Shown: one piece after another, positions 1 to 64,000 of the stretch | How the letters are laid out: every line of letters begins with the position of its first letter | How positions within the stretch are numbered: the stretch's first letter is position 1 | Assembly (NCBI GenBank): GCA_963772515.1 | Contig: CAVYXC010000004.1 | Coordinates: forward strand, 361,131 to 425,130 | Source: Vulcanimicrobiota bacterium | GTDB lineage: Bacteria > Vulcanimicrobiota > Vulcanimicrobiia > Eremiobacterales > Eremiobacteraceae | Direction of reading: 5' to 3' | DNA length: 64,000 nt | Position numbers and translations under genes: made by a program | Notes under the pieces: generated by a model | Told to the model about the DNA's origin: nothing | Database searches by the model: none | Seen by the model: only the letters and a program-made list of their open reading frames with translations

Positions 1-102
1 CGCGAGCGATGAAATGGGAGGCGGCCCACGCGAGCGGCACATATCCGAAAGACGCGCCGCATCTCCCGGTGGTGGACATCTATGCCGAGGACACGGCGCC
101 CG

Positions 103-666
103 ATGTCCCTTGAGCTGTGGAGCACGGTCTTCTCCGGCGCGACGTTCATCGTCATCGCCGCGACCGCCATCGCCGCCCTCATCCAGCTGCGGCACATGCG
201 CACGGGCAATCAGCTCAACGCGCTGCTCACGCTCATGCAGATGTGGGATACGCCCGACATGCAAACGCATATCCAGTATTCGCGCACCGCACTCCAGCCG
301 AAATTCAAAGATCCGACGTTCCTCGCGCAATATGCGGAAGGGGGCCTCTCACGAGCCGAGCACCCGGAAATGCTCGTCGCTGACTATTGGGAGCAGATCG
401 GGACGTTCATGAAGTATTCGCTGGTGGACGAGCGATCGTGGCTCGACATATCGGCCCCACAGGTGCTGCGCTCGTGGGATGACCTTTGGCCTGCGATCGC
501 CGCGCAGCGAGCTCAATTCGGAGACTCCGCGTTTGAGAATTTCGAATACGTCGCCGTGCGGGCCAAACTGTGGCTCGCGCGCTACCCGGACGGCGTCTAT
601 CCACCCAATCTGCCCCGCATGGCGCAGCTCAAAAGGGCGCAACCTCAGCCCCCCGCGAGCACATGA
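103..666 (+). CDS. Uncharacterised membrane-anchored protein, paralog A of a 3-member family (N-terminal TM helix; conserved QLRHMR...NQL and FENFEY...YPPG motifs)
   Basis: ORF 82..666; likely start at second Met (MSLEL) by alignment with paralog 2414..2983; clear sequence similarity to ORFs 2414..2983(-) and 50387..50911(-); stop overlaps pfk start (ATGA). Confidence 0.5.
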   Translation: MSLELWSTVFSGATFIVIAATAIAALIQLRHMRTGNQLNALLTLMQMWDTPDMQTHIQYSRTALQPKFKDPTFLAQYAEGGLSRAEHPEMLVADYWEQIGTFMKYSLVDERSWLDISAPQVLRSWDDLWPAIAAQRAQFGDSAFENFEYVAVRAKLWLARYPDGVYPPNLPRMAQLKRAQPQPPAST

Positions 667-1916
667 GCGACTCAGGCCGCACGCTCGGCGTCTTGGTCGG
701 GGGCGGCCCGGCGCCGGGCATCAATAGCGTCATCGCCGCGGCGACGATCGAGGCGATCAACGAGGGCTGTGCAGTCATCGGCATCTATGACGGTTTCCAA
801 TGGCTGGCGCGCGGCGACACGACGCACGTGACGCGACTGGAGATCGACGACGTCAGCCGCATCCATTGGATCGGCGGCTCGATCCTGCGCACCTCGCGCA
901 CGAATCCGGCCAGAAACGACACGACCCTGGCTAGCTGCGTGGCCGCGTTGCGCGCGCTCGGCATCACCGACCTGGTCTGCATCGGCGGCGACGACACGAC
1001 GTTCGGCGCGGCCAAGATCGCTGAAGCTGCCGGCGGCGCGATCCGCGTCGTCACCGTGCCCAAGACGATCGATAACGATCTGCCCTTGCCCGAGAACATG
1101 CCGACTTTCGGCTTCGAGACCGCGCGCGCAGTGGGCTCGGGCATCGTCGAAAGCCTCATGGAGGATGCCAAGACGACCACGCGTTGGTACGTGGCGGTCT
1201 GCATGGGCCGCAAGTCCGGCGCGCTCGCGCTCGCGATCTGCAAAGCCGCCGGCGGCACGCTGGCGGTCATCCCCGAGGAATTCGCCGGCTCAAGCGTATC
1301 GCTCGAGTTGGTGGCGGACATCATCATCGGCAGCATGATCAAACGCCGCTGGATGGGCCACGACCACGGTGTGGCGATCGTCGCCGAGGGCGTCGTCGAG
1401 CGTCTCGACGAGCATTCGCTGGCGGGTCTGAAGAACGTGCCGCGCGATCAATACGGACATATCCGCATCAGCGATCTCGATGTCGGGGATGCGGTGCGCG
1501 GTTTCGTGCGCCAGCGGCTCGAGGCGCTCCACTTCGAGGCGACGGTGATCAAGAAGGAGATCGGGTACGAGCTGCGCTGCGCCAAGCCGGTGGCGTTCGA
1601 CGTCGAATACACGCGCACGCTCGGCTACGGCGCCGTGCGCTATCTGATGCGTGGAGGTTCGGGAGCGATGATCGCATTACGCGGCGGACGAGTCGAGCCG
1701 GTGACGCTGGATGACATGCTCGACCCCGCCACAGGGCGCATCCGCATCCGGGTCGTCGACACGGCGACCGAAGCCTACGAGGTCGGTCGCAAGTACATGA
1801 TCCGCTTGGAGGCGGCCGATCTGGAAGAGCCGCGACTAGGGGAGCTTGCCAATACCGCGGGCATGTCCGCACCCGCTTTCAAAGCGCGCTTCGCCCCCAC
1901 CGTTCTCGCCCAATAA
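663..1916 (+). CDS. pfk: 6-phosphofructokinase (GGDD motif suggests PPi-dependent type)
   Basis: Internal Met of ORF 570..1916 (MSDSGRTLGVLVGGGPAPGINSVI...); motifs GGGPAPGIN, CIGGDDT, PKTIDNDL typical of PFK family; ATG at 663 overlaps upstream stop. Confidence 0.85.
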   Translation: MSDSGRTLGVLVGGGPAPGINSVIAAATIEAINEGCAVIGIYDGFQWLARGDTTHVTRLEIDDVSRIHWIGGSILRTSRTNPARNDTTLASCVAALRALGITDLVCIGGDDTTFGAAKIAEAAGGAIRVVTVPKTIDNDLPLPENMPTFGFETARAVGSGIVESLMEDAKTTTRWYVAVCMGRKSGALALAICKAAGGTLAVIPEEFAGSSVSLELVADIIIGSMIKRRWMGHDHGVAIVAEGVVERLDEHSLAGLKNVPRDQYGHIRISDLDVGDAVRGFVRQRLEALHFEATVIKKEIGYELRCAKPVAFDVEYTRTLGYGAVRYLMRGGSGAMIALRGGRVEPVTLDDMLDPATGRIRIRVVDTATEAYEVGRKYMIRLEAADLEEPRLGELANTAGMSAPAFKARFAPTVLAQ

Positions 1917-1919
1917 TTC

Positions 1920-1945
1920 ATGGAGCGGTCGAATTTATTCGACCG
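1920..1945 (+). repeat. Copy a of dispersed 26-bp palindromic element ATGGAGCGGTCGAATTTATTCGACCG, between convergent pfk and anti-sigma genes
   Basis: Exact consensus; 9-bp inverted arms CGGTCGAAT/ATTCGACCG with 2-nt spacer; recurs at 5 other loci in window. Confidence 0.8.
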
Positions 1946-2368
1946 TTAGCTGTGCGCCCGCCGGCGCTTGAGCAGGCGCACTGTCGTGCCTTTGCCCTCG
2001 CAGTTGTGCTCGACGCGATCCATCAGCGTGCGCATCAAGAAGATGCCCATCCCGCGATCCGGCATCCGGCGGCTCGAAGTTTCGGCCAACGTCTGAACGT
2101 CGAAACCAACGCCGTTGTCCGATACCTCGATGACCAGATCGATGCCGTCGAACGTGCAGCCGAGGCTGAAGTGCCCGCTGGGCACGTGGCCGTGCTCGGT
2201 GGCGTTGTTGCACGCCTCGCCGACGGCCAGCGCGATGTCGCACACGTCCGCGAAATCAAAGCCGCAGTCGATGGCGAAGTCGGCGACCGCATGACGTGCC
2301 TCCGCAACGGAAGTAAAAGCGCTCGGGTAGAGCGCGTTGAAGCCGTCTCGATCTCTTGATTCACGCAC
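1946..2368 (-). CDS. Anti-sigma regulatory factor, RsbW/SpoIIAB-like Ser/Thr kinase (HATPase_c)
   Basis: 140 aa; HATPase motifs (EACNNATEHG, SDNGVGF, GMGIFLMRTL) typical of RsbW-like anti-sigma kinases; no STAS partner seen nearby. Confidence 0.7.
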   Translation of the reverse strand: MRESRDRDGFNALYPSAFTSVAEARHAVADFAIDCGFDFADVCDIALAVGEACNNATEHGHVPSGHFSLGCTFDGIDLVIEVSDNGVGFDVQTLAETSSRRMPDRGMGIFLMRTLMDRVEHNCEGKGTTVRLLKRRRAHS

Positions 2369-2413
2369 GATCGATTGATCTATACCCGCAAGTCCGGGAC
2401 GTCAAACCGTCGT

Positions 2414-2983
2414 TCATAATTTCGTCTGTCGCGGCAAAAGTTGAGGCACGCCGGGCGGATATGAGCTCGGATGCTCGACCGCAAAGCGACGCGAAAGCGC
2501 GGCGAGGTACTCGAAATCCTCCCAGATCGCGTCGTCGCCATGCGCGAGCCGCTCGAGCTTCACATAGCCCTCCAAACGCCGCCACAGCCCGTCGATCGGC
2601 CCGCAGTACTGCTCGAAGAACAAGCGCTGGTCGACGACGCCGTTACGCACCAACGTGCCCATGACCTCGACAGCGTTGGCGATCATCAAAACGGCTTGGC
2701 GAAGCACTTCGTAGCGCTCGTTGCCGTGCGTCGCTCGCAGAGCCGCGTCGTCGGTGACGAACTTGCGGTACCCTTCGTCGTTCGAAAGATCGCCCTCGCG
2801 ATGGATCAGCGCCACAGCTTGCTGATGGGCGTCATCGTCGAGCATGGTGCGCAACGTGAGAAAGCCCGTGATCTGGTTGCTCGCCCGCAGGTGGCGCAGT
2901 TGCACGAGCGCCGCGATCGCTGACGCTCCGATGACGATCGCCGTCGCGATGGTCGCGATGGCGGTGATCAGTTCAAGCGACAT
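2414..2983 (-). CDS. Uncharacterised membrane-anchored protein, paralog B of the family, 45 bp upstream of the anti-sigma kinase gene
   Basis: 189 aa; N-terminal TM helix; VQLRHLRASNQ and WEDFEYLAALSRRFAVEHPSSYPPGVP motifs shared with paralog A. Confidence 0.55.
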   Translation of the reverse strand: MSLELITAIATIATAIVIGASAIAALVQLRHLRASNQITGFLTLRTMLDDDAHQQAVALIHREGDLSNDEGYRKFVTDDAALRATHGNERYEVLRQAVLMIANAVEVMGTLVRNGVVDQRLFFEQYCGPIDGLWRRLEGYVKLERLAHGDDAIWEDFEYLAALSRRFAVEHPSSYPPGVPQLLPRQTKL

Positions 2984-4226
2984 GTTCCCCCTTTGATCCT
3001 ACAGACGACCACGCCACCAGATTGACGCCGAAATAGTAGCCTAGCTCGCGATAATCGCTGATGTCCAGCTTCACCAGATCCGCAGGCCGGCCCGGCGCGA
3101 TGCAGCCGGCGACGCCGGCAGCATCAAGCGAGCGCGCCGCCATCACGGTGATACCGGCGATCACCTCAGGTGCGCTCATCCCTAGCCGGCGTCGAGCGAC
3201 GTGTGCGACCTCTTGCAGCGAGTAGCACGGACAGGTGCCCGGGTTGAAATCAGTTGCCAGCGCGACCGGAACGCCCTCGCCGATCAGCGCGCGCGCCGGC
3301 GCAAAGCGCGGCAAGCTGAGATACTGCGCCGTCGCCGGGCACAGCACCGCGATCGTGCCTGCGTCTCGCAGGTTAGCGATATCGGCATCATCGATGAAGT
3401 TGAGATGATCGGCCGTCATGCAGCGCAGCCGCGCCGCGAGTGCTGCACCGCCGCTTGCGCCAAGCTCGTCCGCGTGGATGCGCAGCTGCATACCGCGCGC
3501 CGCGCACGCTTCGAGAAAGCGTGCGCTTTGTCGCGGCGTGAAATACCCGCGCTCGCAGAACGCGTCGGCGAACCGGGCGATGCCCGTCTCGGCCGCTGCG
3601 GGAAGAATCGTCGCGATGAGCTCGTCGACGAACGCGTCGTAGGAGGTGAATTCGGGCGGCAGCGCGTGCGCGCCGCAAAACGTCGCGATGACGTGCGGTA
3701 TATCAGCGGCGCGATCCAACGAGGCCAACGCCTGGAGCGACCTGCGCTCGCCCGCGGGAGTGAGCGTGTAGCCCGTTTTGATCTCCGCCGTCGTCGTGCC
3801 ATGTTCGAGCATGGTGGCCAGCCGGCGTCGTCCGGCCTGGATCAATCCATCGAGATCGAGCGCGCGCGTCTGCTCGACCGTGTAGGCGATGCCCAGTCCG
3901 GGCGGCTCGCCGCGTGACAGCGCCTCGAAGTCGGCGACGCGGTCACCCGCGAAGAGCGCGTGGGTGTGCGCGTCGACGAACCCGGGCATGACGACGCACC
4001 CCTGCGCGTCGATCACCTCCACATCGGCATATGGAGCGGCCGAATCTATTCGACCGTGCATGACCTCCACGATCACGCCATCGCGCACGATAACGGTCGC
4101 GTCGCGCATGATGCCTAGATCGTCTTCGCCGACGCGGGCGTCGCCGTTGACGCGCGCCGCCAGCGGCGCCATGGTGAGCAGCGTCGCGTTGACGATCGCA
4201 TACGATGCCGCCGTCGGCGCTACCAC
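2973..4226 (-). CDS. hutI: Imidazolonepropionase
   Basis: ORF 2973..4319; amidohydrolase motifs (PGFVDAHTH, KTGYTL, IHADE); probable GTG start overlapping ftcD stop, alternative start at 4319. Confidence 0.8.
   Translation of the reverse strand: MVAPTAASYAIVNATLLTMAPLAARVNGDARVGEDDLGIMRDATVIVRDGVIVEVMHGRIDSAAPYADVEVIDAQGCVVMPGFVDAHTHALFAGDRVADFEALSRGEPPGLGIAYTVEQTRALDLDGLIQAGRRRLATMLEHGTTTAEIKTGYTLTPAGERRSLQALASLDRAADIPHVIATFCGAHALPPEFTSYDAFVDELIATILPAAAETGIARFADAFCERGYFTPRQSARFLEACAARGMQLRIHADELGASGGAALAARLRCMTADHLNFIDDADIANLRDAGTIAVLCPATAQYLSLPRFAPARALIGEGVPVALATDFNPGTCPCYSLQEVAHVARRRLGMSAPEVIAGITVMAARSLDAAGVAGCIAPGRPADLVKLDISDYRELGYYFGVNLVAWSSVGSKGEHVA
4031..4056 (+). repeat. Copy b of 26-bp palindromic element, antisense and in-frame inside hutI (encodes HGRIDSAAPY loop)
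   Basis: ATGGAGCGGCCGAATCTATTCGACCG, 2 mismatches to consensus. Confidence 0.7.
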
Positions 4227-5095
4227 GTCACCGCGCGCGGATCGATCGAGTCGAGATGGAGATAGTATGCGGCAGATTCGGCGATCGCTGAGAGCGGTGA
4301 CAGCCCGACCAATTCGCACCCGGCGACGGAGACGCCGGCGGCTGCCGCCTCGCGCCGGATCAGTTCGGTCACGCGATACAGCGGAATCGCATTGACGTCG
4401 ACGACGTTCATCGACACCTGGACCATCGAATCGGACAGCGCAAAGCCGAGTGCCTTGATGCCGACCAATCCGCCGCTGCGCCGGCGCACGGCAAGCGCGA
4501 TACGCTCGGCCAGTGCCAGATCCCCGCTGGCGAGGTTCACGTTGAAAGCGATGAGGAAGTTGCGCGCGCCGACCGCCACGATGCCCGCGCTTGGATGCAG
4601 CGCCGGTTCGCCCGTGTCGGGATGGCGCGCTCGATCTTTGACCGTCTCGATCAGCCCTTCGAACTGGCCCTTGCGCACGTTGCCCAAGTCGCGCCGTTCC
4701 GGCCGCGTCGCCGCGAACTCATAGAAGTAAGACGGCAGCTGGTATCGCTCCCACAGCTGCGCGGCGCACTGGCGCGCGAGCCCGACCGCGTCGTCCATCG
4801 TCGCGCCGCTCACGGGGATGAACGGGATGACGTCGACCGCCCCCATGCGCGGGTGCTCGCCGCTATGCGAGCGCAGATCGACGCGCTCGATCGCCGCGCC
4901 CGCGAGCCGCACGGCGGCGCCGAGCACGCCTTCGCCGCTGCCCACGAAGGTGTAGACAGAGCGGTTGTGGGCGCTGTCGCTTTGCGTGTCGAGCAACACG
5001 ACATCCGGACCGGCCGCCGCGGCGCCGATCGCCGCGATGACATCCGCGCGCCGGCCTTCCGAAACGTTAGGAACGCACTCGAAGACGCTTGCCAT
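4220..5095 (-). CDS. ftcD: Glutamate formimidoyltransferase (formiminotransferase domain only)
   Basis: Internal Met of ORF 4220..5995 ([16 protein letters not shown]...); FT-domain-like; N-terminal part of long ORF is antisense shadow of mccB; ATG verified at 5093-5095. Confidence 0.75.
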
Positions 5096-5164
5096 ATGCT
5101 TGGCGCTCCCGTTGGCCTCGTGCAGGCGCCGTCCCTTGCGAGACGTAAGTTGAGACGCACCACG

Positions 5165-6772
5165 ATGGCCGTCATAGAATCGCGCGTCGATCCCGCGTCG
5201 CCAGAGTTCGCCGCAAATCGCGAGCGCTTTGTGTCGCTGCTCGAAGAGCTTGCGGCGCGCCACGCGCTCGTCGCGCGCGGCGGCGTCGCTGAAGCGCTGG
5301 CAAAACACGTCGCGCGCGGCAAGCTGCCTGCGCGCGAACGCGTCGAGCTGCTCATCGACCCGAATTCCGCGTTTCTCGAGTTTTCCGCGCTCGCCGCATG
5401 GGATATGTACAAGGGCGACGCGCCGAGCGCCGGCATCGTCACCGGCATCGGGCACGTCGAAGGCGTCGAGTGCATCATCGTCGCCAACGACGCCACCGTC
5501 AAAGGCGGCACCTATTTCCCGCTGACGGTCAAAAAGCATCTGCGCGCGCAGGAGATCGCCGAGCAGAACCATCTGCCATGCATCTATCTGGTCGACTCGG
5601 GCGGCGCGTTCTTGCCGCTGCAGGACCAGGTCTTCCCGGACCGCGAGCACTTCGGGCGTATCTTCTATAACCAAGCGCAGATGTCGCGCAAACGCATCCC
5701 GCAGATCGCGTCGGTGATGGGGTCGTGCACCGCCGGCGGCGCGTACGTCCCCGCGATGTCGGATGAGACGATCATCGTCAAAGGCGAAGGCACCATCTTT
5801 CTCGGCGGCCCGCCCTTGGTCAAAGCGGCGACCGGCGAGATCGTCAGCGCCGAAGACCTTGGCGGCGCGGACGTGCACGCGCGCATCTCCGGCGTCAGCG
5901 ACCACTATGCGCTCAACGACCGTCACGCGCTCGCCATGTGCCGGGAGATCGTCGCCAACCTCAATCGCGCCAAGCGCACTCCCTGGCCGGTGCAAGAATC
6001 GCGTCCGCCCAAGTACGATTCACAAGAGCTCTACGGCATCGTGCAGCGCGATTGGCGCAAACCGTACGAAGTACGCGAAGTGATCGCGCGCATCGTCGAC
6101 GGCAGCGAGTTCCACGAATTCAAGACGCTCTACGGCGAGACGCTGGTGTGCGGCTTCGCCCACATCGAAGGCAACCCGGTGGGCATCTTGGCCAACAACG
6201 GCATCTTGTTCTCCGAAAGCGCGCTCAAGGGCACGCACTTCATCGAGCTGGCGTGCCAGCGCGGCGTGCCGCTCGTGTTCTTGCAGAACATCACCGGTTT
6301 TATGGTCGGTAAGAAATATGAAGAGGGCGGCATCGCCAAGGACGGCGCCAAGCTCGTGATGGCGGTGGCCAACGCGAACGTTCCCAAATTCACCGTCATC
6401 ATCGGCGGCTCGTTCGGCGCCGGCAACTACGGCATGTGCGGGCGCGCGTTTTCGCCGCGCCAGCTGTGGATGTGGCCCAACGCTCGCATCTCGGTCATGG
6501 GTGGCCCGCAAGCGGCCAACGTCCTGTTGACGGTCCGCCTCGAAGCGCTGGAGAAGAAGGGCGCGACGATGACCGAACAGGAGCGCGCCGAATTCATGCG
6601 TCCGACGCTTGAGAAATATGAGGCCGAAGGCAACCCCTACTATAGCACTGCGCGGCTGTGGGATGACGGCATCATCGATCCGGCCGACACGCGGCGCGTG
6701 TTGGGCATCGGCATCTCAGCTGCCGCCAATGCCCCGCTGGAACCCACGACCTTCGGCGTCTTTAGAATGTAG
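5165..6772 (+). CDS. mccB: Methylcrotonyl-CoA carboxylase carboxyltransferase (beta) subunit
   Basis: Internal Met of ORF 4595..6772 ([22 protein letters not shown]...); acyl-CoA carboxyltransferase family; final codons ATG TAG lie in palindromic element copy c1. Confidence 0.85.
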
Positions 6773-6782
6773 CGGTCGAATT
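6767..6782 (+). repeat. Half copy c1 of palindromic element (ATGTAGCGGTCGAATT), contains mccB stop codon
   Basis: Left half of consensus only; 9 nt upstream of full copy c2. Confidence 0.6.
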
Positions 6783-6791
6783 ACAGATAGG

Positions 6792-6814
6792 ATGTAGCGG
6801 TCGAATTTCGACCG
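6792..6814 (+). repeat. Copy c2 of palindromic element (ATGTAGCGGTCGAATTTCGACCG), in mccB-hydratase intergenic region
   Basis: Consensus arms with shortened spacer. Confidence 0.75.
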
Positions 6815-6830
6815 TTGAAGGAGTGAACCC

Positions 6831-7613
6831 ATGGCCGACAATGTGACGGTTGCTCGTGACGGCGGCGTCGCGCGCTTGACACTGAACAATCCGGAGAAGC
6901 GCAACGCATTCGACCCGACCATGATCCAAGCGATCAGAGGGATCTTCGATGGCTTCTCCCACGACGAAGCGCTGCGCGTGGTCGTTCTCGCCGGAGCAGG
7001 GCCCGTGTTCTGCGGCGGAGCCGACGTCAACTACATGCAGGCGAGTCTCGACATGACGGCCGACCAGAATCTCGAGGACTCCATGAAGCTCGCCGGCATG
7101 CTGCATGCCGTGAACGCGTGCCCCGTGCCGGTCCTCGCACGAGTTCACGGTGCGGCATTGGGTGGCGGAGCTGGCGTGCTCGCCGCGTGCGATCGCGTGA
7201 TCGCGGCCGACGACACGTCGTTCGGCTTCACCGAAGTGAAACTTGGCCTCGTGCCGGCCGTCATCTCACCGTTTGTGATCGCCAAGATCGGTGAGACGCA
7301 CGCCCGAGCGCTCTTCACCACCGGCGAACGATTCGACGGGCAACGCGCGCTGCGCATCGGGCTCGTCCATGACGTGGTCCCGGGGGCCAATCTCGATGCG
7401 GCCGTGCAGGCGGTCATCGGCGAAGTGCTCAGCGGCGGTCCAGCCGCCACGCGATTGGCAAAGGAGATCGCGCTTAACGTGCCGCGGCTCGCGCCGGAGC
7501 AAATCGGGCCGTGGACCGCGCGTCGCCTCGCTAACCAGCGCACCAGCGACGAAGGACAAGAAGGTCTGCGCGCGTTTCTTGAAAAGCGCGACCCCTCGTG
7601 GCGCCAAAAATAA
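6831..7613 (+). CDS. Enoyl-CoA hydratase (methylglutaconyl-CoA hydratase-like, crotonase family)
   Basis: 260 aa; crotonase fold motifs; position between MCC subunits; RBS GGAG upstream. Confidence 0.8.
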   Translation: MADNVTVARDGGVARLTLNNPEKRNAFDPTMIQAIRGIFDGFSHDEALRVVVLAGAGPVFCGGADVNYMQASLDMTADQNLEDSMKLAGMLHAVNACPVPVLARVHGAALGGGAGVLAACDRVIAADDTSFGFTEVKLGLVPAVISPFVIAKIGETHARALFTTGERFDGQRALRIGLVHDVVPGANLDAAVQAVIGEVLSGGPAATRLAKEIALNVPRLAPEQIGPWTARRLANQRTSDEGQEGLRAFLEKRDPSWRQK

Positions 7614-9565
7614 GACGTATCGAACGCCTCCTTATCGCCAATCGCGGTGAGATCGCGGTGCGCATCGCCCGCACGTGCCGCGCGATGGGCATCACGTCGA
7701 TCGCCGTCTATTCGGACGCCGACGCCGAAGCGCTGCACGTGCGCGAGTGCGACGAGGCGCTGCGCATCGGTCCGGCGCCCGCGCGTGAGTCGTACCTCGA
7801 TATCGGCAAGATCGTCGCCGCCGCTCGCGGCTCGCGCGCGCAGGCCGTTCATCCTGGCTACGGATTTCTCTCCGAGAATGCCGATTTCGCTCAGGCGTGC
7901 CTGGACGCGCAGCTGACCTTCGTCGGCCCGCCACCCGCGGCGATGGAGGCGGTCGGCGATAAGATCGCAGCCAAACGCACGGCGGCGACGGTCGGCGTCC
8001 CGACCGTGCCCGGTTATCTGGGCGAGCAACAAGACGTCGACGTGTTCGTCCGCGAGGCCAAGCGCATCGGCACGCCGCTTATCGTCAAGGCCGCAGCGGG
8101 CGGCGGCGGCAAGGGGATGCGGCTGGTGCGCGACGTGGCGCAACTGCGCGACGCCCTCGAAGGCGCGCAGCGCGAAGCGTGTTCGGCGTTCGGCGATGGC
8201 ACTGTTTTCCTCGAGAAATACTTGGAGTCGCCGCGCCACGTCGAAGTGCAGATCCTGGGCGATCGTCACGGCGCATACGTCCACCTCAACGAGCGCGATT
8301 GCTCTATCCAACGCCGCCATCAGAAGATCGTCGAAGAAACCCCTTCGCCGGCGGTCACGCCACAGCTGCGCGGCGAGCTCGGTGCAGCGGCGTTGCGCAT
8401 CGCTGCGGCGGTCGGTTATGAGAATGCCGGCACCGTCGAGTTCATGCTGACTCCGGACGGGTCGTTCTACTTCCTCGAAGTGAACGCCCGATTACAGGTC
8501 GAGCATCCGGTGACCGAGATGGTCACGGGCGTCGATCTGGTGCGCGAGCAGATCGAGATCGCAGCGGGCGGGAAGCTTCGACTTGCGCAAGGTGACGTCG
8601 CGCCACGCGGCCACGCGATCGAAGCGCGCATCTACGCCGAGGACCCCGACAATGGTTTCTTGCCCTCAAGCGGGCGCGTGCTCGACGTGCACTGGCCGTC
8701 TGGCCCGGGGATCAGAGTGGACGCGGGCATCGACGCTGGGTCGACGGTGACGACCGATTACGACCCGATGTTGGCCAAAGTCATCGCGCATGGTGCGTCG
8801 CGCGAAGAGGCGCTTGGCCGTCTGCAAACGGCGCTGCGCGAGTGTCACGTGGCGGGGATCTCCACCAACGTCGGATTCCTGCGCTGGCTTGTCCACGAGC
8901 CGGACTTCGCGGCCGGCAAGGCGGCCACCGATTTTCTCGACACGCATCGCTGGCCGGGTGCAAGCGTAGACCCCGACAACGAGGAGCTGTGGGCGTTGGC
9001 GGGAGCGGGCACGCTGCAAACGCTGGGTTCCTGGCGGCCGGCTCCGCAGCCTCGCACCATACGTTTCGTCGGGCCCGCCGCCCACACGATCGATGTGACC
9101 TTCGACTGGCGCACCGGCGGGTGGCGCTGCCGCGAAGGAGAGCGCGAGGCGATCGTGCGAGCGGCTGGCAAGCCCTCGCACTTCGACGTGCTTGAGTCAG
9201 CGCAGCCGCACCGAGCGCGCGCGTGGCGCACCCGCGACGGCGTGGAACTCGCCGTCGGCGAGCCGCCGCAGCGACGTACATACACGGTCGACGCCCTCGA
9301 AGACGTCGCGCACGCTGGCGCGCATGCCGCCGCGCGCGCGGGTTCCGGCTCCGCGACCGCGCCGATGAGCGGCACGGTGGTGAAGATCGAATGCGCGCCA
9401 GGTGCGCCCGTGAGTGCGCACCAAGTGCTTGCCGTGATCGAGGCGATGAAGATGGAACACGCGATCGCCGCGCCCTTCGATGGCCGCGTGCGTTCGGTCA
9501 ATGTCCGGACGGGCGATCGCGTCGATGCCGGCGCGGTGCTCGTCGAGATCGAGCCGGCGGCATGA
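7598..9565 (+). CDS. mccA: Methylcrotonyl-CoA carboxylase biotin carboxylase + BCCP (alpha) subunit
   Basis: 655 aa; LIANRGEIA N-terminus; C-terminal biotinyl motif EAMKMEH; GTG start overlapping hydratase end. Confidence 0.85.
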   Translation: MAPKIRRIERLLIANRGEIAVRIARTCRAMGITSIAVYSDADAEALHVRECDEALRIGPAPARESYLDIGKIVAAARGSRAQAVHPGYGFLSENADFAQACLDAQLTFVGPPPAAMEAVGDKIAAKRTAATVGVPTVPGYLGEQQDVDVFVREAKRIGTPLIVKAAAGGGGKGMRLVRDVAQLRDALEGAQREACSAFGDGTVFLEKYLESPRHVEVQILGDRHGAYVHLNERDCSIQRRHQKIVEETPSPAVTPQLRGELGAAALRIAAAVGYENAGTVEFMLTPDGSFYFLEVNARLQVEHPVTEMVTGVDLVREQIEIAAGGKLRLAQGDVAPRGHAIEARIYAEDPDNGFLPSSGRVLDVHWPSGPGIRVDAGIDAGSTVTTDYDPMLAKVIAHGASREEALGRLQTALRECHVAGISTNVGFLRWLVHEPDFAAGKAATDFLDTHRWPGASVDPDNEELWALAGAGTLQTLGSWRPAPQPRTIRFVGPAAHTIDVTFDWRTGGWRCREGEREAIVRAAGKPSHFDVLESAQPHRARAWRTRDGVELAVGEPPQRRTYTVDALEDVAHAGAHAAARAGSGSATAPMSGTVVKIECAPGAPVSAHQVLAVIEAMKMEHAIAAPFDGRVRSVNVRTGDRVDAGAVLVEIEPAA

Positions 9566-10464
9566 CGTATCCGGATCGGGTGACCGTCGTCGAGGTCGGG
9601 CCCCGCGATGGTCTGCAGAACGAACGCGTCGAAATCGCGACCGACGTCAAAGTGAGCTTTATCGACGCCCTCTCGGACGCCGGACTGCCGGTGATCGAAG
9701 CCACCTCGTTTGTGAGCCCGAAGGCGATTCCGCAGCTGGCTGACGCGGATCAGGTGATGCGCCGCATCGTGCGGCGCCCCGGCGTGCGATATCCGGTGCT
9801 AGTCCCCAACGAGCGCGGTCTGGAGCGCGCGCTCGCGGCGGGCGCGACCGAGATCGCGGTCTTCACGGCTGCCTCCGAAGAATTCAACCGGCGCAACATC
9901 AACGCGACGATCGACGAATCGATCGACCGCTTCGTACCCGTGCTGGCGCGTGCCAAGCGCGACTCGATACGCGTGCGCGGCTACATCTCGATGTGCTTCG
10001 GCTCGCCTTTCGATGAGACGATCGCACCGAAGCGCGTGCTCGAGGTAGCGCGGCGCTTGGATGCGCTTGGCGTCGACGAGATCAGTATCGGCGACACGAT
10101 CGGCGTAGCGACTCCGAACCAAGTCGCAGACCTCGTCGCGATGCTGACCAAAGACATCGACGTCGGCCGGCTCGCGATGCACTTCCATGACACACGCGGC
10201 ACCGCGTTGGCCAACGTGTTGGCCGCACTGCAAGCCGGCATTTCGATCTTCGATTCATCAGCCGCCGGCTTGGGCGGCTGCCCGTATGCGCCGGGTGCGA
10301 GCGGCAACCTCGCCACCGAGGACTTGGTCTACATGTTGCACGGCATGGGAATCAAGACCGGCGTGTCGCTCGAGGGGGTGGTCGCCGCGTCCACCTTGAT
10401 CGCGGCGGTGCTCGACCACCCGCCGACAAGCAAGTACTATCAGGCGGTAGCAGGCGCGCGATAA
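9562..10464 (+). CDS. hmgL: Hydroxymethylglutaryl-CoA lyase
   Basis: Internal Met of ORF 9223..10464 (MTYPDRVTVVEVGPRDGLQNE...); HMGL-like; ATGA overlap with mccA stop. Confidence 0.85.
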   Translation: MTYPDRVTVVEVGPRDGLQNERVEIATDVKVSFIDALSDAGLPVIEATSFVSPKAIPQLADADQVMRRIVRRPGVRYPVLVPNERGLERALAAGATEIAVFTAASEEFNRRNINATIDESIDRFVPVLARAKRDSIRVRGYISMCFGSPFDETIAPKRVLEVARRLDALGVDEISIGDTIGVATPNQVADLVAMLTKDIDVGRLAMHFHDTRGTALANVLAALQAGISIFDSSAAGLGGCPYAPGASGNLATEDLVYMLHGMGIKTGVSLEGVVAASTLIAAVLDHPPTSKYYQAVAGAR

Positions 10465-10465
10465 C

Positions 10466-11005
10466 GTGTGGAACACGTTAACAGACTATCTGAGGCGTTT
10501 GCCGCCCGTTCCACGAGCGGCGATGATCGGCTACTTCGCAATCGCAGGGTTGCTGCTCGCCAGCACGGTGTTCGCGCTGGTCACCCTACTCTGGCAGGTC
10601 GGCAGGATGCCGTCGGGCGGCCGCCTATTCGTTCTTGTGTTACCGCTCGCGCTATACGCCATCATGCGGTTATACAGCCATCTCGTCATGATCCCAGCGT
10701 CCATATACCTGCGCACGCAGGCGAGCGGAGGCGATGAGCCGATCGGCATGGACCGCGAGCCGGATCGAGATCGGGTGCAACAAAGGCTTGAGGCGGTCGA
10801 TGCTGTCGGCGGCGGCACGCTCGCATGGATCGACGACGGCGTCAGGGACTGGCTTGCGAAGCCGCCCGGCGCTGAAAAGGACCGCGCGCGCAACGCGCTC
10901 CTAGACCGGCTCTACGCATACTCTGCGTCCTCGACTGGCGATCACGTGCAGCGCAAAGCCGTCAACGACTTGCGACTCGCGATCAACCCTTGGGTGAACG
11001 ACTAG
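10466..11005 (+). CDS. Hypothetical membrane protein
   Basis: 179 aa, GTG start; two predicted TM helices; start sits in palindrome TAACGTGTggaACACGTTA. Confidence 0.4.
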   Translation: MWNTLTDYLRRLPPVPRAAMIGYFAIAGLLLASTVFALVTLLWQVGRMPSGGRLFVLVLPLALYAIMRLYSHLVMIPASIYLRTQASGGDEPIGMDREPDRDRVQQRLEAVDAVGGGTLAWIDDGVRDWLAKPPGAEKDRARNALLDRLYAYSASSTGDHVQRKAVNDLRLAINPWVND

Positions 11006-11009
11006 ACGT

Positions 11010-11759
11010 CTAGACCGGCACGTCGACGGTCGGCGGCACGTCCCACAACAACACTTCGCCCGAACCGCTCAACGCGACCGACGGCACGCCGCCGATCCGC
11101 ACCGCATCACCGCTGCTCAACTGCGCGCCGTTGGCCGCGACGTTTCCATCGGCTACGAACAAGAAGCCGAGGCGCGACTGCCCGAATGAATAATCGAGCA
11201 CGCCGTTGTCGAGCCGCGCGACGCGAAACGATGCGTTCTGCGTCAACGTCACCGGCGCTGTCTCGCCGGGGGCGCCGCTGGCGACGAGCAGCCACTTGTT
11301 GTGGCGATCGGCGGGTTTGAAATCGCACTGGCCGTACGACGGCTTCACGCCTTTGCGCCCCGGCAGTACCCACATCTGCACGAGGTGCAGCGGTTCAGAT
11401 GCGGACGGATTGGTCTCCGAATGCCGCACGCCCGTGCCCGCGCTCATGTACTGCACGCCGCCCGCTTTCACCGTGCCCTCGTTGCCGATGCTGTCCTTAT
11501 GCTCGAGCTGGCCGCTGAGCACGAAGGTCAGGATCTCCATATCCTTGTGCGGATGCGTCGGGAAACCCGACGCGGGCGCGATGTTGTCGTCGTTGAGCAC
11601 GCGGAGCGCACCCCAATTGAGGTTGCGCGGATCGTAGTACTCCGCGAAGCTGAACGAAAAGCACGACTTGAGCCAGCCGTGATCTGCGCAGAAGCGCTCG
11701 CCGGCTCGCTGAATGGCAAAGGTGCCTGATTTGCCTGCCATCGTCTCTATACTATCCAT
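11010..11759 (-). CDS. Pirin family protein (cupin)
   Basis: 249 aa; pirin-like motifs (GFPTHPHKDMEI..., MWVLP). Confidence 0.75.
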   Translation of the reverse strand: MDSIETMAGKSGTFAIQRAGERFCADHGWLKSCFSFSFAEYYDPRNLNWGALRVLNDDNIAPASGFPTHPHKDMEILTFVLSGQLEHKDSIGNEGTVKAGGVQYMSAGTGVRHSETNPSASEPLHLVQMWVLPGRKGVKPSYGQCDFKPADRHNKWLLVASGAPGETAPVTLTQNASFRVARLDNGVLDYSFGQSRLGFLFVADGNVAANGAQLSSGDAVRIGGVPSVALSGSGEVLLWDVPPTVDVPV

Positions 11760-11871
11760 ATGTTATCCATCGTCCGTTTGCTAGGCCGGGCGCGGGGTAT
11801 CGTCCTTCTTTCTCAGGCCAAACCCAGCGGAAAGCCCCCTGCCGTCAGAGAACGCGCGCGCTCGGAGGGCC

Positions 11872-14800
11872 ATGAAAATCGGTCACACGTCCGCGCGCGT
11901 ATTACTTGCAGCCGGCGCCATTCTCGTGTCCGGTCTATCCTCGCCCCCCGCCTCCGCGGACAGTGGCGTGCTGGGCGACCTGCATTGGCGCTCGATCGGC
12001 CCGGGCCAATCCGGCGGCCGAGTGGCCGCGGTCGCTGGGACGAACGCCGACCCCTACCTCTATTATATCGGCGCGGCCGACGGCGGGGTGTTCCGCACCG
12101 ACAACGGAGGCGTGACCTGGGACGACGTGTGGGCGCGTCAGCCGGTCGCAGCCATCGGCGCGCTTGCAATCGCGCCGTCGGACAAGCGCACCGTCTGGGT
12201 GGGCACGGGCGAGTCGAAGCCGCGCAACGACGCGTCCTACGGCGACGGCGTGTGGCGCACGACCGATGCCGGCGCGAGCTGGTCGCATCGCGGTCTCGAA
12301 CGCTCGTACATCGTCTCGCGGCTGCTCATCGATCCGAAGAACCCCGACGTCGTTATCGCGGGCGCGCTCGGGAATCCGTTTCGTGACAGCGCCGATCGCG
12401 GCGTCTACCGCACGACCGACGGCGGAGTGTCCTGGCGTCACACGCTCTACGTCGGTCCGCAAAGCGGCGCGTCCGACATGGCATGCGACGCGCATTGTCA
12501 CCTCGTGTTCGCCGGCATCTGGCAGTTCCGGCGCCAACCGTGGACGTTCACCAGCGGCGGACCCGATGACGGCATCTACCGTTCGACCGATGGTGGCGTT
12601 CACTGGAGCAAACTGACTGGCCATGGCTTACCGTCAGGCTTGATGGGGCGCATCGGGCTGGCCGTCGCGCCGAGCGATGCTCGTCGGGTGTACGCGCTGA
12701 TCGAATCTCAGCAGGGCGTGCTGTGGCGCTCAGATGACGCTGGCTCACACTGGCGTTTGATGAATCGCGACGATGCGCTCAACCAACGTCCGTTCTATAT
12801 GACCCGTCTTGAAGTTGATCCGCGCAATGCCGATCACGTGTATTTCATGTCAGAGGATCTGTTCGAGTCCAAGGACGGCGGCAAGACGTTCTCGCAGCTG
12901 AAGTCCGCGCTGCATCAAGACCATCACGCGATGTGGATCGCGGCCGATGGCACGCGCATGATCGAAGGTGATGACGGCGGTGCCCCGATCAGCGTCGACG
13001 GCGGCGTCACCTGGGAGTGGCGCTACAATATCGCGATCGGTCAGATCTACCATCTGGGCTACGACACGATGAATCCGTACCACGTTTGCGGCGGCTTCCA
13101 GGATAACGACTCGTTTTGCGGACCCGCCGATAGTCTTGATCCGCTCGGCATCCTGACCGCGAACTGGCGCGACGTCGGCAATGACAGCGACGGCATCGTC
13201 ACGATACCCGACGTGCTCGATCCCGATATTGTCTGGAACGTCGGCGTCAAGGATCTCAACGGCCAGCTCAACACGTTCTTGCTCAACGCGCGCCAGAGCT
13301 ACGACGTGTCGCCCTACGCACGCGACACCAACGGAATGGCGCTTGCGGGCTTGCCCTACCGCTTCAATTGGGAGGCGCCGCTGGCGATTTCGAGCCTCAA
13401 CCCAAAGACCGTGTACTTCGGCGGCAATGTGCTCTTCAAGACGATTGATTACGGCCGCACGTGGCAGGTGATCAGTCCAGATCTCACGCGCGACGAACCC
13501 GCGCATCAGCAGGCCGCCGGCGGCGCGGTGACGCTTGACGTCTCGGGCGCGGAGTTCTACGACACGCTGCTGAGCATCGCACCGTCGCCGCTCGACGCGA
13601 ACGTGATCTGGGTCGGAACTGACGACGGTCTGGTGCAAGTGACGCGAGACGGCGGCGCGCACTGGAGCCTCGTCGCGCCGCCTGCCCCTCCGTACGGCCG
13701 CATCGAGAACATCGAAGCCTCGCCCTTCGCAGCCGGAAGCGCGTTCGCGACCGTCGATCGCCACTTCATGGGCGACCGCACGCCCTACGTCTTCACGACG
13801 GACGACTACGGCGCGACGTGGCGTTCTATCGCAAGCGGTTTGCCCGCGGAACAGTACGCACACGTCGTGCGCCAAGACCCGCGAAACCCGGACGTCCTCT
13901 ACCTCGGTCTCGAGCAAGGCATTTGGATCTCGTTCGACCGTGGTGCGCACTGGCAAAGCTTGCAAGGCGACCTGCCGGTGACCGCGGTGCGCGACCTCCG
14001 CGTCCAGCCGACCGCCGACGATCTGCTCGTCGCCACGCATGGGCGCGGTTTTTACATCCTCGACGATTTGACGGCCCTGCAGGCATTGACCCAGGCGCGC
14101 GCAGCTGGTAACTATCTGTTCGCTCCGCGCACCACGTACGCGTGGTACCGCGGATGGTACACGATGTACGGCGTCGGGGAAGGCGAAGGCAGCGCGCCTG
14201 CGGGCCAGTTCGCGGGCGAGAATCCGTCCGATGGCGCGATCATCACGTACGAGCTCGCGGCAACCCCAGGGATGAAGCCGCAGATCAGCTTTCTCGACGC
14301 GAGCGCGCACCCGGTGCGATTGCTGGTCGGATCGGACCATCCGGGTCTCAATCGACTTGCCTGGAGCCTGACTGAAGAGCCGCCGATCAAGTGGAAGTCG
14401 GTCAAGGAATGGAACCAGGGACCTGACGACGGAGCGGCCGTTCCTCCTGGCCAGTATACGGTTCGGCTGTGCGTCAACGGCAAGGCGCTCGAGCAGCCGC
14501 TCACGATCCAGGCCGATCCGCGCGCGCCGTGGACGCAATCGGACTACGTGGCGCGCTACGTCTTCCTGCACGCGCTCAACGGCGAACTCTCGCAGATCGA
14601 CGCCGAGCTCAATACGCTCGACTACCTAACGGGAAAAGCGCCTCTCGACGCGAGGGGGCGATCGCTGTACGAGCAGCTGACCTCGAATCCGCTCAACGCC
14701 GAAGACGACCAGCACCGTCCGGATCGGCTGCGCGAACGCATCCAGATCCTACTGGATGATCCCGCGCTCTCGCAAGGGCCGCCCACGCAGGCACAACTCG

Positions 14801-14922
14801 CCGAAGCCGCGGCGATTAAATCGCAGTTCGATGTCCTGATGCCAGATGTTCAGCGCTACCTAAGCACACGCGGCGTCGCGACGCTGTACGTCACGACGGC
14901 CGACGTCTGCCCGCGCTCCTAG
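11872..14922 (+). CDS. Secreted BNR/Asp-box repeat protein (sortilin/VPS10-like or GH74-like beta-propeller)
   Basis: 1016 aa; signal peptide; at least 8 Asp-box motifs (S/TxDGGxTW). Confidence 0.7.
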   Translation: MKIGHTSARVLLAAGAILVSGLSSPPASADSGVLGDLHWRSIGPGQSGGRVAAVAGTNADPYLYYIGAADGGVFRTDNGGVTWDDVWARQPVAAIGALAIAPSDKRTVWVGTGESKPRNDASYGDGVWRTTDAGASWSHRGLERSYIVSRLLIDPKNPDVVIAGALGNPFRDSADRGVYRTTDGGVSWRHTLYVGPQSGASDMACDAHCHLVFAGIWQFRRQPWTFTSGGPDDGIYRSTDGGVHWSKLTGHGLPSGLMGRIGLAVAPSDARRVYALIESQQGVLWRSDDAGSHWRLMNRDDALNQRPFYMTRLEVDPRNADHVYFMSEDLFESKDGGKTFSQLKSALHQDHHAMWIAADGTRMIEGDDGGAPISVDGGVTWEWRYNIAIGQIYHLGYDTMNPYHVCGGFQDNDSFCGPADSLDPLGILTANWRDVGNDSDGIVTIPDVLDPDIVWNVGVKDLNGQLNTFLLNARQSYDVSPYARDTNGMALAGLPYRFNWEAPLAISSLNPKTVYFGGNVLFKTIDYGRTWQVISPDLTRDEPAHQQAAGGAVTLDVSGAEFYDTLLSIAPSPLDANVIWVGTDDGLVQVTRDGGAHWSLVAPPAPPYGRIENIEASPFAAGSAFATVDRHFMGDRTPYVFTTDDYGATWRSIASGLPAEQYAHVVRQDPRNPDVLYLGLEQGIWISFDRGAHWQSLQGDLPVTAVRDLRVQPTADDLLVATHGRGFYILDDLTALQALTQARAAGNYLFAPRTTYAWYRGWYTMYGVGEGEGSAPAGQFAGENPSDGAIITYELAATPGMKPQISFLDASAHPVRLLVGSDHPGLNRLAWSLTEEPPIKWKSVKEWNQGPDDGAAVPPGQYTVRLCVNGKALEQPLTIQADPRAPWTQSDYVARYVFLHALNGELSQIDAELNTLDYLTGKAPLDARGRSLYEQLTSNPLNAEDDQHRPDRLRERIQILLDDPALSQGPPTQAQLAEAAAIKSQFDVLMPDVQRYLSTRGVATLYVTTADVCPRS

Positions 14923-17900
14923 ATCTTCGTCGAGAGGCTGAACACCAATTGGTGGTACGGGTTGATCGAGCCCGGGCCATACGGGTAGTAGCTCTCGCCC
15001 ACGTAAGCCGGATTGAACTGGCCGAAAGGCGCGTTCGCGTAGAAGAAGTTGTCTTCGTATGAGACGACCTGTTTGCTCGCCGGGTATTCCCATGGATAGC
15101 CGCGGTTGCCGACGATCGTGAACACGTTGGTGTACAAGATGCTCGCCTTGATGTTCTTCGCGACATCATGCGAGACTGCCAGGTTCATCGTGAGCCACCA
15201 CGGGCCGTTGAACGAGCCCAAACCGTCGAATTGCTTCGTGTATGGGTCGGGCCCGTACGTCACCTTTCCTTGCGGATCGGGGAAGAGCAGCGGGTCGCCG
15301 TACGGGTTGCCAGACTGATAATTGAAAGTCGGAGAGACATCCCAGCCATGCGTTTGGTACGTCGCATTCAGGTTGATCACCCAGGCGACATCGTAGGAGG
15401 AACCGGTGTTGCCGGGCGATTCGAAGAGAGACGGCTTGTAATAGGCGTTCGGGTCGAAGAGCGGATAGTTCGTCCCGTAGGCCGAGTTGTAGTTGCTGAT
15501 CTGCGTGTTGATCGTGTCGATGAAATTAGTGCCGCCCAAAGGCGCCTCGAAGCGGATCTTGGAGTCGGTATAGGTGGCGGCAAACGTGCCGCTCCATCCG
15601 TCGCCTACGTGCGAGTCTCGTGCCAGGAATTCCACACCTGACACGCGCGCCGCGCCGAAGTTGTAACCGGTTTCGAAGGTGGGTTGCAGCGGGTTCACGG
15701 GCAGGTTGAGGATTTGGTTCCGCGTGACGCGGTAGTATGGCGACACCTTGATCGAGAAGCTGTTCGCGAAGTCGTGCTCGTACGAGGCGTCGTAGTTCGT
15801 GCTGTCCTGCGGAAGGACGTTGTGGACCGCCGTGAAGCCCAGTCCATCGTAGAAGTTGTTGAGCACCGCCACCGTCGCCGTCGCGCCCCATTGCGGCGCC
15901 GCGATGTATTCCTCGTAGGCCGTGGCCGGCGGCTGCACATATCGGCCCACGGAGAAACGAAAGACGTCGTTCGGACTCGCCGAATATGTCGCCCCGAAAC
16001 GCGGGCTGAAATAGTTGTAGGAGAGCGAGCCCGAGACGTTGGTCCAATTGCCGGCGCCGGGCAGCGCGGAAGCGCCGAACGTGCCGTCACCGGACGGACC
16101 GCTCGCGTTGAGGAAGACGGCGCAGATCTCGGTCGGTGCGTACGCATAGCCGTGCAAGCACGTGCCCGACTGGTTTTCCGCTTGCTCGGCGATCCCGTTA
16201 GGCCCCGTGATCTGCAAGGGCATGAGCGGTACGACGAAGAGGTCGTAGCGCGCGCCGATATCAAACGTCCAACGGTCGCTTGGCCGCCACGTGTCGGCGA
16301 TCGCGGCGTCCCATGACGTCGGGCTGATGTTGTTGTAGTACGCGAACGGCCCGTTGATCTGCGCGACCGCCTCGGGCGTCGCCGAGTTGTAGAAATTCGA
16401 GCAACCGTAGTCAAGGCTGCCGGCGCCGATCGAGTAGTCGACCGTTGTCGACGGGAAGCAGTTGACGAAGTCATCGGGGTAGGGGAAATTGTTGGCGTAG
16501 TTGTAGCGCAAACTGCGTTCCTGCAGATAATCGACGTCGGCGCGCAGCAGGTGCTGTTGGCTCAGCTGGTTTTGGTAGTTCGCGGTCAACCCGCCCTCAT
16601 TATCGTGCAAATCGTAGAACGAATCGCCGAGCCAAGCGTTGGTCGCTTGATCGAAGTTCCACAATGAGTAGATCGCATAGCCGTACAGGCGGAGGAACGA
16701 CGAGCTGGTCAGCGCGCGCGTGTAGCCGATCTTTTCGATCGCGGACTGCGTCCGCTGCGTGTCGAGGTAGTTCGGCGGCATGTCTCCCGTGCTGCCGCCG
16801 GCGGATGGCCAAGTAAGCGTATAAAGGTTGCCAGGGCTGGGATTGAAGAGCTGGCCGGGTCTCCCGGTGTACAGCACTCCGTATGGCCACACCATCGGCG
16901 CAGGGGGTGTCGGACATGGATTTGAGAGCGCCACCTCGTAGCCGCAGTTGGCAACGGTTGTCGGATCCACGAACGGTCCAGAGTAGAGAAACGGGTTCAC
17001 CGTCGCGCCGACCATGTAGAGCGCCTGTAAGTCGTCGGAGAGCCCGTTGTGGTCGATTGACCAATTGAGGTTGAAGACGGTGTTGGTCATCCTTGCTGAG
17101 GGATTGGGGAAGCTCGTCCAGGCGCCTTGCGAGATCGGTATGTTGAAACTCGTCGCCGTGTTCGGGCAGGTGATGTTGCCGGTCGTGAATGCGACGGCGG
17201 GGCAGCCGACGTCATTCGCGGGAATGTTGATCGTCGAGTTGTCGAGGTTGCTGCGGTTGCCGAAGTTGTATCCGCCATTGACCCACAGCGTCGAGATGTA
17301 ATAATTGAATTTTCTGTTCGAAGTGCCGCCGTACACATCGGCCTGTACGGCGTTTGTCAGTAGGGGGGTGCCGATGACCAGCGAGACGTCCGCGCCTCCC
17401 GGGTAGCTGCCACGGTGGATTATCTCATTGATATAACCCGACATCGAGCGGCCCGCGTCGGCGGGCTCGCCGCCGGTGTACACTTCAAGACTCGACAGGC
17501 CGTTGGTCAAGAAAGCCGTCGCGTTGGCCGAGTCGAACGCACGGTTGAGCGGAATCCCTTCAAGCTCGAAGCCTACCTGGTCGTTGGATCCTCCACGGAT
17601 GAAAAGCGACCCGTTGCCTGCATATCCGCCACCGGTTCCCACCGTGCGAGTGACGCCTGGGAGCGAACCTACGATGGCGTTCTGGCTGTAGAGCGTTTCC
17701 GCGCCGCCCACACTGCCTTGATACTGATTCATGGCCTGCGAGCTGACGGTGTACAAATCGCCGGTGACGCTCTTGCTCACCAAGCCGGCCGCCGCGGTCG
17801 TCGTTATCCGGCCCAGCGTCCTGATGGTCACCTGCATGACGATCTCGACACGCGCGTTCTGGTCGGCCAACACGGTGATGCCGGGAAGGGTTACGGGTGC

Positions 17901-18161
17901 ATAGCCTTCCTTCACCGCGGTCACGCGGTACGTGTCGGGCGCAAGGTTCAAGAACGAGAAGAAGCCGGTCGCGCTCGAGAGCGTCGAGGAGGCCTGTGAG
18001 GGCGATGTGACCGTCACTTTCGCTCCCGCGATGGGGGCGCCGTGATCGTTTTTCGTAGTGCCGGAGATGACGCCGGTCGTGCCGGCGTCGGCGGCGAGCG
18101 GTGCGATGGCCAATACGAAAGACAGGGCGAGCGTTAAGCCCCTAAAGCCACGAAAAAGCAT
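14919..18161 (-). CDS. TonB-dependent receptor-like outer-membrane protein with N-terminal carboxypeptidase regulatory-like domain
   Basis: 1080 aa; signal peptide; CarbopepD_reg-like N-domain; plug-like region (LFIRGGSNDQVGFELEGIPLN); very long beta-rich C-terminus; RBS GGAGGG. Confidence 0.65.
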   Translation of the reverse strand: MLFRGFRGLTLALSFVLAIAPLAADAGTTGVISGTTKNDHGAPIAGAKVTVTSPSQASSTLSSATGFFSFLNLAPDTYRVTAVKEGYAPVTLPGITVLADQNARVEIVMQVTIRTLGRITTTAAAGLVSKSVTGDLYTVSSQAMNQYQGSVGGAETLYSQNAIVGSLPGVTRTVGTGGGYAGNGSLFIRGGSNDQVGFELEGIPLNRAFDSANATAFLTNGLSSLEVYTGGEPADAGRSMSGYINEIIHRGSYPGGADVSLVIGTPLLTNAVQADVYGGTSNRKFNYYISTLWVNGGYNFGNRSNLDNSTINIPANDVGCPAVAFTTGNITCPNTATSFNIPISQGAWTSFPNPSARMTNTVFNLNWSIDHNGLSDDLQALYMVGATVNPFLYSGPFVDPTTVANCGYEVALSNPCPTPPAPMVWPYGVLYTGRPGQLFNPSPGNLYTLTWPSAGGSTGDMPPNYLDTQRTQSAIEKIGYTRALTSSSFLRLYGYAIYSLWNFDQATNAWLGDSFYDLHDNEGGLTANYQNQLSQQHLLRADVDYLQERSLRYNYANNFPYPDDFVNCFPSTTVDYSIGAGSLDYGCSNFYNSATPEAVAQINGPFAYYNNISPTSWDAAIADTWRPSDRWTFDIGARYDLFVVPLMPLQITGPNGIAEQAENQSGTCLHGYAYAPTEICAVFLNASGPSGDGTFGASALPGAGNWTNVSGSLSYNYFSPRFGATYSASPNDVFRFSVGRYVQPPATAYEEYIAAPQWGATATVAVLNNFYDGLGFTAVHNVLPQDSTNYDASYEHDFANSFSIKVSPYYRVTRNQILNLPVNPLQPTFETGYNFGAARVSGVEFLARDSHVGDGWSGTFAATYTDSKIRFEAPLGGTNFIDTINTQISNYNSAYGTNYPLFDPNAYYKPSLFESPGNTGSSYDVAWVINLNATYQTHGWDVSPTFNYQSGNPYGDPLLFPDPQGKVTYGPDPYTKQFDGLGSFNGPWWLTMNLAVSHDVAKNIKASILYTNVFTIVGNRGYPWEYPASKQVVSYEDNFFYANAPFGQFNPAYVGESYYPYGPGSINPYHQLVFSLSTKI

Positions 18162-18234
18162 GAGAACCCTCCGGCGACAATCGCAGTGCGAAGGATAATG
18201 AGCTCTTAAGGGTGCTGTACTGCCCGCGGGACGG

Positions 18235-18250
18235 TGTGACCTGCATCACA
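18235..18250. promoter_or_regulatory. CRP/FNR-type palindrome TGTGAcctgcaTCACA about 75 bp upstream of receptor-like gene start
   Basis: Perfect TGTGA-N6-TCACA match; no cognate regulator identified in window. Confidence 0.3.
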
Positions 18251-18328
18251 CCGCGGACGTACGACGCCGGAAATCCTTGCCGAAAATCTTTCGGGCAACG
18301 CTCTCAGCATCGCCCTTCGACGCGATGT

Positions 18329-18861
18329 TTATCCGAACGCGGCGCGCGCACCGATCTTGCTGCCGATCAACTCGAGCGCGTGCTCGTACTCGCTTCGGCT
18401 CGCGAAATTCCGCTTTGAGACGAAAAAATTCGTGCGGCCGATGTGCAAGAGCAAGCCCTCCGGCACCGTGCGCGCGCCTTTCACCGCCGTCCAATCGACG
18501 TGCGCCTCGCTATGCGGCGTCTTCGATTCGACGCCGTTCGTCGAGAACGTGAGGACCCGCTCGCCCGGCTCCGCGGCCAGCGTCTTCTCGATGCGCTTGA
18601 CCATCGCTGCGCGAAAGCGAAGCGGCCACATCACCGCGAGCGCGCAGGCGAAGACCGCAAAAAAGGCCCCGATGACGTATTGCTGCCGCGCGAAGATCAG
18701 CCAGAAACCAAGCGCTGCGATCGGCACACAGACGATGACCAGCAGCGCGACGAAGGCGATTCCCAATGGGCTGCGCAGGAACAAGCGGGTCTGGACGCGC
18801 GCGGCTTCAGAGGGATCGGGGTTGACGACCACCCGGATCGGCGCGGGGTCGTCTGGGGAGG

Positions 18862-18874
<13 letters not shown>
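18329..18874 (-). CDS. Membrane protein with YcxB/bacterial PH-like domain, last gene of hutH-hutU operon
   Basis: 181 aa; two TM helices then soluble domain; start overlaps hutU stop. Confidence 0.45.
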
Positions 18875-22049
<3,175 letters not shown>

Positions 22050-22080
22050 AATCCGTATCCCACCCTACACAAGGTCGTAA

Positions 22081-22099
22081 ATGGAGCGGTCGACTTTAG
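22081..22099 (+). repeat. Half copy d1 of palindromic element (ATGGAGCGGTCGACTTTAG)
   Basis: Matches left part of consensus; 11 nt upstream of full copy d2. Confidence 0.6.
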
Positions 22100-22110
22100 A
22101 GCGCCCGTTT

Positions 22111-22136
22111 ATGGAGCGGTCGAATTTATTCGACCG
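22111..22136 (+). repeat. Copy d2 of palindromic element (exact consensus) in divergent hutH/cmk promoter region
   Basis: ATGGAGCGGTCGAATTTATTCGACCG exact. Confidence 0.8.
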
Positions 22137-22144
22137 ACCGACAC

Positions 22145-22164
22145 GGCCGAACGACTTCGGCCGA
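22145..22164 (+). repeat. Variant hairpin CGGCCGAAcgacTTCGGCCG adjacent to element d2
   Basis: Perfect 8-bp inverted repeat, arms related to element arms (CGGTCGAAT). Confidence 0.5.
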
Positions 22165-22232
22165 TTCACGTTCGCGCACGAGGCGCGCGCATCCGCTCGA
22201 ACGCCGCAGAGGGATTGAAACGCCCCGATACC

Positions 22233-22928
22233 ATGAAGAAGATGGAGCCGCTCCAGATCGCCATCGATGGGCCCGTCGCGTCCGGCAAGAGCACCGTCGC
22301 CGCGCGTCTGGCGCAGCGGCTGCACTGCGCGTTCTTGGACACCGGCGCATTATATCGCGCGGTCGCGTGGCTCGCGCTCGAACGCGGCGTGGCGCCCGAT
22401 GATGAGGCGGGCATCCTCGCCCTGCTCGACCGCGAGACGCCATCGATCGTCGCCCCCGGCCCCGCGGGGCGAGCGGTCATCGTGGCCGGCGGCCGAGAGC
22501 TCGGCTCCGAACTGTTCACGACTGAGGTCTCGCGCGCGGTGTCGCCGCTCGCGGCCATGGCCGGCGTGCGCGAGCGGCTGGTGCCCGCGCAGCGTGCGTT
22601 CGCGCATAAACGCAGCGTGGTGATGGCCGGGCGCGACATCGGCACGGTGATTTTGCCCGACGCGACGGCGAAGTTCTTTCTCACCGCCGGGCTCGAGGCG
22701 CGCGTCGAGCGCCGCCTCCGCGAGCTGGAAGCGCGCGGCGTCCAGGTGGATCGCGATCGGCTGCGCGCGCAGATCGAGCGGCGCGATGCGCGCGATAGCG
22801 AGCGCGAGGCCTCGCCGCTCGCGAAAGCCCCGGACGCGATCGAGATCGATACGACCGCGATGACGCTTGACGAGGTCGTCGACGAGTTAGAACGGCTCGT
22901 GCGCGACACGCGCGCCGGCCAGGCCTGA
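22233..22928 (+). CDS. cmk: Cytidylate kinase
   Basis: Internal Met of ORF 21723..22928 (MKKMEPLQIAIDGPVASGKSTVA...); P-loop. Confidence 0.85.
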   Translation: MKKMEPLQIAIDGPVASGKSTVAARLAQRLHCAFLDTGALYRAVAWLALERGVAPDDEAGILALLDRETPSIVAPGPAGRAVIVAGGRELGSELFTTEVSRAVSPLAAMAGVRERLVPAQRAFAHKRSVVMAGRDIGTVILPDATAKFFLTAGLEARVERRLRELEARGVQVDRDRLRAQIERRDARDSEREASPLAKAPDAIEIDTTAMTLDEVVDELERLVRDTRAGQA

Positions 22929-22932
22929 CGCA

Positions 22933-23526
22933 GTGGGCCTGTACGAGATGGTCAAAACGGTGCTGCGGCCGTCGACGCGCCTCGCGTTCGACGTCAAAGT
23001 CAGCGGCGAAGAGAACGTGCCGATGAGCGGCCCGTTGGTCGTCGCGGCGAATCACCGATCGTTCCTTGACCCGCCGCTGCTCGGAACGTGGTTTCCGCGC
23101 ACGATCCACTTCATGGCGAAAGAAGAGCTGTTCAAGATCCCGGTGCTCGGCTATCTGATCGGCCAGGTGCACGCCTTTCCGGTGTCGCGCGACAGCGCCG
23201 ACATCGGCTCGTTCCGGCGCGCGCTGCGCATATTAAAGGAAGGCGGCGCCGTCGGGATATTCCCTGAGGGCACGCGCAACGTCACCGGCGAGGCCAAGGC
23301 CAAGGGAGGCGCCGTCTTGCTGGCCGCGACTGCGCACTGCCCGCTCGTACCCGTCGCTCTGGTGCGGACCACGCTTGCGACGAAGCGTTTGCGCGGCAGC
23401 CATGTCGAAGTGCGCATAGGCGTGCCGATGATGCTCCAGGGAAGCGCGCGAAAAGCCACGAAGGCCGAAATCGAAGCGTGGACTGGCCAATTGTCCGCCG
23501 CGATCGACGAGCTGAGCACAGCGTAG
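22933..23526 (+). CDS. plsC: 1-acyl-sn-glycerol-3-phosphate acyltransferase
   Basis: 197 aa; acyltransferase motifs (AANHRSFLDP, FPEGTR). Confidence 0.75.
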   Translation: MGLYEMVKTVLRPSTRLAFDVKVSGEENVPMSGPLVVAANHRSFLDPPLLGTWFPRTIHFMAKEELFKIPVLGYLIGQVHAFPVSRDSADIGSFRRALRILKEGGAVGIFPEGTRNVTGEAKAKGGAVLLAATAHCPLVPVALVRTTLATKRLRGSHVEVRIGVPMMLQGSARKATKAEIEAWTGQLSAAIDELSTA

Positions 23527-23531
23527 GAGCT

Positions 23532-24374
23532 ATGGAGATACTCAAGGCGCGCACCCAGGGGTTCTGCTTCGGAGTAGAGCTCACGTACAAGAAGGCGCTC
23601 GCCGAAACGGCGCAGCGCGACGACGTGCACACCATGGGCAACATCGTCCACAACCCGCTTATCGTCAAAGAGCTGGAGCAGCGCGGCCTCAAGAACGCGG
23701 AGTCGATCGACGACATCGAATCGGGCACGCTGTTCGTGCGCGCGCACGGCCTGCCGCCGCAGACCCTCGAGCAAGCAGAAGCCAAAGGCTTGCGCGTCGT
23801 GGATGCGACCTGTCCGATGGTGACGCGCACGCAGAAGCTGGCCAAGAAGCTGCAAGAAGAAGGCCGCAGCGTCATCATCTTGGGCGATCCCAACCATCCC
23901 GAAGTGCGCGGCATCGCCGGCCACGTGCCCGGCGCGGTCGTGCTCAATGAATGGCCGCAGGACGAGTCGCAGATCCGCAAGATGCGCCGCATCGCGATCG
24001 TCTCGCAGAGCACGCTCAACGAGGACAAATTCAAAGAGCTGGTGGCCAAGATCGCGGCCATCAACTACGAGACGCGCATCTATAACACGATCTGCCCGGA
24101 CACGCAAGGCCGGCAGTTCTCCGCGCGCGAGCTGGCTCGCGACGTCGACGTGATGATCGTCGTCGGCGGTTCGAAATCGGCTAATACGCGCCACCTCGCC
24201 GAGATCTCCGAGGCCGAAGGCGCCAAAGCGCACCTCGTCGAGAACGCGGGCGACGTGCGTCGCGAATGGTTCAACGGCGCCGAGCGCGTCGGCATCGCCA
24301 CCGGCGCATCAACGCCTGGATTCTTGGCGGACGAAGTCGAGCAAAAGCTGCGCGAGTGGTTTCCGGCGGCTTAG
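23532..24374 (+). CDS. ispH: 4-hydroxy-3-methylbut-2-enyl diphosphate reductase
   Basis: Internal Met of ORF 23478..24374 (MEILKARTQGFCFGV...); three conserved Cys regions; RBS GGAGC. Confidence 0.85.
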   Translation: MEILKARTQGFCFGVELTYKKALAETAQRDDVHTMGNIVHNPLIVKELEQRGLKNAESIDDIESGTLFVRAHGLPPQTLEQAEAKGLRVVDATCPMVTRTQKLAKKLQEEGRSVIILGDPNHPEVRGIAGHVPGAVVLNEWPQDESQIRKMRRIAIVSQSTLNEDKFKELVAKIAAINYETRIYNTICPDTQGRQFSARELARDVDVMIVVGGSKSANTRHLAEISEAEGAKAHLVENAGDVRREWFNGAERVGIATGASTPGFLADEVEQKLREWFPAA

Positions 24375-25354
24375 CCGACGAGCGCGCGCTCGAGGATTTC
24401 GAGCGCTATCTCGAACGTTTCTTGCACGGCCATGCCAGTGGTGGTCCGCTCGCGCAGCAGATCGCACATCACTTCGGCGCGGAAGTGCGCCGCGGCAAGC
24501 GCCTGCGGCCGCGCCTGGTGCTCGCCGCCGCCGCGTCGCTCGGCGCCGAGCTCGAGGACGCGCTGCCGGCATGCGCGGCGATCGAGCTGCTCCATAACTA
24601 TTCGCTCATCCACGACGACATCGAGGACGGCGACCGGCTGCGGCGCGGCCGCGAAACCCTGTGGGCGAAATTCGGCGTCGCGCACGGCATCAACGCCGGC
24701 GACGCGGTCGGGGCGCTCGCCTACGCGGCGCTGCAAGAGACGGGCCGGCTGGACGCAGCGGTCACGCAAGCGATGCTAGGCGATCTGGCTCGCGCGCACG
24801 TGCGCATGTGCGAAGGCCAGGCGTTGGACCTTGCGGCCGAGGGCGCCGCACAGGTGACGCCTGCCGAGTATCTAGAGATGATCGAAGGCAAGACCGCCGC
24901 GCTGTTCGCATGTGCCGCCTCGCTCGGCGCGCGCTGCGCGTCGCTCGCGCGCGCCCATGAAGCCGAGGTCGAGCGCTGCGCGGAGTTCGGCCGGCTGTTC
25001 GGACTCGGTTTTCAGATCCGCGACGACGTGCTCGGCATCTGGGGCCCGCGCGAATCGACCGGAAAGAATTCGAGCGGCGACATCGCCCGCCGCAAACACA
25101 CCTACCCGATCGTGTGGGCCGCATCGCACGACGCCGAGGGCGCTGGCAGAACCGTCGCACGCGTCTACGCGCAGGGCGGCGCGGCGATCACATCGGCCGA
25201 TATAGAAGAAGTACGCGCCGCGCTCGAACGCGGCGGCGCTCGCGCGGCGGCCGAAGCGGCCGCGTCCGACTATTTCGCGCGCGCATCTGCATACGCAGGT
25301 GCCAGCGAGGCGCTGCGGCGCTTCGTCGACGACTGGAGCGCGCCGGCCGCCTGA
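24356..25354 (+). CDS. Polyprenyl diphosphate synthase (GGPP synthase-like)
   Basis: ORF 24266..25354; DDxxD motifs (LIHDDIED, FQIRDDVLG); probable GTG start overlapping ispH end. Confidence 0.7.
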   Translation: MVSGGLADERALEDFERYLERFLHGHASGGPLAQQIAHHFGAEVRRGKRLRPRLVLAAAASLGAELEDALPACAAIELLHNYSLIHDDIEDGDRLRRGRETLWAKFGVAHGINAGDAVGALAYAALQETGRLDAAVTQAMLGDLARAHVRMCEGQALDLAAEGAAQVTPAEYLEMIEGKTAALFACAASLGARCASLARAHEAEVERCAEFGRLFGLGFQIRDDVLGIWGPRESTGKNSSGDIARRKHTYPIVWAASHDAEGAGRTVARVYAQGGAAITSADIEEVRAALERGGARAAAEAAASDYFARASAYAGASEALRRFVDDWSAPAA

Positions 25355-25411
25355 TCAGACGCACGAAAGGCGGCAGGTTCCAAACGTCCCATCAGGAGAA
25401 CGCAGGGAGTC

Positions 25412-28400
25412 GTGTCACAACGTAAGGCCGCAAGGCAGGTGCCCGCCTCCGGTCCGGACGGGCGCCCGAAGGTCGTGAGCACCGGGGGAAACACCGATTC
25501 GGGAGCCGCCGGCACCCCGCTGAGCCGCAACGAAATCGTGAACATCGCCGCCCTCTGCGTGGCGGCGTTCGTTTTGCGGCTCATCCCGATCGGGCTCATC
25601 GGCCACGCGACCGACATCGCCACCTTTGAAAACTGGCTGCTGGTGCTCGCCCAGTACGGGCCGAGCGGATTCTACACGCACGTCCAGTTCATCGACTATC
25701 CGCCGGGCTACATGCTGTTCCTGTGGGGCGCTGCGGGCCTGCACTCGCTGCTCGACTGGGCGGGCTTTGCCAAGCACGGCATCGACACGCTGTTGGTGGC
25801 GGTCAAGATGCCGGCGATCCTCGCCGACATCGGCTTGGTCTATCTCACGTATCTCATCATGCGGCGCAACTGGGATCAACGGACGGCGCTCGTCGGCGCA
25901 GCCATCATCGCGGCGCTCAATCCCGACATCGCGTTCCTCTCGGCGTACTGGGGCCAAGCAGATTCGGTGGCAGCGCTGTTCCTCGTGTGGGCGATCTATC
26001 TCGCGCTGACCAATCGGTTCGAGTTCGCCTGGGCGTCCCTCGCGTTCGCGATCCTCATCAAGCCGCATCCGATCGCGGTCGTGCCGCTGTTCTTGCTGTG
26101 GCAGATCCGCAGACACGGCCTCACCTGGCGATTGCTCGGCATCCCAGTCGTGAGCGGGCTAGTCACCTATCTCGGCACGGCGCCGTTCACGAGCGATCGT
26201 TCCCCGCTCGCGCTTTTCCAATGGTTGTACGGCACGTACGCGCGCGGCCGCGACGGCTATCCGTACAACTCGGTCAATGCGTTCAACCTGTACTCGATGA
26301 AGAACGATTTCTGGCAGTCGGATATGCAGCCGGTCCAGTTCAACCTCTTCGGCCTGCATGCGAACCTCGGACCGCTATGGATGTGGGGCGTCGGCATCTT
26401 CCTCGGTTTTCTCATCGCATTCGCGTTGCGCCAATGGCGCACGACCGGCCCCGACGTCTCGCGCGTGGACGCAGAGAACAGCTTCCTCTCGGCATGTTTC
26501 CTCACCATGCTCGGCTACTTCATGTTGCTGACGCGCATGCACGAGCGCTACATCTTCACGGCGATCGTGCTCATCGTGTTCGTGCGGCCGCTCGGCGCGG
26601 TCCAACGCATCGTCACGCTCGCGTTGGCGAGCACGTTCATCGTCGATCTCTTCTATGGGCTGTATTATCTCAAGACGCCGAGCTCCGACCTCAACCCGCT
26701 GCTCGTGCATTCGCTTTCGGTCGTCAACGTGCTGTGCTTCTTCGCGGTCGCGAGCATCTATCTGATCGAAGAATTCGACGTCAAGGTCAAAGAGTGGTTC
26801 CGCGGCGGTGCTGCAGCGCAACGCGCGCCGCCGCGCCGCAGCCCGCAGCTGCTCGAAGGCCTCATCGGGTTCACGCGCACGGACTGGCTGATCGTCGCGG
26901 GCTTGACGGCGGCCGCCGCAATTCTCTTGCTGTATCGCATCGGGCTGCCGAACGAGCGCATTTTTGACGAGATCTATTACGCGCGCTCGGCGCAGGAATA
27001 TCTGCACCACCAAGTGGTGTTCGAATCGACCCACCCGCCGCTGACCAAGCTGATCATGGCGGCCACGGCATGGTTCTTCCAGCTCGCGCTGCCGGCGTTC
27101 GGCGCGTGGTTAGCGCGCAGCGGGATGGGCTTCGGCAAATTCTTTGTCGACAACCAGATCGGCGATCCGGTCAGCTCGCGCATCGCGTGCGCACTAGCCG
27201 GCATCGCGACCGTGCCCGTGCTCTACGCGTTTGCGAAGCGCATGTTCGCCTCGACCGCTGCGGCAGTGGCGGCGGTGCTGCTGCTCATGGCCAGCGGATT
27301 CTGGTTCGTTCAAGCGCGCACCGCGCTGCCGGACATCTTCATCGGCCTGTTTTCGCTGTGCTCGCTGTATTGCGCCTATCGGTTCTTCACGGCCGGCCAG
27401 GTCGTGCGCCGCCGCAATGGCGGATATCCGGATCGAGCATCGGACATCGCACTGGTGGGCGTGTTCGTGGCGATCGTGGCGTTCGTCGCGTTCGAAGTCA
27501 AGCACTATGACATCAGCATATCGCCGCCCGGGCCGCCGTGGTATGCGTATCTCATTTTCGTCGCGCTGCTCGCGGCGTTCTGCGCCTTATGGAGCCGCAG
27601 GCTCGCGCTCGAACGGCAGGACGGCCAGGTGGTGGTCTACCCCGACGGCACGGTCGCGCAAGGCAGCACGCTGACGTTCCCATCAGGCGAACAGCGGCCG
27701 CTGAAGAACGCCACGTGGGATGACGGCGTGCAAAAAGTCGTGTGGGCGTCAGATGGTGCGACGGCGACTGAGGGCGGCACGACGGTGCGCTGGCAGGCGG
27801 ATGGCTCCATCCGCGGCGTCCACGACGGCGTCGAGTTCTTCGATCAGCAGCGCTGGGGTCCGTGGCTGCTGCTCACCGGCCTCTCGCTGGGTGCCGTGTG
27901 CTCGAGCAAGTGGTATGGCTTGTTCGACATCGCGACGATCATGCTCGCCGCGGTGCTCATCACCGGCCAGGCGTACTTGCCCGCATATTGGCGCTGGCGC
28001 GACGCCGGCGCGAAGCTGGATGTGCCACGGCGTTTGCTGTGGGGCAACCCCTTGAGCTGGCGCTTTCCCCTGTTCCTCGCCGCAGTGGTGCTCATCGGCA
28101 TCCTGCTATACGCGGCATGCTACATCCCCTACTTCACGCTGGGTCAGACGTTCCAGGACATCCTCAGCTCGCAGTACGGCATGTATCGCTATCACCACGA
28201 CCTGGTCGCGACCCACGTCTACGCCTCGCCATGGTGGGCGTGGCCGCTCGATATTCGACCCGTGTCATACGCCTATGACCACTTTTCGAAGCCTGGCGGT
28301 CCGATTCTATACGCTGAAGTGCTCGCTCTGCCGAACCCCTTCGTCTGGGTTGCCGGACTGATCACGATTCCGCTCGCAGGCTGGCTCGCCTGGCGCGAGC

Positions 28401-28765
28401 GCCACAAGGGGATGCTGATCGTCGTAGCGGCATGCTTCTTGCACTGGCTGCCGTGGGTCGGCTCGCCGCGCATCGACTTCCAATACAACATCTACAACAA
28501 CACGGCGCTGCTGTGCCTATGCACGGTCTACGTCGTCCTGCGCCTGTGGCGCTGGGCGCATGGCACCGCAGCCGAAGAGCCCAACCGGCCGTTCGCAGTG
28601 CGCCTAGCCGCCGCGGCGTATCTGGCGTTGTGCCTGGTCGGGTTTGCATATTTCTACCCGATCTTAGGCGCCGTGCCGATCACCTATCAGCAGTGGCTCG
28701 GCCATATGTGGCTGCCTTCAGGTTGCGCGACCGGGCAGAAAGAAGACTGCATCGGTTGGATCTGA
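25412..28765 (+). CDS. Integral-membrane glycosyltransferase with two GT-C-like domains; C-terminal half is PMT_2/ArnT-like (GT39/GT83)
   Basis: 1117 aa; more than 20 TM segments; motif IFDEIYYARSAQEY...THPPLTKL in second half; N-half has DYPPGY motif. Confidence 0.65.
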   Translation: MSQRKAARQVPASGPDGRPKVVSTGGNTDSGAAGTPLSRNEIVNIAALCVAAFVLRLIPIGLIGHATDIATFENWLLVLAQYGPSGFYTHVQFIDYPPGYMLFLWGAAGLHSLLDWAGFAKHGIDTLLVAVKMPAILADIGLVYLTYLIMRRNWDQRTALVGAAIIAALNPDIAFLSAYWGQADSVAALFLVWAIYLALTNRFEFAWASLAFAILIKPHPIAVVPLFLLWQIRRHGLTWRLLGIPVVSGLVTYLGTAPFTSDRSPLALFQWLYGTYARGRDGYPYNSVNAFNLYSMKNDFWQSDMQPVQFNLFGLHANLGPLWMWGVGIFLGFLIAFALRQWRTTGPDVSRVDAENSFLSACFLTMLGYFMLLTRMHERYIFTAIVLIVFVRPLGAVQRIVTLALASTFIVDLFYGLYYLKTPSSDLNPLLVHSLSVVNVLCFFAVASIYLIEEFDVKVKEWFRGGAAAQRAPPRRSPQLLEGLIGFTRTDWLIVAGLTAAAAILLLYRIGLPNERIFDEIYYARSAQEYLHHQVVFESTHPPLTKLIMAATAWFFQLALPAFGAWLARSGMGFGKFFVDNQIGDPVSSRIACALAGIATVPVLYAFAKRMFASTAAAVAAVLLLMASGFWFVQARTALPDIFIGLFSLCSLYCAYRFFTAGQVVRRRNGGYPDRASDIALVGVFVAIVAFVAFEVKHYDISISPPGPPWYAYLIFVALLAAFCALWSRRLALERQDGQVVVYPDGTVAQGSTLTFPSGEQRPLKNATWDDGVQKVVWASDGATATEGGTTVRWQADGSIRGVHDGVEFFDQQRWGPWLLLTGLSLGAVCSSKWYGLFDIATIMLAAVLITGQAYLPAYWRWRDAGAKLDVPRRLLWGNPLSWRFPLFLAAVVLIGILLYAACYIPYFTLGQTFQDILSSQYGMYRYHHDLVATHVYASPWWAWPLDIRPVSYAYDHFSKPGGPILYAEVLALPNPFVWVAGLITIPLAGWLAWRERHKGMLIVVAACFLHWLPWVGSPRIDFQYNIYNNTALLCLCTVYVVLRLWRWAHGTAAEEPNRPFAVRLAAAAYLALCLVGFAYFYPILGAVPITYQQWLGHMWLPSGCATGQKEDCIGWI

Positions 28766-28766
28766 C

Positions 28767-29498
28767 GTGAGCGAGCAACCCGCGGGGTCGTTGTCGATCT
28801 TCTTCCCTGCATTCAACGAAGAAGGGATCATCGAGCAAACCGTGCGCGATGCGGTCGCGGCGGCGCAGCGCAACGTGTCGGACTTCGAAGTCATCGTGGT
28901 GGATGACGGCAGCAAGGACACGACCGCCGCGATCGTCAGTGCGCTCGCCGGGCAAGACCCGCGCGTGCGCCTGGTGCGCCACGACGTCAATCGCGGCTAC
29001 GGCGCGGCACTGCGCACGGGGTTTGCCAGCGCGACCAAAGACCTCGTGTTCTTCTCAGACGCCGACGGCCAGTTCCATCTCGACGAGCTGCCGGCCACGC
29101 TGGAGCTTGCGCGCGGCACGCCGGTCGTCGCGGGGTACCGCATCAAGCGCAGCGATCCGTGGCACCGGCTATTCATCGCCAGAACATATCGGCTCGTCAT
29201 CTGGACCGTGTTCGGACTGCGCGTGCGCGACATCGACTGCGCATGGAAGCTGTTCCGGCGCGAGACCTTGCGCGCCGTCGAGCTTGAATCCAACGGCGCG
29301 TTCATCAGTTCCGAGCTGTTGATCAAATTGAAGCGTGCGGGCGTGCCGATCCGCGAGATCGGCGTGCAGCATTACCCTCGTACGACCGGTGTGTCCAAGG
29401 GCGCCACCCCCAAGGTCATCCTCAAGACGATCCGCGACATCGTGCGCCTGCGCTTGGGGATGCCGCTGACGCCGGCCGCGCAGCGGCAGCACGCGTAA
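28767..29498 (+). CDS. GT2 polyprenol-phosphate sugar synthase (Ppm/ArnC/CsbB-like)
   Basis: 243 aa; GT2 motifs (IVVDDGSKD, FSDADGQ); GTG start 2 nt after upstream stop. Confidence 0.8.
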   Translation: MSEQPAGSLSIFFPAFNEEGIIEQTVRDAVAAAQRNVSDFEVIVVDDGSKDTTAAIVSALAGQDPRVRLVRHDVNRGYGAALRTGFASATKDLVFFSDADGQFHLDELPATLELARGTPVVAGYRIKRSDPWHRLFIARTYRLVIWTVFGLRVRDIDCAWKLFRRETLRAVELESNGAFISSELLIKLKRAGVPIREIGVQHYPRTTGVSKGATPKVILKTIRDIVRLRLGMPLTPAAQRQHA

Positions 29499-29508
29499 GG
29501 AGAGCGCG

Positions 29509-30270
29509 ATGTCCGGGCATTCGAAATGGCACAATATCCGGCTCAAGAAGGGGAAGGTCGATGCGCAGCGCGGCCAGCTGTTCACCAAGCTGAGCAAAGA
29601 GATCATCGTCGCCGCCCGCTCGGGCGTGCCGGACCCCGAGGCGAATTTCAAGCTCAAGATCGCGGTGGCGAAGGCGCGCGACAGCAACATGCCGATGGAC
29701 AACATCAAGCGGGCGATCGCGCGCGCGAGCGGAACCGGCAAGGGCGAAACGTACGAAGAGATCCGCTACGAAGGGTTCGGCCCAGCCGGCGTCGCCGTGA
29801 TCGTCGACGTGGTGACCGACAACCGCAACCGCACGGCGTCCGAGATGCGCTACGTGTTCTCGCGTAACGGCGGCAATCTAGGCGAGACCGGCAGCGTCGG
29901 CTGGCTTTTCGAGGAACGCGGCGTCATCACGATTCCGGCGACCGGCATCTCGGAGGACGAGCTGCTCGAATGCGCGATCGTCGACGGCGTCGTCGACGTC
30001 GTGCTCGAGGGCGATAGCGCGGACATCATCACGCAGCCGCGCGCGCTCGGCCAGGTGCGCGCTGAAGTCGAGCGCACGCTGCTCGCACCGCGCGGCCGCA
30101 CGGTGACCTCCGCGTCGCCCGAACTCATAGCCAAGACCCACGTGGACGTCTCGCGCGAGAACGCGCCGGCGGTGCTCAAGCTGCTCGACGCGCTCGAAGA
30201 TCACGACGACGTCACGCACGTCTATTCCAACGCCGACATCCCTGTCGACGTGCTCGAAGCGCTCGCGTGA
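29509..30270 (+). CDS. yebC: YebC/PmpR family transcriptional regulator
   Basis: 253 aa; MSGHSKWHNI N-terminus characteristic. Confidence 0.85.
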   Translation: MSGHSKWHNIRLKKGKVDAQRGQLFTKLSKEIIVAARSGVPDPEANFKLKIAVAKARDSNMPMDNIKRAIARASGTGKGETYEEIRYEGFGPAGVAVIVDVVTDNRNRTASEMRYVFSRNGGNLGETGSVGWLFEERGVITIPATGISEDELLECAIVDGVVDVVLEGDSADIITQPRALGQVRAEVERTLLAPRGRTVTSASPELIAKTHVDVSRENAPAVLKLLDALEDHDDVTHVYSNADIPVDVLEALA

Positions 30271-31400
30271 GCGCACAAGAACCGCGCAGACGCCGGCGCA
30301 CCGTCGATTACGCGCCGCGCCCGCCACGCCCACCCCGTCCGCCGGCGAGCGGATCGCCCGCATTGGCCATCGCGCTGGGGCTGCTCGCCTTGCTCGTCGT
30401 GCTGGTCGCCGTCGGAGCGTACCGCCTGTTCGCGCCGGCCGGCAGCCCGATCATTCTGCCCGACTTCGGCGGGATGTCGATGGACGCTGCCCAAAGCGCG
30501 GCCTCCCACTTCGGCGTGAGCCTGCGCGTCGTCGCGCATCACAACGATGAGAAGATCGCCAAGGGCGACGTGCTCGGACAGTTCCCGGCGGCCGGAGAAC
30601 ACGTCCGTGAAGGACGCATCATCGACGTGATCGTCTCCGACGGTCCGACCCTATCCGACGTGCCCGATCTCGGCAATCTGTCGCTGCGCGATGCGCAGAT
30701 CGAGCTCGGCAACGCGCGCCTCGATCTCGGCACGGTGACGCGACAGAAGAGCGATCTCGTCTCGGAAGGCCGCATCCTCTCGCAGAATCCGGCGGCGCTC
30801 ACGCAGGCGCCGGCCGGCACGAAGGTGGACGTCACGGTGGCGCAAGGCAGGCCGGAGGCGTACGTGCCTAACTTCGTCGGCCTGAGCGTCGAGTTTTCGG
30901 CGAGCGCCGCCAAACAAGCCGGCGTTTCGCTCGGCCCGCCGCTGTGGCTGCCGATCGCCAAGAACGCCAAGCCACGCGGCATCGTGGTGGCCCAAGACCC
31001 GCTGCCCGGGCAGCCGATGGATGTGGGCGCAAAAGTCATCTTGCACGTCAGCGGTGGGCCGCCACCGACGCCGACGCCGTTGCCGACGCTGCCGCCGACG
31101 GAAGCCCCGATCATCACCACGCCGCTGCCGGTTTCGGCCTCGCCCAGCTCATCTCCGAATCCCCAGGCCAGCCCATCGGCCGAACCGGCAGCGCGCTCGA
31201 TGCGCATCCAAGTCGCGCTGCCGGCGTTGACGACCGCTAAACACGTGCGCGTCGCGCTCGTCGATGCCGCCGGTTCGCGCGATCTGTACGACCAGACCAC
31301 CAAGGGCGGCTTCACGCTGCAGTTCGACGTCACGGTCACCGGAGCCGGCACGGTTCAGACCTACATCGACGGCGTTCTGTCCACGACGAACGGGCTTTGA
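30267..31400 (+). CDS. Membrane-anchored PASTA-domain protein (three PASTA repeats, Pro/Ser-rich linker)
   Basis: 377 aa; TM anchor; repeated PASTA-like modules; GTGA overlap with yebC. Confidence 0.6.
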   Translation: MSAQEPRRRRRTVDYAPRPPRPPRPPASGSPALAIALGLLALLVVLVAVGAYRLFAPAGSPIILPDFGGMSMDAAQSAASHFGVSLRVVAHHNDEKIAKGDVLGQFPAAGEHVREGRIIDVIVSDGPTLSDVPDLGNLSLRDAQIELGNARLDLGTVTRQKSDLVSEGRILSQNPAALTQAPAGTKVDVTVAQGRPEAYVPNFVGLSVEFSASAAKQAGVSLGPPLWLPIAKNAKPRGIVVAQDPLPGQPMDVGAKVILHVSGGPPPTPTPLPTLPPTEAPIITTPLPVSASPSSSPNPQASPSAEPAARSMRIQVALPALTTAKHVRVALVDAAGSRDLYDQTTKGGFTLQFDVTVTGAGTVQTYIDGVLSTTNGL

Positions 31401-31434
31401 GGGAACTGGCGGACCGCCTGCGAACGCCAGCCTC

Positions 31435-32115
31435 ATGAAGATCGCGCCTTCGCTGTTGTCGGCGGATTTCGCCGATATCCGCGCGCAGATCGATCTCGTG
31501 GCGCACGCGGGCGCTGATTATCTCCATCTCGACGTCATGGACGGACGCTTCGTGCCCAATCTGACGTGGGGTCCGAAGATCATCCACGATCTACGCCCGC
31601 TCTCAAGACTGCCCTTCGACACGCATCTCATGATCGTCGAGCCCGAGCGCTATGTGGCCGACTTCGTGAAAGCCGGAGCGAACATCGTCACCGTGCATTG
31701 GGAGGCGACGGTGCACGCCAACCGCCTCATCCACCAGATCAAAGAGCTGGGCGTGCGGGCGGGCCTCGCGATCAACCCCGCCACGTCCTTGTCCGTGCTC
31801 GATGAGATCTTGCCCTACATCGACCTGCTGCTGATCATGAGCGTGAATCCAGGCTTTGGAGGCCAATCGTATATCCCGACGTCGACGGCGAAGATCGCCG
31901 CCGCTCGCAAGATCATACGCGAACGCACGTTGTCGATCGAGATCGAAGTCGACGGCGGCGTGACGCTCGACAACGTTGTCGAGGTGAGCCGCGCGGGCGC
32001 GGACACCGTCGTGATGGGTGCGGGGCTGTTCGGCACGCCCGACCCAGCCGCGACGCTGCAGAAAGCGCGTGACGTAGTAGCGCATTCGAACGCGCCCGAC
32101 GCGAGATCTCATTGA
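31435..32115 (+). CDS. rpe: Ribulose-phosphate 3-epimerase
   Basis: Internal Met of ORF 31264..32115 (MKIAPSLLSADFADI...); RPE family. Confidence 0.85.
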   Translation: MKIAPSLLSADFADIRAQIDLVAHAGADYLHLDVMDGRFVPNLTWGPKIIHDLRPLSRLPFDTHLMIVEPERYVADFVKAGANIVTVHWEATVHANRLIHQIKELGVRAGLAINPATSLSVLDEILPYIDLLLIMSVNPGFGGQSYIPTSTAKIAAARKIIRERTLSIEIEVDGGVTLDNVVEVSRAGADTVVMGAGLFGTPDPAATLQKARDVVAHSNAPDARSH

Positions 32116-33110
32116 CCGAAGACGAGCTCATCGCCGCGATGGTGGACGCGCTCGGCGCCCCGCCGCGCAAACTGCGCGTGGGCATCGGCGACGACGCCGC
32201 GGCATGGAAGGTCGACTCGCATCACCTGAGCCTTCTGACGACCGACATGCTGGTCGACGGCGTGCACTTCCGGCTGAGCGAGACGACGGCGTCAGCGCTC
32301 GGCCACAAAGCGCTCGCGCAGAATCTTTCCGACATCGCGGCCATGGGCGGCGCGCCGACCGTCGCCGTCATCGCGCTGGGGCTCACACCAGCGGTCGACG
32401 AGCGCTGGGTGCGCGAGTTCTACCGCGGCGTCGCTGCGCTGGCCCGTCGAGCGCGCTGCGCGATCGCCGGCGGTGACATCGTGCGCGCGCCGGCTCTTAT
32501 CATCGGCGTGACGGTTGCGGGCGAGGTGCGCCGGACGCAGATGCGCCTTCGCAGCGGCGCGAGTGCTGGCGACATCGCCGCCGTGACCGGGCCGCTTGGC
32601 CTTGCGGCCGCGGGTTTGAAGACGTTGTGCTCCGCGTTGACGGCCAAGATGGACGCTCGAGCGCTCGAGGCCGTTCGCGCGGCCTATTTCGAACCGCAGC
32701 CGCGCTTGAGCGAGGGGCGCTACTTAGGGTCGCAGCGCTCGGTGCGAGCGCTTATGGATATTTCCGATGGCTTGTCCACCGATTCGGCGCGGATGGCCAA
32801 AGCGTCCAAGCTGGATATCGTGCTTGACGGGGCGGCGCTCGTTCCTGATAAAGCGCTAGCTGACGCTGCGGCGGCATTGGGACTCGATCCGATGGATCTC
32901 ATGCTCAACGGCGGCGATGATTATGAATTGTTCGCTGCCATCGAGCCGCGCGCATTCAGCCACGTCGCGGACGGATTTCGAAAACGCTTCGGGCGTCCGC
33001 TCGTAGCGCTCGGCAGGTTCGCCCCCGGCGATGGACGTGTGTGGATCGAGCGCGCGGGAAAACGCGAAGCGGTCGCGCCAGCCGGCTACGACCACCTCAA
33101 GAAGCTGTAA
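32112..33110 (+). CDS. thiL: Thiamine-monophosphate kinase
   Basis: 332 aa; AIRS/PurM-like; TTG start overlapping rpe stop. Confidence 0.75.
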   Translation: MTEDELIAAMVDALGAPPRKLRVGIGDDAAAWKVDSHHLSLLTTDMLVDGVHFRLSETTASALGHKALAQNLSDIAAMGGAPTVAVIALGLTPAVDERWVREFYRGVAALARRARCAIAGGDIVRAPALIIGVTVAGEVRRTQMRLRSGASAGDIAAVTGPLGLAAAGLKTLCSALTAKMDARALEAVRAAYFEPQPRLSEGRYLGSQRSVRALMDISDGLSTDSARMAKASKLDIVLDGAALVPDKALADAAAALGLDPMDLMLNGGDDYELFAAIEPRAFSHVADGFRKRFGRPLVALGRFAPGDGRVWIERAGKREAVAPAGYDHLKKL

Positions 33111-33116
33111 GAACGA

Positions 33117-33308
33117 CTAGACGGCGCGGGTGACCCGCCGCGATTTCAGACACGTGGTGCACACGCGCGCGGTCTTCACCGTGCCGCGTTCTGTGATGCG
33201 CACCGATTGCAGGTTGGGCAGCCAGCGCCGGCGCGTCTTACGCATCGAGTGACTGACATTGTTGCCCGATGCGGGGCCTTTGCCGCAGACGTCGCAACGC
33301 TTTGCCAT
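33117..33308 (-). CDS. rpmB: 50S ribosomal protein L28
   Basis: 63 aa; [25 protein letters not shown]. Confidence 0.9.
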
Positions 33309-33389
33309 GAGGGGTTCCTCTCAAATGAACAAGAATGACCACGGTATAGTACCACACATCAGATAGCCGCTTCAAGAGGAAACGCCTGG

Positions 33390-35006
33390 GTGCAGATAAC
33401 CAGCTGCGACGGAAAGCTATTTGCCGATTTCCTCGTGGCCGGCACGTATTTCTTGCGCAAATACCGATCCGTGGTCAACGATCTCAACGTCTTCCCCGTG
33501 CCCGACGGCGATACCGGCACCAACATGTTCTTCACCGTCCGCTCGGCCATGGTCGAGGCCCATAAGGAGCGCTCCACGGCGCTCAAAGACGTCGCTGCCG
33601 CAGCCGCCCAGGGCTCGCTGATGGGGGCGCGCGGCAACTCGGGCGTCATCATCTCGCAGATGTTCCGTGGGTTCGCCTATGAGGTGCGCCATCGCGACGC
33701 CATCAACACGCTCGAATTCTCGAGCGCACTAGCCGAGGGCGTGAGCGCCGCGCGCAAAGCGCTGCTCAAGCCGGTCGAAGGCACGATCCTCTCGGTCGCA
33801 AGCGCCGCCGCGAACGCGTGCTTCAAAGCCGCAGCGGCCGAACCGGATTTTTACGCCGTCTTGCACGCGACCGTGGCGGCGGCAAACGAAGCGCTGGAGA
33901 AAACGCCGGAACAGCTGGCCATCCTCAAAGAAGCTAAAGTCGTCGACGCCGGCGGACAAGGGTTCGTGTACTTCATGGAGGGCATCTTGCGCATGTTGCC
34001 CGGCCGCGCGCCGTACACGACCGCATTTCCCCGCAATCCCGTCCGGCGCACGACGTTCACCGCCAAGCAGAAGGTCGAGACCCATCGCTTCTGCACCGAA
34101 TTCGTGCTCTCGAAGACGCAGACGGAGGCCGACTCGTTACGCGCGATGCTCACCCCGCATGGCGATTCGCTCATCGTCGCCGGCGGCGACGGCACGATCC
34201 GCGTCCACATCCACACCGATTATCCGGAGAAAGTCGCCGACGTGGCGCGCGAGCTCGGCGACGTCTCGCGCCTCAAGATCGATAACATGGAAGAGCAGCA
34301 CAACGTGCTGGTCGTCGATCGCGAATCCAAACCGCGCGGCATCGTCGCGGTGGCGCCGGGCGAAGGCTTCGCCAAGATCTTCAAGGAGCTGGGTGCCGAC
34401 GTCGTGGTGATCGGCGGGGCGACGATGAACCCGTCGGTCAAAGACCTGCTCGTGGCCGCCAACAAGGTGCTCGCGCCGGTCGTCTATCTCATGCCCAACG
34501 ACAAGAACATCGTGCTCGCCGCCAAAGAAGTCGACGCACTGACCGACAAGCGAGTCGTCGTCGTGCCCACGCGCACGGTGGCCGATGGCATCGCAGCGCT
34601 GTTCGGCCTGCTCAACCGGCCGGACGATCCAGCCGTCACGCCCGACGAGGCGCTCGCAGGTTCGGTCGTCGCAGGCAGCGGTTCGATCTTCCGCGCCGGC
34701 CGCGACGCCCAGATCGGCGGCGTGGCGGTCGAACGCAACCAGCTCGTCGGCGCATTGGAGGCGCGCGACGGCCAAACGGAACGCCTGGTTGAAGGAGCGG
34801 ATGCGGCAGCCATCGCAGTCGCGATGGTGCACGGCTCCGTCACCTCGGATCCGTCGCTGATCACGCTCTACTACGGGCACGCGCGCCGGCGCAAAGAGGC
34901 AGAAGCCATCGCGCACACGCTCAAAGAGACGTTCCCCGCATCGGCCGTCGAGGCGTACTACGGCGGCCAGCCGACATCGGATTACGTGGTTTCGATTGAA
35001 CGATAG
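33390..35006 (+). CDS. yloV: DAK2 domain fusion protein YloV
   Basis: 538 aa; Dak2 domain (DGDTGTNM) plus DegV-like C-terminal domain; Firmicutes-like rpmB-divergent position. Confidence 0.8.
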   Translation: MQITSCDGKLFADFLVAGTYFLRKYRSVVNDLNVFPVPDGDTGTNMFFTVRSAMVEAHKERSTALKDVAAAAAQGSLMGARGNSGVIISQMFRGFAYEVRHRDAINTLEFSSALAEGVSAARKALLKPVEGTILSVASAAANACFKAAAAEPDFYAVLHATVAAANEALEKTPEQLAILKEAKVVDAGGQGFVYFMEGILRMLPGRAPYTTAFPRNPVRRTTFTAKQKVETHRFCTEFVLSKTQTEADSLRAMLTPHGDSLIVAGGDGTIRVHIHTDYPEKVADVARELGDVSRLKIDNMEEQHNVLVVDRESKPRGIVAVAPGEGFAKIFKELGADVVVIGGATMNPSVKDLLVAANKVLAPVVYLMPNDKNIVLAAKEVDALTDKRVVVVPTRTVADGIAALFGLLNRPDDPAVTPDEALAGSVVAGSGSIFRAGRDAQIGGVAVERNQLVGALEARDGQTERLVEGADAAAIAVAMVHGSVTSDPSLITLYYGHARRRKEAEAIAHTLKETFPASAVEAYYGGQPTSDYVVSIER

Positions 35007-36012
35007 CGACGTCATCATCGCGATCGACGGCATGGGCGGCGACCTTGCGCCCGGCGCGATCGTCAATGGCGCCTGTCGCGCCGCGCGCGAATGGGGCTGC
35101 CGCATCTTGTTGGTGGGCGATCGCGCCGCGCTCGAAGCGCTGGTCAAACGCGACGGCGCGCCCGCGAACGTCACGATCGTCGCCACATCGGAAACGGTCG
35201 CGATGGACGAGGCGCCGGCGATCGCCGTGCGTCGCGGCGGCGTCACCTCGATGGGCAAGACGATCGATCTGGTGCGCGACGGCCAAGCGCACGCGGCGTT
35301 CTCAGCAGGCAACAGCGGCGCATTCCTCGCGCTCGCGACGATCCGTCTCTCGCGCTTGCCCGGCATCGCACGTCCTGGATTCGCCACCGCCTGGCCCGCG
35401 CACAAGGGGCCGATGTTGCTGGTGGATGCCGGTGCCAACGTCGATTGCAAAGCCGAGTGGCTCGTTCAATTCGCGATCATGGGCAGCGCGTACTCGCGCG
35501 CCGTGCTCGGCATTCCGAATCCAAAAGTGGGCTTGCTGTCGGTGGGTGAGGAGGAGAGCAAAGGCAACGCGCTGACCGCAGAGGCGTTTCCGCTGCTGTC
35601 AGCCGCGCCGATCAATTTCATCGGTAACGTCGAGGGCGGTGATCTGCTGCTCGGCGACGCAGACGTCGTGGTTGCAGACGGATTTGTCGGCAACGTCGCG
35701 CTCAAGACCGCTGAGGGCACGAGCGAGTACATCTTCAAATTGCTGCGCGAGGGCATCGACGAGGCGCCGATCCACGTGAAAGCCGGCGCGGCTTTATTGC
35801 GGCCGGTGTTCCGTGCCGTGCGCTCCCGCTTGGACCATCGTTATCACGGCGGCGCGCCGCTGCTCGGCGTGCGCGGCAATTGCATCATCGGCCACGGCCG
35901 CGCCGACGCGCTCACCGTCTATCACGCGTGCCAGATGGCATTGAGGGCTGCGCGCCAGGACCTCGTCGGTTCGATCGAGCGCATGCTCGCGCCCGCGGCA
36001 GCACAGGCATGA
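34996..36012 (+). CDS. plsX: Phosphate acyltransferase
   Basis: 338 aa; IAIDGMGGD motif; TTG start. Confidence 0.85.
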   Translation: MNDSDVIIAIDGMGGDLAPGAIVNGACRAAREWGCRILLVGDRAALEALVKRDGAPANVTIVATSETVAMDEAPAIAVRRGGVTSMGKTIDLVRDGQAHAAFSAGNSGAFLALATIRLSRLPGIARPGFATAWPAHKGPMLLVDAGANVDCKAEWLVQFAIMGSAYSRAVLGIPNPKVGLLSVGEEESKGNALTAEAFPLLSAAPINFIGNVEGGDLLLGDADVVVADGFVGNVALKTAEGTSEYIFKLLREGIDEAPIHVKAGAALLRPVFRAVRSRLDHRYHGGAPLLGVRGNCIIGHGRADALTVYHACQMALRAARQDLVGSIERMLAPAAAQA

Positions 36013-36848
36013 GCGCCAAAGTCGCGATCGTCACCGACTCGATCTGCGATCTCGGCGCCTTGGCGGTCGACATCACGGTCGTGCCGCTCACCATCACCTT
36101 CGGGGCCCAGCAGTTTCTCGACGGGGTCGATCTCACGCCCGAACAGTTCTACGACAAGCTCCAACACGATCCGAATCAGCCGACCACGTCACAGCCGACG
36201 CCGGCGTCGTTCGCCACCGAATACAAGCGCTTGTTGGACGCCGGCGCCGAGCACATCGTCTCGCTGCACGTGTCGGCAGCGCTGTCAGGCACGTTCAACT
36301 CTGCGTCGCTGGCCGCGCAGCAGGTGGCACCCGACCGCATCACGGTCATCGACACGCGCAACGCGTCCGCCGGCGAAGGACTGCTGGTGCTTGGCGCGCG
36401 CGACCAGGCCGCGCGCGGCGACTCGGCGCAGGCGATCGTCGAGCAGGCGCAGGCGGACATCCCTAACGATCAGCTGTACGCGGCGATCCCCAACCTGACG
36501 TATCTGGCGCGCGGCGGACGGATCGGGCCGCTGCAAAGCGTGCTTGGCAACGTGCTGCAGATCGTCCCCATCGTCACGCTCAAAGACGGCCTCGTCGCCG
36601 AACACACCAAGGTGCGCACGTTCGCACGCGCGGTGGACCAGATCATCGACATCGTCGCCTCCAAGGTTCCGCAGAAGAAGCATGCGCGTGCCGCAGTGAT
36701 GCACTCCGTCGCGCCAGAGCTCGCCGAGAAGGTGCGCAAACGCCTCGAGGAAGTCATCGAGCCGGCTTCGCTCATCACGACCTGCGCCGGACCGACGGTG
36801 GGCACGCACGCCGGCCCAGGCGCGGTGGGAGTGTTCTTCATACCCTGA
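36009..36848 (+). CDS. DegV family fatty-acid-binding protein
   Basis: Internal Met of ORF 35880..36848 (MSAKVAIVTDS...); ATGA overlap with plsX stop. Confidence 0.8.
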   Translation: MSAKVAIVTDSICDLGALAVDITVVPLTITFGAQQFLDGVDLTPEQFYDKLQHDPNQPTTSQPTPASFATEYKRLLDAGAEHIVSLHVSAALSGTFNSASLAAQQVAPDRITVIDTRNASAGEGLLVLGARDQAARGDSAQAIVEQAQADIPNDQLYAAIPNLTYLARGGRIGPLQSVLGNVLQIVPIVTLKDGLVAEHTKVRTFARAVDQIIDIVASKVPQKKHARAAVMHSVAPELAEKVRKRLEEVIEPASLITTCAGPTVGTHAGPGAVGVFFIP

Positions 36849-37327
36849 TGCGCAAGATCAACACGAAAGACATCACCGAGCTGACCTGGTCGTCGCCGAA
36901 GGGCAAGTTCGCCGGCGCAGGGCTGCAGATCTCAGAGGCCCTGGGGCGCAAGCCGCAATCGACCGATCTCAAGGAACGCCATCCGTTCGACGTCGAGATC
37001 ATGCGCATACCGGCCGGTAAGACCCCGTATCCGTATCACGCGCACAGCGCGCAATGGGAGTTCTATCACGTGATCTCCGGCAGCGGCAAGGTACGTCATA
37101 AGGATGGCACCGACGCGATCGAAACCGGTGATGCGTTCATCTTCGAGCCGGACCAGCCGCACCAGCTGATCAACGACGGCGCGGTCGACCTCGTCATGTA
37201 CGTGGTGGCGGACAACCCGATCGGCGAGTATGGATATTATCCCGACAGCGACAAACATATCGTGCGCACGCCTGCGCGCAAACTGCTGCGCTCCGAATCG
37301 CTCGACTACTTCGACGGAGAAGAGTGA
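36848..37327 (+). CDS. Cupin domain protein
   Basis: 159 aa; two-His cupin motif region (YPYHAHSAQWEFYHVISG). Confidence 0.55.
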   Translation: MRKINTKDITELTWSSPKGKFAGAGLQISEALGRKPQSTDLKERHPFDVEIMRIPAGKTPYPYHAHSAQWEFYHVISGSGKVRHKDGTDAIETGDAFIFEPDQPHQLINDGAVDLVMYVVADNPIGEYGYYPDSDKHIVRTPARKLLRSESLDYFDGEE

Positions 37328-38502
37328 GCCCGCGCGCGGCCGGCTGTTACGTCCACCTGCCGTTTTGCGATCGCATCTGCCCGTACTGCGACTTCGCGGT
37401 AGTCGAGTTCGCGCGTCCGCGCGTCGAACGCTACTTGAAGGCCGTCCACGCCGAGCTGGCGCGCACCCCGGCTGATCGCGAGCTTGCGTCGCTCTATCTC
37501 GGCGGCGGCACGCCTTCGGCGCTGAGCGCCGACGACATCGCAGCCCTGCTGTCCGCCATCTTCAAGCATTTCGACGTCGAGCCGGGCTCCATCGAGTGCA
37601 CGCTTGAGGCCAATCCGTCGCGCAACGCCGGCGATCTCGGCCGCTACCGCAACGCCGGAGTGAATCGGCTGTCGGTCGGTGTCCAGTCGTTTGACGACGC
37701 AGAGCTGCATCGGCTTGGACGCGATCACAGCGCCGCTCAGGCGCAGGCGTATATCGGCGCTGCGCGTGCAGCCGGTCACCGCAACATCGGCATCGATGTG
37801 ATCGCCGGAGCGCCCGGACAGACAATGGCGTCGTTTGAGCTGACACTGAAACGTACCATCGAATGCGCGCCCGAGCACGTCTCCGTGTACGGGTTGACGA
37901 TCGAGGCCGCAACGCCGTACGCGCGCTGGTTCGCGCGCGCGCCGCACGAATTTCCCGATGACGACGCCACCGCCGATCTGCTCGAACTCGCCGAAAGCGA
38001 GCTGACAGCTGCCGGTTTTTCGCGCTACGAGATCTCCAACTATGCCAAAGCTGGTTTTGAGAGCGAGCACAATCGCGGATATTGGGAGCAGCGCGCGTGC
38101 GTGGCGCTGGGCATGTCGGCGTCGGGCTACGAAGACGGCCGGCGCTTTCGGAATCTTCGCTCCTTTAATGCCTACTGCGCGGCTATCGAAGCCGGGATTT
38201 CAGCGCAGGAAGAAGAGGAACGGCTCGATTTTGAGGCGCGCCTGGGCGAGGCAGCCATGCTGAGCCTGCGCACGCGCGAAGGCATACGGGACGGGGAGTT
38301 CCGCGCCCGATTCGGGGCCGATCCACGCACGGCTTTCGCCGCCGCAATCGATAAATGTCGCCGGGCAGGCCTGCTCGAAGAGGACAGCCAGGGGGTACGG
38401 CTCTCGGCGCGGGGGAGGCTTCTGGCCAACACCGCGTGTTCTGAATTCTTACATCCTTCATTCATACCGGCCCCCGCCGGAATTGGGAAAACTACTTCTT
38501 AG
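37324..38502 (+). CDS. hemW: Radical SAM heme chaperone HemW
   Basis: 392 aa; CxxxCxxC (CDRICPYCDF); GTG start overlapping upstream stop. Confidence 0.8.
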   Translation: MSPRAAGCYVHLPFCDRICPYCDFAVVEFARPRVERYLKAVHAELARTPADRELASLYLGGGTPSALSADDIAALLSAIFKHFDVEPGSIECTLEANPSRNAGDLGRYRNAGVNRLSVGVQSFDDAELHRLGRDHSAAQAQAYIGAARAAGHRNIGIDVIAGAPGQTMASFELTLKRTIECAPEHVSVYGLTIEAATPYARWFARAPHEFPDDDATADLLELAESELTAAGFSRYEISNYAKAGFESEHNRGYWEQRACVALGMSASGYEDGRRFRNLRSFNAYCAAIEAGISAQEEEERLDFEARLGEAAMLSLRTREGIRDGEFRARFGADPRTAFAAAIDKCRRAGLLEEDSQGVRLSARGRLLANTACSEFLHPSFIPAPAGIGKTTS

Positions 38503-39538
38503 AATAATTTTCGCGCTGTTGTGCGGGCTGCTCGGCTTGGCTGCCGGGATCGAGCTCGGGCGCATTCCTGCGCTCGCAAGCCAGACCGGCACGCTGGCGC
38601 ATCTGCGCGACATCGGCATTCCGACGCTCATCGCGCTCATCGGCGTGGCGATCTCGCCGTATCTGGCCACCGGCTTCGAACGAGTGTCGAGCGCGTTCGA
38701 AGATTCGATCGTGAGCATGGCCCCCGCCGAGGCGCTCTCAGGCGCGATCGGTCTGGTCATCGGGTTGATCGTCGCGTTCTTGGTGCGCGATGTTTTCCAA
38801 CCCATCAATCAGATGCCGCGCTTCGGCCCGATCATCTCGATCGTCGTCTACATCCTTATCACGCTGTTCTTCGCGTACACAGGGCTGCGCATCGGCGTGC
38901 GCCAGCGCTTGTCGAGCTGGGTGCGCACCGGTCCGCGCGACGGTGCAGCGCCGCCCAAACTGCTCGACACCTCGGTCATCGTCGACGGCCGCGTGCTCGA
39001 AGTCGTGCAGGCGGGCTTCATCGAGGGCCGGCTGCTCGTGCCGAAATTCGTGCTCAAAGAACTGCAGTCGATCGCGGACTCGTCCGACTCCATGCGCCGC
39101 GCGCGCGGCCGGCGCGGGCTGGAGATCCTCAATCGCCTGCGCGAGATATCGGGCAGGCTGGAGATCATCGACAAGGATGCGCCCGAGCGCGACGTCGACA
39201 GCAAGCTGGTGACGCTGGCGCGCGAGCTCGAAGCGCCGATCCTGACCAACGATTACAATCTCAACCGCGTCGCGCGCCTGCAAGGCGTGACGATCCTCAA
39301 CGTCAACGAGCTCGCCAACGCCATCAAGCCGGTGGTGCTGCCCGGCGAAGAGATGTCGGTCAACATCGTCAAGGACGGCAAGGAGCAGAACCAAGGCGTC
39401 GGCTACCTCGAGGACGGCACGATGATCGTCGTCGAGAACGGCAAGCGGCTCATCGGCGAGACCGTCGGCGTGCAGGTGACGTCTGTGCTGCAGACCGCAG
39501 CGGGCCGCATGATCTTCGCCAAGCCCAAAAAAGCGTGA
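38483..39538 (+). CDS. yacL: PIN/TRAM domain membrane protein (YacL-like)
   Basis: 351 aa; N-terminal TM region, PIN-like and C-terminal TRAM-like domain; precedes ispD as in Bacillus. Confidence 0.7.
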   Translation: MGKLLLRIIFALLCGLLGLAAGIELGRIPALASQTGTLAHLRDIGIPTLIALIGVAISPYLATGFERVSSAFEDSIVSMAPAEALSGAIGLVIGLIVAFLVRDVFQPINQMPRFGPIISIVVYILITLFFAYTGLRIGVRQRLSSWVRTGPRDGAAPPKLLDTSVIVDGRVLEVVQAGFIEGRLLVPKFVLKELQSIADSSDSMRRARGRRGLEILNRLREISGRLEIIDKDAPERDVDSKLVTLARELEAPILTNDYNLNRVARLQGVTILNVNELANAIKPVVLPGEEMSVNIVKDGKEQNQGVGYLEDGTMIVVENGKRLIGETVGVQVTSVLQTAAGRMIFAKPKKA

Positions 39539-40224
39539 ACGCCGCCGCGATTCTGGCCGCCGCGGGTCGCGGCGACCGGCTCGGCAGGCCCAAGCAGTTG
39601 CTCGACCTCGCGGGCAAGCCGATGGCGGCGTGGTCGCTGGAGCTGTTCGAGCGCACCCCGGCGATCGAGGCCGTCTACATCGCGTGCGAGGCGGACGAGC
39701 GCGAGCGCTTCGAGGCGCTCGCGAAAGAATACGCACCGTCAAAAACGGTCATCGTCGTCGCCGGGGGCGCGACGCGTCAAGCCTCCGTGCACGCGGCGCT
39801 ATCGGTCGTGCCGCCCACCTCGCACCTCGTGCTGGTGCACGACGGCGCGCGCCCCTTCGTCACGCTCGACATCGTGGAGCGGACGATAGCAGCCGCGCAT
39901 CACGGCGTCAGCGCCATCGCCGCCGTGCCGGTGAAAGACACGATCAAACAGGCGCGTGAAACCGCGGTGGTCCGCACGATCCCGCGCTCGACGTTGTGGG
40001 CCGCCCAGACGCCACAAGTCTTCCCCTACGACGTTCTCGTCGCCGCGCATGACCGTGCGATCGCGGACCGGGTGGTGGACACCGACGACGCTGCGCTCGT
40101 CGAGCGCCTCGGCGCCCCCGTGAACCTGGTCATGGGCTCGTACGCCAACATCAAGATAACGACGCCTGAGGATTTCGAGATCGCGCTGTGGATCGCGCAG
40201 CGCATGGAGGCCGCCCGCCGATGA
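39535..40224 (+). CDS. ispD: 2-C-methyl-D-erythritol 4-phosphate cytidylyltransferase
   Basis: C-terminal part of ORF 38521..40224 (VNAAAILAAAGRGDRLG...); GTG start in GTGA overlap with yacL stop. Confidence 0.85.
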   Translation: MNAAAILAAAGRGDRLGRPKQLLDLAGKPMAAWSLELFERTPAIEAVYIACEADERERFEALAKEYAPSKTVIVVAGGATRQASVHAALSVVPPTSHLVLVHDGARPFVTLDIVERTIAAAHHGVSAIAAVPVKDTIKQARETAVVRTIPRSTLWAAQTPQVFPYDVLVAAHDRAIADRVVDTDDAALVERLGAPVNLVMGSYANIKITTPEDFEIALWIAQRMEAARR

Positions 40225-40700
40225 GAGTCGGCTTCGGATTCGACGCGCACCGGCTGGTCGCCGATCGCCCGCTGGTCCTAGGCGGCGTGCGCATCGCTTT
40301 CGATAAAGGCCTCGAGGGTTTTTCGGATGCCGACGTGTTGACGCATGCGGTCATCGACGCGGTGCTCGGCGCCGCAGCCCTGGGCGATTGCGGTTCGCGC
40401 TTTCCGGCGGGCGACCCGAAGTACGCCAACGCGAACAGCATCAAACTGCTGGAGCAAGCATTCACCTTGCTGCGCCATGCGAATCTGCGCGTGGGCAATC
40501 TGGATTGCACGATCGTCGCCGAACGCCCGGCTTTAGCCGGCCATCTGAACGCCATGCGCGCAATGCTCGCCAACGCGCTTGAGATCGCCGAAGCCGACTG
40601 CAGCGTCAAGGCCAAGCATACCGAGGGGCTCGGATTTACGGGTACAGGCGAAGGTATGGCGGCATACGCGGTGGCGACCGTCGAGGCATCAACCCCTTGA
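40221..40700 (+). CDS. ispF: 2-C-methyl-D-erythritol 2,4-cyclodiphosphate synthase
   Basis: Internal Met of ORF 40188..40700 (MRVGFGFDAHRL...); ATGA overlap with ispD stop. Confidence 0.9.
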   Translation: MRVGFGFDAHRLVADRPLVLGGVRIAFDKGLEGFSDADVLTHAVIDAVLGAAALGDCGSRFPAGDPKYANANSIKLLEQAFTLLRHANLRVGNLDCTIVAERPALAGHLNAMRAMLANALEIAEADCSVKAKHTEGLGFTGTGEGMAAYAVATVEASTP

Positions 40701-40720
40701 CCCCCGGGCCCCGACCAGAT

Positions 40721-40746
40721 ATGGAGCGGTCGAATAAATTCGACCG
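40721..40746 (+). repeat. Copy e of palindromic element (ATGGAGCGGTCGAATAAATTCGACCG) at 5' end of gltX
   Basis: Consensus with AA spacer; encodes MERSNKFDR in gltX frame. Confidence 0.75.
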
Positions 40747-42253
40747 CGCCGAAGAGATCGCCGACGATCGTCGCTCGGGTTCCGTGCGCGTGCGCTTCGC
40801 ACCGGCGCCGACCGGCTCGCTGCACGTCGGGGGCGCCCGCACCGCGCTCTTCAATTATCTCTATGCGCGCAAGAACAACGGCGCGCTGGTGCTTCGCTCC
40901 GAGGACACCGACGTCGGCCGCTCGACGCTCGAGTCCGAGCGCGCGATCCAGGATGATCTGCGCTGGCTCGGGCTGAGCTGGGACGAAGGCACGGATGTCG
41001 GCGGCCCGTATGGACCATATCGCCAGACCGATCGCACCGACCGATACGGCCTCGCGGCCGCGCGGCTGCTCGAGATCGGCAACGCGTACTTGTGCTATTG
41101 CACGCCGCAAGAACTCGAAGCGGAGCGCAAAGAGGCCGAGCGACACGGCCAAGCGCCTAAGTATTCAGGCAAGTGCCGCGAGCTCACGCGCGAACAGCGC
41201 GCGGCGCTGGAAGCGGAAGGCCGCAAGCCGGCGGTCCGCTTCATCATGCCGCAGCGCGACATCTACGTCGAAGATCTCGTGCGCGGGTCGGTGCATTTCC
41301 CGGCCGGCTCGATCGGCGATTTCGTCATCATGAAATCGGATGGCAATCCTGCGTATAATTTCGCCGCCGTCGTCGACGACGCCGAGATGGCGATCACCCA
41401 CGTGATCCGGGCAGATGAACATCTTCCCAACACGCCGCGCCAAGCGGTGCTCTACGAGGCGCTCGACTTGCCGCTGCCGCTCTTCGCCCACGTCTCGATG
41501 ATCCTCGCGCCGGATCACCAGAAGCTGTCCAAGCGCCACGGCGCGACGTCGGTTGCCGAGTACCGCGAACAGGGCTACCTGCCCGCCGCGCTTATCAACT
41601 ATCTGGCGCTGCTCGGGTGGTCGCCGGGCGACGATAGCGAATTCTTCACTCTCGACGAACTCGTGGGACGATTCTCGCTTGAGCGCGTGACCAAGAGCCC
41701 GGCGGTGTTTGATCATGGCAAGCTGCGTTGGTTCAACGCGCATTACTTGCGCGCGCTGCCCCGCGACGACCGGGCGGAACTGTTCGCGGCGTGGGCACAG
41801 CGCGATCCCGAAGTGACGTCGTCAGTCGATATCAACGATCCGTTGTGGCGCGGCTTGTTCGCCGACGCGATGAGCGATCACGTCGAAACGCTGGACCAGG
41901 TCCCGGCGCTGGCCAAGCAGGTTCTCACGGACGAAATCCGCATCGCACCAGAATCTCGCGACGCGCTGTCGGACAGCGGGTCGCGAGCGCTCGTCGAGGA
42001 CCTCGCGGGCATCGCGGCAGGCTGCAGAGATCGCGTCGCGTTCAGCGCAGCGACCTCAAAGGAAGCACTGGCTGCGCTTGGAGCCAAACACGGCGTGAAG
42101 GGTCGAGCGTTGTTCAGGCCGATTCGCATCGCTGCGACCGGCGACGAACACGGCGTCGAGCTCCCAATTCTCTTGCCGCTTCTCGGTCCCGCCCGACTGG
42201 CCTCGCGCCTGCGCTCGTCGTTGAATCAGACGGGCGCTTCCGCCAGCTCGTAG
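40721..42253 (+). CDS. gltX: Glutamate--tRNA ligase
   Basis: ORF 40697..42253; VRVRFAPAPTGSLHVGGARTALFNY motif; start either ATG 40721 (inside palindromic element) or TTG 40697. Confidence 0.85.
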   Translation: MERSNKFDRAEEIADDRRSGSVRVRFAPAPTGSLHVGGARTALFNYLYARKNNGALVLRSEDTDVGRSTLESERAIQDDLRWLGLSWDEGTDVGGPYGPYRQTDRTDRYGLAAARLLEIGNAYLCYCTPQELEAERKEAERHGQAPKYSGKCRELTREQRAALEAEGRKPAVRFIMPQRDIYVEDLVRGSVHFPAGSIGDFVIMKSDGNPAYNFAAVVDDAEMAITHVIRADEHLPNTPRQAVLYEALDLPLPLFAHVSMILAPDHQKLSKRHGATSVAEYREQGYLPAALINYLALLGWSPGDDSEFFTLDELVGRFSLERVTKSPAVFDHGKLRWFNAHYLRALPRDDRAELFAAWAQRDPEVTSSVDINDPLWRGLFADAMSDHVETLDQVPALAKQVLTDEIRIAPESRDALSDSGSRALVEDLAGIAAGCRDRVAFSAATSKEALAALGAKHGVKGRALFRPIRIAATGDEHGVELPILLPLLGPARLASRLRSSLNQTGASASS

Positions 42254-42260
42254 GAGCGCC

Positions 42261-42806
42261 ATGGCGGAGCTGACGCGCGCGCGCTTTCTGGGGTTTGTAG
42301 CCGCGACATTCGGCATCGCTGAGATGTCGGAGCGGGCGAGTGCGGCAGTGAAGATTGAGGACCCCACTGGTTTCACCTTTGGTCCGATGGTGAAGGACCT
42401 CGCGCTCGGCGTGAAACTCGAAAACCAGGCCGTTGACGTCGGTGCGCCAATCGCGTGCACGTTGGCCATAAAGAATTTCGGGCCGCCGCGACACATCTTC
42501 CGGGTCGGCGCGATGGAAGAATACGCGCTCACGGGCACCGGTCCGCGTGGTGCTTCGATCGAGCACGCTGGTCCCGGTGACCCCTTCGCCGGGAGCATCT
42601 CCGCCGATGGACCCTACCTCGAGACTGGGCAGGCATACGAGAAGAGTACAGCCGATCTCCGTAAGAGCTACGATTTCAGCGCGCCAGGCGAGTACACGTT
42701 TTCATTTGCAACCGTGATCACCCAAGGCCTGGGAGGTCCCTGGTATGCGGCCTTGACGTCGAACACCGTGACGTTGGACGTGCGCAATGCGGCGACACAA
42801 CCTTGA
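42261..42806 (+). CDS. Hypothetical secreted protein
   Basis: 181 aa; hydrophobic N-terminus with RxR motif; no recognised domain. Confidence 0.4.
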   Translation: MAELTRARFLGFVAATFGIAEMSERASAAVKIEDPTGFTFGPMVKDLALGVKLENQAVDVGAPIACTLAIKNFGPPRHIFRVGAMEEYALTGTGPRGASIEHAGPGDPFAGSISADGPYLETGQAYEKSTADLRKSYDFSAPGEYTFSFATVITQGLGGPWYAALTSNTVTLDVRNAATQP

Positions 42807-43023
42807 CGGCGACTCGCTTCCAGCAGGCCGGAGGGCGGCCACGCCTAGCGCGCGAACCCATTGTCATCATGGCCACCGCAGACAACCCTGCCCTCCCCCG
42901 CCCGGCCATCGCCCCGTCCTGTCGTTGTTGACCGGCGCTTACGCCACGCCCGGTCGCGCGCCCGCCGCGCGCATGTGAAAGAAGAAGCCCGCGCGACGCG
43001 CGGGATGCGAGCAGGACGAAACC

Positions 43024-43701
43024 ATGCAACGAGACTCCATCTTCCGGCAGATACGCCTCGACTGGCGCGCGTGCTTTGAGCGCGACCCCGCGGCGCGCAA
43101 CTGGCTCGAAGTGCTGCTGGCCTATCCGGGTTTTCATGCCCTCTTCTGGCACCGGCTGATCATCCATCCGCTGCACCGCGCCGGCATACCCGTCATTCCG
43201 CGCGTGCTGTCCAACATGTCGCGGTTTTTCACCGGCATCGAGATCCACCCGGGCGCGGAGATCGGCTCGGGTCTGTTCATCGATCATGGCATGGGCGTCG
43301 TGATCGGCGAGACGACCGAGATCGGGCGCAACTGCACGCTCTATCAAGGCGTGACCTTGGGCGGCACGTCGCTGCAGCGCGGCAAGCGCCACCCGACGCT
43401 TGAAGACAACGTCATCGTCGGCGCCGGCGCCGGCATCATCGGCGCGGTGGTCATCGGCGCCGGTTCGAAGATCGCGGCGGGGGCGGTCGTCGTCAAATCG
43501 GTCCCGCCGAACTGCACGGTTGTCGGTGTGCCTGGCCGCGTGATCTATCAGGACGGCAAGCCGGCCGAACCGGTGTTGCCGCGTGTGGACATGCCCGACC
43601 CCGAAGCGGACGCGATCGCCGCGCTGCAGCAACGGGTCGAGGCGCTCGAGATGGGCTTCCGAAAGCTCGAAGAGCCGGATGGCAGTAAGACTCTACAATA
43701 G
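43024..43701 (+). CDS. cysE: Serine O-acetyltransferase
   Basis: 225 aa; hexapeptide repeats; SAT N-terminal domain. Confidence 0.85.
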
Positions 43702-45152
43702 CCGCACCCGGTCCCTCGAAGAGCTCCAGCCGCTCGAACCCGGGCGGCTGACGATGTACGTGTGCGGCATGACGCCCAGTTTTCACCCGCATCTGGGTCA
43801 CGCGCGCACGTTCTTGACGTTCGACGTCTTGCGCCGTCACCTCGCCGCGCGCGGCTACAAGGTCGACTACGTCCAAAACGTCACCGATATCGACGACCGC
43901 ATCATCGAGCGCGCCGCCACCGAAGGCGTGCCCTGGGACGACGTTGCCACTCGTTATCTGGCGGAGTACGAGGCGTGCGCCACAGCGGCTCGGGCTTATA
44001 CCGCCCGATGACGAACCGCGCGCGACTCAGGAAATCTCTTCCATTATAGAGCTCATCTCGGGGCTCGTCGCCAAGGGCGCGGCGTACGAGTCGGGAGACG
44101 GCGTCTATTTCGCGGTGGACGAGGGCGTATTTCCGCATTACGGTGAGCTCAGCCACCAGAGCATCGAAGAACTGCGCGCCGGCGTGCGCGTCGCCGTGCG
44201 CGAGGATAAGCGCGGGCGGTTGGACTTCGCGTTGTGGAAGAAGGCCAAGCCCGGCGAGCCGAGCTGGCCGAGCCCCTGGGGCCCCGGCCGGCCGGGCTGG
44301 CACATCGAGTGCTCGGCAATGGCGCGCAAGTATCTCGGGGATCAGATCGACATCCATGGCGGCGCCGCCGACTTGATCTTTCCGCACCACGAGAACGAAG
44401 TCGCGCAGACCGAGACGTTCACCGGCAAGCATCCGATGGCGAATTTCTGGGTGCATGCGGGATTGCTCAACGTCGACGGTCAGAAGATGAGCAAGTCGCT
44501 TGGCAACTTCACGCCGCTCACCCAGATGCTCGACCGCTATCCGGCGGCCGTGATCCGCTACCTGTTCCTGCAGACCGGCTATCGCAAACCGAGCAACTTC
44601 ACGGCTGACTCGATCGAAGCGGCGGGCAAGGGATTGCGCGGGCTGTACGCCGACCTCGACAAACTCCGCGCCCGCGCGCGCCTAAACCCCATGGAGCGGT
44701 CGGATTCATCCGACCGGCAACGTGAGAGCGCGATCGAAGAATTCAACGCATTTCTCGATGACGACCTGAACACCGCGGGCGCCATCGGCTGGCTGCAGAC
44801 CTATGTGAAGCCTTCGATTAAAGATCGTACAGGGGCCGATGTTGTTGCCGTCGTCGAGCAGGCGCTCGAACGGCTTGGCCTGCCGGTGGACGCCGAGAAC
44901 GCCGGCGTCGCTGCGACGTCATCGCAGCTCAAGTTGAGCAAAGCGGCGCGCATGGAGTTCTCGATCATCACCGGCGATCGCGACGCACCCGACGACGACT
45001 TGGTCTCAAAGGTCGTCGCGATCCGCGAAAAGGCGCGCAAGTCCAAAGATTGGGCGCAGTCGGATCGTCTGCGCGACGCGCTCGCGCGCGCGGGCATCGC
45101 GGTCAAAGACACCGCGACGGGTTCGCAGTGGAGCGTCGATGGCGGCAGATGA
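43679..45152 (+). CDS. cysS: Cysteine--tRNA ligase, interrupted by apparent +1 frameshift near 43980-43990
   Basis: N-part in ORF 43583..44011 (MAVRLYNSR...HLGHART), remainder in ORF 43944..45152 (PPDDEPRAT..., KMSKS); removing one nt around 43984 restores a continuous class-I motif alignment; contains in-frame element copy f. Confidence 0.75.
44691..44716 (+). repeat. Copy f of palindromic element (ATGGAGCGGTCGGATTCATCCGACCG) in-frame inside cysS
   Basis: Arms carry compensatory A>G/T>C changes preserving perfect 9-bp inverted repeat; encodes [10 protein letters not shown]. Confidence 0.75.
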
Positions 45153-45888
45153 CGAGACGATCTCCGGCATCCACTCGGTGACGGAGGCGCTCGCGGCCGG
45201 TGAAGCGGTCAAGAGCGTCATCATCGCGCAGCACCGCCGCAGCGACGCCGCCCTGCAAGAGCTCATCGCAGCGGCGAAGCATCGCGGCGTGCCGGTCCAC
45301 ACCGAGCCCGAATCTTGGTTCAAACGCTTTGGGGACGCGCGCCATCAACATGTCGCCGCACGCGTCGCTCCATTCGCGTACGCGGACTGGGCGGACACGC
45401 GACGCACGTTGGCGGAAAAACCCGACGCGCTGATCGCGGTGGTCGATCACGTCGAAGATCCGCAGAACCTCGGCGCCATCATGCGTGCGGCCGAAAGCGC
45501 CGGCGCCGACGCGCTGGTGATCCCCGACCGCCGCAGCGCCGGCGTGACCGCCGCGACCAGGCGGGCGGCCGCCGGGGCTGCCTCGCATCTGCCGATCGCC
45601 GCTGTCCCGAATTTGGTCAGAGTGCTTGAAGACCTCAAAGCCGACGGCCATTGGGTGTACGGCCTCGCCGGCACCCCAAACGCACGCCTATACACCGACG
45701 TCGATTTCCGTGGAAAATGCACGCTCGTCGTCGGGAGCGAGGGCAAAGGCTTGGCCCACCTGGTTTCGCAGCGCTGCGACGAGCTGGTCAAGATCCCCAT
45801 GCGCGGCAAGGTCGCTTCACTGAATGCGGCGGCAGCGAGCGCCGTGGTCCTGTACGAGGTGGTGAGACAACGCGCCAAAGGCTTGTGA
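45139..45888 (+). CDS. rlmB: 23S rRNA (guanosine-2'-O)-methyltransferase RlmB (YacO-like SpoU)
   Basis: 249 aa; SpoU motifs; position after cysS as in Bacillus. Confidence 0.8.
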   Translation: MAADDETISGIHSVTEALAAGEAVKSVIIAQHRRSDAALQELIAAAKHRGVPVHTEPESWFKRFGDARHQHVAARVAPFAYADWADTRRTLAEKPDALIAVVDHVEDPQNLGAIMRAAESAGADALVIPDRRSAGVTAATRRAAAGAASHLPIAAVPNLVRVLEDLKADGHWVYGLAGTPNARLYTDVDFRGKCTLVVGSEGKGLAHLVSQRCDELVKIPMRGKVASLNAAAASAVVLYEVVRQRAKGL

Positions 45889-45917
45889 TTAGCGGCACGA
45901 GCCCGTCCCGTAAATCC

Positions 45918-45946
45918 TTGACGAAAGAGGAGCCTCCCCCTATAAT
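45918..45946 (+). promoter_or_regulatory. Sigma-A/sigma-70 consensus promoter for sigH: -35 TTGACG (45918-45923), 17-nt spacer, -10 TATAAT (45941-45946)
   Basis: Perfect hexamers with optimal spacing, 64 nt upstream of sigH start; RBS GGAGG at about 45994. Confidence 0.6.
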
Positions 45947-46009
45947 CGGTAGGGCACATAACACAGGCATAATCATGCCGAGAAGCAGGGCCGGAGGTTC
46001 ATCAACAAC

Positions 46010-46657
46010 TTGGGGGCACTTCACCAAACGGAAGAAACCCTGGACTACAGCGAGCGAGCGGACGAAGAACTCGTCAATGCGGCCAAGTGCGGCGACAATC
46101 TGGCCATGGAGTTTCTGCTCAACAAGTACAAGAACTTCGTCCGTATCAAAGCCAAGAGCTACTTCCTCATCGGCGCAGACCGCGAAGACATCATCCAGGA
46201 AGGCATGATCGGCCTCTACAAGGCCGTGCGCGACTTCCGGGCCGATAAGCTGTCGTCGTTCCGCGCCTTCGCGGAGCTGTGCATCACGCGTCAGATCATC
46301 ACGGCCATCAAGACGGCCACGCGGCAGAAGCACATCCCGCTCAACCAGTACATCTCGCTCAACAAGCCGATCTACGACGAGGACAGCGAGCGCACGCTGC
46401 TCGACGTCATGGCGAGCGCGAAGATGTCGGATCCGGAAGAGCTGGTCATCAATCAGGAAGTCTCAGAAGACATCAAGGAGCGGATCCAGGAGAACCTGAG
46501 CGACCTCGAGTCGCAGGTGCTGCTGAGCTATCTCGAGGGCAAATCGTACCAAGAGATGGCGCGCGATCTCAACCGGCATGTCAAGTCGATCGACAACGCG
46601 CTCCAGCGCGTCAAGCGCAAGATCGAGAAGAACCTGAGCGAGGTCGAGCTCTACTAA
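46010..46657 (+). CDS. sigH: RNA polymerase sigma factor SigH (Spo0H-type)
   Basis: 215 aa; very high similarity to Firmicutes SigH (FLIGADREDIIQEGMIGLYKAVRDF, ELCITRQIITAIKTATRQKHIPLN, NRHVKSIDNALQRVKRK); position after rlmB as in Bacillus. Confidence 0.85.
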   Translation: MGALHQTEETLDYSERADEELVNAAKCGDNLAMEFLLNKYKNFVRIKAKSYFLIGADREDIIQEGMIGLYKAVRDFRADKLSSFRAFAELCITRQIITAIKTATRQKHIPLNQYISLNKPIYDEDSERTLLDVMASAKMSDPEELVINQEVSEDIKERIQENLSDLESQVLLSYLEGKSYQEMARDLNRHVKSIDNALQRVKRKIEKNLSEVELY

Positions 46658-46681
46658 GGCACGCGACAATCCAGCCACGTA

Positions 46682-46713
46682 GGACCCGAGCCACGCTCGG
46701 GTCCTTTCATTTC
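46682..46713 (+). terminator. Rho-independent terminator after sigH
   Basis: GGACCCGAGC-cac-GCTCGGGTCC stem followed by TTTCATTTC. Confidence 0.65.
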
Positions 46714-46789
46714 GGCTCCGCGCCGAAGAGGACCGCAGTGGAGCCTAGCGCAAAAGGACGGTCCCGTTTCTCACAAGGGGCGAATCAAC

Positions 46790-48790
46790 ATGTTCACCGG
46801 GTTTGTACTGGCCGACTGGGCATGGGTAGCATGGCTTGCGATCGGTCTATTCGTTTTGCACTTTCTGTTGTCGGTGCGGCGCATCGGGCCGACCGAGGTC
46901 GGTTTGGTCCTCAAGCGGTTCTCGTTGAGCAAGCTCGACGAGGATAACCCGATCGCGTTCCGTGGTGAGGCAGGCTACCAGGCCGACCTGCTCATGCCCG
47001 GACTACGCTTTAAGCCATGGCTGCTGTATAGCGTTGAGAAGTTCCCATGGGTGCAGGTTCCGGCCGGTGAGATCGGCGTCGTCATCGCGCAGGCCGGCTC
47101 ACCGCTGCCGATCGGCGCGAAGTCGGCTGTGTATCGCAAGGAGTTCGATAACTTCGGCGACTTGCGCGCGTTCATCGAGCGCGGCGGCCAGAAAGGCGTG
47201 CAGCGCCCCGTGCTGCCGCCGGGGTCGCTCGTGCCCATCCATCCCGTCGGATTTCTCGTGATCACAAAACGGCAGGTCTACGGCTTGCCGGTCTCGCCCG
47301 AATTGCGCGGCAAGATCAGCCATCGCGAGGCGCTCGCGCCCGAAGACTTCGGACTGCGGCCCGATCAGCTCAGCTTGGTCCGCATCGTTCCTCAAGCCAC
47401 CGGCAAAGACGCCGCGACGATGGACATCGTCGGCATCATCACCGCGTATGAGGGCGACCCTTTGCCGTCAGGCGACATCTCGTCCAGGCTTGGTGGCTTT
47501 ACCGACGTGCAGGAGATGGAGAAGGCGTCGGCCGGCGACACCGAGATCATCGAGCTGCTGCTGGGCAGCAAGAACCGCCTGCACAATAACTATCAGGATT
47601 TCCAGGCGTTCCTCGACAACGGCGGCCGCATCGGGCTGCAACACGATCCGCTACTCTACGGCGCGTACGCGCTCAACCCGTTCCTCGTCGGCGTCGAACT
47701 CGTGCCGATGCTGGTCGTGCAGCAAGGCCAAGTCGCGGTTATCAAAGCCTATGTCGGCCTGCCCACACAAGACACCTCAGGCGTCGAGTTCAAGTTCGGC
47801 TCGCTCGTGCGAGCCGGGCACCGCGGTATCTGGCAAGAGCCGCTGCGCACCGGCAAGTACCCGCTCAACCCGCGCTGCTATCAAGCGGAGATCGTGCCGA
47901 CGTCGATTCTGACGTTGAACTGGGCCGATGCCGTCTCGGCGGCGCACAACCTCGACGCCCAATTGCAGCAGATCGTCGCCAAGAGCAGCGAAGGCTTCGT
48001 GTTCCACATCGACTTGCAAGTGCAGATCCACGTGCCGGATACCAACGCGCCGCGCGTCATCTCGATGGTCGGCACGATGATGAACCTCGTGAACGAAGTG
48101 CTGCAGGCCGCCGTGGGCAATCATTTCCGCGACAAGCTGCAGAGCATGCCGGCGGTGAAGTTCATCGAGACGCGCCAACTGGTGCAAGAAGAAGCGTTTC
48201 GCCACATCAAGGAGCAGCTGGAGCAGTATCGGGTCGAGACGCGCGGCGTTTATATCCAAGACGTCATCTTGCCGCAAGAGCTCGTGCAAGTGCTCACGCA
48301 GCGCGAGATCGCAAATCAGGAGATTGCGACTTTCCAAAAACAGCGCGCCGCTCAAGACGAGCGCATCGCGATGGAGAACGCGAAGGGCACCGCTGAGATG
48401 CAAGCGGAGCTCGCCAAGTCGAAAGTCGGCGTGGACATCAAGACCAACAACGCGAACGGGCGCGTCGAAGAGGGGCGCGGCGACGCGCAATATATCCGCC
48501 AAACCGGCACCGCGCGCGGCGCGGAAGTGGAAGCGGTGGGTCTTGCGCGCGCACTTGGTTATGAAGCGCAGGTCAGAGCGCTGGGTTCGAACGCGACCGC
48601 GCTTGTGAATGTCGTCGGTGCGCTGGCCGAGGGCAAAGCGCGCTTCGTGCCTGAGATCCTAGTCGCCGGAGGCACCAATGGCGCCTTCGAGGGACTTGCC
48701 GCCACCGCGATGCGCTACTTCGGCACGGTTGAACCGGTCAAGAAGACCGACGCGGACAAACCCACGCGCGCGAAGACCGAGAACGGATAG
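46790..48790 (+). CDS. SPFH/band-7 (flotillin-like, YqiK-type) membrane protein
   Basis: 666 aa; N-terminal TM, SPFH domain, long coiled-coil (EA-repeat) region. Confidence 0.7.
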   Translation: MFTGFVLADWAWVAWLAIGLFVLHFLLSVRRIGPTEVGLVLKRFSLSKLDEDNPIAFRGEAGYQADLLMPGLRFKPWLLYSVEKFPWVQVPAGEIGVVIAQAGSPLPIGAKSAVYRKEFDNFGDLRAFIERGGQKGVQRPVLPPGSLVPIHPVGFLVITKRQVYGLPVSPELRGKISHREALAPEDFGLRPDQLSLVRIVPQATGKDAATMDIVGIITAYEGDPLPSGDISSRLGGFTDVQEMEKASAGDTEIIELLLGSKNRLHNNYQDFQAFLDNGGRIGLQHDPLLYGAYALNPFLVGVELVPMLVVQQGQVAVIKAYVGLPTQDTSGVEFKFGSLVRAGHRGIWQEPLRTGKYPLNPRCYQAEIVPTSILTLNWADAVSAAHNLDAQLQQIVAKSSEGFVFHIDLQVQIHVPDTNAPRVISMVGTMMNLVNEVLQAAVGNHFRDKLQSMPAVKFIETRQLVQEEAFRHIKEQLEQYRVETRGVYIQDVILPQELVQVLTQREIANQEIATFQKQRAAQDERIAMENAKGTAEMQAELAKSKVGVDIKTNNANGRVEEGRGDAQYIRQTGTARGAEVEAVGLARALGYEAQVRALGSNATALVNVVGALAEGKARFVPEILVAGGTNGAFEGLAATAMRYFGTVEPVKKTDADKPTRAKTENG

Positions 48791-48794
48791 CGGA

Positions 48795-50375
48795 CTAGAG
48801 CGCGTCGATCGTCAGTGTCGTGTCTGCGTATTGCCACGCCGTCTTGAATTGCTGCTGCACGAGCGCAGCCTCGCCCGTCCGGCCCTGAGCCTCGAGCGCC
48901 GCCGCAAGACCGAACAAGGATCGGGGATTGCGCGGGTTGCGTTGCAGATCGGCGCGGAAGACCGCCTCGGCTTCAGTGTATCGGTGGAGCTGCAGCAGTA
49001 AGCCGCCCAGCGATTCGCGCACCGGATGGTACCAATCCGGCGGTTCGATGTAGATCAGACCGTCCTGCGCCTTGACCGCGCTCTGAAGCAGTGAAACTGC
49101 GGTCGCTGAATCGCCGCTGCCCTGAGCGATTTTCGCGCCGAGCTCGTCTTGCGCGATGCCGAGCAGATCCGATGAGCTGTTGGTGAACCCATTGATCGTC
49201 GGCACTTTGAGCTCGCCGTCGGCTGCTTTGACAGCGGCAAGCTCGACCTGGGCTTTTGCCGCGTCGCCGGTGGATGAGAAGGCCATACCGCGGCAGAAGT
49301 GCCAAAACGCGACTCGCATCGGCTCGTCGGGCGACGCAGCCGGCTGCGTCATCGCCGAGATCTCCGCCCAACGAGCGAAGCGCAAAGGCACGTACATTGC
49401 GGGTACCATGGCGCCCTCTGACGCGAGCCGATGTTGCGCCGCCGCGGCGCCCTGATAATTCCCCTGCACGCTGTACCCGTCCGCGAGCATCGTCAAGTTG
49501 TGGCCGTAGTAGCCGGATGCTTCGCGGTCCTCGTGCATCGCCAGATATGCCCGGTCGTGCTGCGTCGCGTGCTCGTTGCTCATCACGGCCGATTCGAACG
49601 CGCCGGTCCGCATGTACGTATGCGCGGGCATATGCACGAGGTGGGCCGCAGCCGGTTCGAAATTCATCGCGCCCAGACGCGACGCCGAGATCAACGCTCG
49701 CTCGGGAGACGTCGACGCCTCGGTCGCGTGGATATAGAAGTGGTTCGCGCCGATATGATCCGGCTCGCGCCGCAGCACCGATTCCAATGTCGCGACGATC
49801 GTCTGCGTGTCCGTGACGGGCACGCCCGCCGGCGTATACAGCGCCCAAGGGCGCAGATCCATTAAGCTCTCCGCGTAGAGCGTGGCCGCGTCGAGGTCGT
49901 CTGGGTACTGGGCCACCAATTGCTTCATCCCGGACGCATATGCAGCGTCGAGCTTTGCGAAATCGGGTTTCGCTGCGTTGGTATAGCGCGCAGCGAGGGC
50001 GCTGATCCACGCACGATCGAGATCGTCGGCACCCGCGGCGAGCTGCTGCGCTTTGCCCAATGCGGCAAACGCTGCGCGCTCGCCCGGCTCGTCGATCGGC
50101 ACGTTGATGTTCGAGCCGTAGGTCATCGCGATGCCCCACTGCGCCATCGCCAGATGCGGATCCGCAGCGGCGGCTTGCTCGAATGCCCGGCGCGACGCGC
50201 CGCGATTGAATGCGTACAGTAAGGTGAGACCCTGATCGAAATACGCTTGCGCTATCGGACTGGTGGTCGACACCGGATGGTGCTGGCGCGCCGGCGACGT
50301 CGCGGCGGGCATGTCCATGGCGGCCGCCAGCCCGCTTGTGGTGAGGATGAGCGACAGCACGGTGGCAAACAACAT
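48795..50375 (-). CDS. Secreted tetratricopeptide-repeat protein
   Basis: Internal Met of ORF 48795..50624 (MLFATVLSLILTTSGLAAAMDMPA signal peptide); RBS GGGAG; TPR-like helical repeats; upstream 83 aa of ORF likely spurious. Confidence 0.6.
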   Translation of the reverse strand: MLFATVLSLILTTSGLAAAMDMPAATSPARQHHPVSTTSPIAQAYFDQGLTLLYAFNRGASRRAFEQAAAADPHLAMAQWGIAMTYGSNINVPIDEPGERAAFAALGKAQQLAAGADDLDRAWISALAARYTNAAKPDFAKLDAAYASGMKQLVAQYPDDLDAATLYAESLMDLRPWALYTPAGVPVTDTQTIVATLESVLRREPDHIGANHFYIHATEASTSPERALISASRLGAMNFEPAAAHLVHMPAHTYMRTGAFESAVMSNEHATQHDRAYLAMHEDREASGYYGHNLTMLADGYSVQGNYQGAAAAQHRLASEGAMVPAMYVPLRFARWAEISAMTQPAASPDEPMRVAFWHFCRGMAFSSTGDAAKAQVELAAVKAADGELKVPTINGFTNSSSDLLGIAQDELGAKIAQGSGDSATAVSLLQSAVKAQDGLIYIEPPDWYHPVRESLGGLLLQLHRYTEAEAVFRADLQRNPRNPRSLFGLAAALEAQGRTGEAALVQQQFKTAWQYADTTLTIDAL

Positions 50376-50386
50376 CCTATCTCCCG

Positions 50387-50911
50387 TCAGCGGCGAGCAG
50401 CGAATTGGTTCGGATCGTAATTGGGAACTTTCGGGCGCGGGATGTCTCTCCACCATGCGCTGTAGTTGGCGAGCCATTCGAAGTTCTCGAACAAGTACTC
50501 GTTCTGGTTGTAGCGGCGCCAGTGGACGACGAAATCTTTGATCGTCGCCCACCGGTCGCGCAGCATGAAGCCGACCGCGTCGCAGATCAGCGTTACGTCG
50601 AGCACTTCGCGGCGCGCGAGACACGCGATGGTCTCGACGAATTGTCCGACCATGGAGAGCGCGCGCTCGTCGTCGGAGCCGAAGAATCTCTCCGCGATGT
50701 CTTTGTCCGTCGGATAGCGCCCGGCGACCCCGCGCAATTGCGTGAAGACGTGGACCACTTCGGTAGAGGTGAGCCGGTCGATAGCCTCCAGGATGGCCAC
50801 CGCGTTGCGCTCGTGCTCCATCTGACGCACTTGCCGCGAAAGCATGTACGTGGTGAAGACGACCGTCGCAAAAGCGATGACCAGCGACGCGATCGGGACG
50901 ATTTGCTGCAA
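50387..50911 (-). CDS. Uncharacterised membrane-anchored protein, paralog C of the family, 11 bp upstream of TPR gene
   Basis: 174 aa; TM helix; QVRQMEHERNAVAILEAI and FENFEWLANYSAWW motifs homologous to paralogs A and B. Confidence 0.5.
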   Translation of the reverse strand: MQQIVPIASLVIAFATVVFTTYMLSRQVRQMEHERNAVAILEAIDRLTSTEVVHVFTQLRGVAGRYPTDKDIAERFFGSDDERALSMVGQFVETIACLARREVLDVTLICDAVGFMLRDRWATIKDFVVHWRRYNQNEYLFENFEWLANYSAWWRDIPRPKVPNYDPNQFAARR

Positions 50912-51020
50912 GGCTAGAAACCCCCCGTCCAGGTTGCCACCTCAGCGTGCGAGAACCTCTCGCCGCAAGACTCGGAACTTCCGCACGGACGCTCGCGTTC
51001 TAGGGCTGACGGAGGTCGTT

Positions 51021-52244
51021 ATGTCGCAGTTTCGATCGATTCTTGCGTTGTGCGCAGCGGCGTTGTTGGCTCTCGCCGCGACCGGTCAGGCGTCGGCCGG
51101 TTACCTGGTCGCCAATGTTCAGGGCGGCAACACCGGGCCGGTGCGCGCGATGTCACCACCGCCGCGGCCGACACCCAAGCCGACGCCAACGCCGAAGCCG
51201 ATCCCGGCGCCATCGGATGTCCGCCCGGTGCAAAGCGTGCACGACTGCGCAGCGGCGCTCGCCCTGCTCGCGACCATCTGCGATAATGGCGTCAAGTCCG
51301 GCGACTTGCAGCTGCTCTGGAAAGACGGCGCGTCCAAGCTTGACGGTTATAAGGTCTACCGGGTCGATGGCAGCCATCACAACATCGTCGTGACGACCTC
51401 GAACGGCACATCGCCGAAGTACGCGCTGATCACCAAGCCTGGCGGAGGTTACAAAGGGGCGTGCTACGCGGTGACCGGGTATCTCGGAAACCGCGAATCG
51501 GCACGTAGCGAGAAATACTGTGTCGAGTCCGGATCGACGGCATCGACCGAAACCTTTTCACCGGCTCACGTGCGCTCGTATCTCACGTACATCGATCCCA
51601 CGATAACGGATCCGAACAATTACGCCAATACGCTTTCGTTGGCCGCGCTCATCTCCAAGCTGCAAGGGAGCAACTTTGGCGCGGAGCTGCCCTCACAGCT
51701 GCTCGCCGCGAATCGTTCGGTCTCGGTCGGCGGGAGCGCATATGTCGGCTATCAAGACGCCTACTATGCGGAGTCGATCGACACGAGTCAGTTCCGGACC
51801 GGCTACCCCAACGGCTACGCCAGGATCAAGTCGCGCGCCGGCTACGATTTCAATCTCGGCAAACTGTCGAACCGCAAGATCTATTCGGCGATCCTTACGC
51901 TCGACGTCGCGCAGACGGTGCAGGATACGGCCGGCCATACCCGCTTTCGAACCGACGACTACTCGTGCGCGGACACGTATTTGCTGGGCAAGGACTTTTG
52001 GTGGAGCTATAGCGGCGCACTGAACAACACGTCGAGTGGCGGTCACATCGGCCTCAAGTCGGGCCCAGTCGTCACGGTCGACGTCACAGGGACCGTTGAG
52101 AACTGGGCCGCTGACGGCAACCAGCGCTACTACGGCTTTATTTTGAGCAACGCCATCGCCGACACCAATGCGAAGCCGGCCTATCCCGATCTCGCCTGCT
52201 TCACGAAGTATTACAACGCGACGCTCAAGGTGATCTACTTCTGA
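51021..52244 (+). CDS. Hypothetical secreted protein with Pro/Thr-rich linker
   Basis: Internal Met of ORF 50844..52244 (MSQFRSILALCAAALLALAATGQASA); RBS GGAGG. Confidence 0.5.
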   Translation: MSQFRSILALCAAALLALAATGQASAGYLVANVQGGNTGPVRAMSPPPRPTPKPTPTPKPIPAPSDVRPVQSVHDCAAALALLATICDNGVKSGDLQLLWKDGASKLDGYKVYRVDGSHHNIVVTTSNGTSPKYALITKPGGGYKGACYAVTGYLGNRESARSEKYCVESGSTASTETFSPAHVRSYLTYIDPTITDPNNYANTLSLAALISKLQGSNFGAELPSQLLAANRSVSVGGSAYVGYQDAYYAESIDTSQFRTGYPNGYARIKSRAGYDFNLGKLSNRKIYSAILTLDVAQTVQDTAGHTRFRTDDYSCADTYLLGKDFWWSYSGALNNTSSGGHIGLKSGPVVTVDVTGTVENWAADGNQRYYGFILSNAIADTNAKPAYPDLACFTKYYNATLKVIYF

Positions 52245-52389
52245 GGGCTGCGCCGATCCGGGTCGCGATGAGTGGATAGCGGCCACCAGGTGCCGGAGTA
52301 CGACAACCTCGACGATTGGAATCTGTCCGCCATGGAGATGATCTACTACTACCGGGCGCATCTGCCCAACGGCCAATACGGAGTGGGGC

Positions 52390-52953
52390 ATGAATCGAAT
52401 TTCTGTCGCCGCATGTGCATGCGCGCTCGCGATGTGTGCAGGGGGTCGTGCAGCCGAGGCACATGTCTCGTCAACGCCACCCGTTCAAGGTTGCATGAAC
52501 CAATGGCTGTCCAATGGAGTCTGGGGCGTCCGCGTCACCGCGGTCCAGGTGTTGAGCGACAAGGTCGATGTCTCCGTCGTCTTGCGCAACGATACGACAA
52601 AGGCATGGCAGCCGAACACGGATGCGAAACCGTTTGGCTCTCCAAACCTTGCTGGGTTATCGCTCTCGTATAGCGGCGGCAACGCATTTACCATCGTCGA
52701 CTATACGGCAAGCATGGACTACGACCCAGCGCATCCGCGCAACACGCACGATGACGATCCTATGATGCACCGTCTCGCGCCGGGGGCGACGTACAAGACC
52801 GTCCTCTATTTCTACTTTCCGCAGTCTTCCGGGTTCCCGGCTGCCTTGGAAAAGCAGAGGCCGACCGAGTTTTGGGTCTACGACGACGAAGTTTTTCGCC
52901 ATATGGAATGGGGTGGGAACGCGATTCAAGTCAAGCTGGGATGCACGAAATAG
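52390..52953 (+). CDS. Hypothetical secreted protein
   Basis: 187 aa; signal peptide MNRISVAACACALAMCAGGRAAEA; RBS GGAGTGGGG. Confidence 0.45.
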   Translation: MNRISVAACACALAMCAGGRAAEAHVSSTPPVQGCMNQWLSNGVWGVRVTAVQVLSDKVDVSVVLRNDTTKAWQPNTDAKPFGSPNLAGLSLSYSGGNAFTIVDYTASMDYDPAHPRNTHDDDPMMHRLAPGATYKTVLYFYFPQSSGFPAALEKQRPTEFWVYDDEVFRHMEWGGNAIQVKLGCTK

Positions 52954-53017
52954 AGCGTCCTGCCTCCGGGTCCACCGTCTGATTGTGTCGTAAATCGTCC
53001 GAACGTGTGAATGTCCC

Positions 53018-53953
53018 GTGGCGACGATAGTAGAAACGGACGGTCACACGGCGCCTCTCGAGTCCCAAAGCGATGTTATCGACATGCAAGAACGCGCCTG
53101 GATGCATTTCAACGACGGGAAAATGCAGTTTTCCCTTCGGGGATCAAGCCACGACCGGTTCTGGACCGGATTCGAGGCGGCCCTCATCGAGACGTCGGGC
53201 GGCGTCAGCCAAGCCCGATATAACAATGCACACGGTATATCCGTGCAAGTGGGAGCGCCAACTCGCACGACGGCCCGTTGCGACGGGGCCGTGTCTCGAC
53301 GTTTGCAGGTCCCCGGCACCATTGATCTGATGCCGCTAGGCTTTTCGGGTGAGTGGCAGGACGAGGGCCCGACGGCTTTCCTCTGCATCCACCTGAGCCC
53401 ATCGCTCGTGCAAACGACGGCCGAGGAAATGGGCGTGAATCCCGATCGCGTCTCGATCTTACCGTTGCTTCAGTTCATGGATCCGCAGATCGAGCACATC
53501 GGCTGGGCCCTCAAAGCCGAATTGGAGACGCCCGAGCCGTCTGGTCGTCTCTACGCGGATGGTTTAGGACTGGCGCTGGCCGCGCACTTGCTCCGGCAGC
53601 ACGCGCCGCTTGTGCCCCGTATCACCAAAGGCTTACCGAAACGCCGGCTGCAACGCGTCACGGATTACATCCACGACCATCTGGCGCAGGACCTCCGACT
53701 CGCGCAGCTCGCGGAAATCGCAAGCGTCAGCCCATCGCATTTCAAGTCGCTGTTCAAACAATCCGTCGGCGTGCCCGTTCATCAATATGTCATCCGAAGC
53801 CGTGTGGAATATGCGGTCGACCTGCTGGTAAAAAGCACGATTCCTTTGAGCGATGTGGCGCTGCAGGCCGGTTTTGCAAACCAGAGCCACATGGCCCGCT
53901 GCGTGCGGCGCGTCACGGGGCTCACGCCAAGCAGTCTGCGCAATTTGACCTAA
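53018..53953 (+). CDS. AraC family transcriptional regulator
   Basis: 311 aa; C-terminal AraC HTH (SPSHFKSLFKQSVGVPVHQY, FANQSHMARCVRRVTG). Confidence 0.8.
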   Translation: MATIVETDGHTAPLESQSDVIDMQERAWMHFNDGKMQFSLRGSSHDRFWTGFEAALIETSGGVSQARYNNAHGISVQVGAPTRTTARCDGAVSRRLQVPGTIDLMPLGFSGEWQDEGPTAFLCIHLSPSLVQTTAEEMGVNPDRVSILPLLQFMDPQIEHIGWALKAELETPEPSGRLYADGLGLALAAHLLRQHAPLVPRITKGLPKRRLQRVTDYIHDHLAQDLRLAQLAEIASVSPSHFKSLFKQSVGVPVHQYVIRSRVEYAVDLLVKSTIPLSDVALQAGFANQSHMARCVRRVTGLTPSSLRNLT

Positions 53954-54224
53954 GGCCCGCCAGCCTTAGCGCCTAGCGCGATTTCCGTCCGTTCGTATTA
54001 AGGACCGCCCAAACGTGAGCGACGGCGGCGTCGTATACTGTTACTTTTGAGGGTCGACGCATCTCGTCTGCGTGACCGGCGCTGTCGCGCCGTCTGACGA
54101 TCGAGAATTGAGAGAAGAAAGTCGGTTCTCGTCGGGCTCCTGATCCAGGTAACATGGGCTCTGGCAGGCATCACGGGAACGCTCAATCGCTCGGTCGTCG
54201 CTTCAAGAAGGAACAAGGTAGACC

Positions 54225-57200
54225 ATGAAAGGTTTGCTGAAATTCGCCTTTTTGACGATCGTGGTGCTGCTTGTCCAGGGAACATGGGCACTGGCAGGCG
54301 TCACTGGATCGTTGAATGGCACAGTTCTGCAGGAGCAAACGCACGCGCCCGTCGCGCAAGCGAAGGTCACGGCGTCCTCTGCGAGTCAGACCTCAAGCAC
54401 AACGACCGACAATGGTGGTCACTTCGGTTTCGTCTCGTTAGTCCCCGACACGTACAGCGTGACGGTGGCCAAGGAAGGCACGATCGAGACGTTCGTGCAG
54501 CGCGGTGTGACCGTGCTCGCGGACCAAGTCCAACAACTCACGCTCGTGGTGAGGCCGTCGATCAAGACGCTGGCGACGGTCACGACGCGCGGGTCGACCG
54601 ATCTCGTCAAACCCGGCACGACTGCTAACGTCTACTCGGTCAACGCGGCCGCGCAGGCGCGCAGCGCAGTGCTCGGCGGCGGCGGCGGCGCCAACCAAGG
54701 CTACTCCGCCATCGCAGCGCTCCCTGGGGCCTACGTTCCGCCGGGTCAATCGGGCTGGTTCCAAGTCGTCAACATCCGCGGCGGCGACTACGACCAGGTC
54801 GGCTACGAGTTCGACGGCGTGCCGGTGAACCGGTCGTTCGACAACTACGCGTCGAGCAATCTGTCCGCCATCGGCCAGCAGGAGCTGCAGCTGTACACGG
54901 GCGCGGCGCCTGCCACAGCCGAGGGTCAGGGCTTGGCGGGCTACATCAACCAGGTCATCAAGAGCGGCACCTATCCGGGCTACGCCAATGTCGACCTTGG
55001 GATCGGCGGCCCGAACCTGTACAACAAAGCGAGCTTCGAAGTCGGCGGTGCGACCCCGAACCGCAACTTCTCCTACTACGTCGGCGTGGGCATCGCCAAC
55101 CAAAGCCCGCGCTACTATGACGAGAACAACGGCGCTAGCCAGAACTCGACCTACGGGTTGGTGTATGACATGGCACCGTCGGCGACCGTCGGCGGCACCT
55201 GCGGCACCGACGCCGTGCCTTCGAACTATGTGAAGTGCTACGCAAACACCGCGAACTCGATTCTCGGCCAGCCGGTCGGGCCAGGCGGCTACTACCTTGG
55301 ATCGATGAACATCCTCACGCCGAAGAATGAGCAAGACCATGAAAACGTCTTCAACTTCCACTTCGGCATTCCGCACAAGAACGACTCCGGTAAAGACGAC
55401 ATCCAACTGCTGTACGACACGTTCCAGCTGTACACGAATTTCTACAACAACCCCAACGATTGGGGCGGCGGCCCGAGCTTCTTCTCGCACAACCCTGGAA
55501 CGGTCGAAGGCCCGGGTCAGCCGTTGTACTTCTCAGGCGCACAATACATGACGCCTGTCGGCACGCTATTCACGTCGGCTGCGCCTGGACAGGTCAACAA
55601 CGTCGTGCCCTACGCTTACCCGAACGAAGGCAACGCCTTCCTGAACAACTCGTTTACCGGCACGAATATCCCGGGCAACAGTTATGAAGGGTATAGCAAC
55701 GGACTGTCCATCTACAAGCTCCAGTATCAGCACAACATCGGCACGTCGTCGTACCTGCGCGTGTACGGATACATCGACTACTCGTGGTGGTTCATTCAGG
55801 ACCCGATGGGGGCTTATAATCTGGACTTCGCCCTCGCCCCCGACTACGAGCTGTCGACGCATACGCGCGGCGCATCGGCAAACTACGTCAATCAGCTCTC
55901 GCCCAAGAACCTGCTCAACATCGAAGGCACGTATTCGACGGCGAGCACCGTGCGCGACAACAACACGCAGATGTTCGACACGCTGTCGGGCGCGCGCGGC
56001 GACGTGGCACAGCTCGTCAGCGCCACTAACCCGACCAGCGGCATCTGCTACAACGTGGCGAATCCGGGCGTGCCGGCATCGTGCCTCAAAGCCAGCGCCA
56101 ACGCAGGGCCGCTGGACGCTAACTACCTCACGCTTGGCAACCTCACGTGCGGCGCCAACTGCCTGGGATCGATCGGCAACTTCTTCGGTCCCGGTGTGGG
56201 CATACCGGCCCCAAGCGCTACAGCGTGTGGCGGACCCTGCGCGTGGTACGTGTCCGAGAACGGCCCATATGCCACGTACAATACGGTGACACCCCGCTTC
56301 TGGGGCGTGTCAGCGCAAGACACCTGGAAGCCGAACGATCGCCTGAACTTCAACATCGGCGTGCGCGATGACATCTACACGTTCGTCTACACGCCGACGG
56401 GGACAGGCACGCGACCGTACTGGTTCAACGCCTGGAACGCGGTGTCGTGCGTCAATCCGCTCTTCAACGGTGGAAATCCGATCGACGAGACGTCGCCTGG
56501 CGGAGGCCTAACGCCTCAGGTGGCCGGCACGCCGTGTTCTGCGCTCGGAGCTGGGTTCACGCAGGCGACGCTGACCGATACGACGGCCAACGGCGGCCAG
56601 ATCACCTACAACGAACTCGAACCGCGGTTCGGCGGAACGTACTCGTTCAGCACCAACGACGTGCTGCGCTTCTCGGCGGGCCGCTACTCGGAGCCGGCCA
56701 ACGCGGCGTTCCAACAGTACGACAGCTTGGACCAAGACCTGCCTGAGCATCTGCTCGGGTCGCTGTTCTACAAGTACGGGTTCACGTCGCCTAACCACGT
56801 GGTCAGCCCGTCGATCTCGTATAACTACGACCTGTCGTGGGAGCACCAGTTCGCCAACACGCAGACGTCGCTCGTGCTGACGCCGTTCTTGCGCAAGACG
56901 AACAACCAGGTCCAGCAGATCTACATCAGCCCGCAGACGGCGTTCGTTTCCGGCCTGAATGTCGGTAACGAGACGAACCTCGGGCTCGAGTTCTTGGCGA
57001 ACATGGGCAACTTCAACAACAACGGCTTCGCCGGCCAGCTGGCGTACACGTATACGCACAGCTACGTCACATACAACCCGCTACCGACCGGACAGTCCGT
57101 GTTGGGGCAGGACAACATCGATATCCAGCACTACAACTCGTTCACCTCGGCCTGCGTCGGTGCGGTAGCCTCCTCTAGCCCCACAAGCATGTGCGGCACG

Positions 57201-57953
57201 GACGGCGGCAACAACGCGCTGCCGACCGAAGTGGGCGGCGTCGCCAACCCGTACTACAACGCACCAGCACAAGGGCTGCTTAGCTCGACCGCACAGTACG
57301 CGCCGTACTCCATCGTTCCCGTCGGCGTACAGCTGTCGTCGCTGAGCTACGTGGTGCCGCACGTCGTGACGCTCATCGTCCAGTACAAGAAGGACAAGTG
57401 GGCGTTCGTTCCGTCGTTCCAGTTCCACGGCGGACAGAAGTACGGCGCCCCCGAGACGACGTACGGCTTCGATCCGAGCAGCTGCACGGCGGCGTTGGCG
57501 AACCCGGTCACGGGCGACCCGCGCTATCCGTACGGCGGCAGCGGCACAGCGGCCGACGCGACGAGCTGCACGGGTTCGCTGGTCGTCCCCGATCCGTACA
57601 CCGGCAAATTCGATCAACCCGGTGCATTCACTGAGCCGAACCAGTACAGCTTGCACATGGGCATCTCATATGCCGCGACGCCTCGGGTCTCGTATCAGCT
57701 CAACCTGGCGAACATCGTCAACTACTGCAGTGGCGGATCTAAGGAGCCCTGGATCTTGAACGACAACCACTGGTGCCTGTATAGCAATAGCGCCGGGTTC
57801 TTCCCGCCGGTGGGCAACTTCTACAATCCCGGGGATACGATCCAACCGCAGTTCAAGTATCCCTACTTCGTCAACGCGACAGGCGACAACGGCACGACCT
57901 ATGGCGTGGTCGTTCCGTTCAACGCCACCTTCAACATCCAGATCAAGATGTAA
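54225..57953 (+). CDS. TonB-dependent receptor-like outer-membrane protein with carboxypeptidase regulatory-like N-domain (paralog of 14919..18161)
   Basis: 1242 aa; signal peptide; CarbopepD_reg-like domain; plug-like region (VNIRGGDYDQVGYEFDGVPVN). Confidence 0.65.
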   Translation: MKGLLKFAFLTIVVLLVQGTWALAGVTGSLNGTVLQEQTHAPVAQAKVTASSASQTSSTTTDNGGHFGFVSLVPDTYSVTVAKEGTIETFVQRGVTVLADQVQQLTLVVRPSIKTLATVTTRGSTDLVKPGTTANVYSVNAAAQARSAVLGGGGGANQGYSAIAALPGAYVPPGQSGWFQVVNIRGGDYDQVGYEFDGVPVNRSFDNYASSNLSAIGQQELQLYTGAAPATAEGQGLAGYINQVIKSGTYPGYANVDLGIGGPNLYNKASFEVGGATPNRNFSYYVGVGIANQSPRYYDENNGASQNSTYGLVYDMAPSATVGGTCGTDAVPSNYVKCYANTANSILGQPVGPGGYYLGSMNILTPKNEQDHENVFNFHFGIPHKNDSGKDDIQLLYDTFQLYTNFYNNPNDWGGGPSFFSHNPGTVEGPGQPLYFSGAQYMTPVGTLFTSAAPGQVNNVVPYAYPNEGNAFLNNSFTGTNIPGNSYEGYSNGLSIYKLQYQHNIGTSSYLRVYGYIDYSWWFIQDPMGAYNLDFALAPDYELSTHTRGASANYVNQLSPKNLLNIEGTYSTASTVRDNNTQMFDTLSGARGDVAQLVSATNPTSGICYNVANPGVPASCLKASANAGPLDANYLTLGNLTCGANCLGSIGNFFGPGVGIPAPSATACGGPCAWYVSENGPYATYNTVTPRFWGVSAQDTWKPNDRLNFNIGVRDDIYTFVYTPTGTGTRPYWFNAWNAVSCVNPLFNGGNPIDETSPGGGLTPQVAGTPCSALGAGFTQATLTDTTANGGQITYNELEPRFGGTYSFSTNDVLRFSAGRYSEPANAAFQQYDSLDQDLPEHLLGSLFYKYGFTSPNHVVSPSISYNYDLSWEHQFANTQTSLVLTPFLRKTNNQVQQIYISPQTAFVSGLNVGNETNLGLEFLANMGNFNNNGFAGQLAYTYTHSYVTYNPLPTGQSVLGQDNIDIQHYNSFTSACVGAVASSSPTSMCGTDGGNNALPTEVGGVANPYYNAPAQGLLSSTAQYAPYSIVPVGVQLSSLSYVVPHVVTLIVQYKKDKWAFVPSFQFHGGQKYGAPETTYGFDPSSCTAALANPVTGDPRYPYGGSGTAADATSCTGSLVVPDPYTGKFDQPGAFTEPNQYSLHMGISYAATPRVSYQLNLANIVNYCSGGSKEPWILNDNHWCLYSNSAGFFPPVGNFYNPGDTIQPQFKYPYFVNATGDNGTTYGVVVPFNATFNIQIKM

Positions 57954-57976
57954 CGCTCCGGTCTGGAAATCAATGA

Positions 57977-58016
57977 GGCCGGCGGCTCTGCGTGCCGCCG
58001 GTCTCTCTTTTTTCGC
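57977..58016 (+). terminator. Rho-independent terminator after receptor-like gene
   Basis: GGCCGGCGGC-tctgcgt-GCCGCCGGTC stem followed by TCTCTCTTTTTT. Confidence 0.7.
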
Positions 58017-58027
58017 CCGGCTGTGCT

Positions 58028-58093
58028 CGGAGAGGAAGGAACGGACACGCGTCAGAACGCGTGAAACCCTGTTCACGCGATAGCAGTCGCGAC
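58028..58093 (+). repeat. Copy 1 of about 55-65 bp repeat containing inverted repeat CGCGTGAA-N4-6-TTCACGCG, upstream of small gene 58117
   Basis: Near-identical to 59228..59336 copy. Confidence 0.6.
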
Positions 58094-58116
58094 ACCGGAA
58101 ATAGGAAGTTTGTAGG

Positions 58117-58308
58117 ATGATCCGCGTTGGTGATCATGTCGTCGTGCGCGGCGAAGATGAGGAAGCAATCGTGACCGCAGTGCATCCCGACTCACAAGTA
58201 GAGATCGAGTACCTTCACGCATCGGCTAGCGGCGCGCGGCGCAAACGCTACGCCGCGGAGGCGCTTGAGGTCATCGAGGGCGGTCGCGGCGAGCGGTCAC
58301 AGGGTTGA
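58117..58308 (+). CDS. Hypothetical small protein
   Basis: 63 aa; AGGAAG RBS-like 13 nt upstream. Confidence 0.35.
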   Translation: MIRVGDHVVVRGEDEEAIVTAVHPDSQVEIEYLHASASGARRKRYAAEALEVIEGGRGERSQG

Positions 58309-58329
58309 TTCCGTAGTTCAAGGGACTTC

Positions 58330-58734
58330 TTGGATAATTTCGGGTTCATGGATTCGTGGCCGGCGCGGGTGCGGTGGCTGCTTGTTCTTCCTGTCGCCGC
58401 GGCGTGTTACGGTCTGTCAATGGGGCTCTTTCTCGTCATGTTTAACATCGTCTGGCACCTCCGCGGTAGTTTCAATGGGCTCTTCGATGTGGTAGTGGCG
58501 ATCTGCAGCGCTGCGTTTGTATGGCTTAGCCTCGCGACCGCCCCGCGTTTCAAATTGCTGGTAGCACTGGTTCTCGCCCTTGTTCCTCTCGCCTATGCCC
58601 GTTCAGAGTACGCGGCTTATCCAGCTGGCGGGGTCGCTATAGCTGTCGGCGTCTTCCTCGCGTGGGGGCTAGCGCTCTGGGGCTATCTCCGGCGGCGTCG
58701 AGTCGCTTTGCCATCCCGAGCTTCAGATGCCTGA
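58330..58734 (+). CDS. Hypothetical membrane protein
   Basis: 134 aa; 3-4 predicted TM helices. Confidence 0.4.
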   Translation: MDNFGFMDSWPARVRWLLVLPVAAACYGLSMGLFLVMFNIVWHLRGSFNGLFDVVVAICSAAFVWLSLATAPRFKLLVALVLALVPLAYARSEYAAYPAGGVAIAVGVFLAWGLALWGYLRRRRVALPSRASDA

Positions 58735-58957
58735 CAAGATCGGGATGCGCTGGCTCATCATCTTGACCGCGTGCGGACTCATACTGCTTGCGTTTGCTAC
58801 GGCTGCAGGGACACGCATCGGCAACTGGGAGATATGCGGATTTCATAATTACCCACTATGCACGGAGTGGAGGGTCGTTGCGTTCCTTGAGAGCTGTGCG
58901 GTTGTACTCATTGCCACCGGGGCTCTTATCGCCAACGAGCACCGTCCTGCGTCGTGA
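58727..58957 (+). CDS. Hypothetical small membrane protein
   Basis: 76 aa; two TM helices. Confidence 0.35.
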   Translation: MPDKIGMRWLIILTACGLILLAFATAAGTRIGNWEICGFHNYPLCTEWRVVAFLESCAVVLIATGALIANEHRPAS

Positions 58958-59058
58958 AGATGCCTTCACCGCGTTGGCTCGCCGTCGCTTCTCAGGCCTC
59001 GCAGGCGCGTCCTAGGGTGCCTAAGAAAACAGCACTTAGGGTCGCTCAGGAAAATAGT

Positions 59059-59088
59059 GCCGGCGTAGCTCAGGGGTAGAGCAGCGGT
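59059..59088 (+). other. tRNA-like 5' fragment (acceptor 5' strand plus D-arm: GCCGGCGTAGCTCAGGGGTAGAGCAGCGG), no complete cloverleaf
   Basis: Strong match to canonical tRNA 5' half; no matching 3' acceptor strand or T-arm downstream. Confidence 0.5.
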
Positions 59089-59102
59089 TTTGTAATTCTC
59101 GC

Positions 59103-59139
59103 AGGACGTGTCGTCGAGGGATGGCACGTCCTTTTTTCC
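59103..59139 (+). terminator. Rho-independent terminator immediately after tRNA-like fragment
   Basis: GGACGTG-(14 nt loop)-CACGTCC followed by TTTTTTCC. Confidence 0.65.
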
Positions 59140-59227
59140 TCGTGAGGATGCTGTAGAAGGTTGCTCAGGTCCGCGCGCTGACGCATCGTCCGTGACCACG
59201 GCGTGACCACGAAAGTCTCACGTTTCA

Positions 59228-59336
59228 GCGGAGAGGAAGGAACGAACATGCGACAGAACGCGTGAAACTGTTCACGCGACCCCTCATTTCGAGCACCATC
59301 CGCAGTCCAAGATAAGCAGTCGCGACGCTCAGCGAG
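59228..59336 (+). repeat. Copy 2 of repeat (extended form), upstream of small gene 59361
   Basis: CGGAGAGGAAGGAACGAACATGCGACAGAACGCGTGAAACTGTTCACGCGA...AGCAGTCGCGAC. Confidence 0.6.
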
Positions 59337-59360
59337 TTTGACTCACCCGCACAGCTCCGC

Positions 59361-59645
59361 GTGGTGCGCCCGAGGAACCTCATGGGAAAATCGCGGTTTA
59401 AGAAAAGCGGAATGCCTCTCCCGATGCTGCTAGACTTGCGGAGCATCCTGGCTCGTAGACGCCCCGACTTGCTTCCAGCCATGGACAAAGAGCTCGATCC
59501 TAAAACCGGCGATGCGATCTGTGGCGCCATAACCGAGGAACTAGCGAATGTCGGGATTGGCGATGACGGGGAAATCAACAAGCGTGGTCTTGTGTTAGAT
59601 GACCTGATCGACCGCGTCGGCCGACTCTCCAACGAGCGAAAATAG
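59361..59645 (+). CDS. Hypothetical protein
   Basis: 94 aa ORF following repeat copy 2. Confidence 0.4.
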   Translation: MVRPRNLMGKSRFKKSGMPLPMLLDLRSILARRRPDLLPAMDKELDPKTGDAICGAITEELANVGIGDDGEINKRGLVLDDLIDRVGRLSNERK

Positions 59646-59691
59646 CCCGTCGGCCCCCTGGGCCGACCCGAATTTGGAACTTTGACACACC
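59645..59691 (+). repeat. Direct repeat DR1 (about 47 bp) with internal hairpin GTCGGCC-ccctg-GGCCGAC, immediately after 59361 gene
   Basis: About 80% identical to DR2 at 59916..59963. Confidence 0.55.
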
Positions 59692-59700
59692 CGTGCGATC

Positions 59701-59871
59701 ATGAACAAAACCTGGACCCTCTTGGTCGTCGCTCTTATTTCATTGGGCGTCGCAATAACGGCTATTGGATTTCCTCGCACTTTAAAGAGGCTCACTGGTC
59801 GGACTGGCCTCAATGAGAAAATGGCACCCGACCTTTTCGTTCGCGCGTGGGGGTGGTTCTGGCGGTTATGA
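59701..59871 (+). CDS. Hypothetical small membrane protein (56 aa), not in ORF track
   Basis: ATG..TGA verified in frame; MNKTWTLLVVALISLGVAITAIGF TM helix; flanked by DR1 and DR2; weak RBS. Confidence 0.3.
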   Translation: MNKTWTLLVVALISLGVAITAIGFPRTLKRLTGRTGLNEKMAPDLFVRAWGWFWRL

Positions 59872-59915
59872 CTGGCTTTATCGTCTGGGCGGCATTGTAC
59901 GGTTAATCCGAGAAA

Positions 59916-59963
59916 CCCCGGTCGGCCCCTAGGCCAGCCCGAATTCTGGACTTTGACCACCGC
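59916..59963 (+). repeat. Direct repeat DR2
   Basis: CCCCGGTCGGCCCCTAGGCCAGCCCGAATTCTGGACTTTGACCACCGC. Confidence 0.55.
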
Positions 59964-60207
59964 ACGCGTCAGAGAAATTTTTCCCGATTCTTGCGAGCTT
60001 CTTGAGCCAATGGTCTTGAAACTTTGTTCGTCGGGTGTCGGATTGTCCGAGCACCAACCGAGAAAGCACTTCCTCCAGGCATTTGCGCTTCTGGCGGTCC
60101 CTATCACGTTTCCGCGTCGTGAAATCAGATATCGACCAAGGAGGAGGTGGGCCGCCCGAGAATCCCGACACCGGGGGATCGAGCACATGCAAAGTTAGGG
60201 GGTTCTT

Positions 60208-60489
60208 ATGTCCCTTTCTAAACGCATAGCTACGATTTTGACTCTAGCAACAATCATTACAGCATCGTCGATCAGCGTAGTAAAGGCCGGCCCGCCTCCT
60301 AAAGGTGCAAACACAGGGAGCGACTGCCAGGTCACCATTTACGGGGTCGGCAACAGCTCTGGGGTAGTCTGCGACTATGTAACGATTACGGTCTGCACAA
60401 ACGGGGGGTCGTCCGTAAGTGGAAGATGGTCAACGATATGCCCCGGTGCTCCTTGTGGAGCTACCACTAATCCTCTTGAGTGTCCCTAG
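60208..60489 (+). CDS. Small secreted cysteine-rich protein (6 Cys in about 67-aa mature part)
   Basis: 93 aa; signal peptide; strong RBS AGGGGGT; lower-GC region. Confidence 0.5.
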   Translation: MSLSKRIATILTLATIITASSISVVKAGPPPKGANTGSDCQVTIYGVGNSSGVVCDYVTITVCTNGGSSVSGRWSTICPGAPCGATTNPLECP

Positions 60490-61229
60490 TGCTCTCGCGT
60501 CTTTTCTTCGCGGGGCTTCTGGCATGCACGCTTTTAGCGAGTAGTCGGAGCGTCGTCGCGTCAGACCAGGTAGCTGTCCCGTCAAGCCTGATCTTCCTTT
60601 CGCCATCGCTCAGTGCGGCCCAACAATATACTTGGGAGTTTGTCCACACGCGCGAAGGTCAGATCATCCGGGCGAAAATAGCGTGTACTGTTCAGCAGGA
60701 ATCGGCCACCGGGTACAGGTTGCAACCGGAGCTTACTGTCGGGAAGAGTGCCCCCGAAAAGAGACCGCTCTACGACTACAAGAACGGAGTCGCTTTTGGC
60801 GCCGGGGACGAGGCGCTTCGTCATACGGCAGTCTGCCCATTCTACTATACTGCGGACTTTGGCGTTCCGCCGGATAACGTGAGTGTCGGAACGACGTGGC
60901 AGTATGACACGCCGGCGTCATATCAAAGCGATCTGATAGCAAATGCCCACGTGACCGCGACCATCACCAGCCTTGACCCAATCACGAAAGAGGCAAAGAT
61001 TCATGTCGTCTTCTCTGGGAGTGGGCCGTTCACCGACCCAGAGAATACCGGTCATCCGGTTACTCAGAATGGGAAAGGAACTGTAGACCTCGACATCATC
61101 AACGGAGGCGTAATCAAGGAGCGGCTCTTCAAAGTTCACGATAACGTTGGTCTCGCCGGGACGACAATGGACGAGGATATCACGGTTCATATTACCTTCA
61201 CTGGCGTTAGTGAGGTAAACAACCAGTAA
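60480..61229 (+). CDS. Hypothetical secreted protein
   Basis: 249 aa; signal peptide; GTG start overlapping upstream gene. Confidence 0.45.
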   Translation: MSLVLSRLFFAGLLACTLLASSRSVVASDQVAVPSSLIFLSPSLSAAQQYTWEFVHTREGQIIRAKIACTVQQESATGYRLQPELTVGKSAPEKRPLYDYKNGVAFGAGDEALRHTAVCPFYYTADFGVPPDNVSVGTTWQYDTPASYQSDLIANAHVTATITSLDPITKEAKIHVVFSGSGPFTDPENTGHPVTQNGKGTVDLDIINGGVIKERLFKVHDNVGLAGTTMDEDITVHITFTGVSEVNNQ

Positions 61230-61248
61230 GTCCGCCAGGCGGCACAAC

Positions 61249-63613
61249 TTGAGGATTAGTAAGCGTTTCGGACTTGTTCTTCTACAGCTCATGGGGGGGG
61301 TGGTTTCTTCCTTCCTTCTGTGTCACTCCGCCTTCGCGGATTCAGCGGGCGCGCTAGACGTTATTGTGACGTCGACAGAAAATCACTCGCCCATCGCGGA
61401 AGCACACGTGTTTCTCCTGGGTTGGAGCAGCTCCACGACCAAAGGGTTGGTGACCGACCGATATGGTCGCATCCAGATAGGCGATGTTGAACCTGGCACA
61501 TATCGACTAATTGTAAGATCTTCAGGATATGCCGACGCCCGACAAGACATATCTGTGCGTGACAGCGCAGTTACCTCAGTCAATGTTCAGCTCGCGCGAA
61601 TGCTAAAGACGCTCGCCGTGGTTCGAGCTAACAGCACCATGACCGAGGCCTCGACGGTCACCCTTACTGATCGCTCGGCCGAGCGAAAGCTATCGAGCAA
61701 CCTAATCAGTGCGATTAACCTTTTGGCCGGCGCAAATGTTAGCCTAAGCGCGGACGGACAGTTTAATGCAGTCTCGATTCGTGGCCACGATCCGACTGCC
61801 ACGGGATACAATGTCGGCGGCCTAAGAGTCGGCGGATCGGTCGCGCAATATGCCTTCGATCCGGATATGCTCAACAGTGCGCAAATCGACTTGCAACACG
61901 AGCAAGTAGCGTTGCTCTTGAAGGGGCCATCAAGTGACCCTACTTATAGTGTCGATCAACTAGCCGGTGGCTTCGAATCTTCTCGGCTCAGCATGATGGT
62001 TCAGGACACCAGCGGAGCAACCGGCTTTGTATTAGCCCACGTGAATCGAGATGGGGTGAGCGCACTTAACGGAGCGAGCTATCTAGACGAAAGCGGTTTG
62101 AGCTATGCGCATTTAGGTACATACCACGCGCAGAGCTCCATGGCCAGAGTGGTGGCGCCACTCTCGCCCGATTGGCGAGCTTCTTTTGAGTATTTAAGCT
62201 CTTACGGGACGACGGCCCAGCTTCCTGACATTTGGTCCGGGCCAGTTCCCGAAGGGTTTGGCCCTGGGAACTTTCTCTATCGCGACAACCACACATTTGG
62301 CTTTTCAATTAACGGTACGGTGGGCCCATGGCTAGTCAGCGCGGACCTGGGAACGATTCGATGGAAGAATACGACCGATGATCAATCGCGCATCGTCGCG
62401 CTTGCGCCGCTTCCAAGCGTCTCGGTGTTCTACGGTTACGCCAATCCATTCTCGATGGTCCTAACGCGCTCGATCACCGCGGATCATGGATATACTATCC
62501 TGCTCAACGACTACGTATACCATTCGCAAACGGCATCGAACTCTTCGCAAAGTTTCGGGGGCGACCTATTTGGGACAACGCAAAGAGATGCTTCGCTGGA
62601 GATGCGGGATGAGCGTCAATATCCTCCGCGCCGCCTATCTTTAACCTCGGATATCAGCCTTTTAACCACATGGACGACAACTTGGCGACCGCAGGTAGAC
62701 GAAACACTTCACGCGCGTCGGGGCGCCACGACCTGGACCGTCGAAGGGGCATACGGCGCAGTTCAATCTTATGGGATTGCTCAGCAGCCATTTGATGACC
62801 CCGCCTCGGCGACGTTTGACTGCAACCATGATTACATCATCGCCCACGCCCCGGGAGACACGAATTCAGATCTTAATGCGGCATCGCTTAGTCTGGGGTT
62901 CTCGCAGACCTTGCGGCACGCGTCGATTTCTGCTACGGCCTACAGCGAGGTCGATACAAACGCTCTTATCTCGACGGCGCTGGTTCCGGCAGGTTACCAA
63001 TGAGCCGACAGGATTCATCCCTCCGGGATACCTTCAGGCTCTGGCTGCCGGCTACGCGAGTTACGGGGGCTGCCAGGCGAGCGAGTCAGCGCCTTCCATC
63101 CTGTTACAGCAGTCGGTCGGTGGCCTAGAAATAGGCTATCAGGGTATTGATATGAGGTCGCGTTGGGACGTCGCTCCGGGGATTGTATTAACCGGCTCGC
63201 TGGCACTGACGCGTGCCGTGCTCCAGGCGTATGACCAAAGACTCAAATCTTCGGTCTCGCCGTACATTGGCGGTCAACAACTACCAAATGTTCCTGCGCA
63301 AGAACTGTCTCTTACCGAGGACTGGGGATGGAGAGACGGCAGAACTGAGCTCCTCGCGAATCAGCTAGCCTTATCTGGGAATAACGAACAGAATCTCCCA
63401 CCCTACATTCTGCTCACTGCCGGCGTAGAGCGCCGATTGTCCGATGCGGCCATGATCACGATCGTCGCGACAAATGTCACGCACGAGTACACGGGCCTCT
63501 TTATTTCCTCTGCCAATGCGATACCATTGGCGACTCGGGGAGGCAATCTTCCGACCCTTGCAGTTCCTTTGCCTCAGGCCCGCTTAACGGCCGACCTTAG
63601 ATTTCACTGGTGA
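61249..63613 (+). pseudogene. TonB-dependent receptor-like gene (third paralog) with apparent frameshift near 63000; G8 homopolymer at 61294-61303
   Basis: ORF 61249..63003 (CarbopepD_reg-like plus plug-like N-part) continues in +1 frame as ORF 62771..63613 ending in receptor-typical C-terminal aromatic (RFHW). Confidence 0.45.
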
Positions 63614-64000
63614 GCCGAGACGGAGGGAGGCGCCAAGGGATGCGTTGCGTGGCTTACGCTGATAAAAACCAAGGCATCAAAGGCGTCCGTCAAGCGGATG
63701 CGAGCCTCGCTAGGATCGCCGACGTAATAGAGACCGCCGATCATCCGAATAGGCCGCGGCGAGTCGAGCCAGCGGCCAAGCGTTGAATCAGCGGCGATAT
63801 CACGGAGGGTCAACGCGAGCGCTGACGGACCAGCCAATCGCAGAACCGATTCGCTTGTGCCCGGACTAGCGGATTCAACGTTGAGGGCCTCGACCGACAA
63901 ACCAAGCCGATTATCCCGGACAGGGACAGCTAGAATCTGGCCGCGATCGAAGGTGGAGGCGATTACAAATAGCGATCTGCCGTACCACTGGCGAAGATAC

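Follow-up and report, generated by a model that had tools for sequence, protein, structure and literature searches.

The 26-bp palindromic repeat dispersed through the window (the whole analyzed stretch of DNA, 64 kb in length) is real, and it represents a REP family not previously listed, of a well-known kind. It very probably belongs to the GTAG-tagged superfamily of REPs and resides in Candidatus Eremiobacterota genomes. In support of the preliminary description, which had proposed a REP-type mobile hairpin, its anatomy, copy number, placement behind stop codons, stem covariation and in-frame intragenic copies all fit GTAG-tagged REPs. Only the consensus and the host phylum are new; the class is already described, since stop-codon donation and intragenic tRNA-synthetase copies of GTAG-tagged REPs have been published. 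A search of a literature library found mention neither of REPs in Eremiobacterota (WPS-2) nor of this repeat sequence, and no Rfam covariance model matched at gathering score anywhere in the window. Tagged REPs are extended to a soil phylum that is almost entirely uncultured, with the general picture of REP biology left unchanged. The 26-mer can also serve as a lineage marker in binning and strain typing.

Structure and abundance of the repeat

The element consists of the head ATG(G/T)AG, a 9-bp stem arm CGGTCGAAT, a 2-nt loop, and the complementary arm, 26 bp in all. The four-letter tag directly adjoins the stem, is never paired, and occurs at a single end only. We counted 307 copies, on both strands, in 1.39 Mb of DNA comprising two Candidatus Eremiobacterota metagenome-assembled genomes (MAGs U and V) and many soil-type metagenome contigs. 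The loop is TT in 170 and TC in 106 of these copies, and the AT preceding the tag is conserved in 84% of them. The tag is lineage-specific: GTAG in 35 of 38 copies of MAG U, and GGAG in 58 of 67 copies of MAG V and in all five 26-bp copies of the window.

The repeat occupies at least 69 loci in the two MAGs and at least 120 metagenome loci, and the flanks of the copies are unrelated and not conserved. The motif is therefore not confined to the window, and its presence in independent assemblies contradicts an assembly artefact. Most copies are single. Among pairs within 100 bp, 31 are head-to-tail and five are inverted, three of the latter being single double-headed palindromes; a REPIN or BIME organization was rejected on these counts. 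The unusual traits of the family are the GGAG head variant, the lineage-specific switch between GTAG and GGAG at orthologous sites, and head-to-tail tandems rather than inverted doublets. A second GTAG-tagged REP family coexists with the 26-bp family.

The predicted hairpin has an energy of -8.5 kcal/mol as DNA and -10.7 kcal/mol as RNA (z of about -4 to -6). Compensatory changes preserve it: pairing holds in 98.5% of stem cells, and double changes occur in three stem pairs (eight cells), a result matched by none of 500 shuffles. The compensated variants are CGGTCGGAT/ATCCGACCG, which is the pair already described for one window copy (copy f below), CGGTCGAGT/ACTCGACCG, CGGTCGACT/AGTCGACCG, and CGGCCGAAT/ATTCGGCCG.

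Copies in the 64-kb window

The window contains five full 26-bp copies, one shortened copy of 23 bp, and two half copies, all on the plus strand, where chance would give 0. A search for the 26-mer with up to three mismatches returned plus-strand matches at 1920, 4031, 22111, 40721, and 44691 and none in 100 shuffled sequences; a minus-strand match at 40727 is the palindrome read back. The covariance model, built from 37 distinct copies, recovered the same five and 6792-6814 (E <= 2e-4), gave weak scores to the half copies at 6767 and 22081, and detected no other strong match in the 64 kb. Thus all the sites of the preliminary description, which counted six full and two half copies, were recovered, with the one at 6792-6814 reduced to a shortened element with a 7-bp stem. 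The common head it proposed holds for the ATGGAG copies, whereas 6792-6814 and the half copy at 6767-6782 begin with ATGTAG. The 9-bp inverted repeat is imperfect in copy b and shorter in copy c, and the single orientation, true of the window, does not extend to the genomes, where both strands are used. The gene contexts it gave (a convergent gap for a, coding sequence for b and f, a stop codon overlapped at c, a divergent spacer for d, and the ispF/gltX boundary for e) were all found as described.

Copy a (1920-1945, plus strand; ATGGAG-CGGTCGAAT-TT-ATTCGACCG), a full 26-bp element, takes up 26 of the 29 nt between the stop codons of a phosphofructokinase gene (570-1916, plus strand) and an anti-sigma-type kinase gene (1946-2368, minus strand). 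Its orthologs in L039 (a contig of MAG U) and L156 have the head ATGTAG. Copy b (4031-4056, plus strand; ATGGAG-CGGCCGAAT-CT-ATTCGACCG) carries one uncompensated stem mismatch and folds weakly (-4.5 kcal/mol as DNA). It lies inside a minus-strand imidazolonepropionase-like (hutI-like) gene, where it is read as HGRIDSAAPY in a variable N-terminal loop. In relatives, that loop is occupied by a second-family GTAG REP (L016) or by a degenerate copy of the 26-bp family in the opposite orientation (L156).

The half copy at 6767-6782 (plus strand; ATGTAGCGGTCGAATT) retains the head and the left arm, and its TAG (6770-6772) terminates the reading frame of the methylcrotonyl-CoA carboxylase beta gene (4595-6772, plus strand). 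The shortened copy c (6792-6814, plus strand; ATGTAG-CGGTCGA-ATT-TCGACCG) lies 16 nt upstream of the enoyl-CoA hydratase start (6831) and has a full-length ortholog in L016 (3864-3889). The second half copy (22081-22099, plus strand; ATGGAGCGGTCGACTTTAG) forms a head-to-tail tandem with copy d (22111-22136, plus strand), a full consensus element, in the divergent spacer between the histidine ammonia-lyase gene (20517-22049, minus strand) and the cytidylate kinase gene (about 22215-22928, plus strand). In the 85%-identical relative L082, copy d is identical and the half copy is missing. Directly after copy d, a headless related hairpin (22144-22163; CGGCCGAA-CGAC-TTCGGCCG), a weak match of the covariance model (E of about 2-4), may be a decayed third unit of this cluster.

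Copy e (40721-40746, plus strand; ATGGAG-CGGTCGAAT-AA-ATTCGACCG) begins 20 nt past the ispF stop codon, is in frame with gltX, and reads MERSNKFDR at or near the GltX N-terminus. It possibly supplies the gltX start codon: in L086 gltX has no alternative start downstream, and the differences between the window and L086 past the element are mostly synonymous. Copy f (44691-44716, plus strand; ATGGAG-CGGTCGGAT-TC-ATCCGACCG) is in frame in cysS (MERSDSSDR), in a variable linker after the catalytic domain. In the L086 ortholog the hairpin is likewise perfect, by virtue of another compensatory pair, and the one in L059 has a 6-bp in-frame deletion. Finally, a member of the second GTAG-tagged family (46679-46703, plus strand; GTAG-GACCCGAGC-CAC-GCTCGGGTC) is located 22 nt after a sigma-factor gene (46010-46657).

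Gene ends, orthologous sites, and alternative explanations

Genes for the placement counts were called with a simple in-house caller. In DNA that is 90% coding, 183 copies are intergenic and 85 genic. Between unidirectional genes, 81 of these intergenic copies are co-oriented with the upstream gene and 27 are opposite (p = 2e-7). Convergent gene pairs are enriched, with 58 copies against 24 expected by count, and divergent pairs are depleted, with 17 of the 183. The head starts at a median of 10 nt downstream of the stop codon, and its TAG is itself used as a stop codon 21 times. About 20% of copies lie in frame within genes, including cysS, the hutI-like gene, and the N-terminus of gltX, in agreement with an earlier comparison to the in-frame genic insertions of Rickettsia palindromic elements (RPEs). 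Because the element provides stop codons, probably also a start codon, and in-frame stretches of these genes, automatic annotation of these MAGs will put gene ends in the wrong place or list strange insertions wherever the repeat goes unrecognized.

The placement directly past stop codons, with a 3:1 co-orientation with the upstream gene, could also be produced by terminators or RNA-stability stem-loops maintained by the host at gene ends, spread by recombination or originating in place with no transposase. The higher conservation of orthologous copies relative to their flanks and the failure to find a cognate RAYT in the 1.39 Mb agree with this explanation, which we nevertheless regard as improbable. 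No T tract follows the stem, the downstream bases being unconserved, so the element is not a canonical terminator; a terminator scan of positions 1-20000 flagged none of copies a, b, and c, and identity with intrinsic (Rho-independent) terminators was rejected. Further, many copies are intragenic or separated by only 8-28 nt from the following gene in what looks like an operon. Finally, a copying mechanism is needed to explain both the clean indels of unit size and the presence of near-identical 26-mers, with their unpaired conserved head, at hundreds of unrelated places. A role in RNA is compatible with a REP, and is not an alternative to it.

These indels are seen at orthologous sites. Relatives differ by the whole element, which is acquired or lost as one unit of about 26-31 bp with no duplication of the target site: clean presence or absence of about 30 bp was found between L026 (7266) and L033 and between L058 (6253) and L069, and no target-site duplication is visible at these two pairs of empty and filled sites. 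Other comparisons show degenerate remnants and shared sites. Such differences between relatives are at odds with an ancestral sequence.

A host signature motif, that is, a DNA uptake sequence or a polar motif of the Chi or KOPS kind under selection for uptake, repair, or segregation, is very unlikely. It would account for the strand bias on the 2.37-Mb contig of MAG U, where the 26 copies found from 1.66 to 2.17 Mb are without exception minus-strand copies, and for the frame preference of copies in coding sequences. Inverted pairs of uptake sequences in Neisseria, which form hairpins behind genes, provide a parallel. But about 80% of the genes in the same region of MAG U are also on the minus strand, and co-orientation with upstream genes largely explains the bias. 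In MAG V the orientations are mixed along contigs, and copies at convergent sites match the local majority gene strand in only 16 of 23 cases (p = 0.09). The density in the window, about one per 10 kb, is far below that of uptake sequences, and the arm CGGTCGAAT never stands alone there, every exact occurrence being inside an element.

We give hardly any credence to the palindrome being the operator of a dimeric transcription factor, whose regulon the copies would mark, despite the perfect 9+9 symmetry and the location of copy d in a divergent promoter region. Divergent spacers hold few intergenic copies, most being 0-30 nt past stops or between convergent genes; about 20% are deep within coding sequence, and hundreds stand beside functionally unrelated genes. 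Covariation of the stem is not predicted by a half-site model, and the asymmetric head is conserved. Moreover, entire units are gained or lost between relatives. The least probable reading is a MITE-type element, a label also used in the preliminary description: the repeat is small, dispersed, palindromic, and polymorphic between relatives, but the 26 bp are the whole unit, with no body between terminal inverted repeats, no target-site duplication accompanies the two clean site pairs, and the unpaired tag at one end is typical of REPs, so that the label is inapplicable.

Returning to the REP, the orthologous sites suggest a further, tentative possibility, namely that copies there are not passively inherited, and that overwriting or re-insertion keeps them in step with a lineage-specific recognition protein. 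We think it more likely wrong than right. It is based on a tag switch at three shared sites (GTAG in MAG U versus GGAG in the window or MAG V), on the presence of different REP families or opposite orientations at one site in different species (the hutI loop; L058 5459 versus L069 1107), and on the identity of orthologous copies, about 89% against 62% for the 40-bp flanks. If true, the overwriting would be a natural experiment in the switching of REP-RAYT specificity, acting on single units that duplicate head-to-tail rather than on inverted doublets. Genomes that pair GTAG with GGAG at orthologous sites make it straightforward to test how the tag is read by a REP-associated transposase.

Proposed mobilization and relation to known systems

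RAYTs recognize the hairpin together with a 5' tetranucleotide tag (Nunvar 2010, PMC2817692; Messing 2012, PMC3479197; Corneloup 2021, PMC8266576). We propose that the unit is, or was, mobilized as single-stranded DNA by such a REP-associated tyrosine (HUH/Y1) transposase, which would bind the hairpin and read the tag; the lineage-specific tags, GTAG in one genome and GGAG in two others, could then reflect co-evolution with the transposase. As the placement counts show, copies accumulate a few nucleotides past stop codons, in most cases in the orientation of the upstream gene, and a minority are tolerated in frame within genes. When transcribed, a hairpin behind a stop codon may act as an mRNA 3'-end or intercistronic stem-loop, by analogy with proposals for other REPs.

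Mobilization of the 26-bp family by a RAYT is supported only indirectly. In the 1.39 Mb, a portion of the genomes, tblastn and motif searches found neither an intact RAYT nor one with copies of the 26-bp family on its flanks. The same searches picked up a 39-aa C-terminal RAYT remnant, YILDNPVRAGLV (NCBIfam REP_Tyr_transpos, E = 2e-6), flanked by inverted second-family GTAG REPs on a contig that also carries one copy of the 26-bp family. This arrangement resembles the REPtrons (RAYT, or TnpAREP) of E. coli and Pseudomonas, with the difference that the flanking repeats belong to the second family.

The closest relatives are the GTAG-tagged REPs, which, according to the text of Di Nocera, De Gregorio and Rocco (2013; PMC3733652), include E. 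coli REPs, Pseudomonas REPs, and Stenotrophomonas SMAGs, have 6-13-bp stems and 2-3-nt 'TY' loops, lie near the 3' ends of ORFs, donate TAG as a stop codon, and have intragenic copies, for instance in tRNA-synthetase genes. The 26-bp family shares with them the overall size (20-40 bp), the unpaired tag at one end, the stem and loop lengths with a loop that is often 'TY', subfamilies differing by complementary stem changes, and the coexistence of several families in a genome. Common to both are also the location between unidirectional or convergent ORFs near the upstream stop, the use of TAG as a stop codon, and in-frame intragenic copies. It differs in its stem, CGGTCGAAT being absent from the text of that paper, in the mostly GGAG tag (G at position 2) in two of three genomes, and in the extra conserved AT, the head-to-tail dimers, and the Eremiobacterota host. 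The same text describes the tag as degenerate at positions 2-3 in some families; GGAG is not named there, and we count it as a tag variant. The GGAG tag, the prevalence of singletons, and the scarcity of inverted pairs are points against the REP explanation proposed here.

With the REPINs of Pseudomonas fluorescens (inverted doublets) and the BIMEs of E. coli (alternating clusters), the family shares the hairpin class and the coexistence of more than one REP type, yet only five of its 36 close pairs are inverted, the rest of its organization being singletons and head-to-tail tandems. Head-to-tail REP dimers are reported as rare in the text of PMC3733652, and the REPIN/BIME and REPtron models stress inverted pairs; RPE-4 and RPE-6 are placed there in the CGTC-tagged, not the GTAG, superfamily. 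Like RPEs, copies of the 26-bp family that lie in frame in essential genes contribute a short peptide to a loop or linker, as an addition or as a replacement. The classical RPE-1 is about 100-150 bp long and encodes 30-50 residues. Identity with RPEs was rejected on size, the present unit being 26 bp and encoding about nine residues; its sequence also differs, and most of its copies are extragenic.

The element and its occurrence in related genomes

The 26-bp element, here family 1, consists of a head, ATG(G/T)AG, a 9-bp stem, a 2-nt loop and the complementary arm. A search of the window with the 26-mer ATGGAGCGGTCGAATTTATTCGACCG, allowing up to 3 mismatches, gave plus-strand matches at positions 1920, 4031, 22111, 40721 and 44691 (copies a, b, d, e and f) and none in 100 dinucleotide-preserving shuffles of the window. 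Run on the same 64 kb, the covariance model built from 37 distinct copies yielded exactly the six full copies at E <= 2e-4, without any further strong match, and all exact occurrences of the arm CGGTCGAAT in the window fall within elements. The remaining full copy, c (6792-6814, plus strand), is shortened and reads ATGTAG-CGGTCGA-ATT-TCGACCG. Two plus-strand half copies, c' (6767-6782) and d' (22081-22099), comprise the head and the left arm and form head-to-tail tandems with full copies c and d, respectively. These searches confirm the six full and two half copies of the preliminary description, with the correction that the heads of c and c' are ATGTAG, not ATGGAG.

The hairpin CGGCCGAA-CGAC-TTCGGCCG, lying directly after copy d (22144-22163), is headless and resembles the family-1 stem with a compensated T-to-C/A-to-G change. 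No family-1 copies were seen in the window past 44716. In its last 6 kb (58000-64000) the G+C content drops from about 0.65 to 0.55-0.58 and few confident genes were called; the segment 45000-64000, especially 58000-64000, may be foreign or otherwise atypical.

The element is not confined to the window. Exact matches were found in at least 69 8-kb stretches of species-representative genomes, on both strands, and among the matches listed all come from two Candidatus Eremiobacterota metagenome-assembled genomes, MFD05705.bin.1.164 (U) and MFD05705.bin.2.76 (V). A scan of JGI metagenomes added at least 120 further contig stretches. The window, from a third genome (W), shares 75-82% identity with its orthologous stretches in U and V and 84-89% with some metagenome contigs; the assignment of its organism follows from this nucleotide identity of 75-89% to Eremiobacterota loci and metagenome contigs. 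The 1.39 Mb of collected DNA contains 307 full copies, whose flanks beyond the 26 bp are unrelated from copy to copy, except for AT preceding the tag (258 of 307). The tag itself, the GTAG or GGAG part of the head, is lineage-specific: it is GTAG in 35 of 38 copies in U, and GGAG in 58 of 67 copies in V and in all five 26-bp copies in W.

Hairpin structure, mobility and orientation

Folding of the consensus, proposed in the preliminary description, predicts a stable hairpin both ways: one of 8-9 bp and -8.5 kcal/mol (z = -5.7) as single-stranded DNA, and one of -10.7 kcal/mol as RNA, with the six head bases unpaired. Compensatory stem changes, noted earlier in a single copy, are upheld by the larger set. 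Among 37 distinct variants, standard pairs make up 98.5% of the stem cells, and three stem pairs are changed on both sides, in 8 cells, a number reached in 0 of 500 shuffles. The strongest single case of covariation is the orthologous copy in cysS, which has CGGTCGGAT/ATCCGACCG in the window and CGGTCGAGT/ACTCGACCG in locus L086 of a relative with 87-89% identity, that is, two different compensated pairs at one coding site. Single stem changes without compensation give G-T wobbles at similar frequency on the two strands, a pattern that would fit selection on a hairpin of either strand, as DNA or as RNA.

The predicted presence/absence polymorphism was observed as gaps of the size of the unit. 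Locus L026 of U carries a copy at 7266 where the V ortholog (L033) is continuous with a 31-nt gap, and locus L058 of V carries a copy at 6253 that is missing, as a gap of 30 nt, from the U ortholog (L069). No target-site duplication is seen at either of the two filled sites. V lacks a family-1 counterpart of copy b, and d' is absent from L082. Further orthologous sites are common to the genomes, some of them holding remnants that are decayed or have internal deletions. Between shared orthologous copies identity is about 89%, versus 62% for their 40-bp flanks (one mis-paired comparison in this table is to be disregarded), hence the copies are either constrained or homogenised. Since matches occur outside the window and orthologous sites show clean unit-sized differences, neither finding that would have spoken against a mobile element, confinement to the window or identical nucleotides in all orthologs, was made. 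Family 1 is real and abundant, and its presence differs between related genomes.

The single orientation reported earlier holds in the window, but this is a local pattern; beyond it both strands are used. One contig of U, 2.37 Mb long, has 26 copies between 1.66 and 2.17 Mb, every one of them on the minus strand, as are about 80% of the genes there; along the contigs of V the two orientations are intermingled. Copies at convergent sites are free of the tendency to follow the upstream gene; 16 of 23 have the orientation of most genes nearby (p = 0.09). The loci show almost no GC skew. These observations would fit a replication-linked bias and a transcription-linked one alike.

About four fifths of the copies are single. 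Among the 36 pairs less than 100 bp apart, 31 are head-to-tail and five inverted, and three of the latter are accounted for by single double-headed palindromes. In the double-headed versions (L005 4300-4331, L013 5468-5499, L038 4883-4914, L154 and L166) the head is mirrored beyond the right arm, as in L013 (TTGTAGCGGTCGAATTTATTCGACCGCTACAT), so that the palindrome is about 32 bp long and either strand matches the element.

Placement relative to genes

Genes were called by a simple purpose-made codon-usage caller, which serves well enough for stop codons but is less dependable for starts. The 268 classifiable copies include 183 intergenic ones and 85 within called genes, 53 of them more than 60 nt from both gene ends; another 39 copies lie at contig edges. 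With 90% of the DNA coding, this is a strong depletion of genic copies. Unidirectional spacers hold 108 intergenic copies, 81 co-oriented with the genes and 27 opposite (p = 2e-7), convergent spacers hold 58, versus 24 expected by the number of such spacers, and divergent spacers hold 17. The median distance from the stop of a co-oriented upstream gene to the head is 10 nt. A GTAG head provides the stop codon with its TAG 21 times, and in 14 cases the last A of the stop codon is shared with the head. For instance, two convergent stop codons of the window are separated by 29 nt, of which copy a takes up 26, a carboxyltransferase gene takes its stop codon from c', and the start codon of the next gene is 16 nt downstream of copy c. 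The stem has no T tract on its 3' side, and a terminator scan of region 1-20000 (copies a, b and c) flagged no element. The window gave no Rfam family match, and a tRNA scan found nothing at the elements.

Several genic copies are in frame. Copy f in cysS encodes MERSDSSDR, in a variable linker past the catalytic domain; the V cysS shares this head and then lacks 6 bp, in frame. The window cysS (43583-45152) is split into overlapping frames 43583-44011 and 43944-45152, the shift occurring directly after residues EYEACA; the V ortholog reads through this point without a break. The split stems from either an assembly error of 1 nt or a true frameshift or pseudogene. Read from the opposite strand, copy b encodes HGRIDSAAPY, within a loop of an imidazolonepropionase-like protein; this stretch has its aligned counterpart in a loop of comparable length in the Bacillus subtilis structure 2bb0. 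The same loop (window 3990-4110) is occupied by family 1 in plus orientation in the window, by a REP (repetitive extragenic palindrome) of a second family in V (L016, about 6600-6660), and by a degenerate family-1 copy in opposite orientation in L156. These three states in three species mark the loop as a site of recurrent insertion or replacement. A simple net insertion in cysS and hutI was rejected: compared with solved structures, the element-encoded residues of both genes fall in a loop or linker that varies naturally and has a similar length, and by these alignments they would replace sequence rather than simply add to it.

Copy e begins 20 nt past the ispF stop and shares the gltX frame. 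In L086, the interval from the copy e ortholog to the conserved RFAPSPTG motif has no start codon, and differences between W and L086 over this interval are mostly synonymous; copy e is therefore translated. The gltX start may be the ATG of copy e or, alternatively, a TTG overlapping the ispF stop. Deep genic copies avoid frames with a stop codon: 14 of 28 co-oriented ones read as MERSNLFDR, and 22 of 25 opposite ones as x-G-R-I-N/D-S-T-A-P.

A second family, the transposase search and known REPs

The second GTAG-tagged family, family 2, has the form GTAG-N2-CCCGAGC-N3-GCTCGGG, with the fuller stem (C/A)CCCGAGC, a 3-nt loop and the arm GCTCGGG. It is present in U, V and W, with at least 24 copies in the first 616 kb collected, including one in the window (46679-46703) and others in L009, L012, L016 (6624), L019, L022, L031, L039, L040, L054, L057, L063, L066, L069 (1107) and further loci. 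At two orthologous sites family 2 stands where the other species has family 1.

The REP-associated tyrosine transposase (RAYT) suggested in the preliminary description was sought by motif regular expressions and tblastn, with an approximate E. coli YafM query, in 616 kb and then in 1.39 Mb. The 1.39 Mb contain no intact Y1 transposase gene by either method, and none between oppositely oriented family-1 copies. The sole tblastn match, a weak one, lies at 1016-1132 on the minus strand of L141, from metagenome contig Ga0187846_10000148. This stretch encodes RSYRVTEEYPKYILDNPVRAGLVREPSDYPFSRIVDLWY and matches the last 26 positions of the NCBIfam model REP_Tyr_transpos (E = 2e-6); a homology search with a 43-aa version gave no match. 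The truncated 39-aa RAYT C-terminus is flanked by inverted REPs of the second-family type, and the locus looks like a decayed REPtron; the contig also has a family-1 copy. Since the remnant is flanked by second-family-type REPs and no intact Y1 transposase was found in the 1.39 Mb, a REP-RAYT link is plausible at the level of the lineage and hypothetical for family 1 itself.

Other candidates proved to be different genes. At the position in V orthologous to the RAYT remnant (L051 1395-2002) there is a gene for a small secreted protein, unrelated and lower in GC, and genes bracketed by opposite family-1 copies are ordinary ones, not transposases; they encode an SPFH protein, a signal peptidase, ribosomal proteins and a Uma2-type endonuclease. 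The last, a putative PD-(D/E)XK-like enzyme by its protein sequence (L067 2185-2862, between two opposite copies), is the only nuclease-like gene in such brackets.

REPs of more than 80 species from eight phyla were assigned to GTAG- and CGTC-tagged superfamilies (Di Nocera et al. 2013, PMC3733652). In that account, GTAG-group REPs have stems of 6-13 bp, loops of 2-3 nt, often 'TY', tags that are degenerate in some families, and subfamilies differing by complementary changes. They lie between unidirectional and convergent ORFs, about 20 bp or less from the upstream stop, donate TAG stop codons, and have intragenic copies, including some in tRNA-synthetase genes; several families may share a genome, and the RAYT genes, flanked by repeats, are sometimes lost. 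Family 1 shares every testable feature of this superfamily save the inverted-dimer organisation, with no cognate RAYT in 1.39 Mb. The literature searched contained neither the family-1 sequence nor REPs in Eremiobacterota, and family 1 is a new GTAG-tagged REP family in an uncultured phylum. The reading as a REP-type mobile hairpin is supported, the class and nearly all of its striking behaviours having been described already (PMC3733652). Some novelty resides in the GGAG tag and its lineage-specific switch at orthologous sites, and in one REP family taking the place of another at shared sites. It also extends to organisation: inverted dimers dominate and head-to-tail pairs are rare in most published families (PMC3733652), whereas singletons and head-to-tail tandems predominate in family 1.

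Follow-up and report, generated by a model that had tools for sequence, protein, structure and literature searches.

How does a palindromic repeat come to be read, antisense and in frame, as part of a metabolic enzyme, and does it do anything there? This question is raised by a 26-nt segment of hutI, the gene for imidazolonepropionase, in the 64-kb stretch of Eremiobacterota DNA that was analysed here (the window). The segment was compared with its relatives in the window and in related metagenome DNA, and with the corresponding loop of other HutI proteins.

The repeat copy and its host gene

The host gene and the parts of the copy are located as follows.

2973-4226, minus strand: hutI (imidazolonepropionase), 417 codons, likely GTG start at 4226
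4031-4056, plus strand: REP-A copy in hutI, ATGGAG CGGCCGAAT CT ATTCGACCG
4031-4036, plus strand: head of the copy, ATGGAG
4037-4045, plus strand: left arm, CGGCCGAAT
4046-4047, plus strand: loop, CT
4048-4056, plus strand: right arm, ATTCGACCG
4029-4055, minus strand: codons for GRIDSAAPY, HutI residues 58-66, in a loop between predicted strands

Judged by its sequence, the host gene qualifies as a genuine hutI: it encodes a full-length amidohydrolase with the HutI sequence signature and lies in a hut gene context. The protein matches HutI of B. subtilis (2bb0) with E=3e-78 over residues 19-404, Pfam assigns it Amidohydro_1 and Amidohydro_3, and its nearest database relatives are annotated as imidazolonepropionase of Candidatus Eremiobacteraeota. 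It retains every column that is invariant across 30 aligned HutI sequences (alignment A1), and the ORF is intact. The likely GTG start overlaps the stop codon of the upstream formimidoyltransferase gene, and hutH lies 17 kb off. A public gene call, P0027, is 100% identical to the window hutI and comprises only 248 aa. The enzyme looks intact, and the loop derived from the element looks neutral.

The copy differs from the window repeat ATGGAG-CGGTCGAAT-tt-ATTCGACCG by two mismatches in 26 nt. It is one of four plus-strand matches (1920, 4031, 22111 and 40721) in a search that allowed up to three mismatches, for which 100 dinucleotide shuffles gave an expectation of 0.00. Its arms contain a single mismatch, which is C.A on the plus strand and G.U on the hutI mRNA strand. 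On the minus strand, bases 4055 to 4029 encode GRIDSAAPY, and the coding-strand reading CAC GGT CGA ATA GAT TCG GCC GCT CCA TAT gives H-GRIDSAAPY (residues 57-66). The original prediction, that a copy of the palindrome lies antisense and in frame in hutI, is confirmed as a real observation. That the copy is open in this frame was also borne out, though five of the six frames of the GGAG-headed REP-A consensus are open when read from the sequence, and the open frame of the hutI copy is therefore unremarkable.

The expected position in a loop agrees with the AlphaFold model of HutI (mean pLDDT 90.4), in which residues 58-69 link two predicted strands of the small N-terminal domain, E51-57 and E70-73. 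The ten-residue mean of pLDDT drops to 76 at this loop, versus 92-95 on both sides. The ortholog alignment and structure mapping that had been proposed as a check were carried out, and they map the element to a length-variable loop of the N-terminal domain. What had been described as a conserved GRI motif in front of the loop needs correction: GRI is encoded by the element itself, and the motif conserved in HutI is DG[RV]I (residues 49-52), with the form DGVI in the window protein (alignment A1).

The stretch between DGxIxxV and xDAxG is hypervariable, with about 11-29 residues in 30 aligned Eremiobacterota HutI and in the loop segments of 116 of 120 relatives. The window loop, from H57 to V71, has 15 residues; it is among the shortest and is not longer than REP-free loops. 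Its alignment with GQKGAEAGY, the corresponding loop of B. subtilis HutI, needs no gap, and the element has therefore added no net length. Thus, the claim of one more example of a genic insertion stands for the genic copy, which is joined by a copy in cysS and belongs to about 30 genic copies among 172 (see below), and fails for an insertion in the sense of added length. Orthologs without the element have unrelated loop peptides, and none of these is identical to the window peptide. The loop of L035 (HGHASPAPQ), considered as a possible decayed REP-A copy, has only weak nucleotide similarity to REP-A. Since no ortholog with a precise empty site was found among the HutI relatives compared, insertion is deduced from membership of the repeat family and not from a difference in length. 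With neither an empty site nor extra length, the event must have replaced older loop residues, or the precursor loop was very short.

The REP-A family in the window and in related DNA

Repeat finding and a core search added the copies at 44691, 22081 (degenerate), 6767 and 6792 (both GTAG-headed) to the four matches above. REP-A is thus present in eight copies in the window, all on the plus strand. Those outside hutI, and one copy of a second family, REP-B, are listed here.

1920-1945, plus strand: REP-A, consensus; fills the 29-nt gap between the convergent pfk (plus strand) and an anti-sigma-kinase-like HATPase gene (minus strand)
6767-6781, plus strand: REP-A, partial (head and left arm); its ATG TAG is the last codon and stop of a carboxyltransferase gene
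6792-6814, plus strand: REP-A with GTAG head and shortened loop, upstream of an enoyl-CoA hydratase gene
22081-22106, plus strand: REP-A, degenerate, right arm lost; first of two head-to-tail units between hutH and cmk
22111-22136, plus strand: REP-A, consensus; second unit of the hutH/cmk pair
40721-40746, plus strand: REP-A at the gltX 5' end; its ATG is in frame, 20 codons before the conserved VRVRFAPAPTG core
44691-44716, plus strand: REP-A, sense and in frame in cysS (MERSDSSDR), with a compensated arm change A.T to G.C
46679-46704, plus strand: REP-B, GTAG GACCCGAGC cac GCTCGGGTC C, followed by a T-rich stretch

Three genes in the window, pfk, the HATPase gene and the carboxyltransferase gene, have copies adjoining their stop codons. 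At the pfk/HATPase junction a copy is also present in L007; in L035 the two genes overlap and in L159 they are about 11 nt apart, both without a copy. The cysS of L061 has a copy at the same site as the window gene (PERSSLLDR). Window cysS also has a frameshift, a probable indel error in the assembly. The carboxyltransferase gene ends with ...ATG TAG in every genome examined and is followed by a REP, namely REP-A in the window, L034, L001 and L007, REP-B-like units in L159 and another variant in L157. Because this conserved ATGTAG gene end adjoins a different REP depending on the genome, the arrangement suggests, by analogy with IS200/IS605, that the head may be a target of REP insertion. We also considered the ATG of the head as a real gene start (MERSNLFDR...). 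As a general reading it was rejected, since most copies lie after stops or inside genes; at gltX the ATG may be such a start.

The REP-A consensus is nTG[G/T]AG + CGGTCGAAT + TT/TC + ATTCGACCG, a one-sided head and a 9-bp palindrome within 26 nt, and on folding the 9-bp stem forms 8 bp closed by a tetraloop. In JGI metagenome contigs, a scan with an exact pattern returned at least 120 stretches with REP-A, and a fuzzy search of 1.18 Mb of DNA, most of it Eremiobacterota-like, yielded 199 copies. In at least 99% of these, positions 3-6 are G, G/T, A and G, with positions 4-6 ([G/T]AG) pre-fixed in the seed copies, which were chosen with the pattern GKAG. Positions 2-3 (TG), which lie outside the scan pattern, are 89-99% conserved. 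The tag is GGAG in 116 copies (58%) and GTAG in 82, and is one-sided, with no 3' counterpart. The base directly after the repeat is T in 51% of copies, and no target-site duplication was seen in the composition of the flanks. Compensatory changes occur at five of the nine stem pairs, with 97.7% of cells paired, and none of 500 shuffles reached the observed value; the pair 14-19 changes from A.T to G.C or C.G in 13 distinct sequences. A known RNA family or a tRNA fragment as the identity of the repeat was rejected, as Rfam at gathering thresholds found no family over the whole window and a tRNA/tmRNA scan of the window found none. In the searched literature there was no occurrence of the REP-A sequence or of REPs in the phylum Eremiobacterota. 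The family to which the hutI segment belongs is a G[T/G]AG-tagged REP-type hairpin that is abundant in this Eremiobacterota lineage.

Genic copies were called with a codon log-likelihood score trained on the window genes. Coding-like frames were found for 30 of 172 assessable REP-A copies and not for the other 142; the resulting genic share of about 17% is approximate, as the sample is biased toward consensus-like copies because the scan pattern was exact. The genic frames (n=30) comprise 17 antisense GR[IMV]NSTAP, 10 sense (M)ERSN[SL]FDR and three sense SGRI[YH]ST, and the hutI copy uses G-R-(I/V/M)-(N/D)-S-(T/A)-A-P, the commonest of them. Eight hosts were confirmed by Pfam: FabH, CysS, a DUF255 thioredoxin-like protein, NuoC, LarC, ribosomal protein L4 (rplD), a MutY-like glycosylase with two tandem REP-A copies, and a DAG-kinase-like protein. 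DnaE, PurL and a UvrD-like helicase were judged by eye to be further hosts.

The copies have a local polarity. Of 49 neighbouring pairs spaced by at least 100 bp, 38 are co-oriented (p=1.4e-4), and among the 25 pairs closer than 100 bp, 24 are head-to-tail. This polarity does not follow transcription, as the genic copies divide into 13 sense and 17 antisense ones. GC skew is flat along the window. A putative link between REP-A polarity and the direction of replication is plausible.

Origin and fate of the hutI copy

The closest ortholog of the window HutI is P0001 on the JGI metagenome contig L034, with 87% amino-acid identity and the same gene order. Its hutI carries CGGTCGAGTAAACTCCACCGCTCCAT at the identical codons and encodes GRVNSTAPF, compared with GRIDSAAPY in the window, so that four of nine residues differ. 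If the insertion is taken as recent or private to the window organism, the L034 copy contradicts that claim. The two hutI genes are 83.7% identical in nucleotides and their element copies share 21 of 26 bases, against a gene-wide mean of 21.7 for 26-nt windows; most of the element differences change an amino acid. Folding energies are -11.1 kcal/mol for the window hutI copy and -7.8 for that of L034, compared with -14 to -19 for intergenic copies. Likewise, the stem z-scores are -1.8 and -1.2 for the two hutI copies versus -4.2 and -4.7 for the intergenic copy at 1914-1951 and the copy at the gltX 5' end. Intergenic copies at common junctions are identical at 25 of 26 bases where hutI identity is only 72%. 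Because of its gene-average divergence and weak stems, which contrast with the near-identical intergenic copies, the hutI copy behaves as a vertically inherited relic that is apparently no longer maintained as a REP.

Other REP types occur in the same loop of HutI. REP-B, a second GTAG-tagged family (GTAG + GACCCGAGC-nnn-GCTCGGGTC), lies in sense orientation in the hutI loop of L001, L158, L159 and L007, with two units in L007. One such loop, GTA GGA CCC GAG CGA AGC TCG GGT, reads VGPERSSG, and at least nine database orthologs, which form a cluster, have loop peptides of the PERSS/LERSS type. A third variant, TGTGGT CGCGCGAATTTATTCGCGCG, lies in sense in the hutI loop of L157 (P0033), where it encodes GRANLFARS; a second copy of this variant directly follows the L157 hutI stop. 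In a loop-masked NJ tree, hutI genes with different REP types fall into separate clades. Because three REP types occupy the same loop in different lineages, at least three independent events have put REP sequence into the HutI loop. The number of REP-A entries may be one or two. Since other REP types hit this loop independently, we regard it as a permissive landing site and not as a special adaptation.

Such a loop could also have been hit repeatedly by REP-A, and the window and L034 copies would then be separate events, either independent insertions or gene conversions from other REP-A copies, and not one inheritance. The colonisation of the loop by three REP types favours this, as do the subfamily pairs, which are the common GAGT/ACTC in L034 and AAT/ATT in the window. 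P0003 and P0024, with loops of the type GRNST/GRNSS, branch apart from the window clade in the loop-masked NJ tree, and neither is its sister. Among the five differences that separate the window copy from that of L034 is a compensatory change of an A.T to a G.C pair that matches the common subfamily (rough chance p=0.1); it could reflect an interval in which the stem was maintained, gene conversion, or separate insertions. However, the two copies agree in position, orientation and frame, and the codons on either side match exactly (CAC GGT / GCT CCA). Each is two to three steps from the consensus and the two are five steps apart, as fits divergence from one consensus-like ancestor. We therefore consider repeated events unlikely.

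A working cis-element is also conceivable. The hutI copy might serve as an mRNA hairpin that affects translation or stability, as a stop for antisense transcription, or as a binding site for a REP-A protein, and the coding sequence would accommodate it. The common plus-strand orientation of all eight window copies, which includes the hutI copy antisense to its host, would agree with this, and the T-to-C arm change retains a G.U pair on the mRNA strand. In addition, intergenic copies at orthologous junctions stay near the consensus across deep divergence, which suggests that the family is maintained as a whole. The hutI copy itself, however, has diverged from L034 at the gene-average rate with mostly amino-acid-changing differences, and both of its stems are weak. 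Moreover, the majority of hutI orthologs have no copy or a different palindrome, and genic copies elsewhere are about equally sense and antisense. Thus, we rate a cis-acting role as quite improbable.

Less probable still is a role of the peptide, in which GRIDSAAPY would give HutI a new interaction, stability or regulation and would be kept as protein. The GRxNSTAP frame does recur across many unrelated proteins, and the peptide has been retained since the lineages of the window and L034 separated. A filter that passes stop-free, hydrophilic frames accounts more simply for the frame bias. Almost half of the peptide (four of nine residues) differs from that of L034, the loops of orthologs are unrelated and range from 11 to 29 residues, and the confidence of the structural model is lowest at this loop within the N-terminal domain.

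Chance resemblance or an assembly artefact is effectively refuted, as nothing speaks for it beyond at least one probable indel error of the assembly (in cysS), whereas shuffled sequences give no matches, the element recurs at identical codons, in a conserved gene order, on the independent contig L034, and the ORF is intact with all residues that are invariant in 30 aligned HutI.

Taken together, the joint explanation that we consider likely is a fossil REP-A copy that entered a permissive loop in an ancestor shared with L034 and has since been decaying without a function of its own. A REP unit would have entered or overwritten the HutI loop before the window organism and its 87%-identical relative diverged. 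It would probably have come by the single-strand, hairpin-plus-tag mechanism of REP-associated Y1/HUH transposases (RAYTs), in which a RAYT-type enzyme would recognise the stem and the TG[T/G]AG tag and mobilise single-stranded hairpin DNA. The copy presumably survived because it reads in frame, is free of stops and hydrophilic, and lies in a loop that seems to tolerate almost any sequence; in general, only in-frame, stop-free and hydrophilic readings in tolerant loops would survive. Since then, the hutI copy would have been ordinary, weakly constrained coding sequence with no function of its own and a neutral peptide.

No RAYT or IS200-like Y1 gene was found in six-frame translations of the window and 1.18 Mb of related DNA, searched by regular expressions for the HUH and Y-x-NP motifs only. 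Mobilisation by a RAYT-type enzyme is therefore inferred by analogy with published REP systems (PMC2817692, PMC3479197, PMC8266576). An inverted REP-A pair about 700 bp apart (L131, L140) was considered as a REP-flanked transposase and rejected, as it encloses a DAG-kinase-like gene with an in-frame copy of its own.

Significance and comparison with known systems

For hutI itself, the finding is of little importance. It puts REP families on record for an uncultured phylum, where an unusually large part of the copies is genic and in frame, and the HutI loop with its three REP types is a concrete case of selfish hairpin repeats supplying sequence to protein loops that tolerate it. Copies of different ages could be used to estimate the rate of REP decay after maintenance ends. 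In annotation, REP copies at gene starts and ends, as in gltX and the carboxyltransferase gene, can mislead the assignment of starts and stops. As a wider and tentative proposal, for which we see perhaps some but not the better part of the chances, the G[T/G]AG-REPs of Eremiobacterota might be a frequent, strand-polarised source of in-frame loop segments of 9-12 residues in housekeeping proteins. About one in six copies would be genic, in three hydrophilic frames only; loops such as HutI 58-69 would be hit again by different REP families; and the head would correspond to a chromosomal target TG[T/G]AG, with single-strand insertion tied to the direction of replication. If this is true, the clade would offer a natural setting in which REP insertion can be dated and dissected, with many filled, decayed and re-hit sites.

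GTAG-tagged REPs with intragenic units have been published before (Di Nocera, De Gregorio & Rocco 2013, PMC3733652; Nunvar et al. 2010, PMC2817692). REPs of the GTAG and CGTC types were described inside genes, among them those for tRNA synthetases and DNA replication/repair, and were argued to sit in flexible loops (PMC3733652). REP-A resembles the GTAG-REPs in its unit of 20-40 bp with a tetranucleotide tag at one end of a 9-bp stem, in being numerous, mostly intergenic and often located after stops and between convergent genes, and in the presence of several families per genome. In both, a minority lies in frame in genes, here cysS, dnaE, a uvrD-like and a mutY-like gene. In contrast to the GTAG-REPs, the REP-A head alternates between GGAG (58%) and GTAG with a conserved TG before it. 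Head-head dimers predominate among published REPs and head-to-tail dimers are a less common class (PMC3733652), whereas close REP-A pairs are head-to-tail in 24 of 25 cases. A genic share of about 17% in a biased sample and the negative result of the RAYT motif search over 1.18 Mb are further differences; REP families without an obvious transposase are on record (PMC3733652).

The Rickettsia palindromic elements (RPE) are palindromes of 100-150 bp that occur between genes and in frame in genes, with ancient clade-wide copies such as the RPE-7-like insert in pheT (PMC1779305). Like these, REP-A occurs in frame inside functional genes, in loops (hutI and the eight Pfam-confirmed hosts). However, RPE add 20-50 residues, whereas REP-A has 26 nt, encodes nine residues and causes no net lengthening in hutI. 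The two have no sequence similarity and their hosts belong to different phyla. In E. coli, the REP consists, like REP-A, of a GTAG-type tag by an imperfect palindrome, and it is recognised as single-stranded DNA by the Y1 HUH enzyme TnpA-REP (PMC8266576, PMC3479197). Unlike E. coli REP/BIME, which form inverted pairs and are extragenic, REP-A units share an orientation over kilobases, as seen in 38 of 49 neighbouring pairs.

In IS200/IS605 elements, the ends combine a subterminal hairpin with a short flanking sequence that serves as target and cleavage site. A similar use of targets would fit the ATG TAG end of the carboxyltransferase gene with its differing REPs. Unlike these elements, REP-A is a single hairpin without a transposase ORF and without left and right ends. 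It also differs from a MITE, in which terminal inverted repeats enclose an internal segment and target sites are duplicated, in being a single hairpin with a 2-nt spacer, with no duplicated target and only a preference for T at +1 (51%).

In summary, the kind of element is already known, as intragenic GTAG-REPs and RPEs were published before. The present case differs in its phylum and sequence, in the mixed GGAG/GTAG head, the head-to-tail pairs and the strong local co-orientation, in the high genic share in our sample, and in the repeated hits on one loop.

REP-A at coding ends and public gene calls

The REP-type hairpin repeat REP-A (26 nt) occurs in the window both inside hutI, which encodes imidazolonepropionase, and at the 5' end of gltX, at the following sites.
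2973-4226 (-): hutI, 417 codons
4031-4056: REP-A copy inside hutI
40721-40746: REP-A copy at the 5' end of gltX
A single database protein, P0027, is 100% identical to the window hutI product, and the public gene call seems to be N-terminally truncated, because this protein (248 aa) spans just 59% of the ORF. The REP-A copy in hutI lies upstream of the N-terminus of this call. In gltX, the ATG of the REP-A copy is in frame and is located 20 codons 5' of the conserved VRVRFAPAPTG core. Translation may start at this ATG, giving a protein that begins with MERSNKFDR, or at a GTG farther downstream, in which case the REP-A hairpin would fall in the 5' UTR.

Orientation and possible insertion target of REP elements

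All eight REP-A copies in the window (1920 to 44716) are on the + strand. On related contigs (L093, L096 and others), runs of five to seven copies extend over about 10 kb in a single orientation, and 38 of 49 neighbouring pairs are co-oriented. The carboxyltransferase gene ends in Met-stop (ATG TAG) in all genomes (window 6767-6814; same junction in the related stretches L034, L001, L007, L157 and L159). At this junction the REP head coincides with the terminal ATGTAG of the gene, and the REP type that follows varies from genome to genome. The presence of differing REP types behind one ATGTAG hints that the REP head serves as an insertion target.

Other features of the window

A copy of REP-B, a second GTAG-tagged hairpin family, is located between two + strand genes (46679-46704) and is followed by TTTCATTT; together they look like a terminator. 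Two 40-nt direct repeats (58028-58067 and 59229-59268; CGGAGAGGAAGGAACGGACACGCGTCAGAACGCGTGAAAC) are 93% identical, lie 1.2 kb apart and both contain an inverted ACGCGT...ACGCGT motif. The ORF of cysS (43679-45152) is broken across two frames at about 43980-43990, where a single surplus base right after ...GCC ACA shifts the frame and the translation departs from that of the ortholog on L061. The break reflects either an indel error in the assembly or a genuine frameshift in an essential gene.

REP-A inside other genes

Two metal-transporter orthologs (L099 1676-1701 and L147 1479-1504) both carry REP-A sequence within a His-rich loop, and the frame in which it is translated differs between them (MERSNSFDR versus SSGRIHSND). 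Further intragenic copies were found on related stretches.

REP-A copies in DNA repair and replication genes
L153 2845-2906: MutY-like gene, two copies in tandem
L093 2548-2615: UvrD/AddA-like helicase gene, two copies
L052 2728-2753: DnaE gene, one copy

The occurrence of REP-A in such genes recalls an earlier report that intragenic REPs are enriched in genes for DNA replication and repair (PMC3733652).

Follow-up and report, generated by a model that had tools for sequence, protein, structure and literature searches.

A true SigH (Spo0H) orthologue at the end of a Bacillota-like gene block in native Eremiobacteraceae DNA

The window, as we call the whole analysed stretch of 64,000 nucleotides, carries between positions 33117 and 46657 a gene block whose order we verified with Pfam and NCBIfam as rpmB on the minus strand and, divergent from it, fakA/yloV-plsX-degV-cupin-hemW-yacL-ispD-ispF-gltX-ORF181-cysE-cysS-rlmB-sigH. 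The features of this block are:

33117..33308, minus strand, rpmB, ribosomal protein L28 (Pfam Ribosomal_L28, E 2e-22; 72–79% identity to rpmB of eight Eremiobacterota loci)
33390..35006, plus strand, fakA/yloV, Dak2 fatty-acid kinase subunit A (Pfam Dak2, FakA-like_M and FakA-like_C)
34996..36012, plus strand, plsX, phosphate acyltransferase (Pfam FA_synthesis, E 4e-99)
36009..36848, plus strand, degV/fakB, fatty-acid-binding protein (Pfam DegV, E 3e-79, from ORF residue 47)
36848..37327, plus strand, Cupin_2 protein (Pfam Cupin_2, E 6e-14)
37324..38502, plus strand, hemW, radical-SAM heme chaperone (NCBIfam TIGR00539 HemW, 260 bits against a cut-off of 205)
38483..39538, plus strand, yacL-type PIN and TRAM protein (Pfam PIN, E 1e-7; TRAM, E 1e-6)
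about 39544..40224, plus strand, ispD (Pfam IspD, E 3e-62, residues 342–558 of ORF 38521–40224)
40188..40700, plus strand, ispF (Pfam YgbB, E 6e-59)
40697..42253, plus strand, gltX, glutamyl-tRNA synthetase (Pfam tRNA-synt_1c, E 9e-102)
42261..42806, plus strand, 181-aa ORF with a signal-like N-terminus (GC3 0.71)
43024..43701, plus strand, cysE, serine acetyltransferase (Pfam Hexapep and SATase_N)
43679..45152, plus strand, cysS in two reading frames, with a shift near 43965–43985
45139..45888, plus strand, rlmB, 23S rRNA Gm2251 methyltransferase, yacO in Bacillus (NCBIfam TIGR00186, 205.6 bits against a cut-off of 160)
45918..45946, plus strand, sigma-70-type sigH promoter (TTGACG, 17-nt spacer, TATAAT; 11 of 12 consensus matches)
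46010..46657, plus strand, sigH, sigma-H (Spo0H) orthologue of 215 aa with a TTG start (NCBIfam NF006148 and TIGR02859)
46681..46715, plus strand, intrinsic-terminator-like hairpin (11-bp stem and T-rich tail)

The genes, order and coordinates given by the sequence-only reading are thereby verified, but the Bacillus-like order is broken by the cupin gene, hemW and the 181-aa ORF. As in the rpmB|yloU-yloV arrangement of B. subtilis, rpmB is divergent from fakA. The start of degV is likely the ATG at 36009, within the listed ORF 35880–36848, as read from the translation. hemW bridges both Bacillus-like blocks and is kept at the same place in 21 Eremiobacterota loci, while the yacL product is about 50% identical to its positional counterparts in Bacillota and Armatimonadota loci. 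gltX is found at the matching position in the nearest relative, locus L003, and in Bacillota, and is absent from most Eremiobacterota blocks. The 181-aa ORF, for which there was no family match in Pfam or NCBIfam, represents an insertion specific to the lineage, placed between gltX and cysE, and is missing in L003. In cysS, Pfam tRNA-synt_1e model positions 2–85 fall in ORF 43583–44011 and positions 88–299 in ORF 43944–45152, and the two frames were compared with the intact CysS of L003. That mrnC and yacP are absent between cysS and sigH had been seen correctly, as cysS overlaps rlmB and the 121-nt gap between rlmB and sigH holds the promoter only.

As judged from its sequence, the sigma factor encoded at the end of the block is a true SigH orthologue. 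Its bit scores of 362 for NF006148 (cut-off 208) and 341 for TIGR02859 spore_sigH (cut-off 294.8) both pass the NCBIfam SigH equivalog cut-offs, and it does not belong to an ECF or other sigma-70 clade. With B. subtilis sigma-H (Spo0H, SigH; RPSH_BACSU), whose reference sequence was confirmed by exact look-up, it shares 67% identity and 87% similarity over 197 residues without a gap, the domains Sigma70_r2 and r4_2 and nearly the same length (215 versus 218 aa). Near-identity to Bacillus SigH in key regions, as proposed earlier, was borne out since region 2.3–2.4 (SF[RK]AFAELCITRQIITAIKTATRQKHIPLN) and region 4.2 (LNRHVKSIDNALQRVKRK) show essentially no change, and the two proteins hardly differ in the segments that read the -10 and -35 elements. 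The exact window protein is present in GenBank as HME82779.1 / MBV8081395.1 and already named SigH there; therefore the family is known and the phylum is new to it, and our literature search found no paper discussing SigH of Eremiobacterota. With its near-consensus housekeeping promoter, a 61-nt leader in front of the TTG start and the hairpin that closes the unit, sigH forms a self-contained transcription unit. The promoter is aligned and kept in 33 Eremiobacterota loci, and a promoter of the same type precedes sigH in most Bacillota loci and also in Armatimonadota. The B. subtilis gene likewise follows cysS-rlmB and has its own sigma-A/sigma-70-type promoter, but here the host is a diderm, high-GC member of a non-Bacillota phylum whose sole isolate is non-sporulating.

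Outside the block the window encodes the following proteins:

14919..18161, minus strand, TonB-dependent-receptor-like outer-membrane protein of 1080 aa (Pfam CarboxypepD_reg, Plug and TonB_dep_Rec_b-barrel; signal-peptide-like N-terminus)
25412–28765, PMT-family glycosyltransferase of 1117 aa
30267..31400, plus strand, PASTA protein just upstream of rpe (three Pfam PASTA repeats, without kinase domain)
54225..57953, plus strand, TonB-dependent-receptor-like outer-membrane protein of 1242 aa (Pfam CarboxypepD_reg and Plug; signal-peptide-like N-terminus)
61249..63003, plus strand, third CarboxypepD_reg and Plug ORF (Pfam) of 584 aa, short or broken (GC3 0.58) and overlapping ORF 62699–63610

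Three TonB-dependent-receptor-like proteins of 1080–1240 aa had been counted before, yet only two are full-length and the 1117-aa protein is the PMT glycosyltransferase. The PASTA protein, in turn, is confirmed by its three repeats; it matches the PknB_PASTA_kin model at positions 326–563 only. Receptors with a CarboxypepD_reg-Plug-barrel architecture are abundant in Acidobacteriota and Bacteroidota, and the 1080- and 1242-aa proteins share with them the signal peptide, the carboxypeptidase-regulatory-like domain, the plug and the large beta-barrel. For the 1242-aa protein there was no direct match to the Pfam barrel model, but its homologues carry PF00593 and nearly all taxon-named ones are TonB-dependent receptors of Eremiobacterota taxa. 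In contrast to the Acidobacteriota and Bacteroidota types, the receptors of the window belong to a large family native to Eremiobacterota, where nearly all named hits at 44–100% identity are found; among the receptor homologues with a taxon name, a single one is not assigned to a taxon of this phylum.

The DNA of the window is chromosomal and native to a Candidatus Eremiobacteraceae bacterium (Eremiobacterota, also WPS-2 or Vulcanimicrobiota), and its host is a high-GC diderm soil bacterium of the Terrabacteria (NCBI kingdom Bacillati) outside Bacillota. Sequences identical to the SigH, L28, cupin, rlmB, SPFH and both receptor sequences of the window are recorded in NCBI/ENA (exact look-up), with rlmB and both receptors on one 425-kb contig. 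The named exact SigH records and most named cluster relatives are Ca. Eremiobacteraceae or Eremiobacteraeota (three cluster members are otherwise named), and among GTDB species representatives the 33 sigH loci with the highest similarity all come from Eremiobacterota (84–98% identity) and show matching synteny. The window has a measured GC content of 63.6% and the region one of 64.8%, not the roughly 67% stated before; GC3 is uniform at 0.74–0.88 over 0 to 58 kb on either side of sigH, with 0.86 in sigH itself matching the host codon bias, and both GC and GC3 are reduced in the final 6 kb. Vulcanimicrobium alpinum, the sole isolate of the phylum, has an LPS-covered outer membrane and 68.4% GC and is non-spore-forming (PMC9758169), and WPS-2, a phylum placed near Chloroflexi, Armatimonadetes and Dormibacteria, has genes for LPS synthesis and BamA in its genomes (PMC6664022). 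Thus, of the high-GC, probably diderm, Firmicutes-related lineage suggested by the sequence-only reading, the high GC, the diderm envelope and the Terrabacteria stand and the relation to Firmicutes does not, and its fallback, another deep Terrabacteria group, was correct.

The order yacL...rlmB-sigH was found in about 27 Eremiobacterota, four Armatimonadota or unclassified and about 35 Bacillota loci, in the latter with eight collinear and co-oriented genes, which is far beyond chance. From yacL to sigH, order and orientation are identical to the Bacillota cluster yacL-ispD-ispF-gltX-cysE-cysS-(mrnC)-rlmB-(yacP)-sigH-rpmG-secE-nusG-rplK (e.g. Paenibacillus L068 and Desulfosporosinus L059), except that mrnC and yacP are missing and the 181-aa ORF is added. 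Unlike in B. subtilis, rpmG-secE-nusG does not follow sigH in the window, and gene content downstream of sigH is unconserved even in comparison with L003; nusG-rplK is located 3' of sigH in four Eremiobacterota loci, as in Bacillota. A further difference is that the window block is joined upstream via cupin-hemW to the rpmB|fakA-plsX-degV block, which sits elsewhere in the B. subtilis chromosome. The sigH-containing block occurs across the whole phylum Eremiobacterota and in Armatimonadota as well. Since Armatimonadota have this order and an ispD-ispF-cysS-rlmB core is, as we assume, conserved in Actinobacteria too (M. tuberculosis Rv3582c-Rv3579c), the arrangement called characteristic of Firmicutes does match Bacillota but is not specific to them.

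SigH has a median identity of 90% within Eremiobacterota, falling to 79% in comparison with Armatimonadota and to 74% with Bacillota, whereas the neighbouring genes show 38–54% identity to Bacillota; across the Bacillota loci, Symbiobacterium among them, the ranges are 70–78% for SigH and 32–62% for the neighbours. Within each phylum, SigH reaches 84–99% compared to 43–60% for its neighbours; such extreme purifying selection on SigH implies an important conserved function. In an unrooted neighbour-joining tree of about 200 columns, with a Bacillota sample biased to sequences most similar to the query, the split between Bacillota and non-Bacillota received 97% bootstrap support and Eremiobacterota as well as Armatimonadota with unclassified sequences 100% each, and the branching within Bacillota had no resolution; a tree of this kind would also be compatible with one very old transfer.

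A Bacillus-type order with a SigH orthologue, a high GC content and outer-membrane receptor genes could also be expected from a high-GC diderm member of Bacillota resembling Limnochordia. We rejected this Limnochordia-like assignment as extremely improbable, as most named records of the exact proteins are Ca. Eremiobacteraceae, the close relatives are all Eremiobacterota, Bacillota loci stay at the low identities given above and the window SigH lies on the non-Bacillota side of the 97% split. Equally hard to credit is a chimeric or mis-binned contig with a Firmicutes-like sigH segment fused to a Gram-negative receptor segment: synteny with relatives does end directly after sigH and the base composition drops in the last 6 kb, but GC3 is the same on both sides of sigH up to 58 kb, the upstream and downstream receptors are recorded on the 425-kb contig of rlmB, nearly every named relative of the downstream receptor comes from Eremiobacterota, and related genomes (multi-megabase contigs and complete chromosomes) have CarboxypepD_reg/Plug genes less than 10 kb from sigH.

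An ancient horizontal transfer, by which the ancestor of Eremiobacterota (and Armatimonadota) received either sigH or the entire yacL-sigH block from a donor in Bacillota, is less far-fetched, though still unlikely. It would fit the high identity of SigH to Bacillota next to the much lower values of the flanking housekeeping proteins, and the gltX of the window, with a median identity of 47% to Bacillota gltX but 36% to the gltX-like gene of four other Eremiobacterota loci; moreover, the root could fall inside the poorly resolved Bacillota. However, SigH is equally hyper-conserved inside each phylum and the identity across phyla therefore reflects slow evolution and not recency. The gene also shows the codon bias of its host, it is present in every sampled Eremiobacterota family with the same promoter, and the phyla group separately with 97–100% support. 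The neighbouring essential genes diverge as usual between phyla and the block was therefore not recently imported. Because SigH groups by phylum and outpaces its neighbours in conservation, ancient common inheritance is favoured over recent transfer or a chimera. As the block is phylum-wide in Eremiobacterota and present in Armatimonadota, the best reading is that sigH and the block descend from a common ancestor with Bacillota and are not the mark of a Firmicute. Taken as a whole, we are confident that native Eremiobacteraceae DNA with a true SigH, an ancestral block and a proposed regulatory role other than in endospore formation is the best explanation.

As for this role, SigH would bind core RNA polymerase and direct it to sigma-H-type promoters (RNAGGAWWW, 11–12 nt, RNNGAAT); no such promoters were found in the 64-kb window and they were not enriched across 606 kb of Eremiobacterota loci. 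It may turn on a programme for the transition phase or for starvation, which could include DNA uptake, and not endospore formation. SigH orthologues of non-sporulating Firmicutes serve competence and not sporulation, as in Staphylococcus aureus where SigH controls competence genes. These bacteria also retain a sigma-H factor without endospores and offer competence or transition-state control as a functional model, but their SigH has strongly diverged from that of B. subtilis whereas SigH of Eremiobacterota is hyper-conserved, and the surroundings of sigH in the window showed no competence genes. A cryptic endospore-type or spore-like differentiation, which would carry the Bacillus function over to a diderm outside the Firmicutes, is very unlikely to be governed by this SigH. 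Its DNA-recognition regions do match those of the sporulation sigma factor and a SpoIIAB/RsbW-like HATPase_c_2 protein is encoded at 1946–2368, but spoVR and anti-sigma kinases are widespread outside spore formers and the 64-kb window holds no sporulation-specific gene. spoVR has been reported in Eremiobacterota MAGs from the built environment (PMC11484240), yet an endospore role is disfavoured because the one cultured representative of this phylum forms no spores (PMC9758169). The sigH regulator and its locus thus appear to predate both the Firmicutes and endospore formation.

Every testable feature assigns the 215-aa sigma factor encoded at 46010-46657 to the SigH family. Its whole-protein score exceeds the curated SigH equivalog cut-offs (NF006148, 362.1 bits with a cut-off of 208; NF006145, 351.5 with 212; TIGR02859 spore_sigH, 341 with 294.8) and the next unrelated sigma models reached at most 83 bits. 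The only Pfam domains found are Sigma70_r2 and Sigma70_r4_2, without region 1.1 or 3. Using the B. subtilis protein as reference (RPSH_BACSU, confirmed by exact look-up) we obtained a gap-free alignment over 197 residues with 67% identity and 87% similarity, in which the segments contacting the -10 and -35 elements (regions 2.4 and 4.2) are nearly identical, so that the DNA-reading regions are conserved. The top PDB match is 3mzy, a fragment annotated as 'sigma-H factor' (E 1.6e-28). The orthology to SigH claimed by the sequence-only reading is borne out by the scores above the NF006148 and TIGR02859 cut-offs and by the identity to the B. subtilis protein.

In order to describe the surroundings of sigH we list the gene calls obtained from Pfam and NCBIfam scans.

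Gene calls in 33117-46657
33117-33308, minus strand: rpmB, divergent from fakA/yloV
33390-35006, plus strand: fakA/yloV
34996-36012, plus strand: plsX
36009-36848, plus strand: degV
36848-37327, plus strand: cupin gene
37324-38502, plus strand: hemW
38483-39538, plus strand: yacL-type gene with PIN and TRAM domains
about 39544-40224, plus strand: ispD
40188-40700, plus strand: ispF
40697-42253, plus strand: gltX
42261-42806, plus strand: 181-aa ORF, no family match
43024-43701, plus strand: cysE
43679-45152, plus strand: cysS, in two reading frames
45139-45888, plus strand: rlmB
46010-46657, plus strand: sigH

The gene order, earlier described as Bacillus-type, is real in these scans, even if it is broken by the cupin gene, hemW and the 181-aa ORF, and mrnC and yacP are indeed missing from the block. 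Upstream of it lie genes for a PASTA-only protein, rpe and thiL. As the ispD-ispF-cysS-rlmB core is kept in Actinobacteria too (M. tuberculosis Rv3582c-Rv3579c), the 'Bacillus-like' part of the block would be confined to its yacL and sigH ends. The GC content, put at about 67% from the sequence alone, was measured as 63.6% for the whole window and 64.8% for 33117-46657, with a third-codon-position GC of 0.74-0.88 in coding frames over the first 58 kb. Between 58001 and 64000 the GC goes down to 55-58% and the third-position GC to about 0.5-0.65 compared to about 0.8 elsewhere, with short, overlapping ORFs; the stretch is possibly of foreign origin or in decay.

The cysS gene shows a frame shift near 43965-43985: the first 99 N-terminal residues end in frame at 44011 and the remainder is read in another frame from about 43983. 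The orthologue in the closest relative (L003) is intact. Since cysS and receptor genes are also split among the long-read relatives (L002), we favour an assembly indel over a pseudogene as the explanation. The 181-aa ORF between gltX and cysE has a signal-like N-terminus (MAELTRARFLGFVAATFG...), no Pfam or NCBIfam match, and is absent at that place in L003 and all other loci. No tRNA genes were found in the window by ARAGORN, and nothing in the whole window reached the Rfam gathering threshold. In Bacillus a T-box precedes cysE-cysS; the window has none at this place.

A tblastn comparison of the window proteins with all 82 sigH loci fetched from other genomes showed yacL-ispD-ispF-(gltX)-cysE-cysS-rlmB-sigH in the same order and orientation in about 27 Eremiobacterota loci. 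The order is also kept in four Armatimonadota or unclassified loci, which lack cysE and gltX, and in about 35 Bacillota loci, e.g. from Paenibacillus, Desulfosporosinus, Alicyclobacillus and Desulforudis. The adjacency of rlmB (ending at 45888 in the window) and sigH (beginning at 46010) recurs in about 70 loci of three phyla. Several Eremiobacterota loci retain rpe-thiL-rpmB(-)-plsX-hemW upstream. Four Eremiobacterota loci have nusG-rplK at a distance of 1.4-10 kb downstream of sigH and resemble Bacillota in this respect.

nusG (and rplK) downstream of sigH in four Eremiobacterota loci
L039, 12068-13042, 1.4 kb away
L020, 6240-7837
L018, 18780-19974
L024, 20286-20636

The nusG and rplK probe sequences used here were validated by matches in 13 Bacillota loci. 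nusG at this place is what remains of the sigH-rpmG-secE-nusG-rplK arrangement of Bacillota; in the window nusG-rplK is not present after sigH. As the window receptors, SPFH, TPR and other flanking ORFs gave no useful tblastn matches in the 82 loci, the downstream synteny was unusable. In some Eremiobacterota genomes sigH is no longer part of the block: in L001 it lies (10001-10666) close to rpoZ and surrounded by small unassigned ORFs, and rlmB does not occur within 10 kb of it; in L012 rlmB and sigH are about 8 kb apart. The gltX gene between ispF and cysE is present in the window and L003 and missing from most Eremiobacterota loci; the window GltX (40697-42253) shows a median identity of 47% to Bacillota GltX versus 36% to the gltX-like gene at that position in four other Eremiobacterota loci (L008, L013-L015), a pattern for which paralogy or gene replacement could be responsible.

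Within the block SigH stands out by its conservation, well ahead of every other protein, and is under extreme purifying selection, with a median identity to the window protein of 90% within the phylum, 79% in Armatimonadota and 74% in Bacillota. Its neighbours reach 46% (cysS and rlmB), 52% (ispF), 60% (cysE) and 75% (L28) within the phylum and 38-54% against Bacillota. Even in L003, where SigH is 98% identical, the neighbours are only 55-76% identical.

The gene is complete and expressible. A promoter at 45918-45946 (TTGACG, 17-nt spacer, TATAAT) matches 11 of 12 consensus positions and lies inside the 121-nt gap between rlmB and sigH, and past the sigH stop codon an 11-bp hairpin is followed by a T-rich tail (46681-46705). 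With its own promoter and a hairpin after the stop codon, sigH thus forms a monocistronic unit. An alignable promoter is present in each of the 33 Eremiobacterota loci that were examined, its phylum-wide form being TTGAC(G)-17/18-TATA(A/C)T about 60-100 nt upstream of sigH (L002-L032, L067), and in Armatimonadota and most of the Bacillota loci sampled sigH likewise has TTGAC(G)-17/18-TATAAT upstream. Unusually, the spacer itself is conserved in Eremiobacterota. Directly adjoining the -10 element it usually holds an inverted repeat (AGGAGG..CCTCCT or GGAGGG..CCCTCC), which may be a repressor operator.

Most Eremiobacterota loci (L002, L004-L032, L067; e.g. L022 at about 7245-7322) also possess a structured sigH leader of about 50 nt, which is absent from the window and L003. 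It folds into a 6-bp outer helix around a GC-rich hairpin, after which a short U-run often comes. Compensatory changes were seen in 9 of the 14 predicted pairs, and 93.7% of the cells are paired versus 85.4% in shuffles, the observed values being reached by none of 500 shuffles; slid controls gave 27-51%. In Rfam the window sigH leader has no match and the L022 leader a chance-level match only, with no family covering the leader. We regard this leader as a candidate for a new cis-regulatory RNA of sigH.

To which lineage this gene belongs was apparent from a sigma-factor scan over one genome per GTDB species. The best group comprises 33 loci with 84-98% identity to the window SigH, and nearly all of them carry the names Vulcanimicrobiota, Candidatus Eremiobacteraeota, Baltobacteraceae, Elarobacter, Lustribacter, Cybelea or Vulcanimicrobiaceae. 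The next matches are Armatimonadota and unclassified MAGs (75-81%), with Bacillota (70-78%) ranking behind them. Every match of at least 84% is from Eremiobacterota, and Bacillota show at most 78% for SigH and 32-62% for its neighbours. Exact records exist in NCBI/ENA for SigH (with M at the TTG start), L28, the cupin, rlmB, the SPFH protein and both receptors, with rlmB and the two receptors recorded on one and the same contig. The window SigH is identical to GenBank HME82779.1, MBV8081395.1 and further records, named 'RNA polymerase sporulation sigma factor SigH' and assigned to Candidatus Eremiobacteraceae bacterium or Candidatus Eremiobacteraeota bacterium. For L28 and the 1242-aa receptor the exact records are nameless and the named members of their 90% clusters are mostly from Ca. 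Eremiobacteraceae (NCBI lineage Bacillati; Vulcanimicrobiota; Vulcanimicrobiia; Ca. Eremiobacterales), with two L28 cluster members under other taxon names.

Thus identical or near-identical records and the synteny with L002-L033 place the genome in Eremiobacterota, within Ca. Eremiobacteraceae. The proposal of a Firmicutes-related, Limnochordia-like genome has to be given up, as the closest relatives and exact records are from Eremiobacterota, the identities to Bacillota are lower, and SigH falls outside Bacillota with 97% bootstrap support. The exact records also argue against a chimeric contig, which had been named as a possible objection: all but one of the taxon-named homologues of the 1242-aa receptor are from Eremiobacterota, and receptor genes lie no more than 10 kb from sigH in related genomes too. 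We therefore regard the contig as not chimeric and the genome as not that of a Firmicute. The phylum has been placed near Chloroflexi, Armatimonadetes and Dormibacteria and is diderm with LPS and BamA genes (PMC6664022), and in its sole isolate, Vulcanimicrobium alpinum, the outer membrane is covered with LPS, the GC content is 68.4% and spores are not formed (PMC9758169); the diderm, high-GC character is hence already published.

The two receptors both carry a carboxypeptidase-regulatory-like domain, a plug and a signal-peptide-like N-terminus. The 1080-aa protein (14919-18161, minus strand) scores 25.5 bits for the Plug (cut-off 23.9) and 56.8 bits for the barrel (cut-off 27); the 1242-aa protein (54225-57953, plus strand) scores 24.1 bits for the Plug (cut-off 23.9), and the barrel PF00593 is recorded on most of its homologues. 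Both are thus like TonB-dependent receptors, a family defined by a plug, a 22-strand beta-barrel and a signal peptide. From the three receptor-like proteins of 1080-1240 aa counted earlier these two remain, as the 1117-aa protein is a PMT-family glycosyltransferase according to Pfam. A 1016-aa protein was also rejected as a receptor, being a BNR/sortilin-repeat protein (Pfam). A third ORF with CarboxypepD_reg and Plug domains (61249-63003, 584 aa) appears truncated or broken.

The PASTA protein noted before was found at 30267-31400, directly upstream of rpe, as a membrane-anchored protein with three PASTA repeats and without a kinase domain. It matches only positions 326-563 of 563 in the PknB_PASTA_kin model (transmembrane and PASTA part; 113.6 bits, cut-off 450) and is not a PrkC/PknB-type PASTA kinase; as the ORF starts at the yebC stop codon there is no room for a kinase domain. 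In Bacillus, prkC-cpgA is found at this place upstream of rpe.

Elsewhere in the window we observed three DUF4760 paralogues (82-666, plus strand; 2414-2983 and 50387-50911, minus strand), one of them between an amidohydrolase gene and a HATPase_c_2 gene (1946-2368, minus strand). The latter encodes a 140-aa anti-sigma-type kinase resembling RsbW/SpoIIAB, and neither a STAS nor a sigma gene lies near it. The region 4595-10464 encodes a carboxyltransferase, an enoyl-CoA hydratase, a biotin carboxylase with biotinyl domain and an HMG-CoA-lyase-like protein, apparently a leucine/isovalerate catabolism cluster; the upstream ends of its ORFs overlap heavily (e.g. 7598-9565 and 9223-10464), so the true starts lie further downstream. 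The Baltobacteraceae locus L006 contains three copies of a near-identical 24-nt sequence, AGG[TA]ATCGAAG[GC]ACCCTGAGGAAT, at 160-237 (minus strand) and 7378-7401 (plus strand), which may be a small repeat element.

To take a closer look at the inheritance of sigH we reconstructed a neighbour-joining tree from 80 SigH sequences (198 columns, Kimura distances, 200 bootstraps). Bacillota are separated from all others with 97% support, and Eremiobacterota including the window as well as Armatimonadota with unclassified sequences each form a branch with 100%. An ancient transfer of sigH between phyla would be compatible with this tree, because it is unrooted, short and built from the sequences closest to the query, but we consider it rather improbable. 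The host-like codon bias (GC3 0.86), the phylum-wide presence, the shared promoter and the ordinary inter-phylum divergence of the essential neighbours point to a sigH that was present in the common ancestor, or acquired by at most one very ancient transfer, rather than to a recent import. For Eremiobacterota the window sigH is an ordinary gene, and it is a new-phylum entry in the known SigH family.

Concerning its function, SigH would guide RNA polymerase to sigma-H-type promoters and probably runs a transition-state, starvation or perhaps competence programme and not endospore formation, as the phylum's isolate does not sporulate (PMC9758169) and no sporulation-specific gene is present in the 64-kb window. 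Searching with the B. subtilis consensus (-35 RNAGGAWWW, -10 RNNGAAT) gave no strict and one relaxed match in the window, no more than chance. Strict matches were enriched in the Bacillota loci (29 versus 11.9 expected), and 606 kb of Eremiobacterota loci showed no enrichment (4 versus 2.0 expected); as only a few dozen promoters per genome are expected, this sample is too small to be informative on the regulon.

Sigma-H is usually regarded as a Firmicutes regulator atop the sporulation and competence cascades. A full-text literature search, in which 'sigh' mostly matched unrelated words, found no papers on SigH in Eremiobacterota or Armatimonadota, and the GenBank pipeline already names window-type proteins SigH. 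The label 'sporulation sigma factor SigH' or a Bacillus-like gene order should not be taken as a sign of a Firmicute or a spore former.

In summary, a hyper-conserved SigH orthologue with the same locus and promoter type occurs in two diderm, non-Firmicute phyla. It is possible, although as a whole we hold it to be somewhat doubtful, that sigma-H and its locus are older than Bacillota and were present in a diderm, non-sporulating ancestor of Bacillota, Armatimonadota and Eremiobacterota, where sigma-H would have run a programme for starvation or the transition state, perhaps for DNA uptake, which Firmicutes would have recruited later on for setting off endospore formation, and that this regulon would still be running in Eremiobacterota via the conserved promoter/operator and, in most families, the structured mRNA leader absent from Rfam. 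The finding bears on the role of sigma-H before sporulation and on the relation of Bacillota to other Terrabacteria in the diderm/monoderm debate. With Vulcanimicrobium alpinum now in culture the ancestral regulon is open to direct test, and sigH in Eremiobacterota is thus a useful, testable pointer to the pre-sporulation history of sigma-H.

Follow-up and report, generated by a model that had tools for sequence, protein, structure and literature searches.

At which codon does translation of gltX, the glutamyl-tRNA synthetase (GluRS) gene, begin when a palindromic repeat occupies its 5′ end, and what kind of sequence is that repeat? We asked this of a 64-kb stretch of DNA (64,000 nucleotides, hereafter the window; G+C 63.6%), whose assignment to the Eremiobacterota (Vulcanimicrobiota) rests on GltX homologues and on related loci. 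The GltX encoded in the window is identical to the public protein P0001, whose source is a 2.65-Mb ENA contig. An independent Logan assembly, L166, shows complete identity to the window across positions 39433-43308.

The gene lies in an operon with the order PIN/TRAM yacL-like gene, ispD, ispF, gltX, an ORF of unknown function, cysE and cysS, in which 4-nt start/stop overlaps join the yacL-like gene, ispD and ispF. The upstream cistron ispF (YgbB, PF02542; 40221-40700, + strand) is a called gene with a Pfam match in L165 and in the ORF listing; its own ATG is preceded by GGAGG at 10-nt spacing and its stop codon is TGA 40698-40700. The gltX ORF (40697-42253, + strand; PF00749 and PF19269) has 518 codons when counted from TTG 40697-40699 (+ strand), its first in-frame start, which forms a 4-nt TTGA overlap with the ispF stop (ccTTGAcc) and which we regard as the most likely initiation codon. 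The TTGA at 40697-40700 is in frame with the conserved VRVRF sequence and is separated from it by no stop. The frame is open from 40583, and TTG 40697 and ATG 40721 are the only in-frame ATG, GTG or TTG codons before the conserved core. As proposed by an earlier reading made from the sequence only, these two codons are the realistic starts.

The ORF encodes a GluRS: its match to PDB entry 2o5r (E = 2.7e-126) covers query residues 29-509, and the signature motifs HVGG (HIGH-type) and KLSKR (KMSKS-type) are both visible in the PDB alignment. A Shine-Dalgarno-like GAGG (40683-40686, + strand) in the 3′ end of ispF lies 10 nt upstream of the TTG, and a predicted stem, GUCGAGG/CCUUGAC, would bury both the Shine-Dalgarno sequence and the UUG of gltX. 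Searching the whole window against Rfam families at gathering thresholds gave no match and a tRNA/tmRNA scan of the whole window found nothing, so no known leader or riboswitch explains the ispF-gltX junction. Elsewhere in the window, a second start in a TTGA overlap is called at 32112.

Downstream of the TTG, seven tail codons (TPGPRPD; 40700-40720, + strand) lead to the palindromic element itself (40721-40747, + strand), which reads ATGGAG-CGGTCGAAT-AA-ATTCGACCG and encodes MERSNKFDR in the gltX frame. It consists of a head, ATGGAG (40721-40726), two arms, CGGTCGAAT (40727-40735) and ATTCGACCG (40738-40746), and an AA loop; G40726 pairs additionally with C40747. The ATG of the head (40721-40723) is the annotated start of P0001 (510 aa). 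Twelve further tail codons, AEEIADDRRSGS (40748-40783, + strand), end in the clade-conserved motif [ED]R[RS]SG, which we also found in P0002, P0004, P0005, P0009 and P0012. In the minimum-free-energy fold, this part of the tail coding region contains a small local hairpin, GATCG-CCGA-CGATC (40756-40769, + strand), at the site of which the related locus L081 has CTATC...GATAG. The conserved core then opens with GTG CGC GTG (40784-40792, + strand), the V codons of VRVRF and the first strand of the Rossmann fold.

We found that the element is a REP-like palindromic repeat resembling the GTAG type and a real member of a dispersed family, and its sequence and coordinates are as the sequence-only reading had described them. 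Searching the 64-kb window with the 20-nt palindrome at up to 3 mismatches returned 9 matches (both strands) at 5 sites, against 0.02 expected. In the window, the family has 8 copies spread over 6 loci (heads and arms at 1920, 4031, 6767/6792, 22081/22111, 40721 and 44691), and extrapolation from these would give a few hundred copies per 2.65 Mb. Its unit measures 26-27 nt, with 9-bp arms and a 2-nt centre (an 8-9 bp stem and a 4-nt loop when folded), and the folding energies of the hairpins range from -14 to -17.5 kcal/mol (z about -4 to -5.6; -17.3 kcal/mol for the gltX copy). Eight full copies, drawn from the window, L081 and L002, have 98.6% of their stem positions paired, and at two stem pairs compensatory double changes exchange A-U for G-C. 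The tag is one-sided in every copy: GGAG in 6 of the window copies, GTAG in the other two (6767, 6792) and in the copies of L001. Loops across the family are mostly TT, CT or TC.

Three of the six loci are extragenic. One copy (1920-1945, + strand) fills a 29-nt gap between convergent genes, and two loci are head-to-tail pairs whose first copy is truncated. One of these pairs (6767-6814, + strand) carries ATGTAG heads; a carboxyltransferase gene (..FGVFRM*) takes its final Met codon and its stop from the ATG-TAG head of the 6767 copy. The other (22081-22136, + strand) lies in the divergent spacer between hutH and a cmk-like (cytidylate kinase-like) gene.

The other three loci are intragenic: the gltX tail, cysS and hutI. 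In cysS, the element (44691-44717, + strand) is in frame, encodes MERSDSSDR in a variable linker before the DDDLNT motif and carries a compensatory stem variant, GGAT/ATCC. Orthologues of this copy occur in L081 (about 8373-8399) and, decayed, in L002 (7249); the same linker in L001 holds a half copy in reversed orientation with a GTAG head, and the cysS linkers of L003, L004 and others are unrelated in sequence and similar in length. An extra A at about 43984 in cysS may be either an assembly error or a real frameshift. The hutI (imidazolonepropionase) ORF lies on the minus strand; the element there (4031-4057, + strand) encodes HGRIDSAAP in a surface loop, where it aligns with and replaces the loop FAGQKGAEAGY of PDB 2bb0 (B. 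subtilis imidazolonepropionase). On the mRNA strand, the one mismatch of its stem forms a G-U pair. Both the cysS and the hutI copies keep the reading frame, with protein on both flanks aligning to homologues, which shows that the family is tolerated in coding linkers and loops. Among the window and the fetched related loci, the element was observed in the window, L081, L002 and L001.

The head lies on the + strand in every window copy (two-sided p about 0.03, a value that rests on just 6 loci); the GC skew of the window is flat and gives no replication direction. Presence/absence and orientation polymorphism in relatives, head-to-tail partial duplicates, the one-sided tag and a uniform DNA-strand orientation whatever the direction of the gene together fit mobility of the kind described for REP/RAYT-type single-strand DNA elements (PMC6006769, PMC8266576). 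A hairpin with a short conserved 5′ tag is the type of substrate used by Y1 HUH enzymes (IS200/IS605, RAYT/TnpA-REP; PMC6006769, PMC8266576), and keeping one strand orientation regardless of gene direction is what would be expected for action on the lagging-strand template. Using tblastn with an approximate E. coli YafM sequence, we found no RAYT gene below E = 0.8 in the window and 19 related loci, which cover about 2% of the genome.

We then compared the family with GTAG-REPs. These are 20-40 bp stem-loops with a stem of 6-13 bp, a short loop and a tag at one end. The tag reads GTAG or one of the degenerate forms GYAG, GYRG, GTRG, GTMG and GTGG (PMC3733652); published stems are mostly 6-9 bp and many of the short loops fit TY (Di Nocera et al. 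2013, PMC3733652; Nunvar et al. 2010, PMC2817692). Copies inside genes are described as well, some of them within tRNA synthetase genes or in NH2-terminal regions, and tags can supply stop codons (PMC3733652). On this description, our family resembles GTAG-REPs in its 26-27 nt stem-loop unit, 9-bp stem, 2-nt loop and unpaired tag at one end, in the dispersal of its copies over the window, its sub-families with complementary stem changes and the G-U pair on a transcribed strand, in the TAG of a head that gives the upstream ORF its stop (6767) and in having copies within ORFs.

There are also differences from GTAG-REPs. Most copies here carry GGAG as the tag, with AT in front of it, and a G in second position is absent from the published degenerate forms. 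GTAG-REPs have an associated RAYT (Y1 HUH transposase) gene in the genome, typically with REPs on its flanks, whereas no RAYT gene was found in the window by the YafM-based search, which is a weak one. They are predominantly extragenic, downstream of ORFs, whereas in the small sample of the window 3 of 6 loci are intragenic; the pairs are head-to-tail, a type given as rare among the described families. The Eremiobacterota are not among the phyla named for GTAG-REPs in the portions of PMC3733652 used here. We conclude that this is likely an undescribed GGAG/GTAG-tagged REP family from the Eremiobacterota.

Next, we compared 19 Eremiobacterota ispF-gltX junctions, the window and 18 fetched ones, which are not phylogenetically independent. 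An in-frame NTGA start/stop overlap is present at 14 of them: ten have ATGA, three (the window, L081 and L007) have TTGA, and L002 has GTGA(TG); the L161 junction reads TAGTG. Measured from where the ispF stop ends, the spacing to the first V codon is 2 mod 3 at 17 of the 19 junctions, with spacers that range from 8 to 104 nt, and the frame is kept in 6 of 8 distinct long spacers (binomial estimate, p about 0.02). The recurrent overlap and the preserved frame relation together point to a coupled overlapping start as the ancestral and conserved arrangement of this junction. The sequence GTC-GAG-G is found 7 nt upstream of the overlapping start in L081, L161 and L162 and 10 nt upstream in the window.

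Two relatives carry the element at the same place as the window, and the gltX tail copy keeps the gltX frame in all three. In L081 (GltX 90% identical), the TTGA overlap, the element and the frame are all as in the window and the V codons are GTA/GTC. In L002 (GltX 80% identical), the ATG of the element is out of frame and the V codons are GTC/GTC. In L163 and L164, a Shine-Dalgarno-driven ATG (MHVAS...) lies 19 codons before VRVR and the first V codon is GTA; across relatives the V codons are GTA, GTC, GTT or ATA. Most Eremiobacterota GltX have 4-6 residues before VRVR and the nearest relatives are annotated with 17-23, yet start annotation among relatives is inconsistent, with 5 to 27 residues preceding VRVR. 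In the subclade that contains the window, the stretch from start to VRVR has been lengthened by frame-keeping insertions: the REP-like element and a locus-specific hairpin, CCYGAGCGNAGCTCRGG (PERSSG), which is present once or twice. We considered this hairpin as a second dispersed family and rejected the idea: among the loci examined it occurs only at the ispF-gltX junction, and exact-stem matches elsewhere look like chance.

Is the tail translated? At the 12 codons that follow the element, the window and L081 differ at 2/1/7 sites by codon position (5 synonymous and 3 non-synonymous codons); over the 484 codons of the gltX core they differ at 34/25/161 sites (133 synonymous and 46 non-synonymous codons). 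Third positions thus account for 7 of 10 differences in the tail stretch and for 161 of 220 in the core, and because the two patterns match, the tail behaves as coding DNA, starting no later than the 3′ end of the element. The absence of a start codon at VRVR in L081 and L002 means that an upstream start is needed there. Since no canonical start lies between the ATG of the element and VRVR, translation would begin at or upstream of that ATG.

These comparisons support placing the element within the translated 5′ end of gltX, and the N-terminal REP copy appears truly coding; either start, TTG 40697 or ATG 40721, leaves the element translated. Upstream of it, the seven codons between TTG and element differ from L081 by a frame-keeping 6-nt indel and 3 substitutions, and this indel and these seven codons are too little data to prove translation of the TTG-to-ATG stretch. 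A fixed-register comparison of the ispF 3′ ends of the window and L081 was not used owing to a 3-nt indel. The element itself differs from that of L081 at 2 loop bases only (AA versus TT, K to L) although the adjoining coding DNA is about 15% diverged, a near-invariance that points to hairpin constraint or to homogenisation between copies.

Based on these data, we think it probable that gltX starts at the coupled TTG 40697 and that the element is a tolerated in-frame passenger of nine residues (MERSNKFDR) in a 29-residue tail; with a similar measure of confidence we take TTG 40697 to be the main gltX start. We propose that a REP-like repeat landed in DNA encoding the N-terminal tail of GluRS. 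gltX would be translationally coupled to ispF: ribosomes ending ispF at UGA 40698-40700 would re-initiate at the overlapping UUG 40697, aided by the GAGG 10 nt upstream, and would then read 29 non-conserved codons ahead of VRVRF, the first beta-strand. Nine of these 29 codons (40721-40747) would derive from the element. The tail would have been lengthened in the subclade by hairpin-forming and always frame-keeping insertions, the element being a probably neutral passenger whose in-frame ATG would serve at most as a secondary start.

The TTG occupies the same position, -1 relative to the ispF stop, as the ATGA, TTGA and GTGA starts at 14 of the 19 junctions, and it follows the habit of this operon to use 4-nt overlaps. 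With its 4-nt overlap and a GAGG inside the upstream gene, the junction resembles NTGA-coupled cistrons, and the same layout is seen between the yacL-like gene and ispD and between ispD and ispF. Unlike typical NTGA coupling, the putatively coupled codon here is a weak UUG, followed by 29 non-conserved codons and by a second in-frame AUG 8 codons downstream. The weak start codon counts against TTG, as does the choice of the ATG by the gene caller behind P0001. The 10-nt spacing of the GAGG, at the long end of the workable range, counts against it as well. Furthermore, the TTGA genomes with the element ATG in frame are exactly the window and L081, a pattern that would also agree with the start having been handed over to the ATG.

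Such a hand-over is the leading alternative, and we consider it possible but doubtful: the ancestral overlapping ATG would have decayed to TTG, initiation would have moved 8 codons downstream to ATG 40721, and the head of the repeat would have been exapted as the functional start, with the downstream hairpin tuning initiation or needing ribosomes arriving from ispF to melt it. ATG 40721 is the sole ATG of the region and the annotated start of P0001, it is in frame just where the overlapping codon is the weak TTG, and at 21 codons before VRVR it lies near the 19 codons of the Shine-Dalgarno-driven ATG in L163 and L164. It is also 20 nt past the ispF stop, a distance that re-initiation after termination would reportedly span in the scanning model of Adhin and van Duin. 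However, the 14 nt upstream hold no Shine-Dalgarno sequence, and the 9-bp hairpin (-17.3 kcal/mol; +6 to +27) opens inside the initiation footprint, 5 nt past the A of the ATG. L002 retains the element at this site although its ATG is out of frame there. Every one of the 8 window copies, those between genes too, has the ATG in its head, so that finding it here does not speak for selection of a start; and the frame between TTG and ATG is kept across the 6-nt indel. Taken with the NTGA overlap at 14 of 19 junctions, this makes the element ATG, which the sequence-only reading had suggested as a possible initiation codon, the less likely option. Comparison of gltX 5′ ends in relatives does bear out the element in frame in L081, but the conserved overlap with the ispF stop favours TTG over ATG, and the alternative wording of that reading, a 9-aa in-frame N-terminal insertion, is the best description of the element. 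An extended form of the ATG hypothesis, which we hold to be speculative and unlikely, has the repeat-head ATG become the working gltX start in the lineage of the window and L081 after ATGA changed to TTGA, with the +6 to +27 hairpin making initiation depend on ispF ribosomes; a broader version would have the family kept by preference in the coding linkers of such housekeeping genes as gltX, cysS and hutI, owing to a role of the hairpin at the RNA level. If true, a selfish palindromic repeat would have been exapted as a start codon and coupling device. A start further downstream, at GTG 40784 (MRVRFAPAPTG), would leave the element extragenic in an untranslated 83-nt spacer that might act as an mRNA stabiliser or processing barrier. 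It would yield a GluRS of canonical length, PDB homologues beginning 2-3 residues before RFAP and most Eremiobacterota GltX having their 4-6 residues before VRVR, and PMC3733652 cautions that REPs assigned to N-terminal coding regions mostly result from misannotation. It is literally true that VRVRF is preceded by no ATG or GTG. The window, however, has GTG at both V codons themselves (40784, 40790); a downstream start would thus be canonical, not non-canonical as had been claimed, and for this genome taken by itself it is conceivable. What makes this start improbable is the comparison: the closest relative of the same architecture, L081, has GTA/GTC at these codons, L002 has GTC/GTC, and the first V codon of L163 and L164 is GTA. 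In addition, no Shine-Dalgarno sequence precedes GTG 40784 (tcgggttccGTG), substitutions across the 12 upstream codons are of the coding type, [ED]RSSG before VRVR is conserved as a peptide while its codons vary, and the ispF frame relation is kept at 17 of 19 junctions. Although most clade members have the form MxxxVRVR, we discarded GTG 40784 as the main start on the V codons of these four relatives and the coding-type substitutions; ATC 40757 as a non-canonical start was discarded because it has no spacing to any Shine-Dalgarno-like sequence.

A different kind of alternative would deny that the repeat is selfish or mobile DNA at all and make it a functional palindromic site at the ispF-gltX junction that regulates gltX, for instance the operator of a dimeric DNA-binding protein or a signal formed by RNA structure. 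The perfect palindrome at gltX, the conserved stem with its compensatory changes, the zero stem substitutions between the window and L081 amid about 15% neighbouring divergence and the G-U pair on the transcribed strand in hutI would all suit such a site. Copies nevertheless occur in unrelated contexts (cysS, the antisense DNA strand of hutI, a convergent gap and a divergent spacer) in which no common regulon logic is evident, and the site matches no Rfam family. The asymmetric head with its fixed strand, the head-to-tail partial duplicates and the presence/absence and orientation polymorphism are hallmarks of REP-type sequences, and we judge a regulatory site very improbable.

We therefore return to the passenger in the tail of a gltX that probably starts at TTG 40697, and to its effect on the protein. 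Homology to solved GluRS structures starts at residues 29-31 of the 518-residue ORF. An AlphaFold model built with 40 sequences has a mean pLDDT of 86; it gives residues 1-27 values below 50 and places the first strand at residues 31-34. The nine element-encoded residues are thus predicted to sit in a poorly conserved, low-confidence tail. The simplest reading makes the repeat selfish or neutral, persisting within coding DNA only at sites that the protein can tolerate. The sequence-only reading had spoken of a mobile element recruited into the 5′ end of an essential gene: a repeat of a dispersed family does lie in what appears to be the translated 5′ end, but recruitment implies a function, and the low pLDDT of the tail, like the settings of the cysS and hutI copies, fits a tolerated passenger.

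Translated palindromic repeats have a known counterpart in the Rickettsia palindromic elements (RPEs). RPE-1 is roughly 100-150 bp long and encodes tens of residues. The unit described here differs from it in having 27 nt, encoding 9 residues and residing in Eremiobacterota, and its sequence appears unrelated. Its host is free-living (2.65-Mb contig; window G+C 63.6%), whereas RPEs inhabit a reduced intracellular genome. According to the summary of Ogata et al. (2000) in PMC3733652, N-termini decorated with RPE-1 are expressed in vivo. As with the RPEs of that summary, a palindromic repeat lies in frame in genes for functional and even essential proteins, where it appears to be translated and tolerated in surface or terminal segments.

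Intragenic and N-terminal REPs, stop codons supplied by REPs and translated palindromic elements (RPEs) have thus already been published, and our general understanding of GluRS and REPs is unchanged. What is new is a GGAG/GTAG-tagged family in the Eremiobacterota, an uncultured phylum, with a high intragenic fraction in the window (3 of 6 loci, two of them in aminoacyl-tRNA synthetase genes). New as well is comparative evidence in favour of the translation of an N-terminal copy, where such cases are usually dismissed as misannotation; the gltX copy differs in this respect from the usual N-terminal GTAG-REP copies. The annotation of GltX probably needs correction to a 518-aa protein that starts at the TTG overlapping ispF, in place of the public 510-aa P0001. 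The junction suggests how hairpin-forming insertions that keep the frame can be absorbed by the segment separating a coupled start codon from the first structural element of a protein. The family itself would make a convenient test system for single-strand (RAYT-type) mobility and for the cost of translated repeats.

The REP-like palindromic element (an ATGGAG or ATGTAG head, 9-bp arms and a 2-nt loop) carries its head on the + strand in all eight of its copies in the window, at six loci. This orientation is kept independently of the strand of the gene, + or -, and of whether the spacer is convergent or divergent; the uniform orientation is a bias of the DNA strand, not of transcription. The GC skew of the window is flat and so gives no direction of replication. 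Two loci are head-to-tail pairs with the head on the + strand (6767-6814 and 22081-22136), and in both the first copy is reduced to the head and left arm. At 6767, a carboxyltransferase gene ends within the ATGTAG head, which serves as its last Met codon and its TAG stop (..FGVFRM*). Another copy (4031-4057) lies within the imidazolonepropionase gene hutI (2973-4319, minus strand), where it encodes HGRIDSAAP in a loop aligned to FAGQKGAEAGY of PDB 2bb0. The stem of this copy has a single mismatch, which on the mRNA strand is still paired, as G-U, whereas the opposite strand has C-A there.

At the ispF-gltX junction, the TTG at 40697 overlaps the ispF stop and is the most likely gltX start. TTG is the called start in 4 of the 19 listed + strand genes over a 21-kb stretch of the window (32112, 34996, 38519 and 46010, all +), and TTG starts therefore appear common in the annotation of the source organism. 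The one at 32112 forms another TTGA overlap with the stop of the upstream gene. In a predicted stem, GUCGAGG/CCUUGAC (40680-40701), the Shine-Dalgarno-like GAGG is base-paired to the UUG/UGA overlap. The stem is kept with a shorter loop in the related locus L081, and a ribosome that terminates on ispF would open it.

Related loci carry a second, junction-specific hairpin, CC(C/T)GAGCGNAGCTC(G/A)GG, which reads PERSSG immediately upstream of the conserved VRVR of GluRS. It is found in L001 (3956-3996), L082 (1326-1366), L002 (3980-3996), L161 (about 4019-4035), L163 (about 162-178 and 236-252) and L164 (about 831-847 and 900-916), the last two having a copy in the untranslated spacer downstream of ispF as well. 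Third-position covariation (CCT..TCA vs CCC..TCG) suggests that the hairpin itself is maintained.

In the window, the CysRS gene cysS (43679-45152) is divided into two ORFs by an extra A at about 43984, a 1-nt insertion seen by sequence comparison (GCCACAGCGG vs GCCAC-GCGG in L081). The extra A is also present in L165, the ENA contig covering the same region, where two genes are called for cysS. Because the gene is essential and the assembly probably long-read, a consensus error is most likely. The window and L165 show no differences over 39-43.5 kb and 23 SNPs clustered in cysS (43527-45014; 43.5-45.0 kb), with further differences beyond 51 kb that possibly come from an indel shift. Strain mixture or a polishing difference could account for such differences.

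Finally, the variable linker of CysRS contains an in-frame copy of the REP-like element in three genomes (window 44691-44717, L081 about 8373-8399 and L002 7249). The same linker in L001 holds a half copy with a GTAG head in the opposite orientation (about 7367-7386), which suggests that this linker is a site of repeated insertion or a tolerated hotspot.
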